Source: Myxococcota bacterium
Lineage (GTDB): Bacteria > Myxococcota_A > Polyangia > Polyangiales > Houyiibacteriaceae
NCBI GenBank assembly: GCA_028284955.1
Contig: JANQQS010000102.1
Coordinates: forward strand, 76,275-140,274
DNA length: 64,000 nt
Direction of reading: 5' to 3'
Shown piece after piece: positions 1 to 64,000 of this stretch (the stretch's first letter is position 1; every line of letters begins with the position of its first letter). Both the position numbers and the translations under genes were made by a program. The notes under the pieces were generated by a model. That model was given only the letters and a program-made list of their open reading frames with translations, made no database searches and was not told the origin of the DNA.

Positions 1-1
1 C

Positions 2-1912
2 TGGTTTTGTTCGGAGCTCATCCGTGGCTATGGAGCCGAGGTCGATACGGCTCGCGATGGAGCGAACGCGCTCCGCATCGCACGCCGTCGGCGACCTGAC
101 GCGATCGTGACCGGGTTGTTGATGCCGGGAATGGATGGTCTGACGCTGGCTCGAGAGATCGAGCAGGACCCAGCGCTTTTTGGGGTTCCGCTTGCGTTTC
201 TGCCGGAGCACCACGAAGCGTTCGCCCGCATGCGCGAGCTGGGCGAGAGCGGGGGGGCTGAGCTGCGGCGCGAACGCAGCGCGGCAGAAATCGTGCGACG
301 CGTGGCGAATCTGCTGCGGCCGCGACTTCGGCTTGAAGAAGAGCTGCGAGATTTCAAACGGTCGGTTGGAGGGCGAATCGAGTCGACGGGTTTGCTGCCT
401 CTCTTGCACTCTGTGGCGGAGCATCGAGGTTCGGCTCGCGTGAGTTTAAGAGACGGAGAAAGCCTGTTTGAGATCGATATTCAAGAAGGCGACCTCGTTC
501 ACATCACGCGGACCGCTATGGACGGAACATTTGCGCGCGGGCCGCGGGCGCTTACCCAGATGCTGGGAGTGGGCCAAGGACGCTTCCACGTTGAGCCACC
601 AGCTTCGTCGGTTCGACCGAGCGTCGGTTCGGGCCGCCTTCACGATACGCTTCGGGACCCTGTCGATCGCCTGCGTTCCACGATCGATGCAGTAAAGGCA
701 GGCGCCCTTTCGCATGCCGCGGAGGTCGAGTTCGATGCAGACGCACTCGCATCTATCGTTCGGAACGCGCCTCCTCGTGTCCAATCCCAGATTGAACGTC
801 TTCGTGCGGGCGAGGGGCCGCGAGCGATGCTGATGTCGGGCACGGTGGAGCCACACTCCCTCGAATCACTGCTGGTTAACTTGGCTCGCCGAGGTGTTCT
901 GATTGCGGTACGGGACGAGCATGGTTCCGACCGACCCGCAGCGCAGATCGAACACGACAATACGGAGTCACCGCCCGGTTCCGCGCGCGGCGACGAAGCG
1001 TCTCCAGCCGAGGTTACGCGGATAAGCGACGAACTCTGGACCGACAGCGACGACGCATGGGTGTTCGACGAGTCATCGATGGACACTGTCGACACCTCCC
1101 GCGAAGTATCCGCATCGGAGTCGGCGTCCGGTTTGTCTGTGTCCGATAAACTTCAGCCCCATCAACCTGGAACGGACGAGCGAACCGCGTCTCGCAACGC
1201 GGCAGGTGTCCTGGAAAGCGACCCCGTTAACACGCCGCCGAGCATCCCGCCGAACCCTTCGGATCCGCCAGGCGAATCAGGGGTCATGGATGAACCGCAG
1301 CCCGCGGTCGATTTGGAGCCGGGCGACCAAGCTCCCTATTCGCCGGATCTAGAAACCGATACCGACCAGCTGCGCATGCGGAATGTTCGCCGCTCGCCGA
1401 TGCAACGGATACTTTGGGCCGCAGGATGGCTCGTGTTGCTCGCCGCGTTGGCTACGGCGGGTTTTGTGGCGATGAGTATGGCGCGCGAGCACGGGTGGCT
1501 GTCGCCAAAATCGTCGCGCCAGGAATCGCCGGGCGAGGGTACCTCCCGCCCGGCCACTGCGACGGCGGCGGCGGATCCGAAAAAGGCGATGGTCGTCGAA
1601 GAGCAAGCAATTGCGAACACGGCAACCGGGAAACCTACAGCGGAGACGGCGATCGAGTTTGGCGAGACGCTCAATCATATCGAAGACGCCAACGTCGATG
1701 TTCCAGCCGAGCATGGGCTATTGATCGTGAATCAAGCGGCAGACGGCATCAACGCGCGCATTCGAGTGAACGGTTCAGAGGTTGGCGTAGCCCCGCTGCA
1801 AGTCGCGCTGCGCGAGGGGCAACACGAGCTCGCGTTCGTATACGGCGATCAGACGGTGTACCGATACGTATTCATCCGCACGGGACAGACACGAGTGGTT
1901 CCACAACGCTAG
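2..1912 (+). CDS. Response-regulator receiver protein (5' end outside the window) with a DUF4388-like region, one TM helix and a C-terminal PEGA-like domain
   Basis: The frame is open from base 2: 'VDTARDGANALRIARRRRPDAIVTGLLMPGMDGLTLAREI' is a REC core with the phospho-Asp region and MPGMDG turn. 'GRIESTGLLPLLHSVAEHRGSARVSLRDGE..FEIDIQEGDLVHI' resembles DUF4388. The hydrophobic stretch is 'ILWAAGWLVLLAALATAGFVAM'. The C-terminus 'IRVNGSEVGVAPLQVALREGQHELAF' is PEGA-like. Confidence 0.75.
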   Translation, partial: WFCSELIRGYGAEVDTARDGANALRIARRRRPDAIVTGLLMPGMDGLTLAREIEQDPALFGVPLAFLPEHHEAFARMRELGESGGAELRRERSAAEIVRRVANLLRPRLRLEEELRDFKRSVGGRIESTGLLPLLHSVAEHRGSARVSLRDGESLFEIDIQEGDLVHITRTAMDGTFARGPRALTQMLGVGQGRFHVEPPASSVRPSVGSGRLHDTLRDPVDRLRSTIDAVKAGALSHAAEVEFDADALASIVRNAPPRVQSQIERLRAGEGPRAMLMSGTVEPHSLESLLVNLARRGVLIAVRDEHGSDRPAAQIEHDNTESPPGSARGDEASPAEVTRISDELWTDSDDAWVFDESSMDTVDTSREVSASESASGLSVSDKLQPHQPGTDERTASRNAAGVLESDPVNTPPSIPPNPSDPPGESGVMDEPQPAVDLEPGDQAPYSPDLETDTDQLRMRNVRRSPMQRILWAAGWLVLLAALATAGFVAMSMAREHGWLSPKSSRQESPGEGTSRPATATAAADPKKAMVVEEQAIANTATGKPTAETAIEFGETLNHIEDANVDVPAEHGLLIVNQAADGINARIRVNGSEVGVAPLQVALREGQHELAFVYGDQTVYRYVFIRTGQTRVVPQR

Positions 1913-1935
1913 ACCGTCCACGACACGGCGGTTGA

Positions 1936-2742
1936 CTACACGGCCCGGCGAAACACAAGCGCGGCGTAGCCCACCGCTCGAGACGAGGTGTCCGAGAGCA
2001 TCCCCGAGTGCGTGTAGCGTATGAGCGAGGCTTGGGTTCCTCCGAGTGCGCGGGAAGCGATCAGCGTCGCCGCGGCAGAAACGTATCCACACATTGTGTG
2101 GGTTCCCTTTTGTACCATTTCGTACACTGCTCGGTCGTCAAGCGATTTGAGGGCAGTGATGATGGTTTGATCGGCCGCTTGCGTGTCGTCCGCCGATTTG
2201 TCGTGACTGAGATTGGTCGACGCAACGATCAATACATCGCGTCCGTGATGGTTGACGACGTCAGCGAGAGCGTTTCCGATGCGCATGCAGGTCGAGTGGG
2301 GGATATCGCCCAAACAGATCGGCACAATACGAACCCGTGGATTGCGACGAACCAAAAACGGCACCAGCGTTTCCAGAGAATACTCTCGCGCATGGGACTC
2401 TTGGTCGTCAGTGAGTAGCGCGAGGCCGCGAAGCTCCTCGGCGATAGTGCGGTCGATGGAGACACGCGCGCCCGGCACCTTCCACGTGCCGTAGGTCATG
2501 ATCGATGCTCGGTGGCCTCGTCTCATATGGTTCGGGCCCAGCAGAATCACCACCGAGGGAATGCGCGTCGTCCGGAACGCTTCCGCAGCGACGTCGCCGC
2601 AGTAGCCCAGCCCGCCATGGGGCGCGATCACGGCTGTCGTAGGGACGTTTTGTGTCGTACCCAAGAGCGTATCGATTTGCTCCTTGAGCGCTTTGGGATC
2701 GGCGGGATAGAACGTGCCGGCCACGATGGGTTCGCGATCCAT
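1936..2742 (-). CDS. MEMO1-family protein (AmmeMemoRadiSam system protein B-like)
   Basis: The N-terminus 'MDREPIVAGTFYPADPKALKEQID', then 'VIAPHGGLGYCGDVAAEAF', 'LLGPNH' and 'NLSHD' match the Memo family pattern. Coding-type GC3 throughout. Confidence 0.8.
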   Translation of the reverse strand: MDREPIVAGTFYPADPKALKEQIDTLLGTTQNVPTTAVIAPHGGLGYCGDVAAEAFRTTRIPSVVILLGPNHMRRGHRASIMTYGTWKVPGARVSIDRTIAEELRGLALLTDDQESHAREYSLETLVPFLVRRNPRVRIVPICLGDIPHSTCMRIGNALADVVNHHGRDVLIVASTNLSHDKSADDTQAADQTIITALKSLDDRAVYEMVQKGTHTMCGYVSAAATLIASRALGGTQASLIRYTHSGMLSDTSSRAVGYAALVFRRAV

Positions 2743-2776
2743 GAGTTGTCATCCCTATCGGGTAACGCGAGCTCGT

Positions 2777-3535
2777 TCAAGATTCGGGTGAAGTTTGGCG
2801 ACGAGGCAAATCTTGCCACGCCACTCCGGCAGTTCGCGTCATGAACTCGGACATTCGTTGAACGCGAAGTGCGCCCAGGTCGCGAGCCACGGCGTAGATT
2901 TGTCCCCAATGCGCCGATTTTGATCGGCCGGCGCGACGCGGGCGGCAGCGGATGACCACCGTCGCAGAAGAAATTTTCGCCTGATGGATTCGGATTGGAA
3001 ATTCAAAGTTGAGAAAGAAGGTGTTTGATCGGAGTTGCGATGGATCGAGCAATGATCGTCGAAAAAGATACGGTCCGTCGCTTTCCATGCGAACGCCGTG
3101 GGCGAGGCGGATCAGCGAACGGACTCCGGCCGACAAAAACGTTCGACGGATCCCATCGTTGCGATCTTCGTATACGCTGAACACCACCTCCACGCCGTGC
3201 GCGGCGCGCCGTAGCGTTCCGATGGCTTCGGGTTCGATTTGACCGTCGGCGGGTAGGAAGGTCATCCAGGTGCCGCGCGCGGATCGTACCGCCGTTTTGA
3301 TCGCGGCACCGATTCCTAGGTTCGTGTCGTGTCGTTCGATTGTCGCGAGGCGCCCGGCGAGGACGCGTTCCGCCTGGGTTACCGTGTCGTCGGTTGACCC
3401 GTCGTCTACAAAAACGATTTCGGCGCCAGGTTCGTGCGCGTCGAGCCAGGCCCCAAGTTCCTGGAGCACGGGAGCGATGTTTTCACTTTCGTTGTAGGCG
3501 AATACCGCGACGGTAAGGGATGGGTTGGTGTACAT
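2777..3535 (-). CDS. Family-2 glycosyltransferase, polyprenol-phosphate sugar synthase (DPM1/Ppm1)-like
   Basis: 'VAVFAYNESENIAPVLQEL...EIVFVDDGSTDDT' is the GT-A N-terminal signature with a DxD-type motif. About 250 aa and soluble-sized, as in polyprenyl-P-mannose/glucose synthases. Confidence 0.75.
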   Translation of the reverse strand: MYTNPSLTVAVFAYNESENIAPVLQELGAWLDAHEPGAEIVFVDDGSTDDTVTQAERVLAGRLATIERHDTNLGIGAAIKTAVRSARGTWMTFLPADGQIEPEAIGTLRRAAHGVEVVFSVYEDRNDGIRRTFLSAGVRSLIRLAHGVRMESDGPYLFRRSLLDPSQLRSNTFFLNFEFPIRIHQAKISSATVVIRCRPRRAGRSKSAHWGQIYAVARDLGALRVQRMSEFMTRTAGVAWQDLPRRQTSPES

Positions 3536-3548
3536 GTCAGGGTCGTGT

Positions 3549-5660
3549 CTAAAAAAACTGACGAAGCGTCGCTGCCTCGTGCGTCAGATCGGGAGCCGTT
3601 TCCTCAAACATGTCGACAAGCGCTTGGGCTCTCCCGAGTCGCCCCGCTCGCGCTTCGATCCAGGCGAGCTGGAGCATACCTCGCGTATCTCCGCGGACCA
3701 CCTGCGCTTGGAGGAGGGAGCGTGCGCGCTCCGTTGCGCCGAACGCATCCAAAAAAGCCGCGGCTTCGCGGACAACATCTTCTTGAGTGGGCAGCAAAGC
3801 TTCAGGGTCTTGAATGACCGGGGCGGGTGGGTGTGCCAGACGTGTGGGAACATCCCGAAGTAGGCTCCGCTCGTTTCGCGGAAGATCTGCCATGACTGTC
3901 CGAAGAATGTCCGCGGCGCGCGATGGTTGAGCGCGCGAAGCGAAATGGCGCGCGCGCAACAACGCGAAACCGCGAATGACTGCTGCGGCCATATCGTCTG
4001 GGCTCTGAGCGGTCTCCGCAAGCATGCGAGCCACTACTTGATCGTGAGACCGGGCGGCGCTCGCTGACACGTTCGAATACACGAGGTATGGGCCGAGGTG
4101 AGACGGCGGAGACTCGAAGAGGCGGCTCGCCGAAGGCTCTAGGGCTTCGCTGACGATTGGAACGCGAGCCGCCGCAGCCTCAAACGCGCCAGCCACGTAG
4201 CTCTGCCGTATAGTTTCGCTTTTGCCGCGGACGGGTTGCCCTGTGTACGCCGGGTGATGCGCGAGCGACTTCCAGTGCCACGATGAGGTCGCGAGCCCCG
4301 GAATAAACACCGCAACATCCGGTCGAGCTAGTTCAATCGCGCGCGCTTGCATCCAAAACGCCCCGAAGAAATCGGTGCGCACCACGGCTAGTCCTCTGGG
4401 GGGAACGGCATCGGCGATCAACGTGCCGAGCGTTTCGAGCGCGGCATCGTTTCTTCGGGCCGATTCATGGGCGTGGCCCAAACGGTCGACGTTGAATGCG
4501 ATCGCGGCGAGCAGCAGCGCCGCTGCGATGGCTCCGCGGGTTTGGGTGATGATCGACGCGATCATGACCCAACCGGATGCCCCGGTCGCGAACACGAGCG
4601 CGGAAAACGCGCCTAGGTATGCGACGTTGTCAGGGTTGTGGGCGAAGATCGGTTGCAGACAACCTGCCGCAAACGCCGCCCCCAGAACCAACGAGAGAAA
4701 ACCGAGCATGCGCATGCGCATGCGATCCTTTTTGAACCTGATGAATGCAGCTCCACAAAATAAGACAGCACCTGCCACGGCGGGCGCATCGATGGTTTGG
4801 ATGCAATACGTGAGCACGTCCCAGAGCTGAGTGAAGATGGAAGCTTTGGCGCCGAGATTGTGTTGGTACGCATGCCCCCGCACGTAATCCCAAAACCCGC
4901 TCCACCGTGTTGGCTCACCCCACATCGTCGCGCCGGCGTAGGCTCGGACCGGCAGGTATGCGTAGGTCGCTGTGCCCAAAGCGACGAGCGCCACGCAGAA
5001 GCCTACGAACGGTAGCGAGATTCGCGATGGTCTTCCCAGCCAGCCCGCAATGAGCGCGACGCCTGCGATTGCCGCGTGAGGAGGGTGGACCGCCGCGCAC
5101 AAGCCGGTGCAGATTGCAGACACTCCCAATCCTGCGAATGTTTTTGCGCGAACCGCGTGCAGGCTCGATACCATCGAAGCGAGCGTGAGCGTGAACGCGA
5201 AGCTGTACACCTCGATGCGCGTGGAACTTCCGACCAGCGCAGGAGTGGTTATCGCACCAACGACAGCGGCAGCCGCCGCGGCGTAGCGAATCGTGATCGG
5301 TGTTTCTCTTGCGAACGCTTCGCAGAGCATCCACGTCAGCTGTGCGATCAATGCAATCCCCACCACGGAGCAGAGCACGCTGAGCAGCGCGATGCGGTAG
5401 GGAATGTTTCCGACCGGAAGAAGACAGAGCGCGTGCGCAACGATCGCGTGCAGTGGTTGCCCAGGCGCGTGCGACCCGCCCAGTCCCCACGCAGCGGCGG
5501 CGAGTTCGCCGCTATCCAGTACGTCGGGAGAAGGCGTGGAAGACCAGGCTCCGTATCCGAACGCCACGATCAGAACAAACCAGACGAGGCGATTCCGACT
5601 CAGACACCAATCACCCGGGGGTATGTTCGATCGGTCGTCGGTTCTGGCGCACGTCGTCAC
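3549..5660 (-). CDS. Polytopic GT-C-type membrane protein of the DUF2723 (TMEM260-like O-mannosyltransferase) family with a C-terminal TPR-like domain
   Basis: The first loop 'DSGELAAAAWGLGGSHAPGQPLH' fits the family's acidic motif plus HPPG-like motif. More than 10 hydrophobic helices are followed by a soluble helical C-terminus. The GTG start overlaps the miaA stop (GTGA at 5657-5660). Confidence 0.7.
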   Translation of the reverse strand: MTTCARTDDRSNIPPGDWCLSRNRLVWFVLIVAFGYGAWSSTPSPDVLDSGELAAAAWGLGGSHAPGQPLHAIVAHALCLLPVGNIPYRIALLSVLCSVVGIALIAQLTWMLCEAFARETPITIRYAAAAAAVVGAITTPALVGSSTRIEVYSFAFTLTLASMVSSLHAVRAKTFAGLGVSAICTGLCAAVHPPHAAIAGVALIAGWLGRPSRISLPFVGFCVALVALGTATYAYLPVRAYAGATMWGEPTRWSGFWDYVRGHAYQHNLGAKASIFTQLWDVLTYCIQTIDAPAVAGAVLFCGAAFIRFKKDRMRMRMLGFLSLVLGAAFAAGCLQPIFAHNPDNVAYLGAFSALVFATGASGWVMIASIITQTRGAIAAALLLAAIAFNVDRLGHAHESARRNDAALETLGTLIADAVPPRGLAVVRTDFFGAFWMQARAIELARPDVAVFIPGLATSSWHWKSLAHHPAYTGQPVRGKSETIRQSYVAGAFEAAAARVPIVSEALEPSASRLFESPPSHLGPYLVYSNVSASAARSHDQVVARMLAETAQSPDDMAAAVIRGFALLRARHFASRAQPSRAADILRTVMADLPRNERSLLRDVPTRLAHPPAPVIQDPEALLPTQEDVVREAAAFLDAFGATERARSLLQAQVVRGDTRGMLQLAWIEARAGRLGRAQALVDMFEETAPDLTHEAATLRQFF

Positions 5661-6577
5661 GCTTGCACATGATACCGGATGCGTTGCGCAAGCGGGTCAT
5701 ATTCGAGCGCGTTTGCATCGGCCCGGATATGCACATCAGGTTCGCCTCGAAACCAGTTTCGTTGCCGGCGCGCATAAAGGCGCGTGGACTTTCGAATGAG
5801 GCGAAGCGTTTCTTCTTTGGATACACCATGCTTCAGGTGGGCGACGATTTCTCGGTATCCCACGCTGTTTAGCGCGCGAGCGGTATCGCCGTATCGCGCA
5901 TGCAGCGCTCGAGTTTCTTCGAACCAGCCGCTTGCGATCATTTTCTGGATTCGATGTTCGATGCGTTCGGTGAGTTTTTCCATCGACGATTCAAGCACGA
6001 TAAACAGAGTCCGGTAGCGCAGAGCGCCCAGCTTGTGTTGGGTGTGCAATGCGCCGAGAGGCGTTCCCGTCTGTGCGAATACTTCAAGCGCGCGTACCAC
6101 GCGTACGATGTCGTTCTTATGAATACGGTTGGCTGATATCGGATCGACGGCAGCGAGTCGACGGTGCAGCGTTTCGACACCCTGGGTGCGCGCTTCGCAT
6201 TCGAGCTCTGCTCGCAGAGCGGTGTCGACGGCGGGGAGATCGAGAAGTCCGCGCGTAAGCGCACGCAGCCAGAGGCCTGTGCCGCCGACGACGAGAGGCG
6301 TTTTTTTTCTTCGTTGTACGTTCTCGATTGCTGCGTCGGCGAGCTCCGCGTAATGCATCGCGTCGACGCGTTCGTCAGGTTCATGAGTATCGATGAGGTG
6401 ATGGTTGATGGTGCCGAGTTCCGCGTTTGTTGGCTTTGCTGAGCCGATATCGAAACCACGGTAGATCTGCACGCTGTCTGCGCCGACGAGCTCTCCGTTC
6501 ACTCGGCGCGCCAGTTCGAGCGCGAGATGGGTCTTGCCCGATGCCGTCGGGCCAGCGATCACAACGAGCGGACGCAC
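5657..6577 (-). CDS. miaA: tRNA dimethylallyltransferase
   Basis: 'VVIAGPTASGKTHLALELARRVNGELVGADSVQIYRGFDIGSAKPT' is the P-loop plus MiaA signature. Lies directly downstream of mutL, as in many bacteria. Confidence 0.95.
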   Translation of the reverse strand: MRPLVVIAGPTASGKTHLALELARRVNGELVGADSVQIYRGFDIGSAKPTNAELGTINHHLIDTHEPDERVDAMHYAELADAAIENVQRRKKTPLVVGGTGLWLRALTRGLLDLPAVDTALRAELECEARTQGVETLHRRLAAVDPISANRIHKNDIVRVVRALEVFAQTGTPLGALHTQHKLGALRYRTLFIVLESSMEKLTERIEHRIQKMIASGWFEETRALHARYGDTARALNSVGYREIVAHLKHGVSKEETLRLIRKSTRLYARRQRNWFRGEPDVHIRADANALEYDPLAQRIRYHVQA

Positions 6578-6580
6578 AGG

Positions 6581-8416
6581 TCAGCGTCCCAATCGTCGTT
6601 CGATATCTGCGAACGATACATGATGCGCGATCGGTCGGCCGTGTGGGCAATGCGTGGCGAACGAATCGATGTCGTCTAGGTCTCCGAGCAAGGCTTCACA
6701 CTCGGGGATCGAAAGTTCATCCCCGGCACGAATCGCGGCGTGGCAGGCCATGGTCGCGAGCGCCATATCCACGGCATCTCCGAAGCTGCGATCCGCCTCG
6801 CGCAGCAGCTCTCCGATCAGGTCTCGAAGCAAACGTTCGCCGGAGGCCCGGCTGAGAAGTACGGGCACGGAGTGGACTGCGACGGTGGTTTCTCCGATGC
6901 GCGTGGTTTCGAGGCCCGCGCGGGAGAATACCGCCTCGTGTTCTTCGACGAGCGCCGCTTCGTCGCGCTCGAGCTCTACCCGTTCGGCGAAAAGCAGTCG
7001 TTGTTTGGCGATGTCGTTGGCGGCATGGTTTTGGCGCATGCGATGGTAGAGCCGTCGTTCGTCCGCCGCGTGCTGGTCAATGAAATACACGCCGTCGTCG
7101 CCTTCGCAGACGATGAGCATGCGACGGACTTGGGCGAGTACGCGCAAAGACTTGAAAAAACCCGTTTCGGCGATGAGTCGTCCGGGCTGCGTCGCGTCGC
7201 TCGATGCGAGCGAAGGGGCCGCCGTCGCTGCATACGGCGTGGCCGGTCGCTCGGCGACTCCCGTTTCGTTAGACTTGGCCAACGCTTGGGCGATTCCCCA
7301 GGCGTCGTACGAGCGGCCGACCGCGTCGGGTGATGCAGCATCGGTTGTGATGCGCTGGTCCTTGGCGATACGCCGGTCCCAAAAGTCTGGCGAACGAGTG
7401 GTGCTTCGGCCCCAGGGTTGCAGCCCGAGTTTGCCCGCCAGGTTGCGGGTTAGCGCGTCGAGCACGGCTCGTTCATTGGTGAACCGCACTTCCGATTTTT
7501 GAGGGTGCACGTTGACGTCTACTTCGCCAGGGTCGATGTCCAGGTGCACGACTCCGACCGGATAGCGTCCCGGCGGGATGACGCTGCCGTAGGCAAAAGC
7601 TACTGCGCGAGCGAGTTTGTGGTCGGTCACCGGTCGGCCATTGACGAAGAACAGCAGGCTCCGTGTGCCGCTTCGTGCGCGTTCCGGCGCCCCGAGCGCG
7701 GCGCGTAGTTTGAGCGGCGAAGATAGAGACGCGATCGGAGATTCGAATTCCAAGTTGGAAAGATGTTCGTCTCGAAACACGCGCTGCGCGCGAACCAACG
7801 CGTCCGGCGCCGGAAGGTACTCTCGGACTCGCTTCCCGTTGCTATCCAGCGTCAATCGAATGTGTGGATGGGCCAGCGCAACCCGTAGGCAGATATTGCC
7901 AATGTGGCCGTTTTCCGTTTGCGCGCTTTTGAGAAACTTGAGCCTCGCGGGAACGTTATAGAACAGCTCGCGAACCTCTACGGTGGTCCCCGGGGCGCAT
8001 CCAGTTTCCGTCTCGTCGGTGCGTTCTCCGCCCTCGATACGGATTTTCGTGCCGGCCACGGCGTGTGGCGGACGCGTGGTCAGTTCAAAGCGAGATACTG
8101 CCGCAATCGATGGAAGCGCCTCTCCTCGAAACCCGAGCGTGCGCAGCGACGCGAGGTCATCAAACGCACGAATTTTGCTTGTGGCATGTCTTTGCATGGC
8201 CAATCGTGCGTCTTCAGGTTCCATTCCCGAGCCGTCGTCGGTCACCCGAATCATCTCCCGCCCTCCTTCTTGCACCTGGATGGAGAGACTGGTCGCACCT
8301 GCATCGATGGCGTTTTCGATGAGCTCCTTGACGACGCTTGCAGGGCGTTCGACGACTTCCCCAGCGGCGATTTGGTCGACGAGGGCATTGTCCAGTACGC
8401 GTACGCGAGTCGGCAT
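6581..8416 (-). CDS. mutL: DNA mismatch repair protein MutL
   Basis: 'LDNALVDQIAAGEVVERPASVVKELIENAIDAGA', 'DDGSGM' and 'LGFRGEALPSI' are GHKL ATPase motifs. The C-terminal dimerisation/endonuclease region is present. Confidence 0.95.
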   Translation of the reverse strand: MPTRVRVLDNALVDQIAAGEVVERPASVVKELIENAIDAGATSLSIQVQEGGREMIRVTDDGSGMEPEDARLAMQRHATSKIRAFDDLASLRTLGFRGEALPSIAAVSRFELTTRPPHAVAGTKIRIEGGERTDETETGCAPGTTVEVRELFYNVPARLKFLKSAQTENGHIGNICLRVALAHPHIRLTLDSNGKRVREYLPAPDALVRAQRVFRDEHLSNLEFESPIASLSSPLKLRAALGAPERARSGTRSLLFFVNGRPVTDHKLARAVAFAYGSVIPPGRYPVGVVHLDIDPGEVDVNVHPQKSEVRFTNERAVLDALTRNLAGKLGLQPWGRSTTRSPDFWDRRIAKDQRITTDAASPDAVGRSYDAWGIAQALAKSNETGVAERPATPYAATAAPSLASSDATQPGRLIAETGFFKSLRVLAQVRRMLIVCEGDDGVYFIDQHAADERRLYHRMRQNHAANDIAKQRLLFAERVELERDEAALVEEHEAVFSRAGLETTRIGETTVAVHSVPVLLSRASGERLLRDLIGELLREADRSFGDAVDMALATMACHAAIRAGDELSIPECEALLGDLDDIDSFATHCPHGRPIAHHVSFADIERRLGR

Positions 8417-8477
8417 AAGTTGGCCGTATCAGAGCGGGTTCGGCGCGGCAAATGGCCGCGGGGCACAGGCCGACCGG

Positions 8478-9692
8478 CTACGGGTCGGATGGATGCTCGG
8501 CGGAGGGATCACGAGACGCGATGCCCATCGCGGCGCCCATCAACGTGGCGCGGACGATTTTGTCGTCGCCAAATCGGGAACGCAGCGTCGCCACAACGCC
8601 CTCGAGCTGTTGCCGCCGGTCGCCTTCTGCATCGGGGAGGAGCGTCTTCGGGGGAGGTCCCTTGTGAAGTCCGGAAAGCGCAACTCCGGTGAGTCGAATG
8701 CCCCGCTTGAGGTTCGGAAACTCTCTCAGCAGGCGCTTCGCCGCACTCGCGATGGTCGGGGTGTCCTGGACGGGGTGAGGAAGCTGGGTTTGGCGGGTAC
8801 GAATCTGAAAGTCGGTGTACTTGAGCTTGAGGGTGACGACGCTGCCGCACGCGTCTGCACGAACCGCGCGTTGTGCGACCCGCTCGCTCTGCGCGAGAAT
8901 CATCGGTTCGAGTTCCTCGATGCTCGTTCGGTCATGGGCAAATGTCTGTTCAGCGCTTATCGATTTTCGCCCTCGATCGGTGCGTACCGATCGAGGGTCT
9001 TCGCCTCGCGCCAACGCGGATGCCTTGAGCCCCCAGCGGCCGAGCAGGGCGCGAAGCTGCTGGGGATCCGCGCGCGCAAGGTCGCGGAAGGTGTGAATCC
9101 CCGCGCGTTTCAGTTTTGCGCCAGCTTTCTTCCCGACTCCCCACATGAGTTCGATGGGCAGTGGCGCGAGAAAATCCGCAACCGGGTCGCGCACCTCAAG
9201 CAGCCCATCCGGTTTTCCTAAGTTGCTCGCGATTTTCGCGACGAACTTACTCGGCGCGATCCCTGCCGTAGCGGGAAGCCGAAGCTCGCGTCGAATGTCC
9301 TCTTTGATACGCCGCGCGATATCGCGGCCGTCTCCAAACAGCGCTCGGCTGGCGGTAACGTCCAAAAACGCCTCGTCGATCGACAGGGCCTCAACCTCCG
9401 GCGTGTAGCGCCGGAAAATCGCGAACACGTCGCGGCTAACGTCTGCGTAGCGACTCATCCGTGGCGGGACGACTGCCGCATCGGGGCAGCGTCGCAGTGC
9501 TTCCACCATCGACATCGCGGAGCGCACCCCCCGGGGTCGAGCTTCGTAGGAAGCCGCGGCCACCACCCCCCGTCGTCCGGCGCCGCCGACCAAGACGGGG
9601 CGTCCACGCAGTTCGGGGCGGTCGCGTTGTTCCACCGAAGCGTAGAACGCATCCATGTCTACATGTACGACTTGTCCCACGCGGGACAGCAT
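8478..9692 (-). CDS. dinB: DNA polymerase IV (Y-family)
   Basis: 'VHVDMDAFYASVEQRDRPELRGRPVLVGG' and 'EALSIDEAFLDVT' are Y-family catalytic motifs. Confidence 0.93.
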   Translation of the reverse strand: MLSRVGQVVHVDMDAFYASVEQRDRPELRGRPVLVGGAGRRGVVAAASYEARPRGVRSAMSMVEALRRCPDAAVVPPRMSRYADVSRDVFAIFRRYTPEVEALSIDEAFLDVTASRALFGDGRDIARRIKEDIRRELRLPATAGIAPSKFVAKIASNLGKPDGLLEVRDPVADFLAPLPIELMWGVGKKAGAKLKRAGIHTFRDLARADPQQLRALLGRWGLKASALARGEDPRSVRTDRGRKSISAEQTFAHDRTSIEELEPMILAQSERVAQRAVRADACGSVVTLKLKYTDFQIRTRQTQLPHPVQDTPTIASAAKRLLREFPNLKRGIRLTGVALSGLHKGPPPKTLLPDAEGDRRQQLEGVVATLRSRFGDDKIVRATLMGAAMGIASRDPSAEHPSDP

Positions 9693-9894
9693 ACCACCCG
9701 GCGCGTTACGACGAGCCGCCGATTCCTTCCGTCCCTATCTTGTCTTGGTGCGTAGACTTCTCGAAGCCGGTCCTTGCGTTTTGTAAGATTTTGAAATCAA
9801 ATGCGAAAGTTGATGGTCCGGGCTCGTTCCGGTCGTTGACCGCTATACACGACGGTGATACCGTGAGACGATTTCCAGCGGCGCACTGCGTCAG

Positions 9895-11553
9895 ATGATG
9901 AAGGTCTGCCCGATCTGCAAAGCGGAGTACGACAGGGGCGAGGTATTTTGCCCGGTCGATGCCGCACGTTTGATCACGCCGTCACAAATGGCGGCGCCGA
10001 TGTCTGCTGCGACCCGTGATCCGATGGTGGGCCTCGAGCTCGCAGGTCGATACCGCATTTTGCGACGCATCGGCGAAGGCGGGATGGGGCTCGTGTACGA
10101 AGCGGAGCACGCCGTAATTGAGAAGCGCGTGGCCATCAAAGTGTTGCGCGAGGATTTTTCAAAGAAACCTGAGGTTGTCGAACGGTTTCGCCAGGAAGCG
10201 AAGAGCGCTTCGCGCATCGGCCACGAAAACATCATCGATATCTCGGATTTCGGGGAAACTCCGCAGGGCCAGGGCTATTTCGTGATGGAGTTTCTACACG
10301 GACAAGATCTGGCCGATCTGCTTGCCAAAGAAGGCACGCTGCCGGCCGACCGCGCGGTGCATATTCTCTCGCAATGCTGCCGGGCGCTCGGAGCGGCGCA
10401 CGGCAAAGGAATCGTCCATCGCGACATCAAGCCCGAGAATGTGTTCCTAACGCAACGAGGAGACGATTCGGATTTCGTGAAGATCGTGGATTTCGGCATC
10501 GCGAAGATGAGCGACATCGAGACCGAGGGCGCACCTGGGCGAAAGCTGACCAAGACGGGAATGATTTTTGGCACGCCAGAGTACATGTCGCCCGAACAAG
10601 CCGCCGGTAAGGGGCTCGATCACCGCGTGGATGTGTACGCGCTCGGCGTGATTCTATTCGAATGTTTGACCGGAAGAGTGCCGTTCGTCGGCGACAGCTT
10701 CATGGGAATTCTCACCCAGCACATGTTTGAGGAGCCACCTCCCTTGCGGGAGATCAATCCGCGTGTTCGATGTACGGCGGAGCTCGAACACGTGTTGTTT
10801 CACGCACTTTCAAAAGACCCTGAAGCGCGGTATCAGTCGATGGCCGATTTCGGTTCGGCGATGGAGGCTGCGCTCGAAGGACGCACCACCGAGCCGACGC
10901 TGTACGGATTCGCCGAACCGGTCAAAGCGGTGGCGCAAGGGCCCAAGAAGGTCGAGCTAGGCGATCGTCCGGCGGACGATTTTCCGGCAAGTCGTCGCAA
11001 GCCGACGAAGACGTTGTGGGCAGCCGGCGCCGCGGCGGCGCTTCTTGCGGGTGGAGGCGTGGCCTGGGTGTTGTGGGGCGGAGAACGCGCAGACCAGGTC
11101 CGCGCGGATCAAACCATGGCCCAACAGGGAGACGTTGGCGGCGCAGACACGATTGCTCCGGAGCCAGTTGTCGACCCGTCCACGGACGTCGCGAAAGCTC
11201 CTGACACCGAGGCGGAGAAACAAGCGAACGCCGCCGCCAAAGAAGTCGTCGAGGTGACGGTGCAGACTCGTCCGCCCGGCGCTGAGGTTACCGTGGATGG
11301 CAAACCGGGCGGTTGTGGACCGACGCCGTGCACCATTGAGGCGCCACCGGGGGAGCATCTTGTGCTGCGGGCGCGGCGCGGAAAGAAAAGAGGGTCGACA
11401 GAGGTGACCCCGACGGGGGCCACGACGGTGCAGATTGCACTCGTGACCAAGCGCACGAGACCCACCAAAACGAGGCCAAGCCGTGATGTGGGGCGCACCC
11501 CGACCAAGCGGTCGCCTGGTGGCGATCTCAAGGTTCCGGATATTTTTCGGTAG
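9895..11553 (+). CDS. Ser/Thr protein kinase with N-terminal zinc ribbon, one TM helix and C-terminal PEGA domain
   Basis: The zinc ribbon is 'CPICKAEY..CPVD'. The Hanks motifs are 'GEGGMGLVYEA', 'VAIKVL', 'HRDIKPENV', 'DFGIAK' and 'GTPEYMSPEQ'. The TM helix is 'LWAAGAAAALLAGGGVAWVLW'. The PEGA-like segment is 'VQTRPPGAEVTVDGKPGG..PCTIEAPPGEHLV'. Confidence 0.92.
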   Translation: MMKVCPICKAEYDRGEVFCPVDAARLITPSQMAAPMSAATRDPMVGLELAGRYRILRRIGEGGMGLVYEAEHAVIEKRVAIKVLREDFSKKPEVVERFRQEAKSASRIGHENIIDISDFGETPQGQGYFVMEFLHGQDLADLLAKEGTLPADRAVHILSQCCRALGAAHGKGIVHRDIKPENVFLTQRGDDSDFVKIVDFGIAKMSDIETEGAPGRKLTKTGMIFGTPEYMSPEQAAGKGLDHRVDVYALGVILFECLTGRVPFVGDSFMGILTQHMFEEPPPLREINPRVRCTAELEHVLFHALSKDPEARYQSMADFGSAMEAALEGRTTEPTLYGFAEPVKAVAQGPKKVELGDRPADDFPASRRKPTKTLWAAGAAAALLAGGGVAWVLWGGERADQVRADQTMAQQGDVGGADTIAPEPVVDPSTDVAKAPDTEAEKQANAAAKEVVEVTVQTRPPGAEVTVDGKPGGCGPTPCTIEAPPGEHLVLRARRGKKRGSTEVTPTGATTVQIALVTKRTRPTKTRPSRDVGRTPTKRSPGGDLKVPDIFR

Positions 11554-11555
11554 GT

Positions 11556-13931
11556 GTGACCCCATTGGCGGACGAAAAATGTCTTCGTGACTTGGAATGG
11601 TCGCGAATCGTAGACGCAGTCTGGGCGCGGCGGACAGGTCCGATCCCAGACGGTGATTCGCTGCCGCTGGCTCAAACCGCATCAGAATCGAACGTGCTTC
11701 TCGAAGAGACTCGAGAAGCGATGAGCGTGCTTGCCGCCGGGGAACATATTCCCATCGACGGCAGCCAACACGTGCGCCCCTTACTGGACCGAGTTGAACG
11801 AGGTGGCGCGCTCACCGGCGCGGAGCTTCGCGACATTCGAAAAACTCTCGACGCCGCACGAGCGTTGCGGCGTTTCGTGGGTCAGCGGAAGGCGGCACTG
11901 CCGAATCTCCACCGATCGGGAATGTCCGATCCCTCCCTCGATGTGCTGCGCGACGAAATCGCAGCGTCGATCGATCCGGATGGCACAATTTCTGATCGAG
12001 CCTCGCCGGAGATTCGGCGATTGCGTACCGAGAGCGCCAACCTGCGGTCGCGCGTCGTGGCCAAACTCGAAGAGTTGATCCACAAAAAGCGCGATCTTCT
12101 AAGCGATGGCTACCACACGATTCGTCAGGGGCGATATGTCATCCCGCTACGACGTGACGCGCACGAGAGAATCGAAGGCATCGTTCACGCGACGAGCGCC
12201 AGCGGCGGGACAGTCTTTGTCGAGCCGCGAGCGTTAATCGCGGCGGGCAACCGGTTGAAGATGGCTCAGGCCGAGCTCGAAGCCGAGGAACTCCGGATCA
12301 CTCAAGCCCTTACCGCGGCGATCGAGGAGCGGCTACCCGAGCTGCGAGATATGGTGTGCGCGGTCGAGCATGTCGACGTGCGCCAGGCCTGCGCGCGATT
12401 GGGCATCGATCTTGAAGCGAACGTTCTCGACCTGTCTGAAACACCCGATCTGCAACTTCGTCGCGCGCGGCACCCTATCTTGGTTCTCGATGGCGATGAC
12501 GTGGTCCCCGCGGATCTTACGCTCTCTGCGGGGCACGGTTTGGTGATTTCGGGGCCCAACGCGGGGGGCAAGACGGTTGCCCTAAAAACCATGGGCTTGG
12601 TGGCGTTGATGATGCGAGCGGGGCTTCCTGTTCCGGCGGATGAAGGAAGCGCCTGTGGGTTTTTCGAACACGTGCTCACCGACGTTGGCGACGAACAATC
12701 GCTCTCGCACAGCCTGTCGACCTTCTCGGCGCAGATCACGAACATCAACTCGATTCTAGAGGTTGCTTCGCGCGGGACATTGGTCTTGCTCGACGAATTG
12801 ATCAGTGGAACCGATCCCCACGAAGGTGCGGCGCTCGCGTGCGCGATCGTGGATGCGCTGTGCTCTCGAGGCGCGGCGGTTGCCGTGACCACCCATTACG
12901 AGCCGCTCAAAATCGCAGCCGCGAGCGACCCTCGTCTCGAAAACGCAGCGGTCGGGTTTGATTTTGAGCAGATGGCGCCGACGTTCGAGTTCGTGATGGG
13001 GATTCCGGGCGTTTCGAGCGCCCACCGCATTGCGCAGCGTTTCGGAATGTCGGAACACATCGTTCAAGCCGCAGCCGCGCGGGTCCCGCGGGAAACACGG
13101 GCCGTGGATGCAATGATCGCGGCCCTCGAAGAGCAGAGAAAACGCTGGGAAGCGTCGGAGCAGGCGAATCGCCAAGCGCTTGCTTCGCTCGAGCAGGAGC
13201 GGGCCGAGGTCGAACGGTTGCGCGCCGAAGGCCAAGCGCGCTTTGCACGAGAGGTGCGCAAGGAAGAAGAATCGCTGCGTGACGTGCTTCGCGCGGCGCG
13301 CCGCGAGCTGGAGGATGCGCGGAAAAAACTTCGACGTGACGTTTCTGAGAACGCCGCGCATGCGCTGCGGGAACAGATTGAACGTTCCGCCGAGCGCCGC
13401 AATCAAGCAGAGCAGGCGTTGTCGACGGATGAATCGCCGTCTCGAAAGCCGCTCAGCGCTCCGCCGGAGATTGGATCATGGGTGTGGGTTTCGCGGTTGC
13501 GTTCTCGAGCTCAGGTGCTCGCCATCGACAGCGACGATCGCGTACGGGTGGCGGCTGGGGCGATGAAACTCTGGGTCGGCGCGGGCGAGCTGCAGTCCAC
13601 CGAGCCACCGGCGTCCGGACGAGAACCTACGTCGCCGAAGGTCGCATCCCCACGCGCGACACGATCGGTCGAGCAGCCGATATGCGACGACAATCGACTC
13701 GACGTGCGCGGGTTGAGCGTGGACGACGCGGTGGCTATGGCAACTTCGTTTCTGGATCGGCTCTATGGCGCTTCCGTGACTACGGGATACATTGTGCATG
13801 GCGTGGGCAGTGGCTCGCTTCGGTCCGCGCTGCATGCACATCTCAAGCGCGAGGCCCACTACGTCGCAGGATTTCGTTCGGGCACGTTGGAGGAAGGCGG
13901 CGAACGCCTGACCGTGGTGTCTCTCAAGTAG
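11556..13931 (+). CDS. mutS2: Endonuclease MutS2 (MutS ATPase domain plus C-terminal Smr domain)
   Basis: The Walker A motif is 'ISGPNAGGKTVALKTMGL'. 'LVLLDELISGTDPHEG' is present. The C-terminal Smr domain is 'LDVRGLSVDDAVAMATSFLDR...IVHGVGSGSLRSALHAHL'. Confidence 0.92.
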   Translation: MTPLADEKCLRDLEWSRIVDAVWARRTGPIPDGDSLPLAQTASESNVLLEETREAMSVLAAGEHIPIDGSQHVRPLLDRVERGGALTGAELRDIRKTLDAARALRRFVGQRKAALPNLHRSGMSDPSLDVLRDEIAASIDPDGTISDRASPEIRRLRTESANLRSRVVAKLEELIHKKRDLLSDGYHTIRQGRYVIPLRRDAHERIEGIVHATSASGGTVFVEPRALIAAGNRLKMAQAELEAEELRITQALTAAIEERLPELRDMVCAVEHVDVRQACARLGIDLEANVLDLSETPDLQLRRARHPILVLDGDDVVPADLTLSAGHGLVISGPNAGGKTVALKTMGLVALMMRAGLPVPADEGSACGFFEHVLTDVGDEQSLSHSLSTFSAQITNINSILEVASRGTLVLLDELISGTDPHEGAALACAIVDALCSRGAAVAVTTHYEPLKIAAASDPRLENAAVGFDFEQMAPTFEFVMGIPGVSSAHRIAQRFGMSEHIVQAAAARVPRETRAVDAMIAALEEQRKRWEASEQANRQALASLEQERAEVERLRAEGQARFAREVRKEEESLRDVLRAARRELEDARKKLRRDVSENAAHALREQIERSAERRNQAEQALSTDESPSRKPLSAPPEIGSWVWVSRLRSRAQVLAIDSDDRVRVAAGAMKLWVGAGELQSTEPPASGREPTSPKVASPRATRSVEQPICDDNRLDVRGLSVDDAVAMATSFLDRLYGASVTTGYIVHGVGSGSLRSALHAHLKREAHYVAGFRSGTLEEGGERLTVVSLK

Positions 13932-13943
13932 CCGCACCCATGG

Positions 13944-14009
13944 AGCGGCAATGTTCGGCGATTTGAGCAGCAATGTTCGGTGATTTGAGCGGCAATGTTC
14001 GGTGATGTT
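13944..14009. repeat. Three tandem copies of a 22-bp unit (AGCGGCAATGTTCGGCGATTTG and variants) between mutS2 and sppA
   Basis: Read directly: agcggcaatgttcggcgatttg / agcagcaatgttcggtgatttg / agcggcaatgttcggtgatg. Located 13 nt after the mutS2 stop and about 55 nt before the sppA ATG. Confidence 0.85.
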
Positions 14010-14062
14010 CGACGCGCGATTTTTTGGTCCGCGATACGTAGATCCGGGCTAGCCTACGCGAG

Positions 14063-16579
14063 ATGAACACCGCCACTGCGTCCCGCAATCGAAGCCGAAA
14101 CCTCTGCCCTAGTCGCATCCTGGGGGCTCTTTGTTGTCTGACTGCGTTCGCGTCAGGGTTGGGCGTATCACCAGCGTTCGCACAGTTTCGTCGGCTCACC
14201 AGCCCCGTCACGGTTCCTCCGACGTCGCTTGTTGATCCGGGGGGTGCGCTCGCCACCGACCTCAACCCCGCGGCGTTGCCATTCACCAACTCCTGGGATG
14301 TGCTCTATGTCCACGCCGACGCGACGGGGGGGGCGCTCATCGAACGTGGCGACGCTGTCCACATGGGGATCGCGCTGCCGCTCGGGCTAGGTGCGGGCCT
14401 TTCGGGGCAAGTATTGCGGCCAACTGACGATACGGGACTTGGTCGGCGGGGTCGATTGTCTCTCGGCGCCGCCTGGTCGGCCGGCCCGACGTCGGGCTGG
14501 GGAGCGGCGATTCGATATCAAGGCTCAGACGACAACAATGCCGACGACATCACCACCTTCGATTTGGCATGGACATGGCGACCGGATCCTCGGCTCGGAT
14601 TTGCGTTCGTGGGTCACGACTTGTTTGGCCCGCTGCGGCTCACTCCGTCGGCCGTGCGCTTGCCGGCGACGTTTGTGTGGGCGACGGCGTTTCGACCGTT
14701 TGGCCACGACGCGATGACGCTCGAAGCGGCTGCGGCGGTGAACAGCGAGCGTGACGTTGCAGTGCGAGGGCTCGTGGCAGTCGGCATTCCGAGTTTCGGA
14801 CAAGCGTCGGTCGTCGTGGAGGCCGACGATCTCAGCGACCAGCGCCTGGTGCGGGTGCTTGGCGGGGTCACCGCGACATGGGGCGGCCTTAGTGCAAGCG
14901 GCGGGGTGTTTGGGGGCGACGGCTTGGAGGACGAGCTCGGCTGGTACGTCGCGGGCCGATTGACCGGTGGCGTGCGCGACGATGGTCTCCCGCTTCGATC
15001 CTACGTGGAGGAGGTCGACATCGAAGGCAGCCTTGGCGCCCGCGGTGTGGTCACCCTGGTGACGAAGCTCGACCGAGCGCTTCACGACAAGCGCGTGGCC
15101 GGCGTACTGCTTCGGGTACGATCATCGGGGCTCGGGATGGCCTACGCGCAGGAGTTGCGACTGATGATTCACGCGCTCGAGCGCGCGGGAAAAAAAGTCG
15201 TTTGCCACCTCGATTCGGCGACCGGAACGCAATGGTACGCGTGCGCTGCAGCATCGCGCACGCTCATCGATCCAGCCGGAGTGGTCCGGCTGACCGGGCC
15301 GTCCATCGACGTCATCTTGCTTGGTGGCTTGCTAAAACGGGCTGGCGTGCGCGCAGACTTCGTGCGTATCGGAAAGTACAAAAGCGCGCCGGAACAGCTA
15401 ACCAACCAGCGCATGAGCGAACCCGCTCGGGAGCAACGTGAAGCACTGCTCTCTGATGTATACGGACGCTTCGTGACGGATCTTGCCCGGGATATGGAGC
15501 GCTCTCCCGAGCGAGTGCGCGCGTTGGTCAACGAGGGGCCCTATCTCGCCGAAGAGGCGATTGCGGCTCGAATGGTCGCCGAAGCGGCAGACGAGCATGA
15601 TTTCGATGACGCTTTGGCGGGCGCGTTCGGGCGTCGGTACGCTCGGGCCAAAACCTCCGCCCACGAAGCGTCGAAGAACTTTGGCGTTGCGCGCCGGGTA
15701 GGGGTGGTGATGGTCGACGGGACGATCGTGGACGGCGAGAACGTCGACATTCCGATTGTGGAGATTCACCAAAGCGGCGCGCAAACGGTCATTTCTGCGA
15801 TCGAACGCTTGGCGGCAGACCGTAGCGTGCGCGCCATTGTTCTTCGTGTGGATAGCCCGGGCGGGTCGGCGCTGGCTTCGGACCAGATCTGGCGCGCGGT
15901 ACGCCGGGCGCGCGAGAAGAAGCCCGTGATTGCGTCGCTCGGTAACGTGGCCGCGAGCGGTGGGTACTATATTGCCTCCGCAGCGAGCGAAATCTGGGCC
16001 GACCCTGCGACGTTGACCGGATCGATCGGCGTGTTCTTCGGCAAAATCGATGTACAGGAGCTTGTTGAACGCTACGGCGTGCATGTGGAGCAGCTTCGCC
16101 GTGGCGCGAGGGCCGGCGCGGAGTCGCTGTTCCGACCGTTTAGCGATGACGAACGCGCGGTGCTCGCCGAAAAAATCAGAAAATCCTACCGTCTCTTCCT
16201 CTCGCGTGTTGCCGAGGGGCGCAGCCTCGAGGTCGAGCAAGTCGATGCGCTGGGTCAGGGCCGCATCTGGTCCGGGGACGCGGCCAAAGAAAAGGGGCTC
16301 GTCGATCGTTTGGGTGGGTTTGGCGCAGTATTGGCCCGCGCTCGGCAGTTGGGCGGCCTGCCCCCCGACGCGACCACCGTTGTACGCCCGGAGCGGCCAT
16401 CGAGCCTTCTCGACTATCTGACGGCAGGGCTAGGAACGGAAGGTCGTGCGAGCGCGCGTGCACTCAAGGAGGTCGTGTTGTCTCCGGCCGTGCGGGACGC
16501 CCTTCAGACCGTCTGGGCGATGAAGTCGACCCGGAGCGGCACACTCGCGCTCATGCCCGACGTCGTCCGCGTTCGTTAG
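14063..16579 (+). CDS. sppA: Signal peptide peptidase SppA (tandem S49 domains, 67K type) with a ~290-aa extra N-terminal domain
   Basis: There are two ClpP/S49-like halves. The second carries 'VASLGNVAASGGYYIASAASEIWADPATLTGSIGV', which includes the catalytic Ser region. N-terminal signal-like 'ILGALCCLTAFASGLGVSPAFAQ'. Confidence 0.88.
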   Translation: MNTATASRNRSRNLCPSRILGALCCLTAFASGLGVSPAFAQFRRLTSPVTVPPTSLVDPGGALATDLNPAALPFTNSWDVLYVHADATGGALIERGDAVHMGIALPLGLGAGLSGQVLRPTDDTGLGRRGRLSLGAAWSAGPTSGWGAAIRYQGSDDNNADDITTFDLAWTWRPDPRLGFAFVGHDLFGPLRLTPSAVRLPATFVWATAFRPFGHDAMTLEAAAAVNSERDVAVRGLVAVGIPSFGQASVVVEADDLSDQRLVRVLGGVTATWGGLSASGGVFGGDGLEDELGWYVAGRLTGGVRDDGLPLRSYVEEVDIEGSLGARGVVTLVTKLDRALHDKRVAGVLLRVRSSGLGMAYAQELRLMIHALERAGKKVVCHLDSATGTQWYACAAASRTLIDPAGVVRLTGPSIDVILLGGLLKRAGVRADFVRIGKYKSAPEQLTNQRMSEPAREQREALLSDVYGRFVTDLARDMERSPERVRALVNEGPYLAEEAIAARMVAEAADEHDFDDALAGAFGRRYARAKTSAHEASKNFGVARRVGVVMVDGTIVDGENVDIPIVEIHQSGAQTVISAIERLAADRSVRAIVLRVDSPGGSALASDQIWRAVRRAREKKPVIASLGNVAASGGYYIASAASEIWADPATLTGSIGVFFGKIDVQELVERYGVHVEQLRRGARAGAESLFRPFSDDERAVLAEKIRKSYRLFLSRVAEGRSLEVEQVDALGQGRIWSGDAAKEKGLVDRLGGFGAVLARARQLGGLPPDATTVVRPERPSSLLDYLTAGLGTEGRASARALKEVVLSPAVRDALQTVWAMKSTRSGTLALMPDVVRVR

Positions 16580-17193
16580 CGCGCTCCCTTTGTCGGAAAC
16601 TCAAGTGTCCGAAACTCAAGCGTGTTGCCCGACGGATCTTGAACACGCACCAGCCTCTGCGAACGCTCGTTAGAGCCTGTCCCCCGGGTCGATACGGGTT
16701 CGTTTTGATCTTGGGGAGACGCATCGATATGCGCGAGTTGTCGCTCGACACGCCGGAAATCTGTTTCCGTCAGCGTGGCGCCGTAGACACCGCGGGTAGG
16801 GGGATGGACGGGGTCGGCCGGCAGCACGACCCAATCATGGCCGAAAAAATCGTACGAGAAGGAGCCGTCCTCGGCCTGTTTCGCGCCCTCTAGCGCCGCG
16901 CAACCGAGCCGTGTCCCGTAGAATTCCCGCATCCGCGGCACATCGCGGGTCCGAACAACCACGCGCAAACGTGCCGGCCCTGATTCGTCGTCCACGTCGC
17001 CAGAGCGAGCTTCTCGATGAGAGAGAGAGATCCGCAGCTTGAGGACGACGAATACCAAAAACAGGGCGAGCGCGACCAGCATCGCCCAGGACGCCGTATC
17101 GTGAATCATAAGCGACTCTCCAAAAAAGTACTCCGAACGCGGGGGGGGTGCGATTGTCGGGTGCGGCGGAAGGTTACGCGTTTTGGGCATCAT
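16576..17193 (-). CDS. Membrane-anchored VOC (glyoxalase/bleomycin-resistance fold)-like protein
   Basis: The TM helix is 'WAMLVALALFLVFVVL'. 'LRVVVRTRDVPRMREFYGTRLG..FFGHDWVVL..LVRVQDPSGNTLEF' has the VOC beta-alpha-beta pattern. The start is uncertain: the ORF opens at 17232, ATGATG lies at 17193, and another ATG at 17109. Confidence 0.5.
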   Translation of the reverse strand: MMPKTRNLPPHPTIAPPPRSEYFFGESLMIHDTASWAMLVALALFLVFVVLKLRISLSHREARSGDVDDESGPARLRVVVRTRDVPRMREFYGTRLGCAALEGAKQAEDGSFSYDFFGHDWVVLPADPVHPPTRGVYGATLTETDFRRVERQLAHIDASPQDQNEPVSTRGTGSNERSQRLVRVQDPSGNTLEFRTLEFPTKGAR

Positions 17194-17246
17194 AGACTCT
17201 TTTTTGTTCGCGCTCGACCCGTAAGCGATCACAATGCAGCGTGGTC

Positions 17247-17738
17247 ATGAGCTTCAAGGCGATTGTTACGTTGTGCGCGTACGTGATCTCGGCGAGCGGG
17301 GTCGTTGCATGTTCAGAATCTCGAACGAAGAGCGCAGCAAACGAAACGCCTGCGGAGCGTGATCCGTCTACGAACCAGCCCTTGCCGAAGCAGGTACACG
17401 CGATTGCGGCACGTCGTCAGGAGCCTCTCAAACAGGAACAAGCATTTTCGGGGCGACTTGCGCGCGACGGATCGTCTCAGCATTCGATCGTCCTCACGGG
17501 AACACGTTGCTACGTCGTCATTGCCGCGACCAACAACCCGGGAGTCGATCTCGAACTAAGCCTCATCGACCCGCAGGGCGTTCCGCTGGTGGTGGACCAA
17601 ACGTCATCGCGTATCGCGCGCCTCGGGTTTCGGCAGCCCATCTGCCCTCTCCAGCCGGCGATGCATCGTCTTGACGTCCGCATGCGAGGGGGGGAAGGGC
17701 GATTTTTCGCGCAGGTATACTCGGCATCGAGCCTATGA
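17247..17738 (+). CDS. Hypothetical lipoprotein
   Basis: Signal peptide with lipobox-like 'ISASGVVAC'. The stop overlaps the start of the next gene (ATGA at 17735-17738). No recognisable domain. Confidence 0.55.
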   Translation: MSFKAIVTLCAYVISASGVVACSESRTKSAANETPAERDPSTNQPLPKQVHAIAARRQEPLKQEQAFSGRLARDGSSQHSIVLTGTRCYVVIAATNNPGVDLELSLIDPQGVPLVVDQTSSRIARLGFRQPICPLQPAMHRLDVRMRGGEGRFFAQVYSASSL

Positions 17739-19762
17739 CCGCTGATTCGGAGGACCGCGCGCCACATTGGATGCCTTCGGCGGAGCGCGCCTCGTCCAGC
17801 CAAATGTATCGGTTCATGACGCACGTAAACCAAGCAGAGGGAACCTCCTTCGAGGACTACTCCACGCTGCATCGGTGGTCGGTCGAGAACAAAGAGAAGT
17901 TTTGGGCCGCGGTGTGGCAGTTCGCCGACGTGTGCGCCTATCGAGAATGCGACCGCGTGCTGGACGAAGCGTCTCACATGATCGATGCGCGTTGGTTTGT
18001 GGGCGCAGAGCTCAACTTTGCCGAACATCTGCTTCGAGGATCCCCTGAGCGGCTCGCTATCGTGTTCCGCAACGAAGTCGGCCATCGTGAGACGCTTACC
18101 TACCGCGAACTTCGCCACGAGGTCGGGCGGGTGGCGGCGGGCTTGCGCGCCGAAGGGGTGGGCGTCGGCGATCGGGTGGTGGGTTTTATGCCCAATCGCC
18201 CCGAAACTGTGGTGGCGATGCTCGCGGCGACGAGCATTGGCGCGATTTGGTCGTCTTGCTCCCCCGATTTCGGTGTGCCCGCGGTGGTCGACCGGTTCGG
18301 ACAGGTCGAGCCCAAAGTGATGTTTTGCTCCGATTGGGCGCTGTACGGCGGCAAGAAGTTCCCGCAGGATGGGTCGATCAATGCGCTGACGGAGCAGCTA
18401 CCTTCGCTTTCTCGAGTGGTGATTGTTCCGTACCGTATGGGACCGAGCGGCAGCGAATCGAGCCATGGTCAATCGAGCCATGGTCAATCGATTGGGCCGC
18501 AACGTGCGGCCGAGCTGCGCGTGGATTACGCCGATTTTGGCGCGCCGAGCGCTTCGCTTCGCTTCGCGCCACTCCCCTTTGATCAGCCGGTCTATATTTT
18601 ATATTCCTCGGGGACGACGGGGGCGCCCAAGGGCATCATTCATGGAGCGGGCGGCACGCTGCTCCAACACCAAAAAGAGCTCCGTCTTCATGTCGACCTG
18701 AGGCCGGAAGAAACTCTGTTCTACTACACCACGTGCGGTTGGATGATGTGGAACTGGCTCGTCAGCGCGCTGGGAACGGGAAGCACAATCTTGCTCTACG
18801 ACGGGTCTCCGACGTACCCCGACGCGGCCGCGTTGTGGCGAATTGCGAGCGAAGAATCTGTGCATGTATTCGGTACGAGCGCCAAATACCTCGCGTCGAT
18901 CGAAAAAGCGGGCGTGGCCCCGTCACAAGTCGCATCCCTCGACGTGCTTCGTGCTCTGCTCTCGACCGGATCGCCACTGGCGGCGCGCAGCTACGATTTC
19001 GTGAGAAAAGCGATCGGGCGGGATGTGCAGCTTTGCTCGATTTCGGGCGGAACCGATATCGTTTCATGCTTCGCGCTCGGCAACCCTCTGCTTCCAGTGT
19101 TTCGCGGGGAACTTCAGTGCATCGGCTTGGGGATGGACGTGCATGTATTCGACGAACACGGGCGGCCGACGGTGGGAAAGAAGGGTGAACTCGTGTGTAC
19201 CGGTCCGTTTCCATCTATGCCGGTGGGGTTTTGGAACGACCCGGATCGCTCACGATACCGCGCAGCCTATTATGAGCGCTTTGACGGCGTGTGGTGTCAT
19301 GGTGACTATGCGGAAATCACTCCGCGCGGCGGAATGGTGATCTACGGTCGTTCCGATGCGGTGCTTAATCCAGGAGGAGTGCGTATTGGAACCGCCGAAA
19401 TCTATCGACAGGTGGATTCGTTCGACGAGGTGCTGGAGAGCGTGGCCATCGGGCAAGAGCGGCACGATGACGTACGGGTGGTGCTCTTTGTGAAACTCCG
19501 AAACGGATGCTCGCTCGACGAGCATCTTCGGGACATGATTCGGCAGAGTATTCGAGACGGAGCGAGCCCCCGGCACGTTCCCGCGGTGATATTGAGCGTG
19601 CCGGACATCCCCCGGACCCTCAGCGGCAAAATCAGCGAAGTGGCGGTGCGCGAGGTCGTTCACGGTCGCGCGCCGCGTAATCGTGGTTCGCTCGCCAATC
19701 CGGAATCGCTTCGCCATTTCGAGTGCCGCGCCGAACTACAGTCCGATTCGGCGGGGGGATGA
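17735..19762 (+). CDS. Acetoacetyl-CoA synthetase (acetoacetate-CoA ligase)
   Basis: The N-terminus 'MYRFMTHVNQ...YSTLHRWSVENKEKFWAAVWQF' is typical of AACS. The AMP-binding motifs are 'ILYSSGTTGAPKGI' and 'TLSGKISE'. Confidence 0.9.
   Translation: MTADSEDRAPHWMPSAERASSSQMYRFMTHVNQAEGTSFEDYSTLHRWSVENKEKFWAAVWQFADVCAYRECDRVLDEASHMIDARWFVGAELNFAEHLLRGSPERLAIVFRNEVGHRETLTYRELRHEVGRVAAGLRAEGVGVGDRVVGFMPNRPETVVAMLAATSIGAIWSSCSPDFGVPAVVDRFGQVEPKVMFCSDWALYGGKKFPQDGSINALTEQLPSLSRVVIVPYRMGPSGSESSHGQSSHGQSIGPQRAAELRVDYADFGAPSASLRFAPLPFDQPVYILYSSGTTGAPKGIIHGAGGTLLQHQKELRLHVDLRPEETLFYYTTCGWMMWNWLVSALGTGSTILLYDGSPTYPDAAALWRIASEESVHVFGTSAKYLASIEKAGVAPSQVASLDVLRALLSTGSPLAARSYDFVRKAIGRDVQLCSISGGTDIVSCFALGNPLLPVFRGELQCIGLGMDVHVFDEHGRPTVGKKGELVCTGPFPSMPVGFWNDPDRSRYRAAYYERFDGVWCHGDYAEITPRGGMVIYGRSDAVLNPGGVRIGTAEIYRQVDSFDEVLESVAIGQERHDDVRVVLFVKLRNGCSLDEHLRDMIRQSIRDGASPRHVPAVILSVPDIPRTLSGKISEVAVREVVHGRAPRNRGSLANPESLRHFECRAELQSDSAGG
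18456..18493 (+). repeat. In-frame 15-bp tandem duplication (AATCGAGCCATGGTC x2.4) inside the acetoacetyl-CoA synthetase gene
   Basis: Read directly. It encodes 'ESSHGQSSHGQSIG'. Confidence 0.8.
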
Positions 19763-19763
19763 C

Positions 19764-21101
19764 TTATTGGATCATCGGGTTTTCAAACGCCACCGACATG
19801 CTGACGGCAATGGTCGGCGCACCTGGCGCGAGGCCTTGAGGCACCGGCGAAAACGGGGCGGCTCGGACAATGGCGGAGCGTGCCGCGGCGTCCAGATCCG
19901 AAAACCCCGACGAGCGCACCAAGCTCGGTCGACCACTCAAGCGTCCATCTCGGCGAACCCGAATGCGATAGACCGCGGTCCCTTGGTCCATACGAAGCTG
20001 CCGGATTTTTGGAAAGCGCAGCCCTCGCGTGACGCGTCTTCGTTGGTCGAGGTACCATTTAACGTAGCGTTCATCTCGAGTATCGAGCGCGCCATGGCGG
20101 CCCGGTCCGGGGGCGATCGGAGAAGCGAGGCCTCCCGCGCGCTCGGTCGCACCGGGACCCGGAACACCGTCGCGTCCCGGACCCGCGTGCGCCGGCCCTG
20201 GCGCGGGGCTCTGGGTCTGCGTGGTGTCGATCCACGATTGCGATGGCTTCGACGCCAGCCGTTCCGAATTCTGGTTGTCTTGGACGCGCCCGGCAGTGCG
20301 TGAAGGCGTCGCGGCGGGCCCTCGATCGACGGGCGGTCGGCCGTGGGTGACCTTGGCGGCGACGGAATTTCGGCGCCCTCGAGCGCGGAGCGCGCCGCGC
20401 GGGGGAGACGGTTGTGCGGAGCCGAGATCGGTCGCACGGGGCGACGAAAGTCGCCATGCTCCGTCGCGATGAGCAAACGCGTTCGGAATTGAGGAATCAC
20501 GGAGAGTCGAGGTGCTTCCGCGGGCCTCTGCCTGCCGCGCCTTCAGCGCGCCGGGTTGCGCGTCGTAGGGCGATGGTCGCCGGCGCTCCCGAAGACCAAC
20601 GCGGCCTGAAACAAGAAACGCGTCGTCATGAGGGTTGGGCGTCGCGCGACGGTTTTCCCAGCTGAGCAGGTTGCGAGAGGTACGGATTCGCTGAGCCTGA
20701 GACTGCGCCCATGCGTTCATGGGGCTATCCTGGAGCGTAACGGCGTCGGCGTAGGGCAGGAGCCGCATGACCATCGGGGCGCCGCGCCATCCTCGATTCT
20801 GTCCGTCCCGACGCGCGTCGATCGCGTCGTTCGGTGTTCGGGCGCCGGGAAGAGGCGGGGGAGCACGATCGACAACCGGCGAGTGACCTACCTCGTCTCC
20901 GCTTCCCTCGGGTGAACCGGCAAGGGCGAACGGAATCGGCGCGTCGAGGGAGCTCGTGATGGGTCCCGCGGACGCATCGGGGGTGAACGCGCGCAGCAGC
21001 ACGGCAAGAACACCGTGGACCACCAGCGAAGCGCCCGCACTCCAGCCAACCCTTGCCCAAGCGATCGATTTCGAACCGTGCGCGATGCCCCGCATCCTCA
21101 A
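19764..21101 (-). CDS. TonB-family protein (N-terminal TM anchor, long Pro/Arg-rich spacer, C-terminal TonB-like domain)
   Basis: The TM helix is 'WSAGASLVVHGVLAVLL'. The spacer is extended and Pro/Arg/Gly-rich. The C-terminus 'GTAVYRIRVRRDGRLSGRPSLVRSSGFSDLDAAARSAIVRAAPFSPVP' matches the TonB_C fold pattern. The start is ambiguous (TTG 21101 or ATG 21095). Confidence 0.7.
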   Translation of the reverse strand: MRMRGIAHGSKSIAWARVGWSAGASLVVHGVLAVLLRAFTPDASAGPITSSLDAPIPFALAGSPEGSGDEVGHSPVVDRAPPPLPGARTPNDAIDARRDGQNRGWRGAPMVMRLLPYADAVTLQDSPMNAWAQSQAQRIRTSRNLLSWENRRATPNPHDDAFLVSGRVGLRERRRPSPYDAQPGALKARQAEARGSTSTLRDSSIPNAFAHRDGAWRLSSPRATDLGSAQPSPPRGALRARGRRNSVAAKVTHGRPPVDRGPAATPSRTAGRVQDNQNSERLASKPSQSWIDTTQTQSPAPGPAHAGPGRDGVPGPGATERAGGLASPIAPGPGRHGALDTRDERYVKWYLDQRRRVTRGLRFPKIRQLRMDQGTAVYRIRVRRDGRLSGRPSLVRSSGFSDLDAAARSAIVRAAPFSPVPQGLAPGAPTIAVSMSVAFENPMIQ

Positions 21102-21129
21102 CGTCGCATCCTCAACGTCGCATCCTCAC
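21091..21129. repeat. 14-bp tandem repeat (CGCATCCTCAACGT x2.7) covering the start region of the TonB-like gene
   Basis: Read directly. On the minus strand each unit reads GACGTTGAGGATGC, which is a GAGG Shine-Dalgarno-like motif plus ATG. Confidence 0.8.
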
Positions 21130-21491
21130 CTTCACAGTGTGGCAATCGACCGCGCAGAACGCGAATGAGCCACCCCCGCTCATCTCTTTTCGGAAACCGC
21201 AGCCTTTTCTCCCTCTCCCACGTCTCACTCTTGTCGCGTAGCGGCGTTGGTACTAAGTTCTTGCTCACCAGACGCGTTTGGAAGGCAAAATCCAACCTCG
21301 TCGGAATCGCTAGGTTTCTTCACCCACAAGGCCGAATCGGTTCGTTCTGGCGCATCCTTCGGGGATCTCAACGCTTCTGTGTTGAGCGTCAGCGACCTTG
21401 CTCTAGGCCAACTGCTTTGCACCAATCACGGTGAACGAACCGCGCGGCGTTATCGAACACATCACGAAGTACTTATTGAAGGATTGGCTGC

Positions 21492-22631
21492 ATGGCAGAT
21501 TTTACCCCTGGACTCGCCGGCGTTCCGGCTGCTCGATCAAGCCTCTGCTTTATTGATGGGAAAGCGGGCAAGCTGCAGTACCGCGGCTACCCGATTCAGG
21601 AGCTTGCCGCCCACTGCGGGTTCGAAGAGGTGGTCTATATGCTGCTCTTCGACCGCTTGCCGACAGCCAGCGAGCTCGCCACGTTTCGGGCGGAGCTCGC
21701 CTCCGAGCGGCGCTTGAAGTTTCGCATCATCGACATGCTCAAACACTTGCCGGAAAGCGGACATCCCATGGATGCGCTGACCGCAGGCGTCGCCGCGATG
21801 GGCATGTTCTATCCGGGCGATCATGTTGACGACCTTCGTTTTCGTCGTCTCAGCGCGATTCGATTGGTCGCCAAAGTACCGACCATTGTGGCCGCGTGGC
21901 ATCGCATTCGGCGCGGAGATGACCCGATCAAGCCACGAGACGACTTGGGCCACGCGGCGAACTTCCTCTACTTGCTCGAGGGCGAGGAGCCCGACCCGCT
22001 TGCCGCTCGGGTGTTCGACGTTGCCCTTACTCTGCACGCCGAGCATTCCATGAATGCATCTACGTTTGCCGCGCGCGTGACCGGGTCGACGCTGGCCGAC
22101 CCCTACGCGGTAGTGGCGTCGGCGGTTGGCGCGCTGGCGGGCCGCCTGCATGGAGGCGCCAACGAAGAAGTGCTCGACATGCTGGGCAGCATGGACGACC
22201 GGTCGCCTGAGGCGGTCCGCCGGTGGGCGGAAGACCGGCTGGCGCGCAAAGAGAAAATCATGGGGTTTGGCCACCGCGTATACAAAGTCAAAGACCCGCG
22301 GGCGGAGATCCTTCAGGGTCTGGCCAAGCAGCTGTTCGATAAGTCCGGGCGCACGCCAATTTACGACGTAGCACTTGAGCTCGAGTCACAGATGGAAACG
22401 CTGGTGGGACACAAAGGTGTATATCCTAACGTGGATTTCTACAGCGGAATCGTATACCAGAAGCTCGGGATTCCGGTGGACCTCTTCACCCCGGTGTTTG
22501 CGATGGCGCGCGTGGCGGGGTGGCTGGCCCACTTGCTCGAGCAACTCGACAACAATCGGATTTTTCGACCCACGCAAATCTGGTGCGGCGAATCGGATCG
22601 GACCTTTGTCCCCATCGAGCAGCGGGGCTGA
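21492..22631 (+). CDS. Citrate synthase (short ~380-aa type; a 2-methylcitrate synthase is not excluded)
   Basis: 'GLAGVPAARSSLCFIDGKAGKLQYRGYPIQELA', 'LTLHAEHSMNAST' and 'MGFGHRVYKVKDPRA' are citrate synthase active-site signatures. Confidence 0.92.
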   Translation: MADFTPGLAGVPAARSSLCFIDGKAGKLQYRGYPIQELAAHCGFEEVVYMLLFDRLPTASELATFRAELASERRLKFRIIDMLKHLPESGHPMDALTAGVAAMGMFYPGDHVDDLRFRRLSAIRLVAKVPTIVAAWHRIRRGDDPIKPRDDLGHAANFLYLLEGEEPDPLAARVFDVALTLHAEHSMNASTFAARVTGSTLADPYAVVASAVGALAGRLHGGANEEVLDMLGSMDDRSPEAVRRWAEDRLARKEKIMGFGHRVYKVKDPRAEILQGLAKQLFDKSGRTPIYDVALELESQMETLVGHKGVYPNVDFYSGIVYQKLGIPVDLFTPVFAMARVAGWLAHLLEQLDNNRIFRPTQIWCGESDRTFVPIEQRG

Positions 22632-22773
22632 CCGTCTCAAGTTGGCTGAACGGAACTTCCAACGCGCCGACGCCTGGCGCAAGTACCCTCGAGCGCGCTA
22701 AACTCGCCGAAAGGTTCGCTCTGCGGGATGATTTTTCGCGCCGGGCGAGTTAGCCTCGTGGGCTGTACCCCGC

Positions 22774-25158
<2,385 letters not shown>

Positions 25159-25290
25159 ATCTGGCCTCCAGTAGCCCCGGCCCCTCAGCGTTCGTGCGCG
25201 CGAGCCTTTGATCTGCAACAACAACCAAGAAATTTGAGCGCAGGGGCAACCAGACGCCCGTGCGGTCGATAAGATTCGCAAAAGGGGCGC

Positions 25291-27213
25291 ATGAGACGGA
25301 TAAACGAGCGGCGGAGGAACGGGGACACACGAAGTGCCTTCAGGTGGGCCATGTTGGTCGTGGGAATCTCGTTCGTGGCGGGATCATATGTGGATGTCGC
25401 GAACGCCCAGCCCGCCTCGTCGTTCAGTTCGAGGTCGTCGACCAATCCGAAGTTCGTCACGGTGGTGACCGGCCACGATTCCGTGGATGCCGCGTCCCTG
25501 GTTGCGGCTGGGGAGCATGTAGCCGGCGTCGTCGCGGCTCGCGCGGGGGATGGCTTGGGGCCGGAGGCTGCGGGAACGCTGTTTCAGGCACGAGGCTCCG
25601 CTTCGTCGGAGCGAGCTTCTCGCTCGGAGGCTGCCGAACTCCTTTCCGACGCGCAAAAACTACAGTTGCTGGTGGCCACCGAAGACTATCGGTCCGCCGA
25701 ACAAGTCGCCGCCGAACTCATGCGTCGCGCAGAGCGTTTGCGAACCGCGTTTGGTCGAGACTCGCAGCTTGCCGGGGCGGCGTTTCGAGGATGCCTCTAT
25801 CGCGTGCAGGGGGCGCTTCAGCGCGGCCAACGTTCCAACGCCCGCGCGTTTGCGGCGGAGTGTCGCCGCCTCGTCCCGCATCGTGAAGTGAGCCCGCAAA
25901 AATTTCCTCCGGAAGTCGTTGGCATCATCGCGGAAGTGGATGCTGAGCTTCGACTGCGGGCCCGGGACATGCGCGTCGAGAGTATTCCCGAGGGGTGTCC
26001 TATTTTTCTCAATGGCCAACCGGTCGGGGCCACGCCGTCGGTGGTTCCGGGCCTGCTCCCCGGCGACTACGGCGTGCGCGTCGACTGCGGCGGCCGAACG
26101 GGACGCGTCCACATGGTGACGGTGGTCGGCGAACCGATTACCGTGCGTATCGATGACCGGTTTGATCGAACCCTGTCTACCGACGCCGGGCTCACGTTTC
26201 AATATCCCGATGGAACCACCCACGACCAGTATGTCGTCACCGACGCGATCACTGTTGCCCGCACGCTGAAAATTCCTCTCGCGCTCGTGCTCAGTCCCGT
26301 ACATCTCGACCCATCGGAGGATGGTAATCCATCCGATCGCGCGAGTGACGAGAAGGGCGATGTGCGGGTAGATTTGGTTCACGCGAAGCGCGGCGAAATC
26401 ATTGCTTCGGCGTGGACCCGTTCGCGAGGGACGCGATTGTTCCGCGCCAATGCGATCGCGGCAGCATTTTCGCGGAGCAAGTCTGTAGACCTCAGGGGGG
26501 CGCAGCCGAGCACGACCACTGCATGGGTGCCGCCGGTGGCGCCAGACCTGGAAGCATCTGGTCTCGCCTTCGGGGACGACACGCCGCGCGCGGACGAAGC
26601 CAAGAGCCCCCGGACGCGGCGCTCCGGGCAACCTTCGGCGACTCGACAAGGGTTCGGTTGGGCTCTGCTCGGAATCGGGGTTGCGGGGTTGGCGTCGGGC
26701 GGCGCGCTTGCCGCAAAATGGTCCTCGGATACCGAGGCGGTGTGGGCGGGATCGACCACCGACACCACGACGCCGGGGTTTTTGGAAGTGCTTAGCCGTG
26801 ACGAGCGTCGAAATCGCCTTCGCAAGGCGGTGTGGGGCATAGCCCCGGCTTCCTCCGCGTTGCTTACCACGTCGCTCGCGCTCATTTTGCCCGACCGGGA
26901 TGGCGTACCATGGTGGACGTGGCTCTCTGCCGCGGCGGGGGCAGGTCTCGCCGGCGTTGGAGCCTGGCAGATTGCGCGCCATGGTTGCACCCTAGACACC
27001 GACAACGACTCGCTCTGCGATTCTGGCCGCGCGACGTCGCTTCAAGGCGTCGCGATGATCTCGGCCGGGGTCCCCTTGGTGTCGGTGCCGATCATCTATG
27101 CGCTCCGCAGCGCGTTTGGAAGTTCTCGAGCCACCCAAGCCGGCACCCGGCCTGCATTCGGTGTCCAACCCACCGCGGGTGGAGTCGAAATGGCGGGCAG
27201 ATTTTCCTTTTGA
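25291..27213 (+). CDS. Secreted/membrane PEGA-domain protein, function unknown
   Basis: The signal peptide is 'WAMLVVGISFVAGSYVDVANAQ'. The PEGA domain is 'RVESIPEGCPIFLNGQPVGATPSVVPGLLPGDYGVRV'. There are about four C-terminal hydrophobic helices. Confidence 0.7.
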   Translation: MRRINERRRNGDTRSAFRWAMLVVGISFVAGSYVDVANAQPASSFSSRSSTNPKFVTVVTGHDSVDAASLVAAGEHVAGVVAARAGDGLGPEAAGTLFQARGSASSERASRSEAAELLSDAQKLQLLVATEDYRSAEQVAAELMRRAERLRTAFGRDSQLAGAAFRGCLYRVQGALQRGQRSNARAFAAECRRLVPHREVSPQKFPPEVVGIIAEVDAELRLRARDMRVESIPEGCPIFLNGQPVGATPSVVPGLLPGDYGVRVDCGGRTGRVHMVTVVGEPITVRIDDRFDRTLSTDAGLTFQYPDGTTHDQYVVTDAITVARTLKIPLALVLSPVHLDPSEDGNPSDRASDEKGDVRVDLVHAKRGEIIASAWTRSRGTRLFRANAIAAAFSRSKSVDLRGAQPSTTTAWVPPVAPDLEASGLAFGDDTPRADEAKSPRTRRSGQPSATRQGFGWALLGIGVAGLASGGALAAKWSSDTEAVWAGSTTDTTTPGFLEVLSRDERRNRLRKAVWGIAPASSALLTTSLALILPDRDGVPWWTWLSAAAGAGLAGVGAWQIARHGCTLDTDNDSLCDSGRATSLQGVAMISAGVPLVSVPIIYALRSAFGSSRATQAGTRPAFGVQPTAGGVEMAGRFSF

Positions 27214-27497
27214 CGTAGAGCAATCGCGTTTGCGGTGATCTTGAGCCTCCGGCTCGCGGTGGGAACGGGGTGAGGTTCGGGACCGGGGGGAGCGTCGGCC
27301 TCGGCTTCCGATTCAGAGTCCGCACCCGGCTACACAGTCAACCACTGCGATTTTGCCCGAAGTATCCGCAGGCTTCGTTCGCGAAAAAAAATGAACCGTA
27401 TTTTCGTTGTTCTGGCCACGTATTGGGTAGGGACCGCGCGTTCGCCCGCATTCGGGTGGCATGTATCGCGTGGCCGCCTGTCGAACGGAGGTCAGGA

Positions 27498-28160
27498 ATG
27501 CGAGCAACTACACGGTGGTCGGTCTGCGGGCTCATCAGCTGGAGCGTATGCATCGGCTGTGCCGAATGGGAAGAAACTCCGGATGACGCGGTCGGTTTTT
27601 TGGGCGTTTCGAACGCCACGCTCGAAGGCACGCTCGGTGACGTCGAGGTTTCGGAACAGAGCGTGCGTCGGAAATCTGGATGGTGCACCCAGAGCGGCTG
27701 GGAAGTTGAGCTCGCCACCACAACATCGCGCGGAACGGTGATGAGCAACATCCGACTGGCTGATCTCCTGGTAACCGAACCGGTCATGAATACGGCCTGG
27801 ACTCGCAGCGAAACCGATGGAGAAGAGCTCGTGCTCGACGCCAATGCGGCCGACATGGAACGCCGAGCACCATCGGGCGATGAGTCGACCGCAGACGAAT
27901 TTGCCGAGGACGCGGTTGCTGAGGACGAGGTCGCTCAGTGGTTTATCGAACCGCGTGCTCCCACGGTAGCGACTGCCCGCGTGGTTGGCTGCGCAGGTCA
28001 GGAAGACGGAAACTGGGAAATCGAAGAGCATGCGCGCAAAGCAACGATCAAGATCGAACGGCGAACCGATTCGGAGATGCACGTTCGCTACGAAGCTGAG
28101 TTTGCGGATGGCAACGAAGTTCGAGGCCAGTTCGATATGCGCATGCCGACGACGGACTGA
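27498..28160 (+). CDS. Hypothetical lipoprotein
   Basis: The ATG at 27498 is preceded by GGAGGTCAGGA. The signal/lipobox is 'WSVCGLISWSVCIGC'. The longer ORF start at 27270 has no signal peptide and reads Arg-rich junk. The stop overlaps the next ATG (TGATG, 28158-28162). Confidence 0.55.
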   Translation: MRATTRWSVCGLISWSVCIGCAEWEETPDDAVGFLGVSNATLEGTLGDVEVSEQSVRRKSGWCTQSGWEVELATTTSRGTVMSNIRLADLLVTEPVMNTAWTRSETDGEELVLDANAADMERRAPSGDESTADEFAEDAVAEDEVAQWFIEPRAPTVATARVVGCAGQEDGNWEIEEHARKATIKIERRTDSEMHVRYEAEFADGNEVRGQFDMRMPTTD

Positions 28161-29026
28161 TGTCGATGGGCGTTGTCACGTTGTATCGAGGTGGCGGAAC
28201 CAGGAGCAATCTTGTGGCTGCCATTGCCATGCTGATGGGCACCAGTGTTCTCTTCGGAACGCGCGCTAGGGCGCAGGAGTCGGGGGATCATCTGGGTCGA
28301 CCTCAGTCCGATATTCAGTCCCAGGTGCGCCTACCACCCGCGAAGCGGGAGTCGAAGTTTGCGCCGCCGCGAGTGACGGGTTGGGAGATTGCGACCCACG
28401 CTCGATTTTTCTTTAGCATCGAAGATGATGTCGATTTTCTAACCGATCGCGGATACGGGCTGCTTTTTGAAGGGGAGCTTGCGTATCGGTCACCCAAACT
28501 CCTATTCGCCCAAGCCTACGTAGACCAAGGCGCCTACGGTTTCGGTAATGGTTCGGATTTTGGGGTGTTTTCTGCGGGCGCAATGATGGGCGTCGATCAC
28601 CGTTGGTTTTCGGTGGCCGCGGGCGCCGGCGCGATGCGGGCGCGAATCGTCGACAACGCGCGACGGGCGACTGGATGGGGCCCCACGATGGTTGCGTACG
28701 CTCGCCTCGGCGCGAGAGACGGGTTTCATGGGGAGGTTCGGCAAACTCTGGTGTTCGTCGGCAACGAACCGTTCGAGGGCACCACATCGGCGAAGATTCA
28801 GTTTCGCATCGCTCCGCGGGTGTGGATTCGGTTTCGAGGAGGCGGCTCTCGCTCCGGCTACGGATTCGGCGAGGCCGGGCCGCGTATCTTGGTACGTGGC
28901 GACCGTGGCCCAGGGTCCGTATTTCTCAACCCGTCATTGGGAGGCGCGGGCATGTTTGATGAAGCCACCCAAACCACATACATGGGATTCCTGTTCGGCC
29001 TTGGGCTCGAATATCGGCCGCGATGA
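28160..29026 (+). CDS. Hypothetical secreted beta-rich protein (possibly an outer-membrane protein)
   Basis: The signal peptide is 'LVAAIAMLMGTSVLFGTRARAQE'. Alternating Gly/aromatic beta-strand-like segments occur ('YGLLFEGELAYR', 'GFLFGLGLEYR'). Translationally coupled to the preceding lipoprotein gene. Confidence 0.5.
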   Translation: MSMGVVTLYRGGGTRSNLVAAIAMLMGTSVLFGTRARAQESGDHLGRPQSDIQSQVRLPPAKRESKFAPPRVTGWEIATHARFFFSIEDDVDFLTDRGYGLLFEGELAYRSPKLLFAQAYVDQGAYGFGNGSDFGVFSAGAMMGVDHRWFSVAAGAGAMRARIVDNARRATGWGPTMVAYARLGARDGFHGEVRQTLVFVGNEPFEGTTSAKIQFRIAPRVWIRFRGGGSRSGYGFGEAGPRILVRGDRGPGSVFLNPSLGGAGMFDEATQTTYMGFLFGLGLEYRPR

Positions 29027-29057
29027 CTGAGTCGACGGGTGAGAAGGAGCGAAGGAC

Positions 29058-30257
29058 TTACTTGCACCCAGGGAGCGCCCCGCCTTCGAGATTCACACGC
29101 ATGCGCAGATGACGTTCGGTTCCCGGGGTGCTGCTAAGCGTGCAGTCTGCGCCCACGACGATGGCTTCTGCGGTTTGCGGAACCCGGCGGAGCATGTCGA
29201 GGCCTTTCTTCGGCCCCAAGACAAACGTCGCGGTGGAGAGCGCATCGGCGTAGAGGCCGCTTTGGGCCATGAGGGTAACCGACATGGATCGACGCGCGGG
29301 GAGGCCCGTTTTGAGGTCGATGATGTGGTGCCAGCGGGTGCCTTCATCGTCGACGAAGAAATGTTCGTAGTCGCCGGACGTCGAGATGGATCGGTTTTCG
29401 GCTTCGAAGAACGCAAAGTAGTCTTTGGCGTTGCGAGGGTGCTGAATGCCCACGCGCCACGCGCGATGACTGCGCCGACCGTGCACTTGAACCTGTCCGC
29501 CCGCGAACAACATATAGTTCAGGAGTCCCGCGGCGCGAAGAATCGCGCCCGCACGGTCTAGAGCGTAGCCTTTGGCGATGCCTCCCGTGCCGATGGCCAT
29601 GCCCTTCCGTTTCAAAAACACCGTGTTGGCTTCTTCGTCGATCACGATGTCACGATATCGAACGTTGCGGAGCGCTTTGCGCACGCTGGCTCGCGGGGGA
29701 ACTTTGTGCTTGCCGGGTCGAAAATCGTAGAGCCCTCGGAGCGCCGCCCAAGAGAGGTCGAACGCCCCGCGGCTCCAGCGCGATACGTTGAGTCCGGCTT
29801 GAACCACCGCAAGCGTGTCTTTGCCCACCTGAACCGGGGCGCGGCCCGCCTGGTGGTTGATCTGGGAGATTTCGCTGGTCGGCCTCCATTCGGAAAGCAC
29901 GGTTTCGAGGCGCGCGATTTCTTCAAACGCCGCACGCACTGGGCTCGCCGCGCGAGCCTCAGGGGCATCGACCTGAATCATGAATACCGTGCCCATGAGG
30001 GGACGGCTGCGTGTAAAAAGTTTGGGAAGGGGTTGGGCGTCGTCTCGCGGTGGCGCGGCATGTTTGGTTGAGGTGTTCGGCGCCGAGGGCTGACCTTGTT
30101 TTGGCGACGAGCCCTTATGCTGCGCGCGAGAGCTGGTTTGGTCGCATCCCGCGAGCCCAACCCCTGAGAGCCCAATTCCTGAGAGCACAATCACGACGAG
30201 CGGGAGCGCCCATTGGTCCCCCCGTGTCTTCTGTCGCCAAGGCATCCGCGACGACAT
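29058..30257 (-). CDS. apbE: FAD:protein FMN transferase ApbE, lipoprotein form
   Basis: The lipobox is 'GIGLSGVGLAGC'. The ApbE family blocks are 'MGTVFMIQV', 'ISQINH', 'GGIAKGYALDRA', 'STSGDYEHFF' and 'HHIIDLKTGLP'. I chose the internal ATG at 30257 rather than the ORF start at 30305. Confidence 0.88.
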   Translation of the reverse strand: MSSRMPWRQKTRGDQWALPLVVIVLSGIGLSGVGLAGCDQTSSRAQHKGSSPKQGQPSAPNTSTKHAAPPRDDAQPLPKLFTRSRPLMGTVFMIQVDAPEARAASPVRAAFEEIARLETVLSEWRPTSEISQINHQAGRAPVQVGKDTLAVVQAGLNVSRWSRGAFDLSWAALRGLYDFRPGKHKVPPRASVRKALRNVRYRDIVIDEEANTVFLKRKGMAIGTGGIAKGYALDRAGAILRAAGLLNYMLFAGGQVQVHGRRSHRAWRVGIQHPRNAKDYFAFFEAENRSISTSGDYEHFFVDDEGTRWHHIIDLKTGLPARRSMSVTLMAQSGLYADALSTATFVLGPKKGLDMLRRVPQTAEAIVVGADCTLSSTPGTERHLRMRVNLEGGALPGCK

Positions 30258-30301
30258 ACCACACTCTGGCCGGGCGACGCTCGAGCGCGCGCGCCATCGC
30301 C

Positions 30302-31069
30302 TCATCGCACGCAGACATCTTCAAACGCGGCGTTCAGCGTTGCGTCGGTGCTGCCGGTGATAGTGACCGTGCTCGCGTCGACGTCACAGTCGGTGAGGGT
30401 GAGAAAGAAATCGGCGCGCACCCTCGATCCTGCGAGCACGTCAATATCCGAAAACGTCACGCTGCCTCCTGCCGATAAGCAGTTCGTAAACGTTTGGGGG
30501 GCCGCGCCTGTGCGCACGAGGATAAACTCCACGTCGAGGACGTCTGATTCCAATACCGTTACGGGAAGATTTTCGATGACCTGTACCCCGATGTCGTCTT
30601 GGTTTACCCGAAACACCAGCCGGCTGTTGCCTGGCGCAAAACAGTCGTTTTCGGCCAACACGAGCTCGAGCTGAGCCGGGCCACTACACGGCGCGGCGCG
30701 CCACGCGGCGCTTACCCGGTTGCCGCTGAATCCAAGATTGGTGCCGCCGGAATCGAGGACGTTGGCGGTGTTGTTGAGGTCGCCCGAGACAACCTCGCGG
30801 CAGGTGGTCGAAGGGGCGCTGCCGTCGGCTCGTGGTCCTGCGTCGATCACGCTTGCGTCTACTGTCGGCGACGAGGCTCCGAAGCTGGGCGCAGGGTCGT
30901 CATCCGCTGGCGGGCCGGGAGGAACTTCTCGATCGCTGCATCCTGCGATAAAGGCACTTGCCGCGAGCGCGCCCCAAGCGACGGCGCGGCCGAGCGAAGA
31001 GTGATCGCATGAGAGGCGAAAAATTCGCATGAATTGCGAAATTATAGCATGGGCACTTTTGGTGGACAT
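30302..31069 (-). CDS. Hypothetical Cys-rich lipoprotein
   Basis: The signal/lipobox is 'AWGALAASAFIAGC'. The start is set at ATG 31069 (alternative 31030) because the ORF start at 31249 would overlap the upstream gene that ends at 31119. Confidence 0.5.
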   Translation of the reverse strand: MSTKSAHAIISQFMRIFRLSCDHSSLGRAVAWGALAASAFIAGCSDREVPPGPPADDDPAPSFGASSPTVDASVIDAGPRADGSAPSTTCREVVSGDLNNTANVLDSGGTNLGFSGNRVSAAWRAAPCSGPAQLELVLAENDCFAPGNSRLVFRVNQDDIGVQVIENLPVTVLESDVLDVEFILVRTGAAPQTFTNCLSAGGSVTFSDIDVLAGSRVRADFFLTLTDCDVDASTVTITGSTDATLNAAFEDVCVR

Positions 31070-31118
31070 CTTCTTGATGGGGTGCGTATTGGTCGGGTTC
31101 ACGTCTCGGTCCCGCGAT

Positions 31119-32294
31119 TTAGAACTGGCCGGCAAGCACCAATCCTCCGCCCTGCGGCGTGATCGCGGGAGCGAGCCGAGCGCGCACGGGCTTGGGCTTT
31201 CGGGCTTTCTTTTCATCGTTGACGTTTTCGTCGTTGGAGCCCTTGTCACCGGAGCCCTTGTCGCTGGAGCCCTCGTCCTTCACCAAGCGGTCCCGCAAAT
31301 CTTGATAGGCCGACCATCGTCGTTCCGCGTCGGAGCGCGTGGCGAGGTTGATGATGCCGCTGATCACCGAAATCCCTGAACCAATAAGCACGAAGTAATC
31401 GAACGGGTCGTCGACTTCGAAGTTGTTGGGGCCCAAGAAGAGAGGAATCACCGAAAGCCCCACGGCAATATTGATCGATGCGTTGAGCACTCGGGTCAGC
31501 CGGGTTCGCTTGGCGATGTGCTCGAGCGAGCTTTCCCCATACGCGAGCCGATGCTGCACTTGGGGCAACGTCTGCATCGGCATGTGGGAGTATTTGATCG
31601 ATGGGGTCGACGCATTGGGGGTGAGCGCGAGATCCAAAATGCCGCGGGTGATGTTGGCGCCGCCCCAGAGCCAGAGGTAAGCGCGGAGCGGTTTGTCATC
31701 GACCCAGACTCCGATACCGATGGAAAGGCCGCCCGTGACGATCGAAAGCACGCCATCGACAATACGATTGCTGCCGCGCCCCGCGAGTACCTGGAGGTCC
31801 GTATCGAGCACGCGAAGGCGCGTGACGATTCGGCTGGGAATCGGCGTGCCGTCGTCGGTGGTGATGCCCGCGCGTGCGGTGTAGCCGCGTTGACCGCTCG
31901 GATACTGGTTCGCTGAAGGAGGCTGAGGAATACGGTAGGGGGCAGGGGTCGTGCCCTCCGGGGGCGGAGGAATCGCAGAGTCTTTCGGCGGGGTCGCGGT
32001 GCTCGGTGTGTCTTGAGTCGCGGGCTCAGAGTTCTGCGCGGGAGCGTCGGGCGATCGGTCTGCGGATGGAGGCGGGCCCCCTCGCGGCGGGCCGAGATTT
32101 GCGCCGCTTTCGCTCGATTGAGTTGTCCTGGATGGGGGCGTGCCGGTTGAAGGTGTATTGGTTGAAGGCGTATTGGTTGAAGGCGTATTGGGCGGAGATG
32201 TCTGGGCGTGCGCTGCGGACGCAGCAACCAGCGCCGCGATACCTACGGTGTACGCAAACTGAACTCGACGGCTGAGCGAGGGACCAATCACCAA
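31119..32294 (-). CDS. Hypothetical membrane protein with a Pro/Thr/Ser-rich N-terminal region and about four TM helices
   Basis: The signal-like segment is 'VGIAALVAASAAHAQ', followed by 'NTPSTNTPSTNTPST'. The hydrophobic segments include 'VLSIVTGGLSIGIGVWV' and 'INIAVGLSVIPLFLG'. No recognisable domain. Confidence 0.55.
   Translation of the reverse strand: MVIGPSLSRRVQFAYTVGIAALVAASAAHAQTSPPNTPSTNTPSTNTPSTGTPPSRTTQSSESGANLGPPRGGPPPSADRSPDAPAQNSEPATQDTPSTATPPKDSAIPPPPEGTTPAPYRIPQPPSANQYPSGQRGYTARAGITTDDGTPIPSRIVTRLRVLDTDLQVLAGRGSNRIVDGVLSIVTGGLSIGIGVWVDDKPLRAYLWLWGGANITRGILDLALTPNASTPSIKYSHMPMQTLPQVQHRLAYGESSLEHIAKRTRLTRVLNASINIAVGLSVIPLFLGPNNFEVDDPFDYFVLIGSGISVISGIINLATRSDAERRWSAYQDLRDRLVKDEGSSDKGSGDKGSNDENVNDEKKARKPKPVRARLAPAITPQGGGLVLAGQF
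31236..31280. repeat. 15-bp x3 in-frame tandem repeat (GGAGCCCTTGTCACC-like) in the 3' part of the 31119-32294 gene
   Basis: Read directly. It encodes 'EGSSDKGSGDKGS' on the minus strand. Confidence 0.75.
32146..32190. repeat. 15-bp x3 in-frame tandem repeat (GTTGAAGGCGTATTG) in the 5' part of the 31119-32294 gene
   Basis: Read directly. It encodes (NTPST)x3 on the minus strand. Confidence 0.85.
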
Positions 32295-32409
32295 AAGCCT
32301 GTCGCGGTCGCCCTAGCGCCGCATAACTAGCGTAGGGCCCGGCCTTTGTGGTGTCAAAAAGCCAAGGAGGTCACTAAAGTTCGCGCGCCCATGATCCGAA
32401 GCGCCAGGT

Positions 32410-33357
32410 ATGGATGTTCGTAAGCTCAAGGATTACCGCGCCATGATGGCCGACACGGTGCGGATGGCTGCCTACGCGGAAGCGATCAGCGCGTCGTGTC
32501 CCGGTCGGGTGGTCTGCGAAATCGGGGTCGGTCTCGGGCCGCTTAGTCTGATGGCGCTGCACGCGGGCGCGCAGCGCGTATACGGAATCGAAGTGGACCC
32601 ACAGGTGCTCGGCCTCGCAACCGACGTGATCCGTAGTCACGGGTTCGATGACACGCAGTTCATTCCCGTGGAGGGTTTATCCACCGATGTGGAGCTTCCC
32701 GAGCCGGTCGACGTGATTCTTTCGGAGACGCTCGACAGCCTCGGCGTGGGGGAAAATACCGCGAGCTACATGACCGACGCGGGGGCGCGATTTCTCAAGC
32801 CGGAGGGAAGGTTTTTGCCCGAGCGCCTCGATTGCTACGTCGCGCTTGCCGCGCCCGAGGAATACGGCTCGCGCGAGCGATTCTGGGTCGATCTGGACGG
32901 CCTCGGGCTGGACTACACGCGAGTGCAACCGTCGGTGCGCGGCGTCAAGCACACGCTGGTCGTGCGGCCCGATGAATTGCTCAGCGGTTTTGCCCGCTGG
33001 CAGTCGATCGATTTTCGAAACGCGGGCTCGTTTTGCCAGCGTTCGCCAGTCGTGCTCCAGGCCAACAAATCGGGCCTCGCGACTGGGCTGGCGAGCACGT
33101 TTGTGGCCGTGCTCCACAAAGACATTGTGATCAGCACCTTTCCCGATGCTCCGCCGACCCACTGGAAGCAGGGCTTTGCTCCGTTTCCAGACCGCGCCAT
33201 CGAACTCAACGTTGGCGATCTAGCGTTCGCGGAAATCGAAATCGGGGAACATCGCGGCCCGTCGATCGAATACCAGCTCCAGGTGGCGGCGGGTCCACCG
33301 GATCGGATGACTCGGTTTTTGAAGCGCCGCCTCGCCGAGATGGAACGTGCGGCGTGA
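32410..33357 (+). CDS. Protein arginine N-methyltransferase (PRMT, type I)-like SAM-dependent methyltransferase
   Basis: Motif I is 'VVCEIGVGLGPLSLMALHAGAQRVYGIE'. The double-E loop is 'SETLDSLGVGE', with two Glu nine residues apart (nt ~32722-32754). The THW loop is 'PPTHWKQG' (nt 33157-33165). A C-terminal beta-barrel-sized domain follows. Confidence 0.75.
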   Translation: MDVRKLKDYRAMMADTVRMAAYAEAISASCPGRVVCEIGVGLGPLSLMALHAGAQRVYGIEVDPQVLGLATDVIRSHGFDDTQFIPVEGLSTDVELPEPVDVILSETLDSLGVGENTASYMTDAGARFLKPEGRFLPERLDCYVALAAPEEYGSRERFWVDLDGLGLDYTRVQPSVRGVKHTLVVRPDELLSGFARWQSIDFRNAGSFCQRSPVVLQANKSGLATGLASTFVAVLHKDIVISTFPDAPPTHWKQGFAPFPDRAIELNVGDLAFAEIEIGEHRGPSIEYQLQVAAGPPDRMTRFLKRRLAEMERAA

Positions 33358-33379
33358 CAGCGGATTGAAGTGCGCGAGT

Positions 33380-36300
33380 CTACGAATTCGGTTTGATGAG
33401 AAACCAAAGCGACGCGTCGCCGATTTGGGCCTTGTGGGGGGAGCCCTCCGTCGATGGCTCTGCCGAAGGTTCCGTCGAACGATCCGACGACTCCACGTCG
33501 TAATGGGTCGCGATCGACGTCATCCCTTCGGGGAGCATTGTAAAGCCAGTCGTCGACAGCGTTTCCTTGACGATGAAGTCTTCGTGCTCCTTTATCGCTT
33601 GGCGGAGTTCGCCTTTGGCGGCCCAGGTGACAGCGATGCGCGTTTCGAAGGCGAGATCATCTTCTTTGCGGGCGCGCTGGATGCGGTTGACGACTTCTCG
33701 CGCGAGGCCGGCTCGCTTCAGTTCGTCTGTCACCCGAGTGTCGAGCACGACCACGCGCCCTCGCTCGGCGGCGGCGGCGAAGTTCTCTTTGGCGCGGAGA
33801 CGAATTTCGACTTCATCTGGACCGAGGGTGATTTCCTCGCCATCGAGGTCGATGCGGAAATGTCCTTTTTCAGACATCTCTGCGTGCAGCGCCGAGCCGT
33901 CGGCGGCGGCGAGCGCCTTCTTGCAGGCCGGCACTTTCTTTCCGATCTTGGGTCCGAGCACACGGAAGTTTGGCACCAGCACGTAGTCTACGAATCGCTC
34001 GGGCTCTTCCGAGAAGGAGACGCTTCGTACATTCAACTCGTCGCCGATGGCGTCTTTGAATTGCTCGATGCGGGCGCGGTCGGCGTCATCGGCGACGACG
34101 ACGATGGCTTCTGCGAGCGGCTGACGAACGCGCAGTTTGGCCTCGTTGCGCACGCGCTGCCCGAGCGCCACGACGTCGCGTACGGCGGCCACGCTTTCGC
34201 GTAGCGCGTCATCCGCGCGGGACGCTTGGGGCTCGGGATAGGCGGCGAGATGCACCGACCGGCTGTCGTCGGGCGAGCGGCTCGCCGATGGGTTGCCGAC
34301 TAGGTTCTGGACCAGGTTCTGGTACATGGCGTCGGCCATAAATGGGACAAAGGGAGCGATCAATCGCGCGAGGTCGGTGAGGACTTCATAGAGCGTGGCA
34401 AACGCGGCGCGCTTGTCGTCGGTATCTTGGTCGGCCCAAAACCGATTTCGGCTGCGCCGGACGTACCAGTTCGAGAGCGCATCCACGAACGCTTGGATAT
34501 GTCGCACCGCAACGTGGCTGCGGTATCCGTCGAGCTCCGCGCGTACCGACCGTACCGCCTGGTCGAGCTCCGCGAGAATCCAGCGGTCCAGGTCCGGACG
34601 ATCAGCCAGGTCCGAACGACTAGCCTCGCTGCGCGGGGTCCATGCGTCGATATTTCCGTAGGTGACGAAGAAGCTGTAGACGTTCCAAATCTTGAGCAGA
34701 AACTCGCGCACCGCGTCGGTCGCGGCTTGATCTGAAAACCGGGTGTTTTGTCCCGGCACCGTGCCGGCGTAGAGCGCCCAGCGCACCGCGTCGGCGCCGA
34801 CCTTGTCCATGAGCTCCATGGGGTCGGTGTAGTTGCGATCTCGCTTGCTGAGTTTTTTGCCCTGCGCGTCGGTCATGAACCCGAGCACCACGCAATGCTC
34901 GAACGGGTGGGGGTATTTCCGCTCGGGAAAGAGCAGCGTGCTGATCGTCATGAGGGAGTAGAACCAGCCTCGCGTTTGATCCATCGCCTCGGTGATGAAA
35001 TCGGCGGGGAAACATCGCTCGAATGCTTCGGTGTTTTCATGGGGGTAGCCCCATTGCGCGAAGGGCATGCAGCCAGAATCGAACCAGCAATCGATCACGT
35101 CAGGCACTCGGCGATAGGTGCCGGGCTCCCCGGGCTTGGTCCAGGTGACTTCATCGATCCACGGTTTGTGCACCCGAAGGTGTTCGCTGAGCTCGGGGTT
35201 TTCTTTCTGCGCCGCGTCGAAATGGGCGAACGCCTGTGGGTTGCGTTCGAGAATCTCCGCCACCGACCCCACGGCCTCCATGGCGCCGGTTTCATCGTTG
35301 ATCCAGATAGGCAGAGGCGTGCCCCAAAACCGTTCTCGAGACAGCGCCCAATCGACGTTGCCGGCCAAAAACTGACCGAAGCGCCCGTCTTGCACGTGCC
35401 CCGGTTCCCAATGCACCTGCTGATTGTTTTCTTGTACGCGGCTGATTTCTTGGGTGGTGCGAATGAACCAGGAACGGCGCGCGTACTGGATCAGCGGGTC
35501 GCTCATCTTGCGCCAGCAGTAGGGATACTCGTGGCGGTAGACTTCTTCTTTGAAGAGCAGTTCTGCTCGGCGCAGATGGCGAATGATGTCTCGGTCGGCT
35601 TCTTTGCAGAACCGCCCGGCAAACTCCGTCACCTCCGGGGCAAAGGTTCCGTCGGGGCGGACGAGCTGCAAAAAACCCAGCCCTTCGGCTTTGCAGACCC
35701 GAAAATCGTCTTCGCCAAACGCCGGCGCGCAATGGACAAGCCCGGTGCCGCTGTCGAGCTCCACAAAGTCGGCCGCGATGACGCGATGGGCAGGGCCACC
35801 TTCGGGCTCGGCGTAGCGGAAGGGCGGGACATAGGCGGCGCCAATCCAGTCTGCCCCAGGCCGCGTTTCAAGGATCCGATGAGGCTGCTCACCGATGACT
35901 TTGGAGACCAGCGTTTCGGCGAGGACCACGCGTTCGGAGGAATCGGTGAGCTCGACCGTGGCGTAGGTTTTGTCGGCGGCGATGGCGAGCGCGATGTTGG
36001 AAGGAAGCGTCCATGGCGTGGTCGTCCACGCCAGGAAAGAAAGGCGATCGTCTTCTTGTGACCGAAACCGAACCACGACCGAAGGGTCGTCCACTTCTTG
36101 ATAGCCCTGGCCCACTTCGCCCGCCGAGAGCGCGGTGCCCCCCTGCGCCCACCACCACACGACTTTGTAGTCTTGATATAGAAGGCCTTGATTAAATAGT
36201 TCGCGAAGCGCCCACCAGACGCTCTCCACGTACTGCCGATGGAATGTGACGTAGGCGGCGTCGAGATCGACCCAAAACCCAATGCGCTGGGTCATGCGCC

Positions 36301-36694
36301 GCCACTCGTGAATGTAGCGAAATACCGAGTCGATACATTTCTCTGCGAACGGTGCGACGCCGTAGGCTTCGATGGCGTCGCGCCCGCTGATTCCGAGCTC
36401 CCGTTCGACTTCTACTTCGACGGGCAGGCCGTGGGTGTCCCATCCCCCGCGACGGGGCACCGAGTAGCCACACATGGTGCGGTATCTCAGGAAGACGTCT
36501 TTGACGACCCGGGTCAGCACGTGGCCGGGGTGGGGCATTCCGTTCGCGGTAGGAGGCCCTTCGAAAAACACGAATGGTTTGCCGCTCTGGTTTTTTTCGA
36601 GCGACCGCGCGAACACATCGTTTTGTTCCCATTCGCGCAGCTGCGCCTGGTCGAGTTCGGGAAACGAAACATCAGATGAAACCGGCCTGAACAT
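33380..36694 (-). CDS. ileS: Isoleucine-tRNA ligase (type 2)
   Basis: 'FVFFEGPPTANGMPHPGHVLTR' is the HIGH region and 'GKKLSKRDRN' is KMSKS. About 1100 aa with the editing domain. Confidence 0.95.
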   Translation of the reverse strand: MFRPVSSDVSFPELDQAQLREWEQNDVFARSLEKNQSGKPFVFFEGPPTANGMPHPGHVLTRVVKDVFLRYRTMCGYSVPRRGGWDTHGLPVEVEVERELGISGRDAIEAYGVAPFAEKCIDSVFRYIHEWRRMTQRIGFWVDLDAAYVTFHRQYVESVWWALRELFNQGLLYQDYKVVWWWAQGGTALSAGEVGQGYQEVDDPSVVVRFRSQEDDRLSFLAWTTTPWTLPSNIALAIAADKTYATVELTDSSERVVLAETLVSKVIGEQPHRILETRPGADWIGAAYVPPFRYAEPEGGPAHRVIAADFVELDSGTGLVHCAPAFGEDDFRVCKAEGLGFLQLVRPDGTFAPEVTEFAGRFCKEADRDIIRHLRRAELLFKEEVYRHEYPYCWRKMSDPLIQYARRSWFIRTTQEISRVQENNQQVHWEPGHVQDGRFGQFLAGNVDWALSRERFWGTPLPIWINDETGAMEAVGSVAEILERNPQAFAHFDAAQKENPELSEHLRVHKPWIDEVTWTKPGEPGTYRRVPDVIDCWFDSGCMPFAQWGYPHENTEAFERCFPADFITEAMDQTRGWFYSLMTISTLLFPERKYPHPFEHCVVLGFMTDAQGKKLSKRDRNYTDPMELMDKVGADAVRWALYAGTVPGQNTRFSDQAATDAVREFLLKIWNVYSFFVTYGNIDAWTPRSEASRSDLADRPDLDRWILAELDQAVRSVRAELDGYRSHVAVRHIQAFVDALSNWYVRRSRNRFWADQDTDDKRAAFATLYEVLTDLARLIAPFVPFMADAMYQNLVQNLVGNPSASRSPDDSRSVHLAAYPEPQASRADDALRESVAAVRDVVALGQRVRNEAKLRVRQPLAEAIVVVADDADRARIEQFKDAIGDELNVRSVSFSEEPERFVDYVLVPNFRVLGPKIGKKVPACKKALAAADGSALHAEMSEKGHFRIDLDGEEITLGPDEVEIRLRAKENFAAAAERGRVVVLDTRVTDELKRAGLAREVVNRIQRARKEDDLAFETRIAVTWAAKGELRQAIKEHEDFIVKETLSTTGFTMLPEGMTSIATHYDVESSDRSTEPSAEPSTEGSPHKAQIGDASLWFLIKPNS

Positions 36695-36803
36695 GGCGCC
36701 GGTTTAACCCAAATGCTACAGACTGCGCCACCCGACGGCGCGGCGGGGAAACCGATGGCTCCGGACCCGATGGCTCCGGGCAAACGCTCGAGCGAGGTGC
36801 CAC

Positions 36804-37661
36804 ATGGCAGAGATCATCGACGGCAAGGCGATTGCGAAGCGCGTTCGCGCAGAAGTTCGGGAGCGCGCGCTCGGACTGGCGGAGCGCCAGGGGCGCGCCC
36901 CGGGGCTGCATGTGGTGCTCGTGGGCGAGGACCCGGCGTCGCAGGTGTACGTGCGCAACAAAGAACGCGCGGCCGGCAAAGCAGGCATCGAGGGGAAGGT
37001 GCATCGGCTGCCGGAAGATACCGCCGAGCCGGCGCTGCTCGCGCTGATTGAAGAGCTCAACCAGGATGTCACGGTCGACGGGATTCTCGTCCAGCTGCCG
37101 CTGCCTGGTTCCCTCGATTCGGCACGGGTGGTGCGTGCGATCGACCCCGCGAAAGATGTCGACGGGCTGCATCCGGTCAATGCCGGCGAATTGATGCTCG
37201 ATGGTTCAGGCCTCACTCCGTGCACGCCCACGGGCTGCATGAAACTGATTCAGGAAACTGGATGCTCGCTAGAGGGGAGGCGCGCGCTCGTGCTCGGGCG
37301 CAGCCAGTTGGTGGGCAAACCGGTGGCGATGATGCTGCTTCGCCAGAACGCGACCGTGACTATGGCGCACTCCCGCACGCAGGATCTCGACGCCCGGGTA
37401 CGCGAAGCCGACGTGGTGATCGCGGCGGTAGGCAGACCGAAGTTGGTGCGCGGCGAGTGGATCAAGAACGGCGCCGTGGTGATCGACGTCGGCATCAACC
37501 GCGAGCCAGATGGAACCCTAGTCGGCGATGTAGACTTCGAAGCGGCGTCGGAGCGCGCGAGCCACATCACTCCGGTGCCCGGCGGCGTGGGCCCGATGAC
37601 GATCGCAATGCTGCTCGACAACACCGTCAAAGCCGCGGAAGGCCGAGAGCGAACGCGCTGA
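36804..37661 (+). CDS. folD: Bifunctional methylenetetrahydrofolate dehydrogenase/cyclohydrolase
   Basis: The FolD blocks are 'MAEIIDGKAIAKRVRAEV', 'VLVGEDPASQVYVRNKERA', 'GILVQLPLP', 'VLGRSQLVGKPVAMML' and 'PVPGGVGPMTIAML'. Confidence 0.95.
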   Translation: MAEIIDGKAIAKRVRAEVRERALGLAERQGRAPGLHVVLVGEDPASQVYVRNKERAAGKAGIEGKVHRLPEDTAEPALLALIEELNQDVTVDGILVQLPLPGSLDSARVVRAIDPAKDVDGLHPVNAGELMLDGSGLTPCTPTGCMKLIQETGCSLEGRRALVLGRSQLVGKPVAMMLLRQNATVTMAHSRTQDLDARVREADVVIAAVGRPKLVRGEWIKNGAVVIDVGINREPDGTLVGDVDFEAASERASHITPVPGGVGPMTIAMLLDNTVKAAEGRERTR

Positions 37662-37749
37662 TGCCGAACCGGATGCTGATGCCGAACCGGATGCTGATTC
37701 AGGTGCCGATGCTGATTCAGGTGCCGATGCTGATTCAGGTGCCGATGCG
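37660..37749. repeat. Five tandem 18-bp units (2x GATGCCGAACCGGATGCT, then 3x GATTCAGGTGCCGATGCT) starting inside the folD stop codon
   Basis: Read directly. The array fills most of the 146-bp convergent spacer between folD and the small minus-strand gene that ends at 37808. Confidence 0.9.
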
Positions 37750-37807
37750 GGAACCCGAATCCGTTCCGGATGCTGACGCCGGACCGAATGCTGGACCCGA
37801 ACCCGGT

Positions 37808-38068
37808 TCAGGGGACTTCCATGCCGGCGTCAGTCGCTTCACCTGCGTCGGGATTGCCGAGCGTTTCGATTCGGGCCTCGACTTCTTCTTTGAGGTCTGT
37901 TCCCGCGCGCTCCAGGTCAGTCTGAAGCTCTTGCGCCTCCGGCGTGCTGATGATGCGGCTGAGGTGTTCGAATAGGGTGCGTTTTCCGATGGGGACGCAA
38001 AGCACGACGTAGACCACCACTGCGCCAGTGATGAGCGAGCCTGCGAGACGTATGGTGCGTGTGATCAT
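37808..38068 (-). CDS. Small (86 aa) single-TM protein downstream of the sigma54 activator gene
   Basis: Internal ATG at 38068. The TM helix is 'LAGSLITGAVVVYVVLCV', followed by an acidic helical tail. The rest of the 256-aa ORF upstream overlaps the activator gene and reads Arg-rich junk. Confidence 0.45.
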   Translation of the reverse strand: MITRTIRLAGSLITGAVVVYVVLCVPIGKRTLFEHLSRIISTPEAQELQTDLERAGTDLKEEVEARIETLGNPDAGEATDAGMEVP

Positions 38069-38109
38069 AACAAAGAGTCGACGTTCAACAGGTGGAGCGG
38101 ACGCGACGG

Positions 38110-39570
38110 CTATGGACGGTCCGTGTCCTTGCTTCGGCGGATTCCGTAGCCTCGCATTTTCTTGTGCAAGTTCGTTCGTTCCACTCCGAGTAACCCAGCG
38201 GCCTTCGAAATATTCCAGCCGCAGTCTTCCAGAGTAGAGAGGATATACTGGCGTTCGGCGCGCTCGCGGTGTTCTCGCAGCGTGAGTCGGGCACCGTTTC
38301 CGGCTTCGGAGATCTCGCTCGGCGAATCGCCCCCACGAGCGTTCCCACCCGTCGACTCCGCGTGTACAGCGTTGTCGTTTACCGAGGTGCGTCCAAGGTT
38401 GCTTCCTAGCCGGCCTTCTTTGGGCAGATCGGCGAGGGTGATGCGGTCGCCGCTCAGGATGGCCATGCGCTCCACGACGTTTTTCAGCTCGCGCACGTTC
38501 CCGGGCCAGGGGCGACCCGCCAAACGGTCGAGCACTTCGGCGTCGATGGGTTTTTCTCGAAGCCCGTTGTCGAGGCAAAAGTCGCGCAAAAACGCACGCG
38601 CCAGGATGGGAACGTCGTCTTTGCGTTCGCGGAGGGGAGGGCTTTCGATGGGCACGACGTTGAGGCGAAAATACAAGTCTTCACGAAAGCGGCTTTCTTT
38701 GACTTCGGTCTCGAGATCTTTGTTGGTCGCGGCGAGAATGCGCACGTCCACGGCGATGCTTTGCTCGCCACCCACCCGGCTGATTTCGCCGCTTTGCACC
38801 GCTCGAAGCACTTTGGCTTGCGCGCTTGCGCTCATATCGCCGATCTCGTCGAGAAACAGCGTTCCGCCGTCGGCGAGCTCGAACATGCCTTTCTTTCGAC
38901 CGGCTGCGCCTGTAAACGCGCCTCGCTCGTGGCCGAAGAGCTCGCTCTCGATCAGTTCGGCGGGAATCGCGGCACAGTTAACTTTGACGAATCGTTTGTC
39001 GGCGCGGCGGCTAAGCTGGTGGATGGCGCGGGCGATCAGCTCTTTGCCGGTGCCGCTTTCCCCGGTGATGAGCACCCGGCCGTTGGTCGGGGCCACTTTT
39101 TCGATTTGGGCGAAGAGCTGCCGAATCGGCGCGCTCTCTCCGATCATGTCGTAGCGTTTTTGCGCCGCGGCTCGGAGGGCTTCGACTTCGCGCTGGAGCT
39201 GAGAGGCGCGCAGCGCGTTGCGCACGCTGATGAGTATGCGATCGCGGTCGAGCGGTTTCTCGAAGAAATCGGTGGCGCCCATTTGCACCGCGGAGACCGC
39301 CTCGGCGAGCGATGCATGGCCGCTGACCATGAGCACTGGGAGACGCTCCGTTTCGCGCTGGGTCCGCAATCGCTGCAGCGCTTCGATGCCGGTCATGTTG
39401 GGCAAGCGAACATCGAGGATGGCGAGGTCGACGTCGCCCTCGGCGACGAGCTCGAGCGCGCGTTCGGCAGTATCAGATTCGAGAACTCGAAAGCCCGAGC
39501 CTTCGAGCACCATACGCAAGGTACGACGAATGTTCTTTTCGTCATCGACGACGAGAATGGTCGCACTCAT
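38110..39570 (-). CDS. Sigma54-dependent response regulator (NtrC family: REC, AAA+ and Fis-type HTH)
   Basis: The REC domain is 'ILVVDDEKNIRRTL..DLAILDVRLPNMTGIEAL'. Walker A is 'ITGESGTGKELIARAIH'. The sigma54-contact loop is 'ELFGHERGAFTGA'. The C-terminal HTH is 'WNISKAAGLLGVERTNLHKKMR'. I chose the ATG at 39570. Confidence 0.92.
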   Translation of the reverse strand: MSATILVVDDEKNIRRTLRMVLEGSGFRVLESDTAERALELVAEGDVDLAILDVRLPNMTGIEALQRLRTQRETERLPVLMVSGHASLAEAVSAVQMGATDFFEKPLDRDRILISVRNALRASQLQREVEALRAAAQKRYDMIGESAPIRQLFAQIEKVAPTNGRVLITGESGTGKELIARAIHQLSRRADKRFVKVNCAAIPAELIESELFGHERGAFTGAAGRKKGMFELADGGTLFLDEIGDMSASAQAKVLRAVQSGEISRVGGEQSIAVDVRILAATNKDLETEVKESRFREDLYFRLNVVPIESPPLRERKDDVPILARAFLRDFCLDNGLREKPIDAEVLDRLAGRPWPGNVRELKNVVERMAILSGDRITLADLPKEGRLGSNLGRTSVNDNAVHAESTGGNARGGDSPSEISEAGNGARLTLREHRERAERQYILSTLEDCGWNISKAAGLLGVERTNLHKKMRGYGIRRSKDTDRP

Positions 39571-39704
39571 TGGCCGGGGTATAGCATCGGTGACTTCCGG
39601 GGCGCATGCCGGAGGCGTCATCCTTGGACTTTCGATGTGTTCGGGGGTGCTAATTTGTGAGGATATCCGGGGGAGTGCGCGATTTTGAGCGGCCGGCTGA
39701 TGCG

Positions 39705-39733
39705 TTGACCATTTTTGTGGCCGTTGCTATAAG
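39705..39733 (+). promoter_or_regulatory. Candidate sigma70-type promoter of the glt/nfs-like operon (TTGACC, 17 nt spacer, TATAAG)
   Basis: Read directly, about 70 nt upstream of the ATG at 39807, which has a GGGAGGAAAAGGC Shine-Dalgarno region. Sequence match only. Confidence 0.35.
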
Positions 39734-39806
39734 CGCGAGGTCCGCAAGGCCGGGCGTTCGCAATCGGGCAGTCGGGCCCGTCGCTGTGAAGCTGGGAGGA
39801 AAAGGC

Positions 39807-40817
39807 ATGCGTAGGAAGGCTGCCGGGGGATTTCGTGCCTCTTGGGGCTTAGAAAAAAGCAACGCGTTCGCCACGTGGACTCAACCAGCTTGGCGTCGAC
39901 TGAGCTCCGTGATGTTCTTGGGCGCCGTCGTGTTTCTGGCTCCGATCGCGCTGTCGATGGCGGTTGCGATCCCTAAGACTGCAGTCGCGCAGCCTTCGGA
40001 GGAAGAAGCGGCAGGGGATAGCCAACCCGCAGAGAGCGGCGCGGACGACTCGGCTGGTCCATCTGAAGGCGCACCAAGCGGCGCTTCGGAAGGCGAGCCT
40101 GCCGAAGCGGGTGCCAGCGCGGGAGGCGAGGCCGCGGGCAGTGCCGCCGCAGGAGCGGGCGCGGAAGGCGGAGCGACCGGCGAGTCGCCCGAGGGTGCGA
40201 GCGGAGAAACGACGACGTCTGCGGAACGAGATCCGGAAATGGACGCCGGCACCTACGCGGTTCGGCTTCGCGATCTCGAGCAACGCATCAACGAACTTAA
40301 GGAGCAGATCTTCCGTTCCAAGGCTCGGCTGTCGCTGCTCGCCGAAACGGTACTGCAAGGCGTCGTCGCAGGTGCTCAATCGGTCATCGTTCACGAGAAC
40401 CGAATGTCGTCGTCGTATCGTCTGGTCAAAGCGACGTATGCGCTTGACGGCGCGCCGATTTTCAATCGCGCGGACGAAGAGGGCACCCTCGGGGAGCGAG
40501 AGGAGTTCCAAGTATACAACGGCAGCATCGTGCCTGGTGAACACACACTTACTGTGAATCTCGAATACCGCGGCCATGGATATGGGATTTTCTCGTATCT
40601 GAAGGGCTACCGATTCAAAGTTCGGTCGAACTACTCGTTCACCGCGCCCGAGGGGCGGGCGGTTACCGTTCGGGTCGTGGGATACGAGAAAGGGGGGCCG
40701 ACCGCGCCCCTCGAGGAACGACCCGCGATTCGCTACGTCGAGCGAGTGTCTGATCGTTCGCGAAGGCCGCCCAGCGAATCTTCGGACGAATCTCAAGGAG
40801 ACGAGGGAGACCAATAA
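39807..40817 (+). CDS. Secreted protein with an acidic linker, a coiled coil and a beta-rich C-terminal domain; first gene of the glt/nfs-like operon
   Basis: The signal peptide is 'VMFLGAVVFLAPIALSMAVAIPKTAVAQ'. A Glu/Gly/Ala/Ser-rich ~90-aa linker follows, then the coiled coil 'VRLRDLEQRINELKEQIFRSKARLSLL' and the beta-rich segment 'YRLVKATYALDG...HTLTVNLEYRGHGYGIFSY'. The stop overlaps the next start (TAATG). Confidence 0.6.
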   Translation: MRRKAAGGFRASWGLEKSNAFATWTQPAWRRLSSVMFLGAVVFLAPIALSMAVAIPKTAVAQPSEEEAAGDSQPAESGADDSAGPSEGAPSGASEGEPAEAGASAGGEAAGSAAAGAGAEGGATGESPEGASGETTTSAERDPEMDAGTYAVRLRDLEQRINELKEQIFRSKARLSLLAETVLQGVVAGAQSVIVHENRMSSSYRLVKATYALDGAPIFNRADEEGTLGEREEFQVYNGSIVPGEHTLTVNLEYRGHGYGIFSYLKGYRFKVRSNYSFTAPEGRAVTVRVVGYEKGGPTAPLEERPAIRYVERVSDRSRRPPSESSDESQGDEGDQ

Positions 40818-43231
40818 TGACGCGCGCTTTGGGCTCGGCGAGGTCGGGCCGTGCAAACGTGCGTAGTGTGGCTGCCAGGGTGTCGCCGATCGTGGGAGTC
40901 GGGGCGCTATGCTGCGCCAGCGCAGTTGGCGTGGCGGCCGATGCTGAGGCTCAAAACGCCGAGGAAGTCGCCCGAGATCTCACCGCCATTGAGGGCGACG
41001 CCCAAAACCTGACGCGCCAACCGCTCAGGCGCGGTCGTCTGCGAAGTCGCACGCATGTAGAGGAGCGCCTTACCGACGGCGAGCTTTTCTATCGCCTTCA
41101 AGACTACATTCGCGCCAGCATCATTTTTACTGATATCGTCGATAACTATCCGCGCCATCGAGCATACCCGGACGCATTGTTCCTGCTCGCGGATTCGCTC
41201 TTCCAGGCGGGTGACTACCTCGGGGCTCGGGCAAAATTCCGAGTGGTTATCGATCGTGCCGGCGAACCTGCGTTTCGTCCTTATGTTCAGCGGGCGCTCG
41301 GCCGACTGATCGAAATCGCCATTCACATTCGGGACTTTGAAGGGGTGGAAGAACACTTTCAGCGTCTCAGTCGTTTGCCGCCGACCGAAGTGGAAGCCAC
41401 TACGGCCTACTTCCGCGCCAAGTATTTGTACAACAAGGCGGTTCCGGTCGACGAAGTGATGCGCGACGGGGACGATGCCGCGGCGATGCCGGAAGTAGAT
41501 TCCTCGACGCTCGAAGAGTCGCGCCGTGCATTCGAAGCGGTACCACAGGGTAGCCCCTACTACCCCCAAGCGCGATACTTCATCGGTGTGATCCACACGT
41601 TGCGGGGCGAGCTACCGCAGGCGATCGAAGCGTTCCGACGCGTGCTGCGGGGGAAAGGCGAGACGCTGGAGCATCGCAAGGTGGCTCACCTGACCCGCGT
41701 AGCCCTCGGCAGACTGTATTACGAGACGAATCAGCTCGACCAAGCGATCGAGGCATACCAGTCGGTTCCACGTACGTCGGAGCATTTCGATACCGCGCTC
41801 TATGAAATAGCCTGGGTCTACATTCGCCTGGGCGACGCGACTCGCGCGGAGCGGGCGCTCGAAGTGCTCTCGGTGGCAGCGCCGAGCAGTAAGTACATTC
41901 CAGACGGCAAGCTGCTGCGGGGCAATCTGCTGCTTCGAAACGGTCGCTTGGATGCCGCAAACAAGGTGTTCCGGTCGGTGCGCACGGAGTTCGGTCCGGT
42001 ATACCGAGAGCTCGAGGAGGTTCGTGAGCAACACGAAGACCTGCTCGGGTATTTTCGTGGGCTCGTTCGAGAGAATCTCGATACGTTCGATGCAGCGTCC
42101 ATCGTGCCGCCGAGTGCGCAGAAATGGACCACGCCGGGTAGCGACTTTGACCGCGCGATGTCCGCGCTGTCCGACCTGAGCCAATCGCGTCAGCTTGTTG
42201 CCGAAACAAGCGATCTCATTGTGCGCCTCAACGCTGCGATCGGTTCACCCAACCGCGTGAGTGTGTTTCCAGACTTGCGCTCTCAACGTGAACGGACGAC
42301 GGCCATTCGCAACCGTTTGGCTCGCGCACAGCGTGCGCTGATCCGAATCGAGGAATCCAACTCGTCAGGCGAAAGTGGGGAACTTCGCGAAGTCCGCGCG
42401 CAGCGGCGGCGCATCGAACGTTCGCTCGGTCGTATGCCCACCGACAACGACGATTTCATTATTCGAGACGACCAGTTGCTCAGTCGATATCGTCGGTTGC
42501 GGCGAGATTTGAGCGCACTCGAGGTCGAGCTGCTCGGTATCGAAGCACGAATCGTAGCCACCGATACGTTTGTCGGTGCCACTGCGAACGAGCAGCAAAA
42601 CGCCGAGGCGGTGACCAGCGAGCTCGGGCAGCACCGCGACGCAGTGGCGCGCTATCGTGAGCAGATCGCGGAGCTCGAGCGTCTGATCGAGATCGGTCGG
42701 ATCCAAGTGGGGGTAGGCGACGCACGCTATCGGCGGGACGACCGACTGCGGAATGAATATACGCAACTGCTTGAGCGCGAGCGCCGCTTGAGCGGCGGGC
42801 GACGGCCGGAGACAGACCGTTTGTTTGGGAAGATCGTTCGAGTGGAATCGATGCTCGATCGGCGCGATGCCCAGATCGAGCGCGTCGTCGAGGAACGCGT
42901 GAACGAGATGAAGCGGGTGATCGATGAAGAAAGCCAGAAGCTTACGGGCTATCAAGAATCGCTGGCTGCGCTCGAGGGCGAAACCGAAGAGGTGGTCGGT
43001 GCGGTGGCGTATGCGTCGTTCGGAGAGATTCGCGATCGGTTCTACAGCCTTGTACTACGCGCGGACGTCGGACGGATCGATGTGACGTGGGCGCGGCGCG
43101 AAGAGCACCGCACCCGTGTTGACATGCTGACCCGCGAGCGCTCCCGAGAGCTTCAGGCGCTCGACGACGAGTTTCGCGACATCATGGATGAACAGCCGGC
43201 CGGTGAGGAAGAAGAGGGAGGCGATCAGTGA
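40817..43231 (+). CDS. Periplasmic TPR plus long coiled-coil protein (GltC/NfsC-like position)
   Basis: The signal peptide is 'IVGVGALCCASAVGVAADAEAQ'. YbgF-like TPRs are present ('YRLQDYIRASIIF..YPRHRAYPDALFLLADSLFQAGDYLGAR'). About 350 aa of heptad-rich sequence and an acidic tail follow. Confidence 0.6.
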   Translation: MTRALGSARSGRANVRSVAARVSPIVGVGALCCASAVGVAADAEAQNAEEVARDLTAIEGDAQNLTRQPLRRGRLRSRTHVEERLTDGELFYRLQDYIRASIIFTDIVDNYPRHRAYPDALFLLADSLFQAGDYLGARAKFRVVIDRAGEPAFRPYVQRALGRLIEIAIHIRDFEGVEEHFQRLSRLPPTEVEATTAYFRAKYLYNKAVPVDEVMRDGDDAAAMPEVDSSTLEESRRAFEAVPQGSPYYPQARYFIGVIHTLRGELPQAIEAFRRVLRGKGETLEHRKVAHLTRVALGRLYYETNQLDQAIEAYQSVPRTSEHFDTALYEIAWVYIRLGDATRAERALEVLSVAAPSSKYIPDGKLLRGNLLLRNGRLDAANKVFRSVRTEFGPVYRELEEVREQHEDLLGYFRGLVRENLDTFDAASIVPPSAQKWTTPGSDFDRAMSALSDLSQSRQLVAETSDLIVRLNAAIGSPNRVSVFPDLRSQRERTTAIRNRLARAQRALIRIEESNSSGESGELREVRAQRRRIERSLGRMPTDNDDFIIRDDQLLSRYRRLRRDLSALEVELLGIEARIVATDTFVGATANEQQNAEAVTSELGQHRDAVARYREQIAELERLIEIGRIQVGVGDARYRRDDRLRNEYTQLLERERRLSGGRRPETDRLFGKIVRVESMLDRRDAQIERVVEERVNEMKRVIDEESQKLTGYQESLAALEGETEEVVGAVAYASFGEIRDRFYSLVLRADVGRIDVTWARREEHRTRVDMLTRERSRELQALDDEFRDIMDEQPAGEEEEGGDQ

Positions 43232-46200
43232 GCCTCGGACGAGTGCAGGCGCGCGTCGCAATCTTGGCGGCTCTTTCAGTTTTTCTAGCGGTTCCGTTTT
43301 TGCGAGCGCAGCCGTCGGAGGACGAAAGCGCTTCGCAAACAGACAAATCTTCCTCTGGGCGTCGCACGTCGGACACGTCGGGAGCGGAGGGCGGTGACGC
43401 CCAATCTGGCGCGAGCGAGTCTGGCGCCAGCAGCGAAAACGGCAGCGAAGCGACCGACTCACAAGGTGCGGCTCCACAAGATTCGGGAGGCACTCCACAG
43501 CCGACCGAGGAAGGGCAAGACGCCTCTGCCGCGAGCAGCTCAGAGGAAGGAGCAGGTTCTGGAAATACTTCTGGCGAAGTTCCGTTGCCGTCTTTCTTGG
43601 ATACCACGGATCGCCGGATCGTAGACGAGCGACCGCCGCCCTCGCCGGAGCAAGTTGCCGCGCTGCGAGAGATGGAAAAGGAAGTTGAGCGTTTTCAGCT
43701 CGTGGGCCAATCGTATCGGGCGACTGTGGTGTCGCTGGTGCGGCGAGAGTACCTCCGCCAGCGTCGCGGCCGTGACCAGTGGTACGGTCGGCAAATTCGC
43801 GATGAAGAGCGGATGCTCAACGAGGCTCGCGCGAACGCGATTCGTCAGTTCGAGCGTTTTATCGAGCGCTATCCAGACGACCCGACGTACACCCCGGACG
43901 CCATGTTTCGTCTCGGGGAACTCTATTTTGAGCGGAGCGCGGTTCAGTTTCAGGAGCAGTATGATGCGGCCCAGGCGGCTCGCGACCGCGGCGACGAAGA
44001 CGTCGAGCTTCCCGAGACCCCCGACTACCTGCCCACCATCGAACTCTACAAGCGTTTGGTTCGGAACTTTCCCGACTACCGCCGCATCGACGGCGTTCTG
44101 TATCTGATCGGCTACTGCTTGAACGAAATGGGGGAAATCGACGAGGCGCGTGAAGCCTGGTTGGCGCTTGCGTGTGCCAATAAGCATAAATACGACGCTT
44201 CGGAAAAGGTTCCTGACGAAGCAGAGCTGGCTGGCGAAGGCACCGAGGACGGCGATTCTGAAAAGGAAGCTGACCATCCCGCGCTCGAGCTCGACAAAGA
44301 AGAAGAAGAGGTTGCCGCGACGGGTCCGTTCGTCGATCCCTATCGCGATTGCAAACCGGTTCAGGAAGACGCGCGCTTCGTCAGCGAGACATGGTTTCGT
44401 ATCGGCGAGTACCACTTTGACGATTACGGCTCGCCACACGCGCTGGACCTAGCGATCAGCGCGTACAATCGCATTCTCACGGAGCCGGAGGACCGAAACT
44501 ACAACCTCGCTTTGTACAAGGTCGCTTGGGCGTACTACCGAGCGAGTCGGTATCCCGAGGCGATCAAGCATTTTGGGATGCTGGTGCAGTGGTCGGACGA
44601 TGAGCGTCAGCGAACCGGAAAGGCCGGTTCCGAACTACGCCCCGAGGCGATTCAATATCTAGGTATTGCGTTCGCGTACGACGATTGGAACGAGAATCAG
44701 GTTCCTGATCCCATTGAAGGGCAGCAAACGGGAATCGAACGGATTCAGAGCCCCAACCTGCTACCGCAAGATCGACCGTGGACGCCTGATGTGTACTTCC
44801 AGCTCGGTCAGGTTTACTTCGACGAGGCCAAATACCCGGAGGCCATTGCAGTCTGGCGCTTGGCGCTGGAGAAATGGCCGAACCACCGCATGGCGCCCGA
44901 GATAACAAACTTGGTGGCTCGCGCGCACCAGCGCCACAACGAGTTTGAAGATGCGATCGCGGCGCGCTCAGAGCTCGCTCGGTTTACCGAGGGTGGGGAC
45001 TGGTGGAACGCAAACGTCGACAATCCGAAGGAGCAGCGGCGTGCCGAGCAGCTCGCCGAAAACGCGCTCATCGCCACCGCCATTCATCACCATACCGAGG
45101 CTCAAAAGCTGCGAAGCCAGTGTGTCGCGGAGCAGGACGTTTCGAAATGCCGGTTGGCGCAGGAGCAATATGGGCTAGCCGCGGCAGCCTATCGTGGATA
45201 CCTCGAGCGATATCCCAACAACCCGCAGGCGTACGAGCTGCGATACAACCTCGCCGACGCGCTTTATTGGTCTGAAAATTACGAAGAAGCAGCCAAAGAA
45301 TACGCGGCCGTTCGCGACTCGAATCTTGACGACGCGCATCTTGCCGAATCGGCGCGGCGTGTCGTGGAGTCCATGAAGCGGATTGTCGATGCGGCGGTCG
45401 AACGGGGCGAGATTACAGTTCGGAACGAACCTCCGGCCGTGTCCGGTACTCCGCCCACGGTGCGGCCGACGGAGATGCCACAGCTTGTGCAAAGGCTTGC
45501 CCGGGCTCGCGAGATGTACATTGCGCGCGTGAGCGAAGAGCAGGATAGCGAGAATGTTCGCGAGGCGTACGATTACAACAACGCGCTTCTGCTCTACTGG
45601 TATGGCTACTGGCCCCAGGCGAAGAAGCGCTTTGAACGCATTTTTGATGAGCGCTGCACCGGTCGCTACGCGGATGAGACCGGCCGCGTCGCGTGGCTCA
45701 ATCTGCGCGAGATGGCGGTGCGGCTGCAGAACAATGACGAGCTTGAGCGGCTGGCCGCCGAGCTTCAAAAGCGCAAATGTACGTTTAGTTCGGATGAGAA
45801 CGCGGCTGCAGAGGTCGACTGTTCGCAGCCGGAGAATGCGGAACATCCCTTTTGCCTGGTGCAGGGAGACCTCAACGCGATCCAGTATCGGCGCGCGATC
45901 GAGGTGTACAAGAAGGCGGAGGGCGCGAGCGGTGATGAGCAGCGGCGCCTCTACGAGAGAGCGGCGACCATGTTGGTCAAAGCGGTCAACGAGAATCCGA
46001 ATGACCCCCAGGCACCGGTTGCTCTCGAATGGGCGGCAACAGCATTAGAACGCACGAGTCGGTTCGAATCGGCGGCGACGCTATATCAAAGGATTGTGAA
46101 CGAAGTGGGTCCGCGTCGTGCAGGAAGCGCTGAGGAGCAGGCTCGTCTCGATGCGATTTTGGCGAACGCGTACTTTCGCCTGGCGTTCAACGCGAACCGG

Positions 46201-47319
46201 TTTTTCGATTTCGATCGCGCGGTGGAGAACTACCGGGTGCTTGCCGATACCGACCGGTTTGAGAAATCGGGTGACGCCAAGGTGCAAGAGAAACGCGAAG
46301 ATGCGTTGATCAATGCGGCGATTATTCTTGAGCGCTTGCAGCGTTATGACCAAGCGACGCGATATTATCGTCGGGCGTACAGCTCCGTTTCTGATCCTGC
46401 GATCAAGCGTCGAGCGCTCTATCGAATCGGCGAAATCGCTTACAAGCAAAAGAACTGGAGCCGCACTGTCCGTGAGATGAGAAACTTCATCAAGAAATAC
46501 GGAGGCGATTCCTCGGCAGGCGAACTGGTGGTGTTGGCGCACTGGCGCATCGCGCAAGCGCGAAAAGCAGATCGGCAGGTCCGCGATTATCCGAAGGCCC
46601 TCGAAGCGGTGACCCAAGCGTTTAGCCGTTCAGGCCAAGCGGCGGGCTCCATTGCCGCTGAATACGCCGCGGAAGCGCGATTCCGGTTGGTGGATCCAGA
46701 AATCAAGAGCTTCGAGCGCTTTTCGATCAAACCGGGCCGTCCGGCGGACATGAAGGCCTACGTGCGTACGGTCACTTCCCAGATTGAATCCGGCGCGCGT
46801 CAGGCGCAGACACTGTCTGACGGGTACAGTCCCGTGCTCGCGTACCGGCGACCGACGTGGACGATCGCCTCCTTTGTTCGGCAGGGTCGAGTGTACGAGA
46901 TTTTGGCGCGAGCAGTGCTCAACGCGCCGTTTGTGATGCCCGCCGATATGCAACGACAGCTTCGCAGGGTCGGCCCGGATGCGCGCGAAGACGTGCGCAT
47001 TCAGGTGGAGGACCAGATTCGCCAAGTGCTCGATGAGCGAGTGCGGCCTATCGAATGTCTCGCCGTGGCGCGATACGCGCTTGCCGCGCGGGCGGCGCAA
47101 GCGGGAAGCATCGACGATGAGTATACCCGCGTAGCCATTGACCGGCTGCAGGCCTACGGCGACGAGCGCATCGCGGAGTGCATCGCCGAAGCGCAGCGAG
47201 CCGACTCCAGCTTCAAAGCTTATCGAGCGGGAGAGTTCACTCGCGCGCCGCGGGGCCAGGTCATGACGATTCGCCCTGGAACGGGAGCGCCGCCGCTAGC
47301 ATCGGGGGGTCGTCGATGA
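43228..47319 (+). CDS. Very large (1363 aa) secreted TPR protein, GltD/NfsD (AgmU)-like by size and position
   Basis: The signal peptide is 'VAILAALSVFLAVPFLRAQ'. An acidic Ser/Gly/Glu linker is followed by TPR-like repeats throughout ('YPDDPTYTPDAMFRLGELYFE', 'YNLALYKVAWAYYRASRYPEAIKHF'). The GTG start overlaps the preceding stop (GTGA). Confidence 0.6.
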   Translation: MSLGRVQARVAILAALSVFLAVPFLRAQPSEDESASQTDKSSSGRRTSDTSGAEGGDAQSGASESGASSENGSEATDSQGAAPQDSGGTPQPTEEGQDASAASSSEEGAGSGNTSGEVPLPSFLDTTDRRIVDERPPPSPEQVAALREMEKEVERFQLVGQSYRATVVSLVRREYLRQRRGRDQWYGRQIRDEERMLNEARANAIRQFERFIERYPDDPTYTPDAMFRLGELYFERSAVQFQEQYDAAQAARDRGDEDVELPETPDYLPTIELYKRLVRNFPDYRRIDGVLYLIGYCLNEMGEIDEAREAWLALACANKHKYDASEKVPDEAELAGEGTEDGDSEKEADHPALELDKEEEEVAATGPFVDPYRDCKPVQEDARFVSETWFRIGEYHFDDYGSPHALDLAISAYNRILTEPEDRNYNLALYKVAWAYYRASRYPEAIKHFGMLVQWSDDERQRTGKAGSELRPEAIQYLGIAFAYDDWNENQVPDPIEGQQTGIERIQSPNLLPQDRPWTPDVYFQLGQVYFDEAKYPEAIAVWRLALEKWPNHRMAPEITNLVARAHQRHNEFEDAIAARSELARFTEGGDWWNANVDNPKEQRRAEQLAENALIATAIHHHTEAQKLRSQCVAEQDVSKCRLAQEQYGLAAAAYRGYLERYPNNPQAYELRYNLADALYWSENYEEAAKEYAAVRDSNLDDAHLAESARRVVESMKRIVDAAVERGEITVRNEPPAVSGTPPTVRPTEMPQLVQRLARAREMYIARVSEEQDSENVREAYDYNNALLLYWYGYWPQAKKRFERIFDERCTGRYADETGRVAWLNLREMAVRLQNNDELERLAAELQKRKCTFSSDENAAAEVDCSQPENAEHPFCLVQGDLNAIQYRRAIEVYKKAEGASGDEQRRLYERAATMLVKAVNENPNDPQAPVALEWAATALERTSRFESAATLYQRIVNEVGPRRAGSAEEQARLDAILANAYFRLAFNANRFFDFDRAVENYRVLADTDRFEKSGDAKVQEKREDALINAAIILERLQRYDQATRYYRRAYSSVSDPAIKRRALYRIGEIAYKQKNWSRTVREMRNFIKKYGGDSSAGELVVLAHWRIAQARKADRQVRDYPKALEAVTQAFSRSGQAAGSIAAEYAAEARFRLVDPEIKSFERFSIKPGRPADMKAYVRTVTSQIESGARQAQTLSDGYSPVLAYRRPTWTIASFVRQGRVYEILARAVLNAPFVMPADMQRQLRRVGPDAREDVRIQVEDQIRQVLDERVRPIECLAVARYALAARAAQAGSIDDEYTRVAIDRLQAYGDERIAECIAEAQRADSSFKAYRAGEFTRAPRGQVMTIRPGTGAPPLASGGRR

Positions 47320-48704
47320 TGGTCGTTCGTGTAGAAGAGCGTCGCTGGCTCGTCTCCGTCATTGCATGTGCGCTAGCGCTGGGCTCAGCGTGTAAACGCG
47401 ACGGTGGGGGAACGACTCCAGAAGGGTCCGCCTCCGCTGGAGGATCGGGCGGCGAAACAGCAGCGGGGGAAGACGGCGCCATCGAGGACCAGGATTGGGA
47501 CGGCGACGGCAAACCAGATTCATCCCAACCTGGTGAAGAAGGCACGAGCCAGTGGGGGGCGACCCGGGCCGAGCAATGCCGACAAAACCCGCGTCCGGAA
47601 ATGAAGTCCTCGGCGCAAGGGCCGTTTCGCGATGGTGTGCGAGCAGCCGGCGCGGGCGACGTTGCAGGCGCGCGTCGTTTATTTCAGCAAGCGCTGAGCG
47701 CTGACCCGAAAGCGTACCAAGCTGCATACAACCTGGGTGTTCTCGCCGATCGCTCGGGTCAAGAATCCAAGGCGATCGAGCAGTATCAAAACACGCTGCG
47801 CATTCAGTCTGATTATGCACCGGCCGCCAAAGGGATCGTCACCATTCATCTGCGGCGCGGCCAAGTTTCGCGAGCAGTTTCGTTTGTGGAACCCGTCGCG
47901 AGGAAACATGGGAACAATCTCGCGATACAAGCGCTTGCGGCCGAGGTGATGGTGCAGGCAGAGCGCTTCGACGATGCGTGGACGCTCGCGCGGAAGGCGC
48001 TCAAATGTGACGAGCGATACGTACCGGCCCTGATCGCGCTGGTGAAGGCGAGCCGCAAGCAAGGGCGAAAAGAACTAGCCGAGTCGATTCTCGACCAAGC
48101 GTTGGGGATGCAGGGAAACAACGCGGAGCTGCATTTTTTGAAGGGTATGATGTTGCGGGACGAGCCCGGCCGCTTGCGCGACTCGATGAAAGAGTTTCGA
48201 CGCGCAGTTGAGCTCCGACCTTCCTACGCCGAGGCTCGGATGGCGCTGGGCGTGCAGCTCCTCGCAGGAGGAAATTACAACGAAGCGGTTGCCCAGTTCG
48301 AGGCGGCAGTGCGGCTGACCCCGACGGTGACCGCCGTGCACTTGAATCTCGCGGACGCGTATCGTGCAAATAAGCAGTGGGCGAAGGCCAAAGCCTCGTT
48401 CGATCGGGTATTGAGATCGAAGCCTGATTTGCCTCAAGCTCATTTCAATCTCGGGCTTATGTACCTCACCGCGAAAGGAGATTTTCCCGGTCTGGATGAG
48501 CTCGGAGCGCTTAAGAAAGCCGTGGAAGAGTTTACGAAGTATCGCAATGTGATGGGACCCCGGCTGCCTCGCGACGATCAGAGCGAAGAATATCTTCGTG
48601 ATTTGAAGCGGCAGATCGAGCGTACCGAACGTCGCATCGAGCGAGACAAAGCGAGGAAGAAGCGTGCGGCGGAGCGCGGTGCGCGCGGGGAAGCAAGCCA
48701 GTGA
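47316..48704 (+). CDS. TPR-repeat lipoprotein, GltE/NfsE (AglT)-like
   Basis: The ATGATG start overlaps the upstream stop (ATGA at 47316-47319). The lipobox is 'ACALALGSAC'. An acidic linker is followed by about 8 canonical TPRs ('AYNLGVLADRSGQESKAIEQYQNTLRIQSDYAPA'...) and a basic coiled tail. Confidence 0.65.
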   Translation: MMVVRVEERRWLVSVIACALALGSACKRDGGGTTPEGSASAGGSGGETAAGEDGAIEDQDWDGDGKPDSSQPGEEGTSQWGATRAEQCRQNPRPEMKSSAQGPFRDGVRAAGAGDVAGARRLFQQALSADPKAYQAAYNLGVLADRSGQESKAIEQYQNTLRIQSDYAPAAKGIVTIHLRRGQVSRAVSFVEPVARKHGNNLAIQALAAEVMVQAERFDDAWTLARKALKCDERYVPALIALVKASRKQGRKELAESILDQALGMQGNNAELHFLKGMMLRDEPGRLRDSMKEFRRAVELRPSYAEARMALGVQLLAGGNYNEAVAQFEAAVRLTPTVTAVHLNLADAYRANKQWAKAKASFDRVLRSKPDLPQAHFNLGLMYLTAKGDFPGLDELGALKKAVEEFTKYRNVMGPRLPRDDQSEEYLRDLKRQIERTERRIERDKARKKRAAERGARGEASQ

Positions 48705-48997
48705 TGGGAAGCGCTATGCAAACATCAACATCCAGGATGCGGACAGTGTTCCTTGCCCTTTTGCTGATCTGCGGGCTTGCAGGATGGTTTTTGCCATCGA
48801 CGAGTCATGCGCAAGGTCGTGGTCGCCGTTCCGGGCCGCGGGTCATTCAGCTAGAAGAAATTCGGATAGAAGGCCGCGTGCAAAAGCCCAATGCCTTCTA
48901 CATTCTGAACCGCTCGAATCTTGGATACGAAGTGTTGGATCTACGAACCAGCTTTCTACGAGAAATCGTGCGGAGTGTACAACGCCCTCCTTTTTGA
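48701..48997 (+). CDS. Small (about 97 aa) signal-anchored protein, GltF/NfsF-like position
   Basis: The GTGATG start overlaps the upstream stop. The signal/anchor is 'VFLALLLICGLAGWFLPSTSHAQ'. The conserved-looking core is 'VIQLEEIRIEGRVQKPNAFYILNRS'. Confidence 0.55.
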   Translation: MMGSAMQTSTSRMRTVFLALLLICGLAGWFLPSTSHAQGRGRRSGPRVIQLEEIRIEGRVQKPNAFYILNRSNLGYEVLDLRTSFLREIVRSVQRPPF

Positions 48998-49044
48998 GCG
49001 GGTCTGGCCGTCCGTTTGTTTGAGTGTTTGGCGCTGTTTTGTCT

Positions 49045-49460
49045 GAGGGTTTGGCACCCAAACCCTCTCGTCGGGGTACGCCCCCGCCGATTCACCCAAG
49101 CTCCCCCGCCAGGAAGCACGTGACCTGGTTGCGTGAGGGTGAACTGCGGGGTCTCCGCCGCTTTGCGTCGGGGCGGCCGCGGAAGCGGCCGGAGTCGGGA
49201 GGGGGACCCGAGCGGGTCGTACCCGGAGGGTTTGCCTCAAACCCTCCAGAGAACACAGCTCCCCCTCCAGGATGCACGCGATCTGGTTGTCTAGTGGGTG
49301 AACTGCGGTGGTCAGTTCGCACAATCACCGCAACGAACGTGCAACGCGTAACCGGGGCCCCGTCGCGGAGCGATGGGGCGGCCGCGAACGCGGCCGGCGT
49401 CGGGAGGGGGGCCCCGCGGAATCGTATTCCGCGGGGGGAGGGGCTGCGGCCAGCCCCTCC
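49045..49460 (+). repeat. Structured intergenic region: two diverged copies of a ~160-210 bp unit, each with a perfect 10-bp hairpin and two conserved blocks, ending in two adjacent strong hairpins
   Basis: Hairpins are GAGGGTTTGG-cac-CCAAACCCTC (49045-49067) and GGAGGGTTTG-cct-CAAACCCTCC (49225-49247). Block 49099-49153 aligns with 49257-49313, and block 49169-49209 aligns with 49375-49415; the latter contains GGCCGC-ggaa-GCGGCC versus GGCCGC-gaac-GCGGCC. The terminal hairpins are 49412-49436 (11 bp) and 49437-49460 (10 bp). Confidence 0.8.
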
Positions 49461-49475
49461 AGAAATGAGCGCACT

Positions 49476-50069
49476 ATGACGGCGATTCACGTTGCGCAGA
49501 TTGTGCTCGGGGGAGCCGCGGCGTTTGTTGTGGCGGCTCGGGTTCGTGCGCTTGGTTTTCAGGCGCCGCTCGGTGATTCGCGTTCCTCAAGAAGCTCGGA
49601 CTATGTGGGCGCTGTTCGCGCCGCGCACCGACAGGGAGACGAGTCGCGATTGCGGTTCTTACTACGGTCGGGGCAGGCCGCGTGGAGTTCACGTGTTTTG
49701 TCGGCGATCTGCTTCGGTGGCGCTGGAAATGCAGATGAAGAGAGGGCGCTCGACGATGTGGTCCACGAACTTCGGTATGAGGCACGTCGAGGACTGTGGG
49801 TGTTGCGCGGTTTCGCCCGAATCGGCACGCTGACGGCGCTTCTTGGCGCGCTTTGGGAGGTACTCACGGTATCGACCAAAAAGCAGAGCATTCTCGGCTT
49901 GAAGGCAGGGTTTGTGGAAACGGTCGCGATCGAAAACGCAAGCTTGGCGCTCGCTATGGGGATTTCGATTACCGGATTTTGCTGGGCGTGCGCGCATATC
50001 TTGCAGCGCCAGGCGACGCAGCTGCTCGACGAAGTGTTGCGGATGGAGGAAGTACGTGGGCTGGAGTGA
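49476..50069 (+). CDS. 3-TM membrane protein, possibly a degenerate MotA/TolQ/ExbB-family channel subunit
   Basis: The topology is TM1 (res ~5-25), a ~100-aa loop, then TM2 and TM3, as in TolQ/ExbB. 'FARIGTLTALLGALWEVL' resembles the TolQ TM2 'ISPYIGLFGTVWGIM'. 'ASLALAMGISITGFCWACAHILQRQATQL' resembles the TM3 '[29 protein letters not shown]'. I chose the ATG at 49476 because the ORF's upstream 56 aa lie in the repeat region. Confidence 0.4.
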   Translation: MTAIHVAQIVLGGAAAFVVAARVRALGFQAPLGDSRSSRSSDYVGAVRAAHRQGDESRLRFLLRSGQAAWSSRVLSAICFGGAGNADEERALDDVVHELRYEARRGLWVLRGFARIGTLTALLGALWEVLTVSTKKQSILGLKAGFVETVAIENASLALAMGISITGFCWACAHILQRQATQLLDEVLRMEEVRGLE

Positions 50070-50214
50070 AGGGCCGCCCAGACCGCATCGCGCACCATGG
50101 GATGGACCAACACATGCTCCTGATGGTACGTTACGCCGAAACGATCGAAGTCGTTGGGGAACTTTTCCGTGGTACCGGACTCTTATACTTAGTCAGTGAG
50201 GGGAACGCGGCAGG

Positions 50215-51672
50215 ATGAACCAGACACAGGGGCAAAAGGGTCGAGGGTCAAAGCCGGGTGCGATGACCATGGCGATGCAGGCAGTTTCCAAGCCTGCAGG
50301 GCCGAAGGTATTGCGAATCGGCATTATTCAAAGCGGCAAGATCGTCGAAGAACGCATTATTCGGCGTAGAGAGACCGTGTCGGTCGGCACATCAGAAAAG
50401 AACCATTTCATCCTGCACACCGAGGGGCTGCCTTCGCGTTTCGATCTCTTTCAGGTCGTCGGGTCGGATTACATTCTGAATTTCACAGACCAGATGACAG
50501 GTCGCGTAGGACTCCCCGGCGGCGTCCAGCAGCTAGACCAGCTGCGCAGCGGAGGCGGCGCACGCAATGCGGGTTCTCACTTTCAGGTGAAGCTTAGCGA
50601 CACGTCGCGCGGCAAGATCGTCATCGGCGGCATCACGCTGCTTTTTCAGTTTGTGACTCCGCCTCCGGTCACGCCGCGCCCGCAGCTGCCGGCAGCCGCC
50701 CGCGGCGGTTTCGTCAAAGGAATCGACTGGCTCTTCACAGCATTTGTCGTGTTTTCCTACATGACGTTTTTCGGATTCGTGATTTATCTCGAAAATGCGG
50801 ATTGGGAGATTCAGCAAGGGATCGCACAAGTTCCAGAAAGCATGGCTCGACTGATTTTCGAAGAGCCGGTTCCACCTCCCGATGAGCCCGAACCCACCGA
50901 CGAACCAACCGAGGAAGATGCTTCCGAGGAAGCGACCGAGGAGTCGAAGCCGACGCCAACAAAACGCGCCCCCAGCAAAGCCTCGGGTGGAGATAAGAAC
51001 AACGCAGAAGACCCCGCAACGAACGCGGAAGCCAGAGCGCGAATCGCCCAAGAAGCTGCGGCCCAAGCTGAGGCTATGATTCTGGGCGCGTTGGGCGAGG
51101 GAGGCGCTCTTTCGGACGTACTCGCCGGGGGCGCGGTGACCGGCAACGCTGAGGATGTGTTGGCGCAGGCATCGGGTGTGGGCGTGGCTCAAGGTCGATC
51201 CGGGGGAGCCTTGCGCACGCGATCTGGAGGCGGCGGCAGCGGCCAGCAGGGTGGCCTCGGAGGATTGCGCGCGTCGAAAGGTGCGGGTCGAGCGGCCGGC
51301 GAGGGTGGCGAAGTCGTGGAGCGCAGGATTCGCGGAAATATCAAGCTTGAGTCAGGTGGCGATATCGGCGGATCGGGCGATTTTGATAGCGCGCTGGTGG
51401 TCCGGCAGATCCGCAAGCGGATTCGTGCGATTCAGCGGTGTTATGAAACCGAGCTTCGCAAAAATCCAAGTCTCGCAGGTAAGGTAACGGTTCAGTTCAC
51501 GATTCAGGAGCGAGGAAACGTAACCGGAGCGAGGGCGACGCAAAACACCACCGGAAGCGCTGCGGTGGCCTCCTGCGTGACCCGAACAGTCGGTCGTTTT
51601 CGTTTCAATCCCGGCCCTGACGGGGGAAGCGTAAGCTTCAGTTACCCGTTCGTGTTCGCGCCACAAAACTGA
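50215..51672 (+). CDS. GltG/GltJ (PglI/AgmX)-like protein: FHA-like N-domain, TM helix, Pro/Glu-rich linker and AgmX/PglI C-terminal (TonB-C-like) domain
   Basis: The C-terminus is 'LVVRQIRKRIRAIQRCYETELRKNPSLAGKVTVQFTIQERGNVTGA...CVTRTVGRFRFNPGPDGGSVSFSYPFVFAPQ', which is the CYE..L..NP..GKV...YPFVF pattern of the AgmX/PglI domain. The TM helix is 'IDWLFTAFVVFSYMTFFGFVIYL'. The linker includes 'PVPPPDEPEPTDEPTEED'. Confidence 0.8.
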   Translation: MNQTQGQKGRGSKPGAMTMAMQAVSKPAGPKVLRIGIIQSGKIVEERIIRRRETVSVGTSEKNHFILHTEGLPSRFDLFQVVGSDYILNFTDQMTGRVGLPGGVQQLDQLRSGGGARNAGSHFQVKLSDTSRGKIVIGGITLLFQFVTPPPVTPRPQLPAAARGGFVKGIDWLFTAFVVFSYMTFFGFVIYLENADWEIQQGIAQVPESMARLIFEEPVPPPDEPEPTDEPTEEDASEEATEESKPTPTKRAPSKASGGDKNNAEDPATNAEARARIAQEAAAQAEAMILGALGEGGALSDVLAGGAVTGNAEDVLAQASGVGVAQGRSGGALRTRSGGGGSGQQGGLGGLRASKGAGRAAGEGGEVVERRIRGNIKLESGGDIGGSGDFDSALVVRQIRKRIRAIQRCYETELRKNPSLAGKVTVQFTIQERGNVTGARATQNTTGSAAVASCVTRTVGRFRFNPGPDGGSVSFSYPFVFAPQN

Positions 51673-51933
51673 TTTCGCGACGATCGATCGCGGAAGTTCT
51701 CGCTGTACGGTCTTGCCAGGTTCCCGCCACAGTTGGGTATCAATCGTTTTACGTTTGGTAGCTTAGTGTGGGTTTTTGCGGGCGATGTGCGCTGCCGACA
51801 AAGCGCGGGCAGGCTTCGACGGGCCAGCAAACTTCCCCGGTGGTGCTGAATGCCTGCGCGGTGGTACGCAACTGATCCTTTGAATCGCTGTTAATGTTGA
51901 CGTTTTTGTACTGGTCGTGGTCTACCCTGTGCG

Positions 51934-51961
51934 TTGACAGGTAGGTCCGGCTCGGTATACT
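51934..51961 (+). promoter_or_regulatory. Near-consensus sigma70-type promoter (TTGACA, 16 nt spacer, TATACT) upstream of the 51988 gene
   Basis: Read directly in an otherwise GC-rich 316-bp gap. A GAGG Shine-Dalgarno motif lies 7 nt before the ATG at 51988. Confidence 0.45.
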
Positions 51962-51987
51962 CCTGCCCACTCTGACGAGGTTCTGCC

Positions 51988-52620
51988 ATGAACAGACGCA
52001 CGCGCGTCACAATCACGATTTCCGCGATATGCTTGGGTGCCTGGACGCCATTTGCGTTCGGTGTATTCGGCGAAGCATCGGCGCAGGACGGCGTAGCCGG
52101 AACCGAAGGCACAGCCGGCGTTGATGCGTCGACCGACGAAGAAGCAGAAGTCGACGTTCGCAAACGTGCAGACCTAAGCTCGGACGAGCAGCTTCAGGAA
52201 GCGGAGTCGATTGTCCGTCGTGGGGCGCAGATCAGTCGTCGGGTGGCGGCGATGCTCGATCAGTCGCGCCGAGAGCGAGACATTATTCGCGTGACTTGCC
52301 TTGACGATAAGCTTACTCAGGTGAACGCAAACCTCCGGACATCTGAGCAACGGGTCAAGTCGCTCCGCGATGCGTCTGCGGCGAATGATGCGAATCGACG
52401 CAAACATGAGTACACCGTGATCACGGTTCTTGGACAAAAGTTCAACGTGCTAGAGCAGGAAGCGAACCAGTGCGTTGGCCAGGATTTATTTGACACCGGG
52501 GCGACGCGGGTCACAACCGACATTGACCCAGACACGCCCAACGAAGATCCCTCCACGACGCCAGAGCCGCCGCCGCCGCCTGTCCCGTTTATTCCGCCGC
52601 CCGCCAGTCCAGCTGTTTGA
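51988..52620 (+). CDS. Secreted coiled-coil protein with a Pro-rich C-terminus (GltH/NfsH position)
   Basis: The signal peptide is 'ITISAICLGAWTPFAFGVFGEASAQ'. An acidic linker and helical heptads ('DKLTQVNANLRTSEQRVKSLRD') follow. The C-terminus is 'PEPPPPPVPFIPPPASP'. Confidence 0.55.
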   Translation: MNRRTRVTITISAICLGAWTPFAFGVFGEASAQDGVAGTEGTAGVDASTDEEAEVDVRKRADLSSDEQLQEAESIVRRGAQISRRVAAMLDQSRRERDIIRVTCLDDKLTQVNANLRTSEQRVKSLRDASAANDANRRKHEYTVITVLGQKFNVLEQEANQCVGQDLFDTGATRVTTDIDPDTPNEDPSTTPEPPPPPVPFIPPPASPAV

Positions 52621-52705
52621 CGAAAACGCCGACTCCGAGCTTATCGGAAGTACGATCAACTGAAATCGGGTCTACGTAGGCCCCTCTTGGGAAACTTATT
52701 AGTAC

Positions 52706-54070
52706 ATGACTTCAGGCGCCTTGGGTCATCGTAGCCTCGCTTACCACGGGCTTTTGTTTGCCACGACCTTGTTGCTCGCTCTCGCTGGCACGGCGTCATG
52801 GGGTTCTGGTAAGGCGGGCGCTCAAGCGTGGCTCCAAGATCGCGCTCGCGCCGAGGGTCCTGGTTTTCGTTTGGGTCGTCTCGAGTTGCATCCCGGAATC
52901 GGTGCAGAAGCGGGCTACGATTCAAACGTCTTTTTGTCTGATCAAAACGAAGTCGGCAGCGCGATTCTCCGCATCACTCCGCACCTCGACCTTGCGACAC
53001 TTGGTCCCCAACGAACCGACGACTTGGTGGAAGGCGATGAACAGCCGGTGCTCCCCAAGGTTGAGTTCCGAACCGGCGTTTCGGCCTCGCTTTATTACTT
53101 CTTTGACGACGCGCCTCAGAGCAACGTCGGCGTCGATGCGAATATGCGGCTCACGATCATGCCGGAGCGGCCGGTATCGTTCACCATATTCGATACCTAC
53201 TCTCGAAACATTCGCCCGTTCACGGAAGAAGGCGGCGGAAACGACTTTGCCCGAAACCAAAACGACGTCGGCGGCATGTTTACGTTTTCGTCGCGCGGCG
53301 GCGTGTTGACTGCCCGGGCAGGGTACACGCTCCGTGCTGACCTCTTCGAGAGCAACTCGTTCGACTACGCCAACAGTCTCACCCATCGCGGGGAGACAGG
53401 GATTACCTGGAGATTCCTGCCCCAGACGGCTCTCATTCACGATACGAGGGTCGACTATACGGACTACACCAGCAGTGCACCTTCCTCGCTTTTGCTGGGA
53501 GACAACACCCGCTTGCGATCGCGGGTGGGTGTCAATGGCGCACTGACTAAGAAGATTTCGTTTCTTGCCGCGGCGGGTTACGGCGCCGTGTTCATCTCGG
53601 ATGATGCATTTCGCGAGACAGACACCGTCGTGGCTCAAGGAGAGCTTCGCGTTCGTTTCCGGCCAGACTTGCGCTGGGCGTTGGGGTACGACCGTGACAT
53701 CGCCGGTTCCTTCGTAGGAAGTTTTTTCGTTCGAGATCGCGGATACACAAACTTGAATCTGCTCCTTGGAGGAGCATTTCTCCTCGGGGTGGAGGGCTCT
53801 GTATCCTACCTCGATTTCGGTTCTGCGCTTGAACCGGACGGCACCGCGCTTGGCGTAGGCGACACGACCGAACGTACCGATATCGTTGTGCGCGCGTCTT
53901 TGTTCGCGGAATATCGCTTCACCGATTGGCTCGCGATCAATGGGACTTTTGGGTACACCGCGGATTTCACGGACTTCGAGTTCACCCGCGTTGCGGCCAC
54001 CACGACGTTCCCGGACCCGGCCGACTTCCAGAAGTTTGAGGCTTGGTTTGGCGTTCGAGCATTCTACTAG
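52706..54070 (+). CDS. Outer-membrane beta-barrel protein of the polysaccharide-secretion type (Wzp/ExoB/EpsX-like)
   Basis: A signal peptide is present. 'LELHPGIGAEAGYDSNVF' is typical of EPS-associated barrels. Many alternating amphipathic strands follow, and the terminal 'FEAWFGVRAFY' has an aromatic last residue. Confidence 0.7.
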   Translation: MTSGALGHRSLAYHGLLFATTLLLALAGTASWGSGKAGAQAWLQDRARAEGPGFRLGRLELHPGIGAEAGYDSNVFLSDQNEVGSAILRITPHLDLATLGPQRTDDLVEGDEQPVLPKVEFRTGVSASLYYFFDDAPQSNVGVDANMRLTIMPERPVSFTIFDTYSRNIRPFTEEGGGNDFARNQNDVGGMFTFSSRGGVLTARAGYTLRADLFESNSFDYANSLTHRGETGITWRFLPQTALIHDTRVDYTDYTSSAPSSLLLGDNTRLRSRVGVNGALTKKISFLAAAGYGAVFISDDAFRETDTVVAQGELRVRFRPDLRWALGYDRDIAGSFVGSFFVRDRGYTNLNLLLGGAFLLGVEGSVSYLDFGSALEPDGTALGVGDTTERTDIVVRASLFAEYRFTDWLAINGTFGYTADFTDFEFTRVAATTTFPDPADFQKFEAWFGVRAFY

Positions 54071-54650
54071 GCCAATCTGGATTCTCCCGATTCTGGCGAC
54101 GTTTGCGGTCGCGTGTGGGGCGCGGTCGCCGGCGCCGGTGCCTCCGCCTCCGCTCAATGACACGACGCTGGGGTCGGGGGATGTGTTTCAAGTTCGTGTG
54201 TTCGGCGAGAAAGAGCTTTCTAACTCGTACCGCGTGGCTGAGGACGGGACGATTGACTTCCCGCTGATCGGCGCCGTTGAAGTCGCCGGCCTGGAGCCGC
54301 CCGCCGTGGCGAGCGTGATTTCCAATCGATTGCGCACCGCGGGCATATTGCGCGCGCCGCAAGTGTCTGTACTCGTCGAGGAATACAACTCAAAACGGAT
54401 CAGTGTGTTGGGTGCGGTGTCCAAACCGGGGACCTTCCCCATGTCCGCGGGAATGACGGTGGTTCAAGCCATAAGCCTTGCGGGAGGATTCACCCCGCTC
54501 GCCAACCAAGACGACACCGTGGTCACGAGGCGGCTCAACGGAGAGCTTCGTCGCTTTCGGGTTCCGGTCGAAAAGATCTCAGAGGGACGCTCGAGTGACT
54601 TTCCCGTGCGCGCTGGAGATATCGTGTACGTTCCGGAGCGGATATTCTAA
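54048..54650 (+). CDS. Short outer-membrane polysaccharide export (OPX/Wza-family) lipoprotein lacking a C-terminal membrane-spanning helix
   Basis: The Poly_export domain is 'GSGDVFQVRVFGEKELSNSYRVAEDGTIDFPLIGAVEVAGLEPPAVASVISNRL'. One SLBB domain is 'VLGAVSKPGTFPMSAGMTVVQAISLAGG' through 'GDIVYVPERIF-stop'. There is no ATG. I propose the TTG at 54048 (alternative 54036), which gives 'MAFEHSTRPIWILPILATFAVAC' with a lipobox. Confidence 0.8.
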   Translation: MAFEHSTRPIWILPILATFAVACGARSPAPVPPPPLNDTTLGSGDVFQVRVFGEKELSNSYRVAEDGTIDFPLIGAVEVAGLEPPAVASVISNRLRTAGILRAPQVSVLVEEYNSKRISVLGAVSKPGTFPMSAGMTVVQAISLAGGFTPLANQDDTVVTRRLNGELRRFRVPVEKISEGRSSDFPVRAGDIVYVPERIF

Positions 54651-55400
54651 GTGACTGATGGGGCGCCAGAGTCGACCCGCGGAGAAGCGGTTCGGCAGCA
54701 TTTCCTGCAGCCCGATCCGTATCTTTCGGGTCGGTTCAACATCGCTCTCCGCGCAGAGATCATCGCAGAGTTTGTCGGTGAACGGTCTGGATTGTCGGTG
54801 TTGGATATCGGATGCGGTGATGGCTCCCTTTCGCGGCAGTTCCTAGAAGCCGGAAGCCACGTGACCCATCTCGACTTATCGAGCGAGATGCTCAGGCGAG
54901 CCAAGATGAACGTCTCGTCGGACGCCTCCGAGCGCGCTCAGTTTGTTGAAGGGAGCTTTCTCGACCGCAGTCTTACGGAACAACTTTCTCGGAAACGTTT
55001 TGACCTTGTGCTCTGCGTCGGCGTCCTCGCCCACGTCGGAGATCTCGAAACGGCGGCCGCACGCCTCGCCGAGCTTACCGAGGCTGGTGGTCGCGTCATC
55101 GTTCAGTTTAGCGACTACCAACAGCCGTCCTATTGGCCCACTCTGGCATACCAGTTCTTGCGCAATCGAGTTCGAAATCCGTACGGGTACGAGCTTCGGC
55201 CGACTCCAGCGCGGAGAGTGAACAACGCGCTCTCGGCACAAGGGCTCAGGGTTCAAGCAGAACGTCGCTACTGGACGCCGCTCCCGGTTGTTCGACGATT
55301 CGTACCCGACGCGCGCCTTGACGCGTTCCAGCGCTTTACCCTTGAACATACGCTTCTCTCCCGATTCGGCTCGGAAGTCATGTGGCTGATGACGCGGTAA
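54651..55400 (+). CDS. Class I SAM-dependent methyltransferase
   Basis: Motif I is 'VLDIGCGDGSLSRQF', and 'FDLVLCVGVLAHV' follows. The GTG start lies directly after the OPX stop. Confidence 0.8.
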   Translation: MTDGAPESTRGEAVRQHFLQPDPYLSGRFNIALRAEIIAEFVGERSGLSVLDIGCGDGSLSRQFLEAGSHVTHLDLSSEMLRRAKMNVSSDASERAQFVEGSFLDRSLTEQLSRKRFDLVLCVGVLAHVGDLETAAARLAELTEAGGRVIVQFSDYQQPSYWPTLAYQFLRNRVRNPYGYELRPTPARRVNNALSAQGLRVQAERRYWTPLPVVRRFVPDARLDAFQRFTLEHTLLSRFGSEVMWLMTR

Positions 55401-55560
55401 CGATATTCGAAACGTGGTGAGTGCGGTTCGCACGAACAGCTCGGCTGTGGTCGAAAGTCCTCATAGGGAGTTCGGAACATCCGAGAATTCTGAATATTTT
55501 CGTGCGACGACACGTAATGAACGGGCCGGAATGGCGGGCATATTTATTGCTCCCATACTA

Positions 55561-55587
55561 ATGGTGAGCATGGTGAGCATGGTGCGA
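55561..55587 (+). repeat. 9-bp x3 tandem repeat (ATGGTGAGC ATGGTGAGC ATGGTGCGA) at the 5' end of the glycosidase gene
   Basis: Read directly. It creates three in-frame ATG codons ('MVSMVSMVRR'). Confidence 0.85.
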
Positions 55588-56721
55588 AGAGGAGTGTTTT
55601 GGGGTCGGCGTTTCGGCCCGTGGGGTGTCGCTGCAGCTGCGGCAATGACCGTTGCGTCGTCGGCATCCGCGCAGTTCCGAGACGCCGGAATTCCTAACCG
55701 AACGACAGATGCTGGGTTCGAGTTTGATCCCTCGCGCGCAGTAGAAGTCGAAGACGGAATACGCATCAACGGCTGGTTTGACGCGCACGGCGGAATCGAT
55801 CGCACTGAAGGGCGTTCGGAAAATCCCGAACAAATCGCACATGTATTGCGTATCGACCTTCAGTCTCGCGGGCTCAAGTTTTTATCGACGTCTTCGAACG
55901 AAGATTTTGATGGGGAAACGACCAGCCAGACCACTGCAGATTTTCTCAATCGACAGAACCTGCAGGCCGCGATCAACGCAAACCCCTACGATCCGTGTTG
56001 TTCGTTCGGTATGGAGCGCGAAGGAAAAAACCTGGAAGGCTTGGCGATTTCTCGGGGAGTGCTCGTGTCGGACGTCGCCGAATCAGCCTCTGCACCCGGA
56101 GGAGTTTCGCTCTTGATTTCTTCGGATAATCAGGCGCGCATCGAGAACGCGGAAGAGATTTCTGATGTGAGCAACGTGTGGACAGCCGTGTCGGGAGGGC
56201 CGCTCTTGCTCAAAGAAGGCGAGATCAAAGTAGAGGAGGGTGGAGGCCGCGAAGCGCGCTCTGCGGTCGGTCTATCCAGCGATCAACGCTACCTATTCAT
56301 GATGGTCATTGAGCGAAGCAATGACAGTGACGGGGCCAGCGACTATGAAACGGCGCGTTGGCTTCAGCGCTTCGGTGCTTCTGAAGGGCTGGCACTCGAC
56401 AGCGGGGATTCCAGCACGTTGGTGATGGAGCACGAACACGGGGGATCTGACGTTCTCAATTCGCTCACCAGCCAAGAGCGCAGCCATGGAAACAATCTCG
56501 GCGTGTTCGAGGGATCTGAAACCGCCAGCGCTTTCGACCCCTTTCAGAATCCTGCATCGTCCACGTTCCCAACCACCACGACAAGCCGGGGTGGGACGAC
56601 TTCGGGCTGCTCTATTTCGGGTCCTTGGACAGCCGGGGGAGCAAGCGCGCTCGTGATCGCGCTCGTTCCCCTAGTCGCGTTCATGCGGCGACGGTTCGCA
56701 GCGCGTCGACCACTCGATTGA
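55579..56721 (+). CDS. Phosphodiester glycosidase (NAGPA/DUF2233) family protein with a MYXO-CTERM-like sorting tail
   Basis: The signal peptide is 'MVRRGVFWGRRFGPWGVAAAAAMTVASSASAQ'. The family blocks are 'VSGGPLLLKEGE', 'ARSAVGLSSDQRYLFMMVIE' and 'ALDSGDSSTLVME'. The C-terminus is 'GGTTSGCSISGP..ASALVIALVPLVAFMRRRFAARR' (Gly/Cys motif, TM helix, Arg cluster). The start could also be 55531, 55561 or 55570. Confidence 0.75.
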   Translation: MVRRGVFWGRRFGPWGVAAAAAMTVASSASAQFRDAGIPNRTTDAGFEFDPSRAVEVEDGIRINGWFDAHGGIDRTEGRSENPEQIAHVLRIDLQSRGLKFLSTSSNEDFDGETTSQTTADFLNRQNLQAAINANPYDPCCSFGMEREGKNLEGLAISRGVLVSDVAESASAPGGVSLLISSDNQARIENAEEISDVSNVWTAVSGGPLLLKEGEIKVEEGGGREARSAVGLSSDQRYLFMMVIERSNDSDGASDYETARWLQRFGASEGLALDSGDSSTLVMEHEHGGSDVLNSLTSQERSHGNNLGVFEGSETASAFDPFQNPASSTFPTTTTSRGGTTSGCSISGPWTAGGASALVIALVPLVAFMRRRFAARRPLD

Positions 56722-57838
56722 TTTGCTCTTCAGTCATGCCGGGATAGAGAGGCAAAGAGAGCAGCTCGGACGAAATCGCTTCCGTGACCGGCAAGTCGCC
56801 TTCTTGATGGCCCCATCTTTCTCGATAAAAAGACATCAAATGCATGGGCTGAAAGTGGACCGAGTAGGCGATGTTTCGTGCCCGGAAATGTTCCATGACG
56901 CGTTCACGGTCCGGCGCGCCTCGGCTAGAGTCAAGGCGTACTGCGACGAGGTGATGCGCGGGGGTATCTTCGGGGTGCGCGGTCGCCTGAAAGCGAACGA
57001 AGGCGACGTCGGATAGCGCCTCGCGGTACTGAGCTGCGATCTTTGCTCGAGCTTCGATAAAGCTATCGAGTTTTTGAAGCTGCACCAGGCCGAGGGCGGC
57101 GTTGATGTCGGTGGTGTTGTATTTGAAACCGGCTGTGACGACGTCGTAGCGCCAGGTGCCGGTATTCGTATAGCGGCGCCATGCGTCTTTGGACATTCCA
57201 TGGAGACGCATGCGATGAACAGCGTCGGCAACTTCTTGAGAGCGGGTGGTGAGCATTCCTCCTTCACCGGTCGTCATGTTCTTGTTGGCGTAAAAGCTGA
57301 ACGCTGCCGCGTCCGCGTCTGCGCCGATGGGGCGCCCTCGGTAACGAGCTCCCGCGGCGTGCGCCGCATCCTCGATCAGAGCGATACCGCGGCGCGTGCA
57401 TAGCTCGCGAATCGGCGCGAGATCACACGGCAATCCCGCGTAGTGCACCGCGATGACCGCGCGCGTGCGCTCGGTGAGCCGGGGCTCGATGGTCGCGGCG
57501 GTGATGTTCCACGTTTCGGGGTCGATTTCTGCGAATACTGGCTTGGCGCCCACGTGGCAGATGACATTCGCTGTGGCGGCGAACGTGAGCGACGAGGTCA
57601 CGACTTCGTCTTCCGAGCCTACGCCGAGCGCGAGCAAGGCGAGATGAAGACCGGCCGTGCATGAGTTGAGGGCTTTGGCGTGCTCTGCGCCGCAGTAGCG
57701 CTGAAACGCCTGTTCGAATTCGGCGGTGCGTGGCCCCATCGTCACCCATCCGCTCCGCAACGTGGCCACGACGGCCTCGATCTCCTGGTCGTCGATGCTT
57801 GGCTTGAAAAAGGGGATCGGAGGCGGAGAATCAGGCAT
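56681..57838 (-). CDS. DegT/DnrJ/EryC1/StrS-family sugar aminotransferase
   Basis: 'IPFFKPSIDDQEIEAVVATLRSGWVTMGPRTAEFEQAFQRY..LNSCTAGLHLAL' and 'FSFYANKNMTTGEGG' (PLP-Lys region). The ATG at 57838 overlaps the upstream stop. The 3' end overlaps the convergent glycosidase gene by 41 nt. Confidence 0.9.
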   Translation of the reverse strand: MPDSPPPIPFFKPSIDDQEIEAVVATLRSGWVTMGPRTAEFEQAFQRYCGAEHAKALNSCTAGLHLALLALGVGSEDEVVTSSLTFAATANVICHVGAKPVFAEIDPETWNITAATIEPRLTERTRAVIAVHYAGLPCDLAPIRELCTRRGIALIEDAAHAAGARYRGRPIGADADAAAFSFYANKNMTTGEGGMLTTRSQEVADAVHRMRLHGMSKDAWRRYTNTGTWRYDVVTAGFKYNTTDINAALGLVQLQKLDSFIEARAKIAAQYREALSDVAFVRFQATAHPEDTPAHHLVAVRLDSSRGAPDRERVMEHFRARNIAYSVHFQPMHLMSFYRERWGHQEGDLPVTEAISSELLSLPLYPGMTEEQINRVVDALRTVAA

Positions 57839-58997
57839 GCGGCAAACCCTTACGTGCGAGTAATCGGTCATACACCGCGGCGGTCTTTTCCGCCGCGCGC
57901 CGAACATCAAAGAGCGACTGCGCGCGTGCACCCGCGGCTGCACCGAGCCGCGTTCGGAGGTCAGAATCGGACGCAAGAAGGCACATCGCCCGGGTCAGAG
58001 CGTGATGATCGGAGGGGGGCACGATCAACCCGGTCTCGTCGCGAGCGACCACTTCGCGGCAGCCACGAACATCGGTGGTGATCGCGGGTTTGTTCATCGC
58101 GGCAGCTTCCATAAGCACGCGGGGCCAACCTTCGGTGGCGTTTTTGTCGCTTGCGAGAACCACCACGTCGGCTGCGGCGTACAGGTTCGGCATGTCATTT
58201 CTCCGTCCAAGCCATCGCACATGCGGGTCGCCCGGCGTCTCGCCATTTGATTGGGTGACCGCATCGCGCTTTTCACGATCCGCTTCTCCGACGAGCGCCA
58301 GTTTGATTCGCGGGTCGGTGCGCGACGCAGACCGAGCGGCTTCGAGTACGTCGAACACGCCCTTTGCACGCACCAGCCGTCCCGCCGCGAGGAACAATAC
58401 ATCGGAATCTTGAAGTCCGAGTTCATGGCGTATGGTGCGCCGCTCCGCTGCGCGGTTCGGCGAGAAGCGATCGAGATCGATTCCATTGCCTACGAGCGTT
58501 ACTTTGTCCGGAGAGACGGCTCCGGATCGAATGATCGTATTCGCGTCTTCTCGCGATTGCGCGAGCACCGCGTCGACCCGGATGCTGGCGATACGCTCGA
58601 GTGAGCTATGAAGCGCGCGCTGCGGTTCCTTGGTTTCGAGCGAATACGCGAGGCCGTGCATGGTGTGCACGATAATCGGCGTTTGCGCGATGGCGGCAAG
58701 CACGCGACCCATCAACCCGACTTTGGTGGCGTGGGTATGAACGATATGGAATCGATGCTGCCGAAAATGTTGAAGCAACTCCGCGGCGCCCACACAGTCT
58801 ATGTCGAGCCGAGCGCCGCGAGTGATCCGGTGAGGAAGCCATGCTGCGCCATCGGGGGAGGGCTGCTCCGCGCGAGGGCCGCGCGGCGTTATGTTCCATA
58901 CCGACCATCCTCGACGGACCAGCGGCTGGTTGTAGGGAACTCCCCAAGGGATGCCGAGGTCGGAAGACCAAGCGTGGGCGAGGCGGACGGAGGTCAT
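57831..58997 (-). CDS. Family-4 (GT-B) glycosyltransferase
   Basis: 'FHIVHTHATKVGLMGRV', 'LFLAAGRLVRAKGV' and 'EGWPRVLMEAAAMNKPAITTDVRGCREVV' (E-x7-E region). The real start is the ATG at 58997 (ATGA overlap with the upstream stop). The 262-aa Arg-rich N-terminal part of the 650-aa ORF overlaps the upstream gene and is rejected. Confidence 0.88.
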   Translation of the reverse strand: MTSVRLAHAWSSDLGIPWGVPYNQPLVRRGWSVWNITPRGPRAEQPSPDGAAWLPHRITRGARLDIDCVGAAELLQHFRQHRFHIVHTHATKVGLMGRVLAAIAQTPIIVHTMHGLAYSLETKEPQRALHSSLERIASIRVDAVLAQSREDANTIIRSGAVSPDKVTLVGNGIDLDRFSPNRAAERRTIRHELGLQDSDVLFLAAGRLVRAKGVFDVLEAARSASRTDPRIKLALVGEADREKRDAVTQSNGETPGDPHVRWLGRRNDMPNLYAAADVVVLASDKNATEGWPRVLMEAAAMNKPAITTDVRGCREVVARDETGLIVPPSDHHALTRAMCLLASDSDLRTRLGAAAGARAQSLFDVRRAAEKTAAVYDRLLARKGLPHA

Positions 58998-60025
58998 GGG
59001 TGATGCTCCGCGGTAGGCAAGAGGGCTCTCAGGGCCAGCACGGAGTTGATGGGGACAAAACCACATCGCGCGTAGAGCCGCAATGCGGCGTCGTTGCGCA
59101 GCTGGGTGCCGACTTCGACAAACGCGGCTCCCGCGCTTCGGCACCAATCGACGGTGGTGCGGATCAACCCTCGCCCGATGCCCTGGCCGCGTGCTTGCTC
59201 GGCGACGCCAACCAGCCATATCTTGGCGACGAGACGATTGAAATGTCGCTCGGCTCCGCGATTCAGACGAACGGTCATGAAGCCCATCACGTCCGAGCCG
59301 CAGCTCGCGACGAACACTGCGTCGTCCAATCCCCGGCAGGAGTTTTCGATCCACGCCGCATAGGCAGCGTCGGCACGCGAGGCGTCGATGCTCGGGTCGG
59401 CGTGCAGGCGGTCGGTGCGGTATGCAGTTTTGGCGATGTCTCGGAGCGCGGGAATGTCGGTGTCTTGCCACGGTCGGTAGTCGACGCCGGTTGCACCCGC
59501 GGTTTCTCGGTCGTCCGTTGTGGGGTTCGTATGGTTCGCGAGGGGGAGCGTCCAATGCTGCACCGCATCGAGGGTGACGAAACCTTTGCGCTCGAGCAGG
59601 TGCAGAAGGGCGATCTCTTCCATGTCGATGCGGATGGTGATGTGCGTGAGCTCGCGGGCTTTCAGACGATCGAGCGCCCGCGCGAGCAACGCTTCTCGGA
59701 ACACGTCGGCGTGGGGGCTCGATTCGTCGACCATCAGCGGTCCCACGAAGCCCGCGCGAATGCCGAGCGCTTCTGATTCCCAATCGCGCGGGCCAAGGAT
59801 CACAAACCCTTCTGACTCGTTGGCGCTCGATGTCGCGCGGATGGAAAAGGCTTCTACGCCCTCTGCGCGCAGTTGATGCAGAGCGACTTCTTGGTGGTAG
59901 GCGACCGTCGCGTCCAGCGGTAGCTCGGGATAGTAGTGGAAGGCGCGCCCGCGATGCTGGGCGATGATTCCGGGCACGATCGCTCTCTTTGCGCTCTCGC
60001 CGCCGTCAATCGGCTCGATGATCAT
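58994..60025 (-). CDS. GNAT-family N-acetyltransferase, two-lobed (WecD/TDP-fucosamine acetyltransferase-like architecture)
   Basis: The acetyl-CoA site is 'IWLVGVAEQARGQGIGRGLIRTTVDWCRSAGAAFVEVGTQLRNDAALRLYARCGF'. The N-terminal ~170 aa form a second GNAT-like lobe. The start is ATG 60025 (alternative TTG 60094). Confidence 0.75.
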   Translation of the reverse strand: MIIEPIDGGESAKRAIVPGIIAQHRGRAFHYYPELPLDATVAYHQEVALHQLRAEGVEAFSIRATSSANESEGFVILGPRDWESEALGIRAGFVGPLMVDESSPHADVFREALLARALDRLKARELTHITIRIDMEEIALLHLLERKGFVTLDAVQHWTLPLANHTNPTTDDRETAGATGVDYRPWQDTDIPALRDIAKTAYRTDRLHADPSIDASRADAAYAAWIENSCRGLDDAVFVASCGSDVMGFMTVRLNRGAERHFNRLVAKIWLVGVAEQARGQGIGRGLIRTTVDWCRSAGAAFVEVGTQLRNDAALRLYARCGFVPINSVLALRALLPTAEHHP

Positions 60026-60707
60026 CAAGTAGATCTCCAATGATCGAATCAAACCGAAAAGGGCGAATGCCCAAAGGAAGGCAGAGGGTTGCAATCACGA
60101 TTTTCAGATCCAGGGCCAAGCTCCATGCGTCGACGTACCGCAAATCGATCTGAATTCTCGTTTTCCAGGGAATACGGTTGCGGCCGAGTACCGCTGCGAG
60201 GCTCGTGATTCCGGGAGGGACGCAGAGCTTTCGGCGCTCCTCCCAAGTGTACATGGATTCGTGTTCCACCATATCGGGGCGCGGCCCGACGAGGCTCATT
60301 TCTCCGCGAAGCACGTTGAGCAACTGGGGAAGCTCATCGAGCCCGCCGCGAAGCAAAGCGCCTAGCTTCGTGATGCGTGCGTCCCGTTTTCCGATAAACG
60401 TCGAGCCGTCCGCGTTGAACTGCACCGGGGCGTGTTCGACCATGGTGCGAAACTTGTAGACGTCGAAATGTGCTCCGTTTTGTCCGACGCGCTTTTGGCG
60501 ATAAAGCGCGCCTCCGGGGCTCTCCAAACGAATGGCCGCCGCGACCAGCGCGCCAAAGGGAGCTCCGCAAGCGATCGTCACTGCTGCTGCGCTGCGATCG
60601 ATGGCTCGCTTGAGTGAGAATTGTCGCGGTTTACGTTGTTCAGGAGCTCGCGCGTCGGCCCGGATGTCTCGGTCAGGCGTGCCCGCCACGGCAGCGTGGG
60701 CGTTCAT
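60006..60707 (-). CDS. Small monotopic phosphoglycosyl transferase (bacterial sugar transferase, PglC/WbaP-C-terminal type)
   Basis: 'KRAIDRSAAAVTIACGAPFGALVAAAIRLESPGGALYRQKRVGQNGAHFDVYKFRTM' and 'DELPQLLNVLRGEMSLVGPRP'. The ATG at 60707 overlaps the upstream stop (ATGA). Confidence 0.9.
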   Translation of the reverse strand: MNAHAAVAGTPDRDIRADARAPEQRKPRQFSLKRAIDRSAAAVTIACGAPFGALVAAAIRLESPGGALYRQKRVGQNGAHFDVYKFRTMVEHAPVQFNADGSTFIGKRDARITKLGALLRGGLDELPQLLNVLRGEMSLVGPRPDMVEHESMYTWEERRKLCVPPGITSLAAVLGRNRIPWKTRIQIDLRYVDAWSLALDLKIVIATLCLPLGIRPFRFDSIIGDLLDDHRAD

Positions 60708-61399
60708 CGTACAATCTCCCGAACCACCACGAAGGGCTCGGCGTACGCGCAGGCGGCCCACTGGCCCCAATAGGCGGCGCGAGTTTTGAGCGCTTCGAGC
60801 GATCGAGGATGGGGAGCAGGTCGTAGCTCCGACGTGTAGCAAGCCATCGCTTCCAGTTTCCGCTCTAGCGTGCGTTCGATATCGACAAAGCGCGTGGGCA
60901 CAAACTGCAGCGATTCAGCGGGGATTCCCCACTCGGTTGAGGACGGCGTCTCGTACGCGTAGAGCGCGTTTGGCGCGTGCGGGTTCGGAGGCCTACAGGC
61001 CACTGCGGACGCGTTCGATACGATTCCATGATCACTGTTGATATCGCCCCAATGGTGCGTGTACGCCACGTCGGGCTGAATTTCTCGAAGCTGCGCTTCA
61101 ATCGCCTGGACGATGTCGATGAGCGGAACGGTTTCGAGCTTCTGATCGGGAAGCCCCAGAAACCGCACGTTGGAAATACCGAGAACGCTTGCGGCCTTGT
61201 GGCAGGCTTGCTCGAGTTCGGACTTTGCGGAATCAGCATACCGCGACGAAGCGCCTTCCGACGCGATCACGACTGAGACGTCGTCTCCGCGATCGACGTG
61301 TCGGGCGACGGTTCCCCCAAGCCCGAGCAGCTCATCGTCGGGGTGGGCGGAGATGACGAGGACGCGTCTGTGCGGAGGGGTGCTGGTTGCTTCATTCAT
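60704..61399 (-). CDS. PIG-L/LmbE-family N-acetylglucosaminyl deacetylase
   Basis: 'RVLVISAHPDDELLGLGGTVARH' and 'HHWGDINSDH' are the zinc-binding motifs. I chose the ATG at 61399. The upstream 175 aa of the ORF are Ser/Arg-rich junk that overlaps the WbqC gene. Confidence 0.88.
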   Translation of the reverse strand: MNEATSTPPHRRVLVISAHPDDELLGLGGTVARHVDRGDDVSVVIASEGASSRYADSAKSELEQACHKAASVLGISNVRFLGLPDQKLETVPLIDIVQAIEAQLREIQPDVAYTHHWGDINSDHGIVSNASAVACRPPNPHAPNALYAYETPSSTEWGIPAESLQFVPTRFVDIERTLERKLEAMACYTSELRPAPHPRSLEALKTRAAYWGQWAACAYAEPFVVVREIVR

Positions 61400-61439
61400 A
61401 GGATGGTTGTCGCGGTTCGTGGATGGATCCGATTTGTGG

Positions 61440-62138
61440 TCAATCAGGTCTTTGTGAATCGATGAGGTGACGCGCGTCGCGGCCGAGAAATGCCCATGCG
61501 TCGAGCGCGCTGAGTCCGCCTCGTTGGTCTTCGGGGAGCTCCTTGTCGCCCCGGTAGCTGGGAATCGAGAAGTTCTGTACCTCGATTGCGATGTCCGCCT
61601 TTGCGAACGACTCTTGGTCGAGATAGGTCGCGCCAGTCCGCCCGGCAATGTAGCGCGAGGCGCGGAACTGGCGGCAAATCTCGAGAACGAGGTCCCCCTT
61701 GGTAGCGGTGAGTTCGAGGGTCGATGAGCGCACGACCTTGCCGGGATGGACGCCGAACGCGTCGAGGAGCATGTCCACGCTTGCACAACCAACATCGACC
61801 AGTCGATCGTAGTCCGAGGTGTAGAAACGATCGACGGCTTCTCGCATGGCATCGAACCCTGGCGCCCGACCGTAGGCCGCGACGATCGACTTGAAGTGCT
61901 TCTTCTTCCAGCGTTGATCCACAATGCGCACTTCGTCGATTTGCTGCGGAAACGCGTGCACGTAGGGGATGGTGAGCCAAAAGGGGCCGTTTGAACCGGA
62001 AATGCGGGCTCGGTGTTGCAAACTGGAACGGTCGAACTGAACGTGATCGAGCAGTACCAGCACGTCTGCGCGTTGCGCCTTGTCGAGAAAGCCGAGCCAC
62101 GGAAAGTATTCGGGCTGATGAATCACAACCGTACTCAT
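61440..62138 (-). CDS. WbqC-family protein (O-antigen/amino-sugar cluster-associated, function unknown)
   Basis: 'VVIHQPEYFPWLGFLDKAQRADVLVLLDHVQFDRSSLQHRARI' matches the WbqC N-terminal pattern. Confidence 0.8.
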   Translation of the reverse strand: MSTVVIHQPEYFPWLGFLDKAQRADVLVLLDHVQFDRSSLQHRARISGSNGPFWLTIPYVHAFPQQIDEVRIVDQRWKKKHFKSIVAAYGRAPGFDAMREAVDRFYTSDYDRLVDVGCASVDMLLDAFGVHPGKVVRSSTLELTATKGDLVLEICRQFRASRYIAGRTGATYLDQESFAKADIAIEVQNFSIPSYRGDKELPEDQRGGLSALDAWAFLGRDARHLIDSQRPD

Positions 62139-62192
62139 GGGTAGGTGGCCTTTGTCATGGCTGCACCGGGGCCATTGGCTGCACCGTGGACA

Positions 62193-63476
62193 TCATGGCT
62201 GCACCGGGCTCAGTGCGCCGAGCACCACACGAAGCGATTGCACCACCTGCTCGGCATCCTGCAGGGTCATGGCGGCATGCATGGGAAGCGTGATTTGCCT
62301 CGGAAGGATCGATTCCGCAACCGGAAGCGCGGCCGCCCAGGTGGCGCCCGAGGAGGTGGCACCCGAGGAGGTGGCACCCGAGGAGGTGGCGCCCGAGGAG
62401 CTGTCGCGCGCTTGCGCGTCGCGCTGGAACACGGGCATTTGATGACACGGCGGGCTGTAGAGCGCGCCGATCTCGATCTGGTGCTCTCTAGCCATGGCCT
62501 GCCGGAGCGTGTGTCGATCCACGCCTTCGGGAATCAGTACGGGATACTTGTAGTAGGCGGGGGCGGCATCGGTGCGTGGCGAGGGAAGGGTGATTGCGCC
62601 GCGGTCCGGGGGACTGTCCTCGAGCAACTCGTCGTAGCGCGCCGCGATTGCCCTGCGTACGGAAAGAAACTCGTCGAGCCGTCGAAACTGGTTGAGCGCC
62701 ACCACGGAGCGCACTTCATCGAGCACCCAGTCGTTCCCTGGTCGTTCGATATGTTCGAGCGACGCGCCTTGTCCGTGGTGGCGAAGCGAGCGAGCGTAGT
62801 CTGCGAGTTCGTCGTCGTCGGTGGTAAGCATTCCGCCCACCCCGCAGGTGAGTATCTTGGTGGGATAGAATGAAAAACACCCTGCGTAGCCGAGGCTTCC
62901 CGCTTCCTTGTCGGAAGGGCCTGTCCCATCCGCACGGGAGACGTTGAGCGTTGCGCCATGGGCGTGCGCGCAATCCTCGACGATCGGAATCGAGCGTTTG
63001 CGGCATGCTTCGGTGAGCGCGTCGAGCCCTTTCGGAATGAAGCCGGCCACGTGCACCACAACGACGGCGGCGGTGCGGTCGCTCAAGCGCGCGATGGCGT
63101 CTTCCGCGTCGATTCCGTAGTCGTCTTGGTTCATGTCGGCGAAGATCGGAGTCCCGCCCGCGAATCGAACCGCGTTCGCGGTGGCGACGAACGTATTGGT
63201 GGGGACGATCACTTCTCGCCCCGCCACGTTGAGGAATCGGAATACGATCTCCAGCGCGGCGGTGCAGCTGGTCAGTGAAATCGCATGCTTCGTGCCGACA
63301 CGTGCGGCAAACGCTGCCTCGAGCTCCCTCGACTGCGGACCCAGAATCAAGCGACCGCCGCGCAATACGTCCCCAATCGCAGCGGTGATGGTGCGAATGT
63401 CTTCTTCGACGAAGTGCGGGCGGGCCGCGGAAATTGTTCGTTTGGATGCCGGCGTGCGTTCGGGGGGGCTCGTCAT
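62193..63476 (-). CDS. DegT/DnrJ/EryC1/StrS-family sugar aminotransferase carrying an in-frame (GATSS)4 insertion
   Basis: 'ARPHFVEEDIRTITAAIGDVLRGGRLILGPQSRELEAAFAARVG..LTSCTAALEIV' and 'FSFYPTKILTCGVGG'. The ATG at 63476 overlaps the upstream stop (ATGA). Confidence 0.88.
   Translation of the reverse strand: MTSPPERTPASKRTISAARPHFVEEDIRTITAAIGDVLRGGRLILGPQSRELEAAFAARVGTKHAISLTSCTAALEIVFRFLNVAGREVIVPTNTFVATANAVRFAGGTPIFADMNQDDYGIDAEDAIARLSDRTAAVVVVHVAGFIPKGLDALTEACRKRSIPIVEDCAHAHGATLNVSRADGTGPSDKEAGSLGYAGCFSFYPTKILTCGVGGMLTTDDDELADYARSLRHHGQGASLEHIERPGNDWVLDEVRSVVALNQFRRLDEFLSVRRAIAARYDELLEDSPPDRGAITLPSPRTDAAPAYYKYPVLIPEGVDRHTLRQAMAREHQIEIGALYSPPCHQMPVFQRDAQARDSSSGATSSGATSSGATSSGATWAAALPVAESILPRQITLPMHAAMTLQDAEQVVQSLRVVLGALSPVQP
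62341..62400. repeat. Four tandem 15-bp units (GTGGCRCCCGAGGAG) inside the aminotransferase gene
   Basis: Read directly. On the minus strand it encodes 'SSSGATSSGATSSGATSSGAT'. Confidence 0.9.
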
Positions 63477-64000
63477 GGTGTCTTGCTCGTGTGTTGCATC
63501 ATCTGAACGAGTTCGTTCATCCCGTGCTCGAGAGACACCGAAGGTTGCCATTCGAGGGCGGCCTCTGTGAGCTGTATATCGAGACTGCGGGTCGGCCAGG
63601 TTTTTCCGGGCGGCGCTTCTTGTCGGACGATTGTGGGCTGCGATCCAAGGCGCGCTCCCGATTCCTTCGCGGCCGCGGCAAGCTCCGCGATGGTGTATGT
63701 TTGACCGCTTCCGATATTGAGGGCGGGAGGGAGCGGTTCGCGATCGAGCGCGCGCTCAAACGCTCGGGTTACATCGTCCACATGCACGAGGTCGAGGCGC
63801 TGTTGCCCGTCGCCGTACATGGTGATGTCCCCGCCGCTCGCAGCGGCGCGCGCGAAACGCTCGGCGACGCCCTGAATACCCAAGTCGACCCCGATGCCTG
63901 CGCCATACACATTGGCCATCCGGAGGGCGGTGCCCCCGCCCCATGCCGACCACGCATGTTCGGCGGAGTCTTTAAGGGTGCCGTATAGGTCGTCTGGTTC
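63473..64000 (-). CDS. NAD-dependent sugar epimerase/dehydratase (SDR family), C-terminal part; the 5' end lies beyond the window
   Basis: The frame is open to base 64000: 'EPDDLYGTLKDSAEHAW' is the YxxxK catalytic motif, followed by 'RMANVYG' and 'GDGQQRLDLVHVDDV'. Confidence 0.85.
   Translation of the reverse strand, partial: EPDDLYGTLKDSAEHAWSAWGGGTALRMANVYGAGIGVDLGIQGVAERFARAAASGGDITMYGDGQQRLDLVHVDDVTRAFERALDREPLPPALNIGSGQTYTIAELAAAAKESGARLGSQPTIVRQEAPPGKTWPTRSLDIQLTEAALEWQPSVSLEHGMNELVQMMQHTSKTP

Follow-up and report, generated by a model that had tools for sequence, protein, structure and literature searches.

A stand-alone bacterial relative of eukaryotic protein arginine methyltransferases encoded in a Myxococcota genome

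[quoted passage not shown] A gene in the stretch of DNA analysed here (64,000 nucleotides of a Myxococcota genome, referred to in full as the window) was described in an initial annotation as a homologue of these enzymes, which raises the questions of whether the encoded protein truly belongs to the PRMT family, whether it is likely to be active and on what kind of substrate it would act.

Gene, fold and family membership

The open reading frame named in the initial annotation was recovered in the ORF list with exactly the same coordinates and on the same, plus, strand (Table 1), starting with ATG and encoding 315 amino acids plus a stop codon. A longer N-terminus of the protein is impossible because an in-frame TGA is found at 32392-32394, five codons upstream of this ATG. 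The public gene call for the same protein (P0001, 304 aa) begins at M12, and an AAGGA motif lies 10 nt upstream of M12; position 32410 was nevertheless taken as the start, since residues 1-11 (consensus MDxRxLxDY) are kept in most homologues and form a confident helix in the AlphaFold2 model. The GC content at third codon positions is 0.75, compared with 0.71-0.79 in the neighbouring genes, and the gene therefore looks native, without sign of recent acquisition.

Table 1. Features of the PRMT-family gene and its encoded protein, in window coordinates
Feature	Coordinates	Strand	Basis
Complete CDS, PRMT-family methyltransferase	32410..33357	+	ORF; phmmer against PDB, E 1.2e-18 to PRMT8/1/6/3; AlphaFold2 pLDDT 93.9; Foldseek top 50 all type I PRMTs
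N-terminal two-helix segment, residues 1-29	32410..32496	+	model helices 3-13 and 16-29 (DSSP); carries M12, D15, R18
Rossmann-type SAM-binding domain, residues 30-140	32497..32829	+	motif I VCEIGVGLG 35-43; post-I E61; motif III FLKPEGRFLP 128-137
Double-E loop SETLDSLGVGENT, residues 105-117	32722..32760	+	aligned to SEWMGYCLFYESM; E106 and E115 with PRMT spacing
C-terminal beta-barrel, PRMT_C, residues 141-296	32830..33297	+	PF22528 on 143-257; model strands; Foldseek
Helix-turn-helix barrel insertion, residues 148-178	32851..32943	+	model helices at 150-165 and 170-177; located where PRMTs have their dimerisation arm
THW loop PPTHWKQ, residues 248-254	33151..33171	+	aligned to THWKQ of PRMT8/Hmt1
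C-terminal amphipathic helix, residues 297-314, beyond the last barrel strand	33298..33351	+	model
Divergent intergenic region, 115 bp	32295..32409	.	coordinates; promoters for both flanking genes presumed

When PDB sequences were searched with phmmer, the best 60 matches listed were all PRMTs (PRMT8, Hmt1/PRMT1, PRMT6, PRMT3, CARM1, PRMT2, PRMT7 and PRMT9), with a best E-value of 1.2e-18 and alignments spanning residues 10-276, that is, both domains. In these alignments motif I (VCEIGVGLG) is paired with VLDVGSGTG, GIEVD with GIECS (E61 falling on the post-I Glu of PRMTs), FLKPEGRFLP with WLKPGGLMFP, and MMADTVR of the N-terminal segment with EMLKDEVR, and the barrel insertion is aligned to the arm region of PRMT8/Hmt1. 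The Pfam model PRMT_C (PF22528) matched residues 143-257 with 28.5 bits, narrowly passing its gathering cutoff of 27, and residues 32-140 gave generic matches to Methyltransf_25/31. No NCBIfam model came near its cutoff, the best being CpaM with 30.5 bits against 180.

AlphaFold2, run on an alignment of 29 family sequences, gave a model with a mean pLDDT of 93.9 and a pTM of 0.90. The initial annotation had asked for a structural comparison, and Foldseek placed this model with PRMT6, PRMT3, PRMT8, PRMT1 and CARM1 over its whole length: the 50 best matches in the PDB were all type I PRMTs (E around 1e-28, TM 0.75-0.81), the alignments comprised about 305-320 columns for the 315-residue query, and the best TM score, 0.81, was obtained with PRMT8 at an rmsd of 2.7 A. 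The C-terminal domain, which had been proposed from its size to be the PRMT barrel, is matched both by PRMT_C and by the strands of the model. The tail beyond it gave no Pfam match and does not extend past an 18-residue helix.

The three sequence elements that had been singled out as specific to PRMTs were all found where they were expected. The pre-motif helix MMADTVRMAAYAEAI occupies residues 12-26, with M12, D15 and R18 aligned to the PRMT helix; we take these three residues to be the equivalents of M48, D51 and R54 of PRMT1 (PRMT1 numbering). The double-E loop SETLDSLGVGE lies at residues 105-115 and is aligned to SEWMGYCLFYE with both glutamates matched, E106 and E115 being separated by eight residues as in the PRMT loop, and the THW loop PPTHWKQGF lies at residues 248-256, where PTHWKQ is paired with YTHWKQ and THWKQ falls on THWKQ. 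Neither the Glu pair nor the THW motif was lost on alignment, and neither a small-molecule nor an rRNA methyltransferase was indicated as the closer relative. Taking the phmmer matches, PRMT_C, Foldseek and the barrel with its arm segment together, the proposal of PRMT homology is confirmed, and the window protein is a true bacterial relative of eukaryotic PRMTs.

It could be asked whether the protein is instead PrmA, the lysine methyltransferase of ribosomal protein L11, or some other generic class I methyltransferase, given that the Pfam model of PrmA and the NCBIfam models of L11 methyltransferases do match it weakly and that several of its bacterial PRMT-like relatives carry an L11 methyltransferase name at NCBI. 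The Pfam match (PF06325, 19.1 bits) is, however, below the cutoff of 22 and covers only residues 32-108, the generic Rossmann motif, whereas the NCBIfam models TIGR00406 and NF001790 scored 17.7 against 183.15 and 23.9 against 269, respectively. Since the barrel, the double-E loop and the THW loop are all present and the top structural matches are all PRMTs, we regard this identity as hardly credible.

The claim that the catalytic signature is complete stood in most of its parts, with both catalytic loops (double-E and THW), the Asp that pairs with the THW histidine and the motif I and post-I residues all in place, but not in one: the eukaryotic lid helix is missing. In eukaryotic PRMTs the YFxxY motif of helix alpha-X covers the cofactor. 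This motif is absent from the window protein, whose M1 aligns only four residues into the Hmt1 crystal construct.

Bacterial relatives and the place of the window clade

The initial annotation had regarded PRMTs as essentially eukaryotic, and by implication rare in bacteria, a view which does not hold. An indexed search returned 128 homologues with 40-56% identity, nearly all of them 300-326 aa long, and where a source was named it was Myxococcota, Polyangiales, Nannocystaceae, "Deltaproteobacteria" or Krumholzibacteria metagenome-assembled genomes (MAGs). The uniform length of these proteins, at such identities in about 120 homologues, implies purifying selection. An exhaustive search of 1.84 billion cluster representatives (50% identity) gave 7,166 matches at E<=1e-3, of which 3,372 reached E<=1e-10 and 59 reached E<=1e-30. 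Eukaryotic PRMTs are to be expected among these totals as well; hundreds of the matches at E<=1e-10 are bacterial, some of them with fused RiPP-recognition or SEC-C modules. A scan of genome contigs that used the single window protein as query found one distant locus (L001), its search patterns being too specific.

At a greater distance, proteins of 300-390 aa with 30-38% identity and 108-148 bits form a continuum, ten members of which were sampled and gave strong PRMT_C matches. Relatives of one of these bacterial PRMT-likes, P0141, come from MAGs of Aminicenantia, Terriglobales, Myxococcales, Burkholderiales, Nitrospirae and Deltaproteobacteria; an archaeal origin of P0141 was considered and set aside, its named relatives being from bacterial MAGs. 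Another, P0374, is among the members most similar to eukaryotic PRMTs and is encoded on a 69-kb contig together with type II secretion/pilus genes and QueC, which indicates that it too is bacterial.

Many members of this family are already recognised by annotation pipelines. Several close homologues are labelled "type I protein arginine methyltransferase" or "protein arginine N-methyltransferase 1" by JGI, and the latter name is also given by JGI to the P0141 relatives, which NCBI usually names "50S ribosomal protein L11 methyltransferase". The NCBI label, carried by many bacterial PRMT-likes, looks like a systematic misannotation. In the literature, PMC3417536, citing Aravind et al. 2011, treats the bacterial PRMTs as peptide methylases that radiated within operons for secondary metabolites and, on computational grounds, as the bacterial source of eukaryotic PRMTs, and two PRMTs have been predicted in Legionella pneumophila (PMC10117894). 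A literature search of limited extent found no characterised bacterial or myxobacterial PRMT and no characterised PRMT-fold RiPP methylase.

In order to place the window protein within this radiation, three eukaryotic cores (human PRMT8, yeast Hmt1 and human PRMT6, transcribed from HMMER alignments) were compared with 370 bacterial sequences. Against the window subfamily (n=115) the median score of the cores was 74-80 bits. With the other bacterial PRMT-likes the median rose to 108-124 bits and the maxima to 166-179 bits, identity reaching 40%; these top values come close to that between human PRMT6 and yeast Hmt1 themselves (190 bits, 36%). A neighbour-joining tree of 102 sequences and 268 columns, which is a rough distance tree and not a maximum-likelihood one, recovered the window subfamily as one clade without the eukaryotic cores in 95 of 100 bootstraps; the three cores clustered in 96 of 100, and their tie to one bacterial group was weak (51 of 100). 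Tree and bit scores agree on this placement of the window clade, which comprises 125 sequences in the set, mostly with Myxococcota labels. By these comparisons the clade is placed as a divergent side branch of the bacterial radiation and not as the nearest relative of eukaryotic PRMTs, and it therefore says little about their origin.

Conservation was counted over the 125 clade members, with 246 other bacterial PRMT-likes as the comparison set. Both glutamates of the double-E loop are kept in 119 members each (95%), as are T250 (119; 95%), W252 (120; 96%) and Q254 (120), and in the SAM-binding parts G39 is kept in 123, G41 in all 125, E61 in 119 and R18 in 117 (94%). M12 is found in 107 members (86%) and D15 in about 109 (84 and 21 plus four singletons). 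H251 is kept in 90 and replaced by Cys in 28 (22%), so that the five-residue signature E-E-T-H-W is intact in 69% of the clade and reads E-E-T-C-W in 22%. D15 and H251 occur together as D-H in 84 members and have jointly switched to C-C in seven, the pattern predicted by a contact between both positions. W159 of the arm insertion, a Trp in the eukaryotic cores too, is kept in 120 members. Two features set the clade's SAM-binding domain apart: a Glu in motif I where other bacterial PRMT-likes have Asp, and an almost invariant Cys30.

These counts bear on the suspicion that the protein is a catalytically dead or repurposed member of the fold, for example a SAM sensor or a scaffold, which would fit with the missing YFxxY lid motif and with the loss of the second Glu or of the THW histidine in some clade members. 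Against this, every catalytic residue that was checked is intact in the window protein, and no columns of the family alignment are better conserved than those of the catalytic residues, as would be expected of an active enzyme. The lid motif was found in none of the 125 clade members and in one of the 246 other bacterial relatives, so it looks like a eukaryotic addition that belongs to the eukaryotic enzymes and not to the PRMT fold as such. A dead or repurposed protein is therefore considered very improbable.

Gene neighbourhood and candidate substrates

The arrangement reported in the initial annotation, a monocistronic-looking gene between a membrane-protein gene and ileS, is as described. 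The left neighbour (31119..32294, minus strand) is divergent and encodes a hydrophobic, low-complexity, Pro/Thr-rich protein of 391 aa for which no Pfam match was obtained. The right neighbour (33380..36694, minus strand) is convergent and encodes a class I aminoacyl-tRNA synthetase of 1104 aa, whose tRNA-synt_1, Anticodon_1 and DUF5915 domains form the architecture expected of IleS; FolD is encoded beyond it at 36804..37661. A promoter and terminator scan gave no match to the sigma-70 consensus, and terminator-like matches were at background level. Within 15 kb on either side an acetyl-CoA-synthetase-like enzyme, TonB, citrate synthase, a Ser/Thr kinase, a PEGA protein and ApbE are encoded, as well as IleS, FolD, a sigma-54 response regulator and large TPR proteins, all of them housekeeping or regulatory; no NRPS, PKS, radical SAM, RiPP or precursor-peptide gene was found in this interval. 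The many Ser/Thr kinases, sigma-54 activators and giant TPR proteins, like the named homologues, point to a Myxococcota genome.

The clade gene is stand-alone in the window and at six other loci, with different neighbours each time: ApbE and a kinase, an MMPL transporter, a Ser/Thr kinase, phage-like small ORFs, PilZ and dynamin, or TANGO2 and a hydrolase. A conserved neighbourhood was accordingly abandoned as a clue to function, no neighbour being common to the seven loci and the adjacency to ileS being seen only in the window; a gene adjoining the homologue P0010, considered as a possible ileS, encodes an FG-GAP protein. A scan of the window for RG/RGG-rich ORFs returned no candidate substrate of the RGG/GAR type, only out-of-frame GC-rich artefacts, the best of which, an RGGG run, came from reading the SSGAT repeat of a DegT-like gene in the reverse frame.

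What has been published on the bacterial relatives points to another kind of substrate, namely an arginine (or other nucleophile) of a ribosomal or non-ribosomal peptide encoded elsewhere, which would make the protein a peptide or natural-product methylase. [quoted passage not shown] PqqD domains were detected by Pfam in the extensions of P0231, P0276 and P0313. Among the other bacterial PRMT-likes, 108 of 246 have C-terminal tails of at least 60 aa, 16 sequences end in a SEC-C-type Cys motif, and four of six tested tails of about 80 aa match PqqD weakly, although these four are below threshold (12.8-19.8 bits against 23.4).

The window clade differs from these groups. An extension of at least 60 aa is present in only one of its 125 members (the median being 22 aa), and the window protein and the remaining 124 are without it; at none of the seven clade loci is a precursor peptide, radical SAM, NRPS or transporter gene a neighbour that would fit such a role; and the clade is separated from the groups with RiPP recognition elements (RREs) in 95 of 100 bootstraps. 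A peptide methylase is for these reasons judged unlikely, though less so than the alternatives discussed above; a peptide substrate keeps some probability, since there are probable peptide (RiPP) methylases among the closest outgroup proteins. Because the window protein lacks a recognition module and is surrounded by neither a conserved partner gene nor a biosynthetic cluster, it most likely acts in trans.

Predicted chemistry and what it would mean

From its sequence and model, the window protein is probably an active SAM-dependent arginine N-methyltransferase of the PRMT type and, if it is, the substrate is rather likelier to be a protein than a peptide. We infer catalytic activity, the arginine target, the type of product, dimerisation and the protein nature of the substrate, and the steps that follow are modelled on the known mechanism of PRMT1, PRMT3 and Hmt1. 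The protein would be a cytoplasmic enzyme of the PRMT fold, predicted to be catalytically competent, in which SAM would be held in the Rossmann domain through motif I, E61 and R18, and the guanidinium group of the substrate arginine would be clamped by E106 and E115 of the double-E loop in a pocket completed by the THW loop, with H251 paired to D15. The methyl group would then be moved to a terminal guanidino nitrogen, giving monomethylarginine and probably asymmetric dimethylarginine. The arm-like helical insertion suggests a dimer, as in eukaryotic type I PRMTs, and the targets of the enzyme would most likely be one or more proteins, or possibly peptides, whose genes lie elsewhere in the genome.

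With regard to the product, two features favour a chemistry of type I kind, in which monomethylarginine (MMA) would be formed first and asymmetric dimethylarginine (ADMA) next: the THW loop, where PRMT5, 7 and 9 have variant loops, and the retention of M12. This assignment is uncertain because a Thr stands at the second specificity position: T117, kept in 102 of the 125 clade members (82%), occupies the place of a Met found in all three eukaryotic cores, a position which corresponds to M155 of PRMT1, a residue linked to product specificity. Inside the double-E loop the sequence also differs (TLDSLGVG compared with WMGYCLFY in the eukaryotic enzymes), and this difference, together with the change from Met to Thr, makes both the shape of the pocket and the type of product uncertain.

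In comparison with eukaryotic type I PRMTs (PRMT1/PRMT8/Hmt1, PRMT3, PRMT6 and CARM1), the window protein has the same Rossmann domain and beta-barrel, with an arm-like helical insertion, and shares with them motif I, the post-I Glu, the double-E spacing, the THW loop, the Asp-His pair and the Arg and Met of the N-terminal helix, at 23-25% identity by Foldseek, 27-31% in local BLASTP alignments and about 70 bits by phmmer. Unlike them, it has neither a YFxxY lid helix nor an N-terminal targeting domain, the interior of its double-E loop is non-aromatic, a Thr replaces the equivalent of M155 and an extra helix is found at its C-terminus. The other bacterial PRMT-likes, which make up the radiation of Aravind et al. 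2011 (as cited in PMC3417536), share the PRMT core with PRMT_C, likewise lack YFxxY and are the closest relatives outside the clade (30-38% identity, 108-148 bits), but they resemble eukaryotic PRMTs more than the window clade does, and many of them carry RRE/PqqD-like or SEC-C tails or lie in RiPP-like clusters, neither of which applies to the window protein. The predicted PRMTs of L. pneumophila and Rv1988 of Mycobacterium tuberculosis (PMC10117894) are bacterial too, with arginine methylation predicted or shown, as is proposed for the window enzyme; they are set apart by their descriptions as effector candidates of intracellular pathogens, directed at proteins of the host, whereas the window gene lies among the housekeeping genes of an environmental bacterium.

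We tentatively suggest, as one possibility, that the window clade represents a housekeeping-type bacterial PRMT which places MMA/ADMA marks on endogenous proteins, for example RNA-binding, ribosomal or signalling proteins. To a specialist the existence of the window protein will come as no surprise, bacterial PRMT relatives being numerous in environmental bacteria, their ancestry published and many of them recognised by annotation pipelines, and the picture of PRMT origins is left unchanged because a bacterial ancestry has already been proposed and the clade is not the nearest bacterial relative. What is new, modestly, is a well-defined clade of stand-alone minimal PRMTs, mostly with Myxococcota labels, whose active-site residues are intact and which have no accessory domains.

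If the housekeeping reading is true, this would be the first PRMT-fold enzyme shown to run endogenous arginine methylation in free-living bacteria, and its minimal core would do so without the lid helix of the eukaryotic enzymes. At 315 residues the enzyme is compact and offers a tractable test of PRMT chemistry on bacteria's own proteins, and it could reveal what a minimal catalytic core needs when neither the YFxxY lid nor accessory domains are present. The window protein is therefore a reasonable candidate for a first biochemical study of an endogenous bacterial PRMT.

Start codon and Asp-His pair of the window protein

Two starts are in question at window 32410..32445. In the public gene call for the window PRMT (P0001, 304 aa), the start is placed at M12 of the 315-residue protein, with AAGGA lying 10 nt upstream of this codon; the Shine-Dalgarno sequence of the start at 32410 is poor. 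Residues 1–11 are nevertheless kept across homologues and form a helix in the predicted structure, which argues that 32410, rather than M12, is probably the true start.

In the alignment of the window clade, the histidine of the THW loop (position 251) is replaced by Cys in 28 of the 125 members of the window clade, and in seven of these the partner Asp (position 15) is also Cys. Such a C-C pair could be a disulfide or a metal site in place of the Asp-His pair.

Neighbouring and repeat-bearing ORFs

The low-complexity region of the divergent upstream neighbour (see table) is Pro/Thr-rich and includes NTPST three times; the protein had no match in Pfam. A candidate RGG protein was rejected because its RGGG repeats are the opposite-strand reading of the DNA encoding the four SSGAT repeats of the aminotransferase-like ORF.

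Features in the window and in loci from other genomes
Feature	Source	Coordinates	Strand	Length	Remarks
Divergent upstream neighbour of PRMT gene	Window	31119..32294	-	391 aa	Signal-like N-terminus; hydrophobic segments; low-complexity region
DegT/aminotransferase-like ORF	Window	62193..63551	-	452 aa	SSGAT x4, perfect tandem peptide repeat close to C-terminus
PRMT-like P0141 with both flanking genes	L012	6972..10278		372 aa (P0141)	
Two tandem PRMT core + C-terminal PqqD (RRE) fusions	L014	4508..7497		498 aa each	
PRMT-like protein	L001	5989..6774		261 aa	Deltaproteobacteria CG11 MAG

Naming, domain architecture and gene context of bacterial PRMT-like proteins

Many bacterial proteins containing PRMT_C carry the NCBI name '50S ribosomal protein L11 methyltransferase' (e.g., P0272, P0274, P0302, P0303, P0329 and P0336), which looks like a systematic misannotation caused by a generic PrmA Rossmann match.

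The L001 protein, whose gene is adjoined by priA, def and fmt, retains the double-E and THW loops and lacks most of the dimerisation-arm segment. Sixteen bacterial PRMT-like proteins (P0134, P0136, P0138, P0274, P0275, P0277 and 10 others) end in a SEC-C-type metal-binding tail, CPCGSGxKxKxCC, and to our knowledge a PRMT-SEC-C fusion has not been described.

The gene of P0141 is flanked by a ThiF-type E1-like gene and by a cysteine-desulfurase-type aminotransferase gene, which it overlaps by a few bases, hinting at a sulfur-transfer or peptide-modification operon. The L014 cluster, in which the tandem fusions are accompanied by ScmC, by radical SAM, S24 peptidase and GT2 glycosyltransferase proteins and by a short NHase-alpha-like ORF (67 aa), is RiPP-like, and the fusions themselves look like peptide-modifying PRMT-fold enzymes of an uncharacterised class.

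Follow-up and report, generated by a model that had tools for sequence, protein, structure and literature searches.

The window, a 64,000-nucleotide stretch of DNA from an uncultured Polyangia myxobacterium, carries ten plus-strand genes that we refer to as p1 to p10. The initial annotation had described the first eight as an operon encoding a Glt/Nfs-type envelope machine. All eight open reading frames are present with the sizes claimed, each has a positional ortholog in related contigs, and the stop/start overlaps are as reported (TAATG at 40815, GTGA at 43228, ATGA at 47316 and GTGATG at 48701). The genes stand, but as a putative operon at most: intergenic spacers of 478 bp (p5–p6), 145 bp (p6–p7) and 315 bp (p7–p8) interrupt the series, with a promoter-like match before p8. 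The conserved unit comprises ten genes rather than eight, running to 54650 and including a porin and an OPX lipoprotein.

A promoter-like site can be read from the sequence at 39705..39733 (+ strand, TTGACC-17-TATAAG), 74 nt 5′ of p1 and with its −35 hexamer at 39705; it was not among the matches of a consensus promoter scan. Prompted by a divergent NtrC-type regulator, we searched for a sigma-54 promoter 5′ of p1 and found no match above chance; the regulator is not conserved in the related locus L002. Ahead of p8 lies a sigma-70-like match (51934..51961, + strand, TTGACA-16-TATACT, 11/12 consensus), which is a consensus match only, in a region where the total of such matches does not exceed that of shuffled sequences. 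Given this site and the 315-bp gap, p8, p9 and p10 may form a separate transcription unit. The p5–p6 spacer contains an imperfect direct duplication of ~200 bp (49099..49435), where two repeat families with identities of 73% and 88% were detected. The corresponding spacers of loci L002 and L003, at 38–78 bp, do not contain the duplication, which has no Rfam match and is probably outside the machine proper. No RNA families were found across 38–56 kb.

Putative scaffold proteins, secreted proteins and the Wzp/Wza pair

The top NCBIfam matches of the cluster are GltC, GltE, CglF and GltG, which bears out a Glt/Nfs-type machine at the family level. p2 (40817-43231), a GltC-like periplasmic protein of 804 aa with an N-terminal TPR region and a coiled-coil C-terminal half of ~400 aa, matched the GltC model with E = 1.3e-30 (107 bits, cut-off 450) and a partial MXAN_1923 homolog with 26% identity (E = 1e-19); the GltC-like proteins MXAN_1923 and sce5945 have 809 and 802 aa. 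The giant TPR protein p3 (43228-47319, 1363 aa) is assigned to the GltD class by its match to L084, a Myxococcus locus whose MXAN_1922 homolog is 28% identical to p3 over 1199 aa (E = 1.7e-107); MXAN_1922 appears among the gltD homologs of Luciano et al. 2011 (PLoS Genet 7:e1002268). No NCBIfam model matched either p3 or its Myxococcus G4 counterpart as GltD, and both gave generic YbgF/BamD TPR matches only; the missing GltD match of p3 is uninformative because the Myxococcus paralog is unmatched too. p4 (47316-48704, 462 aa), a GltE-class TPR lipoprotein with a cysteine after the signal peptide in the window copy and in orthologs, matched NCBIfam GltE (E = 1.8e-32, 113 bits, cut-off 225) and the MXAN_1921 homolog (E = 1.6e-41). 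The small secreted protein p5 (48701-48997, 97–98 aa) matched NCBIfam CglF, which is GltF (PMC4488436), at E = 2e-3 (18 bits, cut-off 90) and, more closely, the MXAN_1920 homolog (49% identity, E = 1.8e-16), itself a match to CglF at 1e-8.

Two further proteins belong to no known family. The 336-aa secreted protein p1 (39807-40817) is conserved better than any other in the cluster, its C-terminal ~170 aa being 52–91% identical in 43 of the 54 loci that have enough upstream DNA; besides a signal peptide it has an acidic stretch of low complexity, a long helix and a C-terminal domain rich in beta structure. p8 (51988-52620) is a secreted helical protein of 210 aa with two invariant cysteines and a C-terminal PPxAS motif (alignment A7); from its similarity to the MXAN_1917 homolog (35% identity, E = 7e-24), it is the MXAN_1917 ortholog. 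Neither protein has a Pfam, NCBIfam or PDB relative, their profiles returned chance-level coiled-coil matches from PDB and Pfam, and no Glt-family model in NCBIfam or Pfam matched them even at E<=10. An AF2 model of p1 from the single sequence was unusable (pLDDT 44). We rejected p1 as GltA/B, for which it has neither similarity nor barrel features, and likewise p8, which is helical, as GltH. Of the D-E-F-G-H order first proposed, D-E-F-G is correct and extends to C-D-E-F-G, whereas H is not, p8 being unlike GltH.

The cluster ends in a candidate polysaccharide translocon. p9 (52706-54070) is a Wzp-type outer-membrane beta-barrel porin and the positional ortholog of WzpB (MXAN_1916), with matches to Pfam BBP2_2 (E = 1e-5) and to the WzpB homolog in L084 (32.5% identity, E = 5e-16). 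p10 (54048-54650, 200 aa), whose gene overlaps that of p9 by 23 bp, has a cysteine after the signal peptide and Pfam Poly_export and SLBB domains, and lacks a C-terminal membrane (Wza_C) helix. Its best PDB match is 9N9A (M. xanthus sWzaB; E = 1.4e-46, compared with 7e-14 for E. coli Wza), and it is 51% identical to full-length WzaB (MXAN_1915; E = 2e-54). These values point to a WzaB ortholog, in comparisons that covered WzaB, the PDB and, for WzaX, the EpsY family model. Together p9 and p10 fit the description of class-3 OPX/Wzp systems, a short OPX lipoprotein beside a beta-barrel porin. The WzaB–WzpB BPS translocon has the same porin-then-OPX order with a short overlap, and WzaB resembles p10 in build, being a lipoprotein of ~200 aa that contains Poly_export and SLBB domains but lacks an outer-membrane helix (PMC12819527, PMC9603273, PMC7310880); the Arg106-Arg107 pair of WzaB reads Arg-Ala in p10 in an alignment inspected by eye.

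Variable glycan-synthesis genes lie 3′ of the conserved module (54651..63551): a methyltransferase, an NAGPA-like protein, two DegT aminotransferases, a GT4 glycosyltransferase, an acetyltransferase, a Bac_transf initiating transferase, a PIG-L deacetylase and WbqC. They are not conserved across loci, and because they differ from the genes that follow the WzaB–WzpB pair, the polymer is probably not BPS itself. A Pfam scan of the flanking genes, up to the end of the window at 64000, found no Wzx, Wzy, Wzc or motor genes; at this downstream position, Wzc-like genes occur in 17 other loci and Wzy-like genes in 10.

A GltG-class protein beside a decayed stator subunit

The 485-aa protein p7 (50215-51672) combines a cytoplasmic FHA-fold domain (residues ~30–150), a transmembrane helix (~166–194), a linker rich in Pro, Ala and Gly and, at its C terminus, an AgmX/PglI (TonB-C-like) domain. 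The AgmX/PglI domain had been recognized from the start, and its myxo_SS_tail match (E = 3.7e-26) is above cut-off. p7 matched NCBIfam GltG at E = 1.1e-47 (163 bits, cut-off 650), covering profile positions 194–647, so that for both the 462-aa and the 485-aa proteins the top NCBIfam match was the Glt family expected of them. The MXAN_1919 homolog is 34% identical to p7 over 462 aa (E = 3e-61). A word search gave more than 1,100 matches to p7, and 712 representatives reached E<=1e-30; some of these relatives lie outside this type of cluster. A second TonB_C protein in the window (19764-21101) is unrelated to p7.

Although Pfam FHA did not match p7, the earlier description of the protein as FHA-like was upheld by structure prediction: the AF2 model has a pLDDT of ~90 across residues 30–150, and almost every one of the 50 best Foldseek matches in the PDB was an FHA domain (prob 1.0, target-normalised TM 0.55–0.65, E 1e-3 to 8e-2). 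FHA domains bind phosphothreonine through Gly-Arg, Ser-x-x-His and Asn residues; by eye, the p7 site has Gly followed by Thr rather than Arg. The N-terminal, GltI-binding FHA domain of GltG is missing from p7, whose single FHA-fold lies directly before the transmembrane helix. In the published model of the Agl–Glt machinery, it is the central FHA domain and transmembrane helix of GltG that dock on AglR5 (PMC11761067).

Between p5 and p7, p6 (49476-50069) encodes a three-helix inner-membrane protein of 197 aa that is a highly diverged member of the AglR/TolQ/ExbB family. The window copy alone has no Pfam match, no word-sharing homologs and no Glt-family match in NCBIfam or Pfam, and its identity was reached only through a profile of positional orthologs, to which it is just 25–38% identical. 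That profile, built from 24 orthologs, retrieved TolQ, then ExbB, then PomA as top PDB matches (E = 1.1e-3, aligned over TM2–TM3), and Pfam MotA_ExbB (PF01618) was matched by 13 of the 24 (best E = 2.9e-6). The family thus pairs a TM1-loop-TM2-TM3 layout with a family-level match to MotA/TolQ/ExbB stator subunits. In 11 related Myxococcota loci an intact aglR-Q-S-like trio, in most cases together with the Wzp/Wza pair, lies where p6 lies here, and the p6 HMM matched the intact AglR-like genes in this position at E = 1e-22 to 1e-26. Residues corresponding to T145, T178 and P187 of TolQ are kept in 11/11 of these intact, partnered AglR-like proteins and in 0/44 p6-like proteins. The cluster has no gene for a TolR/ExbD-type partner. 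Judged by these comparisons, p6 is a degenerate AglR/TolQ-type stator subunit devoid of the ion-pathway residues.

A degenerate stator gene might mean that the whole cluster is a decaying, largely non-functional relic, and the loss of all three channel residues and of TolR-like partners, together with the fast evolution of p6 and its absence from other lineages, would fit such decay. Every open reading frame is intact, however, four gene junctions are translationally coupled, p1, p5 and p7 are 60–90% identical among relatives, and p7 relatives occur in the hundreds, if not all in this cluster type. We regard decay of the entire machine as highly improbable.

Colinearity with Myxococcus G4 and linkage across Myxococcota

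The suggestion that the locus might represent a new paralogous class was not borne out, as it is colinear with MXAN_1919-1923, the G4 cluster (Luciano et al. 2011), and probably its ortholog. Eight window proteins matched their positional counterparts in L084 (E = 5e-16 to 1.7e-107) in a one-way comparison against the G4 locus alone. p8, p9 and p10 matched the homologs of MXAN_1917, 1916 and 1915 with the order kept; by these matches the locus is colinear with Myxococcus MXAN_1923-1915. The window and Myxococcus G4 also score alike, in both cases below threshold, against Glt models (GltG, 163 and 158 bits; GltE, 113 and 121 bits), and their C/D/E/F/G proteins measure 804/1363/462/98/485 aa and, in M. 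xanthus, 809/1111/490/91/447 aa. M. xanthus G4 shares the GltC-D-E-F-G-like order, with a GltC-like protein of ~800 aa and a GltG-like protein of ~450–510 aa that lacks the N-terminal FHA domain, as p7 does, and has the same MXAN_1917-WzpB-WzaB genes downstream, with identities of only 26–51%. The two loci differ at two points: F and G are separated in the window by an additional gene derived from AglR, and in Myxococcus a gene for a cNMP-binding protein separates G from MXAN_1917. By sizes and order alone (Table S3), the same class apparently includes Sorangium sce5940-5945, Haliangium Hoch_6494-6498 and Stigmatella STAU_2684-2688; because sce5941 is missing from the published list, gene numbering suggests that Sorangium too has an extra F–G gene.

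Using alignment A3 as the seed for a genome scan, we collected the best 80 loci, all from MAGs. Among the 51 loci with at least 4.5 kb of downstream sequence, p8 was present in 45, p9 in 45 and p10 in 40, three of the misses being lone p7 paralogs. Linkage of the cluster to Wzp/Wza is kept in ~45 of 48 related loci and persists down to 37% p7 identity across all three cluster layouts. G4, MXAN_1917, WzpB and WzaB thus form one module conserved across Myxococcota, which in some lineages still has its own aglRQS-like motor. In M. xanthus, wzaB and wzpB lie beside G4 while the rest of the BPS pathway is 1.0 Mb away (PMC7310880). We found no mention of a link between G4 and WzpB/WzaB in the literature searched, and we propose the MXAN_1917-WzpB-WzaB neighbourhood, which lies outside the published definition, as a feature of the G4 class. 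In six loci, and in Myxococcus as well, additional genes separate p7 from p8.

The same comparisons bear on the roles of the best-known relatives. An ortholog of the Agl–Glt machine that propels the cell on surfaces would have GltC, GltE, GltF and GltG as its top NCBIfam matches, as found here, and the C-D-E-F-G order is shared with Anaeromyxobacter glt clusters. Components C, D, E, F and G all have homologs in the cluster, and p7 keeps the central FHA domain, transmembrane helix, linker and TonB-C-like tail of GltG (PMC11761067). Yet all scores fall far below the equivalog cut-offs (GltC 107/450, GltE 113/225, GltF 18/90 and GltG 163/650 bits), and nothing in the cluster or in the Pfam-scanned flanks within the window matched GltA, B, H, I, J or K. 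The window further lacks the N-terminal, GltI-binding FHA domain and the working stator of Agl–Glt, and in M. xanthus, motility was unimpaired by a polar mutation in MXAN_1922, the counterpart of p3 (PMC3169522). A role in gliding is already largely refuted and, in our judgement, very unlikely.

Only slightly more credible is an Nfs-type machine assembling a spore coat during sporulation. Here a single Glt-paralog cluster lies beside a Wza/Wzp pair and amino-sugar glycan genes, functionally resembling Nfs plus the Exo (WzaS/WzpS) pathway, in which a Glt paralog, driven in trans by a TolQR-type motor via a GltG-class protein, handles a Wzx/Wzy polysaccharide exported through a class-3 OPX protein and porin (Wartel et al. 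2013, PMC3858216). The gene order follows G4, however, and departs from that of nfsA-H (MXAN_3371-3378), whose products include NfsA/B barrels, NfsH and a 682-aa NfsG that bears an FHA domain, whereas p1 and p8 show no barrel features; and nfs and exo are separate loci, whereas here the translocon genes are inside the conserved module. The OPX protein is by position the ortholog of WzaB, and BPS acts mainly in vegetative swarms (PMC7310880). The gene order is also that of an ancestral core complex, gltC-D-E-x-aglR-Q-S-gltG, described from Geobacter, gammaproteobacteria and Fibrobacter (Luciano 2011); compared with it, aglQ/S are gone from the window and aglR is degraded.

A possible accessory of polysaccharide export

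We consider it most likely, and moderately probable, that the locus, as the G4-MXAN_1917-WzpB/WzaB ortholog, encodes a trans-envelope scaffold that works with the adjacent polysaccharide translocon. Adjacency to an outer-membrane polysaccharide export pore, conserved in dozens of genomes, suggests a testable job for a G4-type complex. The comparisons show the homologies, the shared gene order, the linkage and the decay of the stator; that the scaffold touches Wzp/Wza, what it carries and what energizes it we infer. By homology to the Agl–Glt structural model, p7 would sit in the inner membrane, its FHA-fold domain and transmembrane helix docking on a TolQ-type pentamer, its long disordered linker spanning the peptidoglycan and its TonB-C-like tail binding the giant TPR protein p3. 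The lipoprotein p4, p5 and p2 would complete the periplasmic scaffold, which would most likely end at the co-conserved Wzp porin and Wza lipoprotein rather than at GltA/B/H/K barrels. Such a complex would then assist or gate the export of a polysaccharide made by a Wzx/Wzy system, or spread the polymer over the cell surface, in parallel with the handling of the Exo spore-coat polymer by Nfs. In M. xanthus, Agl serves both Glt and Nfs; because p6 has neither the channel residues nor an AglQ/S partner, any energy input here would have to come from a motor encoded elsewhere. Agl-driven movement by Nfs of Exo polymer exported by a Wza/Wzp pair has been reported (PMC3858216).

Adjacency is the sole evidence that ties the G4 proteins to Wzp or Wza. 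The p8–p9–p10 genes are possibly transcribed separately, and other genes can intervene between p7 and p8. Published work on WzaB, WzpB and WzcB accounts for BPS export with no additional components and makes no reference to the neighbouring genes.

The cluster could instead encode a Tol-Pal/TonB-like system for envelope integrity or outer-membrane tethering, with Wzp and Wza as mere inherited neighbours. p2 and p3 match YbgF/CpoB and BamD-type TPR models, p6 is TolQ-like and p7 TolA/TonB-like, and both the possible separate transcription of p8–p10 and the insertions before p8 would be expected of unrelated neighbours. Inherited proximity sits poorly with linkage in ~45/48 loci, in three layouts and down to 37% identity, or with the Myxococcus pair, which has stayed with G4 while parted from its own biosynthetic genes; moreover, the known relatives Glt and Nfs both work with secreted glycans. 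We hold this alternative to be unlikely, and favour a scaffold acting with the translocon.

A broader proposal, which we put forward tentatively and think possible rather than probable, is that the Glt/Nfs core complex was in origin a pmf-driven accessory of Wzx/Wzy polysaccharide secretion, that gliding and spore-coat winding came later, and that G4 is the missing partner of the BPS-type pathway in Myxococcus and related bacteria. Ancestrally, a TolQR-type motor and a TonB/TolA-like transducer of the GltG class would have acted via a TPR scaffold on the Wzp–Wza class-3 translocon, either opening it or pulling and laying out the polymer. Should the link to the translocon fail, the locus would be one more copy of a catalogued paralog. 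Should it hold, models of class-3 OPX secretion would gain an energy-coupled or scaffold layer, and the descent of the gliding and spore-coat machines from an ancestor that handled polysaccharide would be explained.

Gene layout and Glt family membership

The initial annotation described an eight-gene operon at 39705–52620 with the architecture of a Glt/Nfs-type envelope machine. An ORF check recovered all eight plus-strand genes between 39.8 and 52.6 kb (here p1 to p8) at the sizes given there, and reading of the sequence confirmed the overlap junctions exactly (TAATG at 40815, GTGA at 43228, ATGA at 47316 and GTGATG at 48701). These four stop/start junctions indicate that p1–p5 (39807–40817, 40817–43231, 43228–47319, 47316–48704 and 48701–48997) are translationally coupled. 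A promoter-like site, TTGACC-17-TATAAG, begins at the annotated start, 39705. Beyond p5, the spacers preceding p6 (49476–50069), p7 (50215–51672) and p8 (51988–52620) measure 478, 145 and 315 bp, the last containing an 11/12 sigma-70-like match in a consensus scan (51934–51961), so the eight ORFs are a candidate operon only. The genes themselves are real, as a positional ortholog of each is present in related contigs. G+C content is around 62% along the entire window.

Most of the p5–p6 spacer is an imperfect direct duplication of around 200 bp (49099–49435) with two repeat families of 73% and 88% identity; it has no Rfam match and no further copy elsewhere in the window, and in two relatives (loci L002 and L003) the spacer is just 38–78 bp. 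Divergent from p1 lies a sigma-54-type (NtrC-like) response regulator (38110–39621, minus strand); L002 lacks this regulator and has an ECF sigma factor in its place, and no −24/−12 consensus was found upstream of p1. Other genes of the window encode a pair of Ser/Thr protein kinases, one of which carries a PEGA domain; another protein with a PEGA domain; and a generic TonB_C protein that bears no relation to p7 (9895–11553, 22774–25158, 25291–27213 and 19764–21101).

The machine type was borne out by the top NCBIfam matches, which were GltC for p2 (E 1.3e-30; 107 bits, cut-off 450), GltE for p4 (E 1.8e-32; 113 bits, cut-off 225), CglF, which is GltF (PMC4488436), for p5 (E 2e-3; 18 bits, cut-off 90) and GltG for p7 (E 1.1e-47; 163 bits, cut-off 650). 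The curated Glt equivalog cut-offs lie far above all of these scores, and by sequence the four proteins are best classed as Glt paralogs rather than Glt orthologs. The AgmX/PglI tail model was matched by p7 over its cut-off (E 3.7e-26). With p3, NCBIfam returned only YbgF/BamD-type TPR matches at E ≤ 10; p1, p6 and p8 had no NCBIfam match, and Pfam found TPRs and TonB_C in p1–p8 and no other match.

The ten-gene unit and its Myxococcus counterpart

The conserved unit is ten genes, extending past p8 to include p9 (52706–54070), a BBP2_2-type porin, and p10 (54048–54650), a 200-aa lipoprotein with Poly_export and SLBB matches. The closest solved structure to p10 is M. xanthus WzaB (9N9A; E 1.4e-46), with E. 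coli Wza at 7e-14; in the biosurfactant polysaccharide (BPS) pathway, WzaB and WzpB together make up the outer-membrane translocon (PMC12819527, PMC9603273). A word search with p7 gave more than 1,100 homologs, the top 120 being 62–76% identical, and relatives at E ≤ 1e-30 comprised 712 representatives after 50% clustering. The source belongs to an uncultured lineage of Polyangia; the nearest species representative is 'Polyangiaceae bacterium LLY-WYZ-15_3' (74% identical). Across 82 related loci, tblastn showed the order p1-p2-p3-p4-p5-(p6)-p7-p8-p9-p10 to be kept down to 37% p7 identity. Where the downstream sequence reached 4.5 kb or more, p8 and p9 were each present in 45 of 51 and p10 in 40 of 51, three of the loci without downstream genes being lone p7 paralogs; where at least 9.5 kb lay upstream, p3 and p4 were found in 51 of 54 loci, p2 in 50 and p1 in 43.

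The lone p7 paralogs (L030, in the genome of L029; L037, in the MAG of L011; and L022) are 51–67% identical to p7, and their surroundings hold no other cluster gene. In locus L007 (11655–15000) p8-p9-p10 is rearranged, with p8 placed after p10, and six loci (L006, L023, L028, L029, L031 and L056) carry 1.5–9.3 kb of inserted genes between p7 and p8-p9-p10, so that this sub-module acts as a separable unit. The region past p10 varies between loci, with amino-sugar glycan genes in the window and Wzc-like (17 loci) or Wzy-like (10 loci) genes elsewhere. The p10 stop codon abuts the GTG start of a methyltransferase gene that, with an NAGPA-like phosphodiester glycosidase gene, directly follows p10 (54651–56721); this pair has a counterpart in 0 of 83 related loci.

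Both p1 and p8 are secreted, conserved across all cluster layouts and without a relative in Pfam, NCBIfam or PDB. The C-terminal 170 residues of p1 are the best conserved stretch of the cluster (52–91% identical). A GltA/B-like assignment of p1 was rejected, there being no family relative. Nor is p8 GltH-like, this protein being helical and without a family relative; it has two invariant cysteines and a C-terminal PPxAS motif.

Among the extra Glt-like clusters catalogued in M. xanthus (G3, which is nfs, G4, G5 and M2; Luciano et al. 2011, PMC3169522), G4 comprises MXAN_1919–1923, of 447, 91, 490, 1111 and 809 aa (Table S3, PMC3169522). The window sizes of 485, 98, 462, 1363 and 804 aa fit this series, as do size-matched clusters in Sorangium (sce5940–5945, sce5941 unlisted), Haliangium and Stigmatella (Table S3, PMC3169522). 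The best 80 loci from our genome scan are all MAGs, and a Myxococcus locus was reached via the WzaB sequence of the 9N9A PDB alignment: an identical Myxococcus protein (P0280) led to the neighbourhood L084 in assembly GCA_900101905.1. Its genes encode 809 (truncated at the edge of the locus), 1110, 489, 91, 447, 148, 187, 432 and 204 aa and correspond to MXAN_1923 down to MXAN_1915. The 148-aa gene, between the GltG-like and MXAN_1917 genes (L084 7503–7949), encodes a cNMP-binding protein, and the locus tags place mglA/mglB (MXAN_1925/1926) immediately past the Myxococcus G4 cluster.

By BLASTP, the window proteins matched only their positional counterparts in L084, save for a weak TPR cross-match of p2 to the MXAN_1922 homolog (E 1e-4). 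The matches were p2 to partial MXAN_1923 (26% identity, E 1e-19), p3 to MXAN_1922 (28% over 1199 aa, E 1.7e-107), p4 to MXAN_1921 (28%, E 1.6e-41), p5 to MXAN_1920 (49%, E 1.8e-16), p7 to MXAN_1919 (34% over 462 aa, E 3e-61), p8 to MXAN_1917 (35%, E 7e-24), p9 to WzpB, MXAN_1916 (32.5%, E 5e-16) and p10 to WzaB, MXAN_1915 (51%, E 2e-54). Myxococcus G4 scores similarly on the Glt models, with GltG at 158 bits, GltE at 121 and CglF at 35, and its D protein, like p3, has YbgF/BamD matches only. Thus, in a one-way comparison with the G4 locus only, the window locus is colinear with, and appears orthologous to, G4 together with MXAN_1917, WzpB and WzaB. The initial annotation was therefore right about the machine type, and its suggestion of a new paralogous class is refuted by this colinearity and the protein-by-protein matches.

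A reading of the locus as a gliding machine would draw on the Glt-type profile matches, and one as an Nfs spore-coat machine on a cluster of Glt paralogs beside a Wza/Wzp pair and amino-sugar glycan genes. Both are weak: a polar MXAN_1922 mutant has normal motility (PMC3169522), and nfs is catalogued as G3, apart from the G4 cluster matched here. The remaining BPS genes of M. xanthus are located 1.0 Mb from wzaB/wzpB; in Sandaracinus the two sets are contiguous, and Glt-like neighbours go unmentioned (Islam et al., PMC7310880); in the searchable literature we found no paper on MXAN_1917–1924 or tying G4 to BPS.

The stator-like and GltG-like proteins

As a single query, p6 detected no homolog. 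A gene of around 198 aa occupies its position in relatives at 25–38% identity, and a profile built from 24 of these orthologs, searched against PDB, ranked TolQ first (E 1.1e-3), then ExbB and PomA, with the alignment spanning TM2–TM3. Pfam MotA_ExbB matched 13 of the 24 orthologs (best E 2.9e-6). In eleven more distant loci (L052, L054, L057, L060, L068, L070, L071, L072, L074, L077 and L081; for example, L054 7884–9811), the p4–p7 interval contains two TolR-like genes together with a TolQ-like gene that is intact (NCBIfam tolQ, 3e-16) and that the p6 HMM matched at E 1e-22 to 1e-26. Residues corresponding to TolQ T145, T178 and P187 are all kept in 11 of 11 partnered proteins, and none is kept in any of 44 p6-like proteins. 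By these sequence signatures, the 3-TM protein p6 is a decayed stator subunit. At the TM2 residue corresponding to TolQ G148, three residues past T145, 21 of the 44 p6-like proteins have Glu and 7 have Gln, and 11/11 partnered AglR-like proteins have Gly.

The trio-bearing loci match the gene order gltC-D-E-x-aglR-Q-S-gltG of the ancestral core complex (PMC3169522), and most also carry p8, Wzp and Wza downstream, making up self-contained motor–transducer–pore clusters. The E-to-G interval thus takes three layouts: an intact aglRQS-like trio, with a p5-like gene kept in 4 of 11 (I, the 11 distant loci); F plus an AglR relic (II, the window and close relatives); and F immediately before G (III, Myxococcus and other distant loci). 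The main rival explanation, a Tol/TonB-like envelope system with Wzp/Wza merely inherited as neighbours, would draw on the TolQ likeness of p6 and the TonB_C match; the Wzp/Wza linkage is common to layouts I, II and III. A decaying relic, suggested by p6, is a weak reading, as all ORFs are intact, identity among relatives is 60–90% for p1, p5 and p7, and p7 has relatives in the hundreds.

The alignment of p7 to the GltG profile begins at position 194. In an AlphaFold model of the gliding complex, GltG has two FHA domains, the N-terminal one binding GltI and the central one (residues 190–329), beside the transmembrane helix, docking on the AglR pentamer (PMC11761067). Alignment-based AF2 modelling of p7 residues 1–200 (pLDDT around 90 over residues 30–150) predicted a sandwich of 11 strands with a transmembrane helix after it, and nearly all of the top 50 PDB matches to this model were FHA domains. 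The profile start and the FHA fold therefore indicate that p7 is a GltG without the GltI-binding domain that retains the motor-docking module, which fits a cluster without GltI.

A proposed export-linked machine

Beyond the observed homologies, G4 colinearity, conserved Wzp/Wza linkage and decay of the cluster's own stator, we infer a mechanism by analogy to the Agl–Glt model and Agl–Nfs/Exo. In this proposal, p7 would be the inner-membrane anchor on a TolQ-type pentamer, its linker spanning the peptidoglycan and its TonB-C-like tail contacting p3, with p4, p5 and p2 completing a periplasmic TPR and coiled-coil scaffold. The scaffold would end at the Wzp/Wza translocon in place of GltA/B/H/K, and may aid polysaccharide export, gate it or distribute the polymer. 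Energy, if any is used, would come from a motor encoded elsewhere, as no motor genes are present within the window.

The locus is a further member of a class already catalogued, whose function was termed unknown by Luciano et al. 2011 (PMC3169522). What makes it valuable is the conserved G4–Wzp/Wza module and the gradation between an intact motor and a relic; the two together open the function of G4 to direct testing.

Follow-up and report, generated by a model that had tools for sequence, protein, structure and literature searches.

Gene content of the locus

Between positions 39807 and 54650 of the 64-kb window (the whole stretch of Myxococcota DNA that was analyzed), eleven co-directional genes on the plus strand encode Glt-like envelope proteins, one small lipoprotein, an outer membrane beta-barrel, and a short class-3 OPX (Table 1). 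A methyltransferase gene and a NAGPA glycosidase gene follow on the same strand, and an eight-gene amino-sugar operon converges on them from the minus strand. An earlier note on this DNA had listed these elements as a Glt/Nfs-like machine joined to an Exo-like export and amino-sugar locus; all the listed elements lie where it placed them, including the eight minus-strand families (DegT, GT4, GNAT, short Bac_transf, PIG-L, WbqC, DegT, and SDR), but it passed over the methyltransferase and glycosidase genes 3' of the OPX. Its observation that Wzx, Wzy, and Wzc/PCP genes are missing also stands, as no Wzx, Wzy, or Wzz/PCP domain occurs in any long open reading frame of the window. Likewise, no ExbD/TolR motor gene was found within the window, and family-model searches detected no GltA/B/H/K barrels, GltI, GltJ, or AglRQS in the eleven-gene block.

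Table 1. Features of the locus, in window coordinates
Feature	Coordinates	Strand	Evidence or characteristics
Promoter-like TTGACC-17 nt-TATAAG, ahead of g1	39704..39733	+	Read directly from sequence
g1, first gene of block	39807..40817	+	Secreted or membrane-anchored; acidic low-complexity region, coiled coil, beta-rich C-terminal domain
GltC-like TPR protein, 804 aa	40817..43231	+	NF033756 GltC 1.3e-30 (below cutoff); Pfam TPR
GltD-like large TPR protein, 1363 aa	43228..47319	+	Pfam TPR domains
GltE-like TPR lipoprotein, 462 aa	47316..48704	+	NF033758 GltE 2.4e-32; lipobox LGSAC
GltF-like small protein, 98 aa	48701..48997	+	Signal/TM segment
Three-TM protein, diverged TolQ/ExbB/AglR-like stator subunit	49440..50069	+	6-homolog profile; called in Logan contig
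GltG-like TonB-type inner membrane protein, 485 aa	50215..51672	+	NF033760 GltG 1.1e-47, profile positions 194-647; TonB_C domain
Sigma-70-like match TTGACA-16-TATACT (11/12), 27 nt 5' of lp210 ATG	51934..51961	+	Consensus scan
lp210, lipoprotein-like coiled-coil protein, 210 aa, Pro-rich tail	51988..52620	+	Homology to MXAN_1917
Outer membrane beta-barrel, WzpB-type porin partner of OPX	52706..54070	+	BBP2_2 9.7e-6 (weak)
Short class-3 OPX lipoprotein, WzaB-type, 200 aa	54048..54650	+	Pfam Poly_export and one SLBB
SAM-dependent methyltransferase	54651..55400	+	Methyltransf_25/31/12/11 about 1e-17
NAGPA-family phosphodiester glycosidase	55579..56721	+	PF09992 1e-21
DegT-family sugar aminotransferase, last operon gene	56681..57838	-	PF01041 6.9e-128
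GT4 glycosyltransferase	57831..58997	-	Glycos_transf_1 1.5e-32; Glyco_transf_4 1e-17
GNAT N-acetyltransferase, WecD-like	58994..60025	-	Acetyltransf_1 8.5e-17
Short Bac_transf phosphoglycosyl transferase, PglC-type initiating enzyme, 233 aa	60006..60707	-	PF02397 1.4e-53
PIG-L family de-N-acetylase	60704..61399	-	PF02585 3.5e-25
WbqC-family protein	61440..62138	-	PF08889 1.6e-52
Second DegT aminotransferase, SSGAT x4 repeat	62193..63476	-	PF01041 1.6e-88
SDR epimerase/dehydratase, first visible operon gene, cut by window end	63473..64000	-	Epimerase C-terminal half 8.6e-11

The promoter-like site ahead of g1 was passed over by the consensus scan because its second hexamer ends in G, and no sigma-54 consensus lies on the plus strand ahead of g1. 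The gene itself starts at ATG 39807 behind a GGGAGG ribosome-binding site. Its product belongs to no Pfam or NCBIfam family and is the best-conserved protein of the block, with a C-terminal region of ~190 aa that is 62 to 91% identical in 56 relatives; a single-sequence AlphaFold model (pLDDT 47.8) was too low in confidence to use. Nor is g1 recognizable as a GltA/B barrel. NCBIfam matches to GltC, GltE, and GltG are specific but sub-threshold, far below the equivalog cutoffs, and the tail of the GltG-like protein matches the AgmX/PglI C-terminal domain (NF033768) above its cutoff (91 bits versus 40). The GltE-like start overlaps the GltD stop codon (ATGA), and the GltF-like protein is kept in all relatives at 55 to 94% identity. 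Pfam alone gives no match for the TolQ-like gene, which is an optional member (found in about 12 of 80 relatives) and lacks a TolR/ExbD partner; a profile of six of its homologs matches TolQ (8odt, E = 8e-4), three more TolQ proteins, and then ExbB, all over TM2-TM3.

A gap of 315 nt separates the GltG-like gene from lp210. Together with the strong sigma-70-like site before lp210, this gap suggests that the export half may have its own transcript, distinct from that of the Glt-like half, with the site itself only suggestive since the region as a whole contains no more such sites than chance predicts. The 210-aa product had been called the last glt/nfs-like gene, an assignment that does not hold: lp210 matches no Glt/Nfs model and no Pfam or NCBIfam family, and it is homologous to MXAN_1917 (187 aa; 35% identity over 130 aa, E = 4e-25; ordered tblastn, 4e-22). 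Its homologs in relatives are 43 to 63% identical, and their order relative to the barrel and OPX genes is shuffled in two loci (L037 and L067). The spacing of 85 nt reported between lp210 and the barrel gene is exact. The barrel protein has a signal peptide and a C-terminal aromatic motif (...RAFY), and its gene is overlapped by 23 nt by the OPX gene. The OPX has a FAVAC lipobox and no outer membrane (Wza_C) helix, and the methyltransferase gene begins at the base right after its stop codon.

Collinearity with the Myxococcus G4 and WzpB/WzaB genes

The block is, with high confidence, a collinear homolog of Myxococcus MXAN_1923–1915, which consists of the "G4" Glt paralog cluster, MXAN_1917, WzpB, and WzaB. 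G4 (MXAN_1919-1923) has had no assigned function since its description in 2011 (Luciano 2011, PMC3169522), while WzpB (MXAN_1916) and WzaB (MXAN_1915) are experimentally established in M. xanthus as the export pair for biosurfactant polysaccharide (BPS) (PMC9603273; PMC9601211; PMC12819527). In the Myxococcus locus used for comparison, co-directional genes of 809, 1110, 489, 91, 447, 148, 187, 432, and 204 aa are separated by short gaps, in agreement with the published sizes of MXAN_1923-1919 (Luciano 2011 Table S, PMC3169522) and of WzpB/WzaB. Every conserved gene has an ordered tblastn match to this locus, and Stigmatella aurantiaca shows the same gene order. The Myxococcus locus as compared begins inside MXAN_1923, so that the region 5' of it, where a g1 homolog might sit, lies outside the comparison.

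Both loci run in the order C-D-E-F-G, with lengths of 804/809, 1363/about 1110, 462/about 490, 98/91, and 485/447 aa in the window and G4, respectively, and in both the next genes are the MXAN_1917 homolog and then the barrel/OPX pair. The counterparts are MXAN_1923 for GltC (tblastn, 1.6e-18), MXAN_1922 for GltD (28% identity over 1199 aa, E = 6e-104, tblastn), which was named the gltD homolog of G4 (Luciano 2011, PMC3169522), MXAN_1921 for GltE (tblastn, 5.7e-40), MXAN_1920 for GltF (49% over 57 aa, E = 9.5e-15), and MXAN_1919 for GltG (34% over 462 aa, E = 4e-62; ordered tblastn, 9e-58). However, identity to G4 is only 26 to 49%, the window carries an additional gene between F and G, the diverged TolQ-like one, and it lacks the cNMP-binding gene MXAN_1918. 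In the export half, a short lipoprotein OPX with Poly_export and one SLBB domain again lies directly 3' of a barrel gene of ~430 to 450 aa. The barrel is 33% identical to the MXAN_1916 homolog over 200 aa (E = 6e-17; ordered tblastn, 2e-15), and the OPX is 51% identical to Myxococcus WzaB (tblastn, 3e-49). Its closest match is the crystal structure sequence of M. xanthus sWzaB (PDB 9N9A, E = 1.4e-46, aligned to the 9N9A C-terminus), yet the Arg106-Arg107 contact motif VRRPQ of WzaB reads LRAPQ here, with the first Arg alone kept. The block also resembles the ancestral Glt core gltC-D-E-(X)-aglR-Q-S-gltG of Geobacter and Gammaproteobacteria (Luciano 2011, PMC3169522) in its C-D-E...G order and in having a TolQ-family gene between E and G, but here that gene is highly diverged, lacks the two TolR/ExbD partners, and is missing in most relatives.

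These results replace the Nfs and Exo labels given in the earlier note. What it said of M. xanthus, that the two halves occupy separate loci, is true of nfs and exo and fails for the G4 paralog, which is contiguous with WzpB/WzaB. The locus is therefore no new fusion, as Myxococcus already has the same contiguous arrangement. The adjacency of Glt-like and export-pore genes thereby suggests a testable job for G4.

Conservation of the block and variability of its surroundings

The earlier note had staked its linkage of the two halves on synteny in related genomes, and that synteny is conserved more often than by chance. Of the GTDB species representatives with an informative locus, 47 of 50 have barrel and OPX genes directly after the GltG-like gene, as do Myxococcus and Stigmatella. 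The count comes from 52 loci with 4.5 kb or more of downstream sequence (47/52 positive); of the five that deviate, two reflect 100-N scaffold joins, and the remaining three (L075, L081, and L085) appear to lack the export pair in part or in full. Upstream, g1, C, D, E, and F are present in 56 of 60 loci with enough DNA. Pairwise distances of barrel and OPX correlate with those of GltD and GltG across 39 loci (Mantel r = 0.94 to 0.95), comparable with values within the Glt genes (r = 0.88 to 0.98). On these sequence distances the two halves share a common evolutionary history, and both the adjacency and the correlation also fit pure vertical co-inheritance.

The conserved unit does not, by contrast, include the amino-sugar operon, which is a variable cassette. 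The idea that it forms part of one self-contained module found no backing: the complete cassette adjoins the block in no examined relative, where only scattered single-family homologs (GT4, DegT, and PGT) occur nearby, and its core sub-cassette is found elsewhere without Glt genes. WbqC homologs, for instance, occur in epimerase-DegT-WbqC-(PIG-L)-PGT cassettes with no Glt genes within 10-kb flanks (one contig, L088, stops about 0.8 kb past the gene on one side). Neither the position of the methyltransferase gene nor the NAGPA glycosidase is conserved in relatives. Several relatives have Wzy and PCP-kinase genes adjoining the OPX, and in Sandaracinus-type relatives one uninterrupted stretch holds the Glt block, the export pair, a sugar dehydrogenase, Wzy, and a PCP-2A kinase. 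A sugar 6-dehydrogenase is present in 26 of 39 relatives and absent here, and the biosynthesis genes of the window predict an amino-sugar polymer, unlike the ManNAcA-rich BPS.

Within the operon, the SDR frame is open through base 64000 and contains a YGTLK motif. The second DegT gene probably starts at 63476, where reading frames place an ATGA overlap with the SDR stop. The DegT product at 56681..57838 is ArnB/PseC-like at about 1e-118 to 1e-120, and the GNAT matches a dTDP-4-amino-4,6-dideoxygalactose acyltransferase model at 1.8e-24, all below cutoffs. The match of the short Bac_transf protein to long PGT models is confined to their C-terminal ~190 positions.

Proposed function and alternative explanations

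We consider the locus best explained, with a probability of about 60%, as a conserved eleven-gene G4 plus WzpB/WzaB-type unit with a variable biosynthesis cassette behind it. The minus-strand operon would build an undecaprenyl-PP-linked repeat unit, started by the short PglC-type transferase, supplied with an N-acylated amino- or diamino-deoxy sugar by the SDR, the two DegT enzymes, the WecD-like GNAT, PIG-L, and WbqC, and extended by GT4. A Wzx flippase, a Wzy polymerase, and a PCP tyrosine kinase encoded outside the window would flip and polymerize the unit. By homology to WzaB/WzpB, the polymer would exit via the short lipoprotein OPX docked under the beta-barrel porin. The TonB-like inner membrane GltG homolog, the periplasmic or lipoprotein TPR proteins GltC/D/E, the small GltF, and g1 may form an envelope-spanning scaffold, presumably driven by a proton motor of the TolQR/AglRQS type whose genes lie elsewhere, that positions, moves, or organizes the translocon or polymer at the cell surface. 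This proposal draws on Agl-Nfs acting on spore-coat glycan and Agl-Glt on slime; a secreted glycan is the target of each of the two characterized paralogs, Glt and Nfs (Wartel 2013, PMC3858216). The Agl-Nfs/Exo pair is the functional analogy behind it, joining a Glt-family envelope complex to a Wzx/Wzy-type glycan exported via a short OPX and barrel (Wartel 2013, PMC3858216), but in M. xanthus nfs lies apart from exo, and the Nfs components A, B, and H were not detected here. Functional coupling of the two halves, and with it the "secrete and spread" role suggested earlier, is tentative, and we put it slightly below even odds. Counting against it are the lack of ExbD/TolR motor genes in the window, where the diverged and rarely kept TolQ-like protein is the sole stator-like product, and the lack of Wzx, Wzy, and PCP there.

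The main competitor, which we regard as unlikely although well short of negligible, is that two independent systems have been inherited as neighbors since an early myxobacterial ancestor, with the Glt-like set serving, for example, envelope maintenance or another cargo. The gap and promoter-like site between the halves favor it, and vertical co-inheritance would by itself produce correlated distance matrices for any genes. In publications on WzaB/WzpB, this pair and WzcB are treated as sufficient, and G4 is never mentioned. A polar insertion in MXAN_1922 did not appreciably affect motility, soft agar included (Luciano 2011, PMC3169522), whereas BPS-minus mutants, wzaB mutants among them, are severely impaired in T4P-dependent swarm spreading; G4 is thus probably dispensable for BPS export, and polar effects of the insertion apparently did not reach wzpB/wzaB. 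Yet two myxobacterial classes retain the adjacency even as everything outside the block varies, with an ECF sigma factor or a sigma-54 regulator upstream and differing cassettes downstream. In M. xanthus the WzpB/WzaB pair stayed with G4 when it was split from its own biosynthesis genes, and lp210 changes place within the barrel/OPX pair yet remains in the unit.

Compared with the G4-type scaffold and export unit, the two Glt-family readings fare much worse. The earlier note's proposal, a spore-coat machine of the Nfs type fused to a glycan pathway of the Exo type and with a role in sporulation, is improbable. It draws on general family resemblances (the GltC/D/E/G-like set, the short OPX and barrel, and the aminotransferase, acetyltransferase, and initiating-transferase genes), but the locus is fully collinear with G4, MXAN_1917, WzpB, and WzaB and not with nfsA-H, as judged from family models and the comparison with the Myxococcus G4 locus. 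Furthermore, NfsA/B/H-type barrels are lacking, no Glt/Nfs signature marks the gene at either end of the Glt-like half, the OPX is WzaB-like, the initiating transferase is of the short PglC type, and the amino-sugar operon does not travel with the block. Least probable of all, and very much so, is a bona fide Agl-Glt gliding machine with slime exported next door. Homology to GltC/D/E/G and the binding of slime, a polysaccharide, by the Glt complex speak for it; against it, all matches fall far below the equivalog cutoffs, the block lacks the barrels, GltI, GltJ, and AglRQS of that machine, and the orthologous M. xanthus cluster is dispensable for gliding.

Organization of the region

The window (G+C ~62%) has Myxococcota-like gene content, for example a DUF4388 protein and PEGA-domain Ser/Thr kinases. 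Its nearest relatives in a scan of GTDB species representatives are MAGs of Polyangiales, Polyangiaceae, and Sandaracinaceae, with the best match 74% identical. A block of plus-strand genes at 39807-54650 runs from a gene that we call g1 to a short OPX gene. Domain searches and gene calls recovered every element that an earlier note had listed in describing an Nfs-like machine fused to an Exo-like export locus, and the 85-nt gap that it placed between the two halves is correct. None of the window's long ORFs contains a domain of a Wzx flippase, Wzy polymerase, or PCP (Wzc), an absence that the note had also stated. Because the elements, the gap, and this absence were all checked in the window, the underlying observation stands. 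The gene list itself missed two plus-strand genes, encoding a methyltransferase and a NAGPA-family protein, and the first and last genes of the Glt-like half, g1 and lp210 (a 210-aa gene), lack a Glt/Nfs signature.

Coordinates and matches of features in and around the block (last column, match to the Myxococcus locus)
Feature	Position	Strand	Remarks	Identity; E value
Second TonB_C/TonB_2 protein, 445 aa	19764-21101	-	~30 kb upstream of block	
Sigma-54 NtrC-type response regulator	38110-39621	-	divergent, upstream of block	
g1	39807-40817	+	GGGAGG ribosome-binding site, ATG at 39807; co-directional block begins here	
GltC-like TPR protein	40817-43231	+	NF033756, 1.3e-30	26%; 1.6e-18
GltD-like TPR protein, 1363 aa	43228-47319	+	TPR	28% (MXAN_1922-size protein); 6e-104
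GltE-like TPR lipoprotein	47316-48704	+	NF033758, 2.4e-32; lipobox LGSAC; ATGA start overlapping GltD stop	28%; 6e-40
GltF-like protein, 98 aa	48701-48997	+		49%; 1e-14
Three-TM protein, ~200 aa	49440-50069	+	diverged TolQ/ExbB family	
GltG-like TonB-type protein	50215-51672	+	NF033760, 1.1e-47	34% over 462 aa; 9e-58
Sigma-70-like site	51934-51961	+	TTGACA-16-TATACT, 11/12; 27 nt before lp210 start	
lp210, lipoprotein-like coiled-coil, 210 aa	51988-52620	+		35%; 4e-22
Beta-barrel	52706-54070	+	BBP2_2 match	
OPX, 200 aa	54048-54650	+	Poly_export + SLBB	51%; 3e-49
SAM methyltransferase	54651-55400	+	begins one base past OPX stop codon	
NAGPA-family phosphodiester glycosidase	55579-56721	+		

We searched for a sigma-54 promoter because of the divergent sigma-54 activator and found none on the plus strand upstream of g1; sigma-54 consensus counts across the whole window are at chance level. 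An ECF sigma factor takes the place of this regulator in ~25 relatives, and regulator homologs lie downstream of OPX in two loci (L071 and L073).

The block is collinear with the Myxococcus G4 cluster and the WzpB/WzaB pair

Myxococcus xanthus carries paralogous Glt clusters termed G3 (nfs), G4, and G5; the gltD homolog of G4 is MXAN_1922, with a function unknown as of 2011 (Luciano 2011, PMC3169522). The supplementary table of that study gives 447 aa for MXAN_1919, 91 aa for MXAN_1920, 490 aa for MXAN_1921, 1111 aa for MXAN_1922, and 809 aa for MXAN_1923. These sizes fit GltC for MXAN_1923, GltD for 1922, GltE for 1921, GltF for 1920, and GltG for 1919, from which the homolog column for MXAN_1919-1923 in supplementary file 5 appears to have been printed in reverse. 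In the BPS pathway, MXAN_1915 (WzaB) and MXAN_1916 (WzpB) form the OPX/porin pair (Saïdi 2022, PMC9603273), and their pairing is an experimentally established composite translocon in M. xanthus (PMC9603273).

Tracing the WzaB sequence of PDB entry 9N9A to its protein and then to its locus led to a Myxococcus locus (L086) with co-directional genes for proteins of 809, 1110, 489, 91, 447, 148 (cNMP-binding), 187, 432, and 204 aa. It comprises G4, then two small genes, and finally WzpB and WzaB. The window proteins match it in gene order by tblastn and BLASTP, including MXAN_1923, 1922, 1921, 1920, 1919, and 1917, and Stigmatella aurantiaca has the same gene order. Given these ordered matches and the shared order in Stigmatella, the arrangement is not the new Nfs and Exo fusion proposed in the note, since it already exists in M. 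xanthus as G4 beside the BPS export pair. Collinearity that includes MXAN_1917, WzpB, and WzaB points to G4 as the probable assignment of the window block. In Myxococcus, the cNMP-binding gene (148 aa, MXAN_1918 position, 7503-7949 of L086) sits between the GltG-like gene and the lp210 homolog, whereas neither the Stigmatella locus (L089) nor the window has a counterpart.

The barrel and OPX genes overlap by 23 nt, and homology shows that they encode a WzpB-type barrel and a short lipoprotein OPX. The OPX has the class-3 form, ending at the SLBB domain with no C-terminal outer-membrane helix. Its alignment to 9N9A, the M. xanthus sWzaB (2026 Nature Communications paper), extends to the last sWzaB residue (E=1.4e-46), and WzaB is its best characterized match, with a bit score of 162 compared with 101 for the EpsY model. 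Against the MXAN_1916 homolog, the barrel shows 33% identity over 200 aa (E=6e-17, and 2e-15 in the ordered match to the locus). The Arg106-Arg107 motif of WzaB, VRRPQ (residues 103-107), which is reported to be essential for PCP contact, reads LRAPQ in the window OPX, so that only the first arginine is kept.

Islam et al. 2020 described mxan_1915 as “orphan-like,” 1.016 Mb from the other BPS genes, and as contiguous with BPS genes in Sandaracinus amylolyticus. Our Sandaracinus-type loci, in which OPX, dehydrogenase, Wzy, and PCP-2A occur together, agree with that contiguity. The class-3 OPX/porin literature presents WzpB-WzaB-WzcB as the whole trans-envelope route. In open-access text, we found no mention of G4 beside wzpB/wzaB, either in the papers on OPX/porin systems and on BPS, the 2026 paper on the structure, and a 2026 preprint or in full-text searches with old and new locus tags, which is not proof of absence.

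Conservation of the unit across relatives

The GltG-like family is large, with 1153 matches among 90%-identity clusters at E <= 1e-5 and 712 among 50%-identity representatives at E <= 1e-30. Three homolog neighborhoods (64-71% identical) share the order from g1 to OPX and differ in the genes past OPX. When one genome for each GTDB species was scanned with an 8-sequence GltG-like alignment, 80 loci were recovered, all from 59-74%-identical relatives, and we mapped the window proteins onto them by tblastn. Among the 52 loci that offer 4.5 kb or more of downstream sequence, 47 have the barrel and OPX genes directly after the GltG-like gene. Of the five exceptions, two (L049 and L065) are 100-N scaffold joins, so the count becomes 47/50; the ORF maps of the other three (L075, L081, and L085) are ambiguous at high GC. 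Conserved synteny in relatives, on which the note had made its reading depend, is thus borne out. The genes for g1 and the GltC- to GltF-like proteins are present in 56 of the 60 loci with enough upstream DNA.

Past OPX, the 39 loci compared are variable: a sugar 6-dehydrogenase, an epimerase, and a PglF-like dehydratase occur in ~25-26, a PCP-2A (Wzz-GNVR-kinase) in 9, and a Wzy_C+TPR protein in 5-7. Per-locus Spearman correlations of identity to the window gave no information, given how narrow the identity ranges are, and a Mantel test was used instead. Across 39 loci, the barrel/OPX distance matrices correlate with those of GltD/GltG at r = 0.94-0.95, as high as the correlation among the Glt genes themselves (r = 0.88-0.98). 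Synteny, the Mantel correlations, and the variable genes past OPX together define a conserved unit from g1 through OPX, with the biosynthesis cassette as an exchangeable addition to it.

One relative (L016) carries a second, diverged Glt-like block at 784-6358 on the minus strand (D, E, F, G, and lp210-like; 33-63% identity), head-to-head with the main block, and lp210-like genes therefore accompany another paralog too.

Glt-like proteins, the motor, and g1

The GltC-, GltE-, and GltG-like proteins occur together in one cluster, and their NF033756, NF033758, and NF033760 scores all fall under the equivalog cutoffs, which makes them homologs of the motility proteins and not those proteins themselves; an NF033768 domain scores over its cutoff. 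The cluster also has the large GltD-like TPR protein that is core to Group B of Luciano 2011. The scanned window ORFs contain no MotA_ExbB or ExbD match that would indicate an AglRQS-type motor (a TolQ/MotA-like and two TolR/ExbD-like proteins), and by analogy with M. xanthus the genes for the proton motor may lie elsewhere in the genome. The three-TM protein matches TolQ (PDB 8odt) in a profile search (E=8e-4) and has no TolR/ExbD partner in the window. Its place between GltF and GltG is that of aglR in the ancestral core cluster. This TolQ-family protein is probably a relic, since it was detected in only ~12 of the 80 relatives.

The best-conserved protein of the block is g1, with its C-terminal ~190 aa 62-91% identical across relatives. 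It matched no Pfam or NCBIfam family, and a single-sequence AlphaFold model of this C-terminal domain was unusable (pLDDT 47.8). In searches against Pfam and NCBIfam models, neither g1 nor lp210, the flanking genes considered as possible counterparts of the outer-membrane components GltA/B/H/K (NfsA/B/H), has a family match, and neither looks like a barrel.

Possible coupling of the Glt-like set to the export pair

By homology, the Glt-family set combines an inner-membrane protein that is TonB-like with TPR proteins of the periplasm. In M. xanthus, Agl-Nfs acts with spore-coat glycan (Wartel 2013, PMC3858216), and by analogy the Glt-like set may work with the translocon or its product. At a probability of roughly 0.35 for the whole reading, the G4-type paralog would be the dedicated envelope partner of a WzpB/WzaB-type translocon and a third Glt-family machine, each paralog serving its own polysaccharide: Glt slime, Nfs the spore-coat glycan, and G4 a BPS-type polymer. 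A TolQR-like proton motor would position the export site or spread the polymer over the cell surface, and the conserved gene unit would be the genomic signature of the G4 machine across Myxococcota.

Coupling is favored by the conservation of the unit across two myxobacterial classes and by the M. xanthus export pair, which stayed linked to G4 while separated from its own biosynthesis genes. Against it, a polar MXAN_1922 mutant showed no noticeable motility phenotype (PMC3169522), whereas BPS-minus strains spread poorly. The 315-nt gap before lp210 holds the 11/12 sigma-70-like site, a possible internal promoter of the lp210, barrel, OPX, methyltransferase, and NAGPA genes, and the window encodes no TolR/ExbD proteins; both also weigh against coupling. 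If the halves are uncoupled, the locus is unexceptional: two known gene families that merely happen to be inherited side by side. If the G4-type machine does serve the export pair, motor-driven glycan handling would apply not just in sporulation and gliding but also to a secreted polymer of the surfactant type. The function of G4 has been open since 2011, and the linkage gives a concrete hypothesis, testable in the tractable M. xanthus, because the genes form one inherited unit from Myxococcus to Polyangiales and the pair was kept with G4 in M. xanthus. The value of the locus lies in this hypothesis, its kind being already known though uncharacterized.

The amino-sugar operon and genes downstream of OPX

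A convergent minus-strand operon comprises eight genes: DegT, GT4, WecD-like GNAT, Bac_transf, PIG-L, WbqC, a second DegT, and SDR, the last with a frame still open at base 64000. The Bac_transf protein (233 aa) is PglC-type, with a match at 1.4e-53, and together with GT4 it provides the initiating phosphoglycosyl transferase and glycosyltransferase of a Wzx/Wzy pathway. By homology, the cassette predicts a polymer of an N-acylated amino- or diamino-deoxy sugar. In relatives, Wzy_C(+TPR) and Wzz-GNVR-kinase genes adjoin OPX.

The complete cassette occurs in none of the relatives' loci, which hold scattered single-family homologs (GT4, DegT, and PGT) only, and its inclusion in a single module, as the note had it, does not hold. 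The nearest WbqC homologs lie inside epimerase-DegT-WbqC-(PIG-L)-PGT cassettes. No Glt genes occur near the closest of them within the fetched flanks, a test that is one-sided at L088, where the contig stops ~0.8 kb past the WbqC gene on one side. With its nearest homologs in other contexts, we rejected the operon as tied to the block. From the note's interpretation, the linkage remains as real and conserved; the Nfs/Exo comparator, the novelty, and the operon's membership in the unit fall away.

The methyltransferase and NAGPA genes (54651-56721) are likewise not kept in relatives. That a phosphodiester glycosidase adjoins the exporter may point to a phosphodiester-linked sugar being processed. 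The second DegT protein carries a tandem SSGAT x4 near its C terminus (~62310-62375, minus strand), an unusual low-complexity insertion for a DegT aminotransferase.
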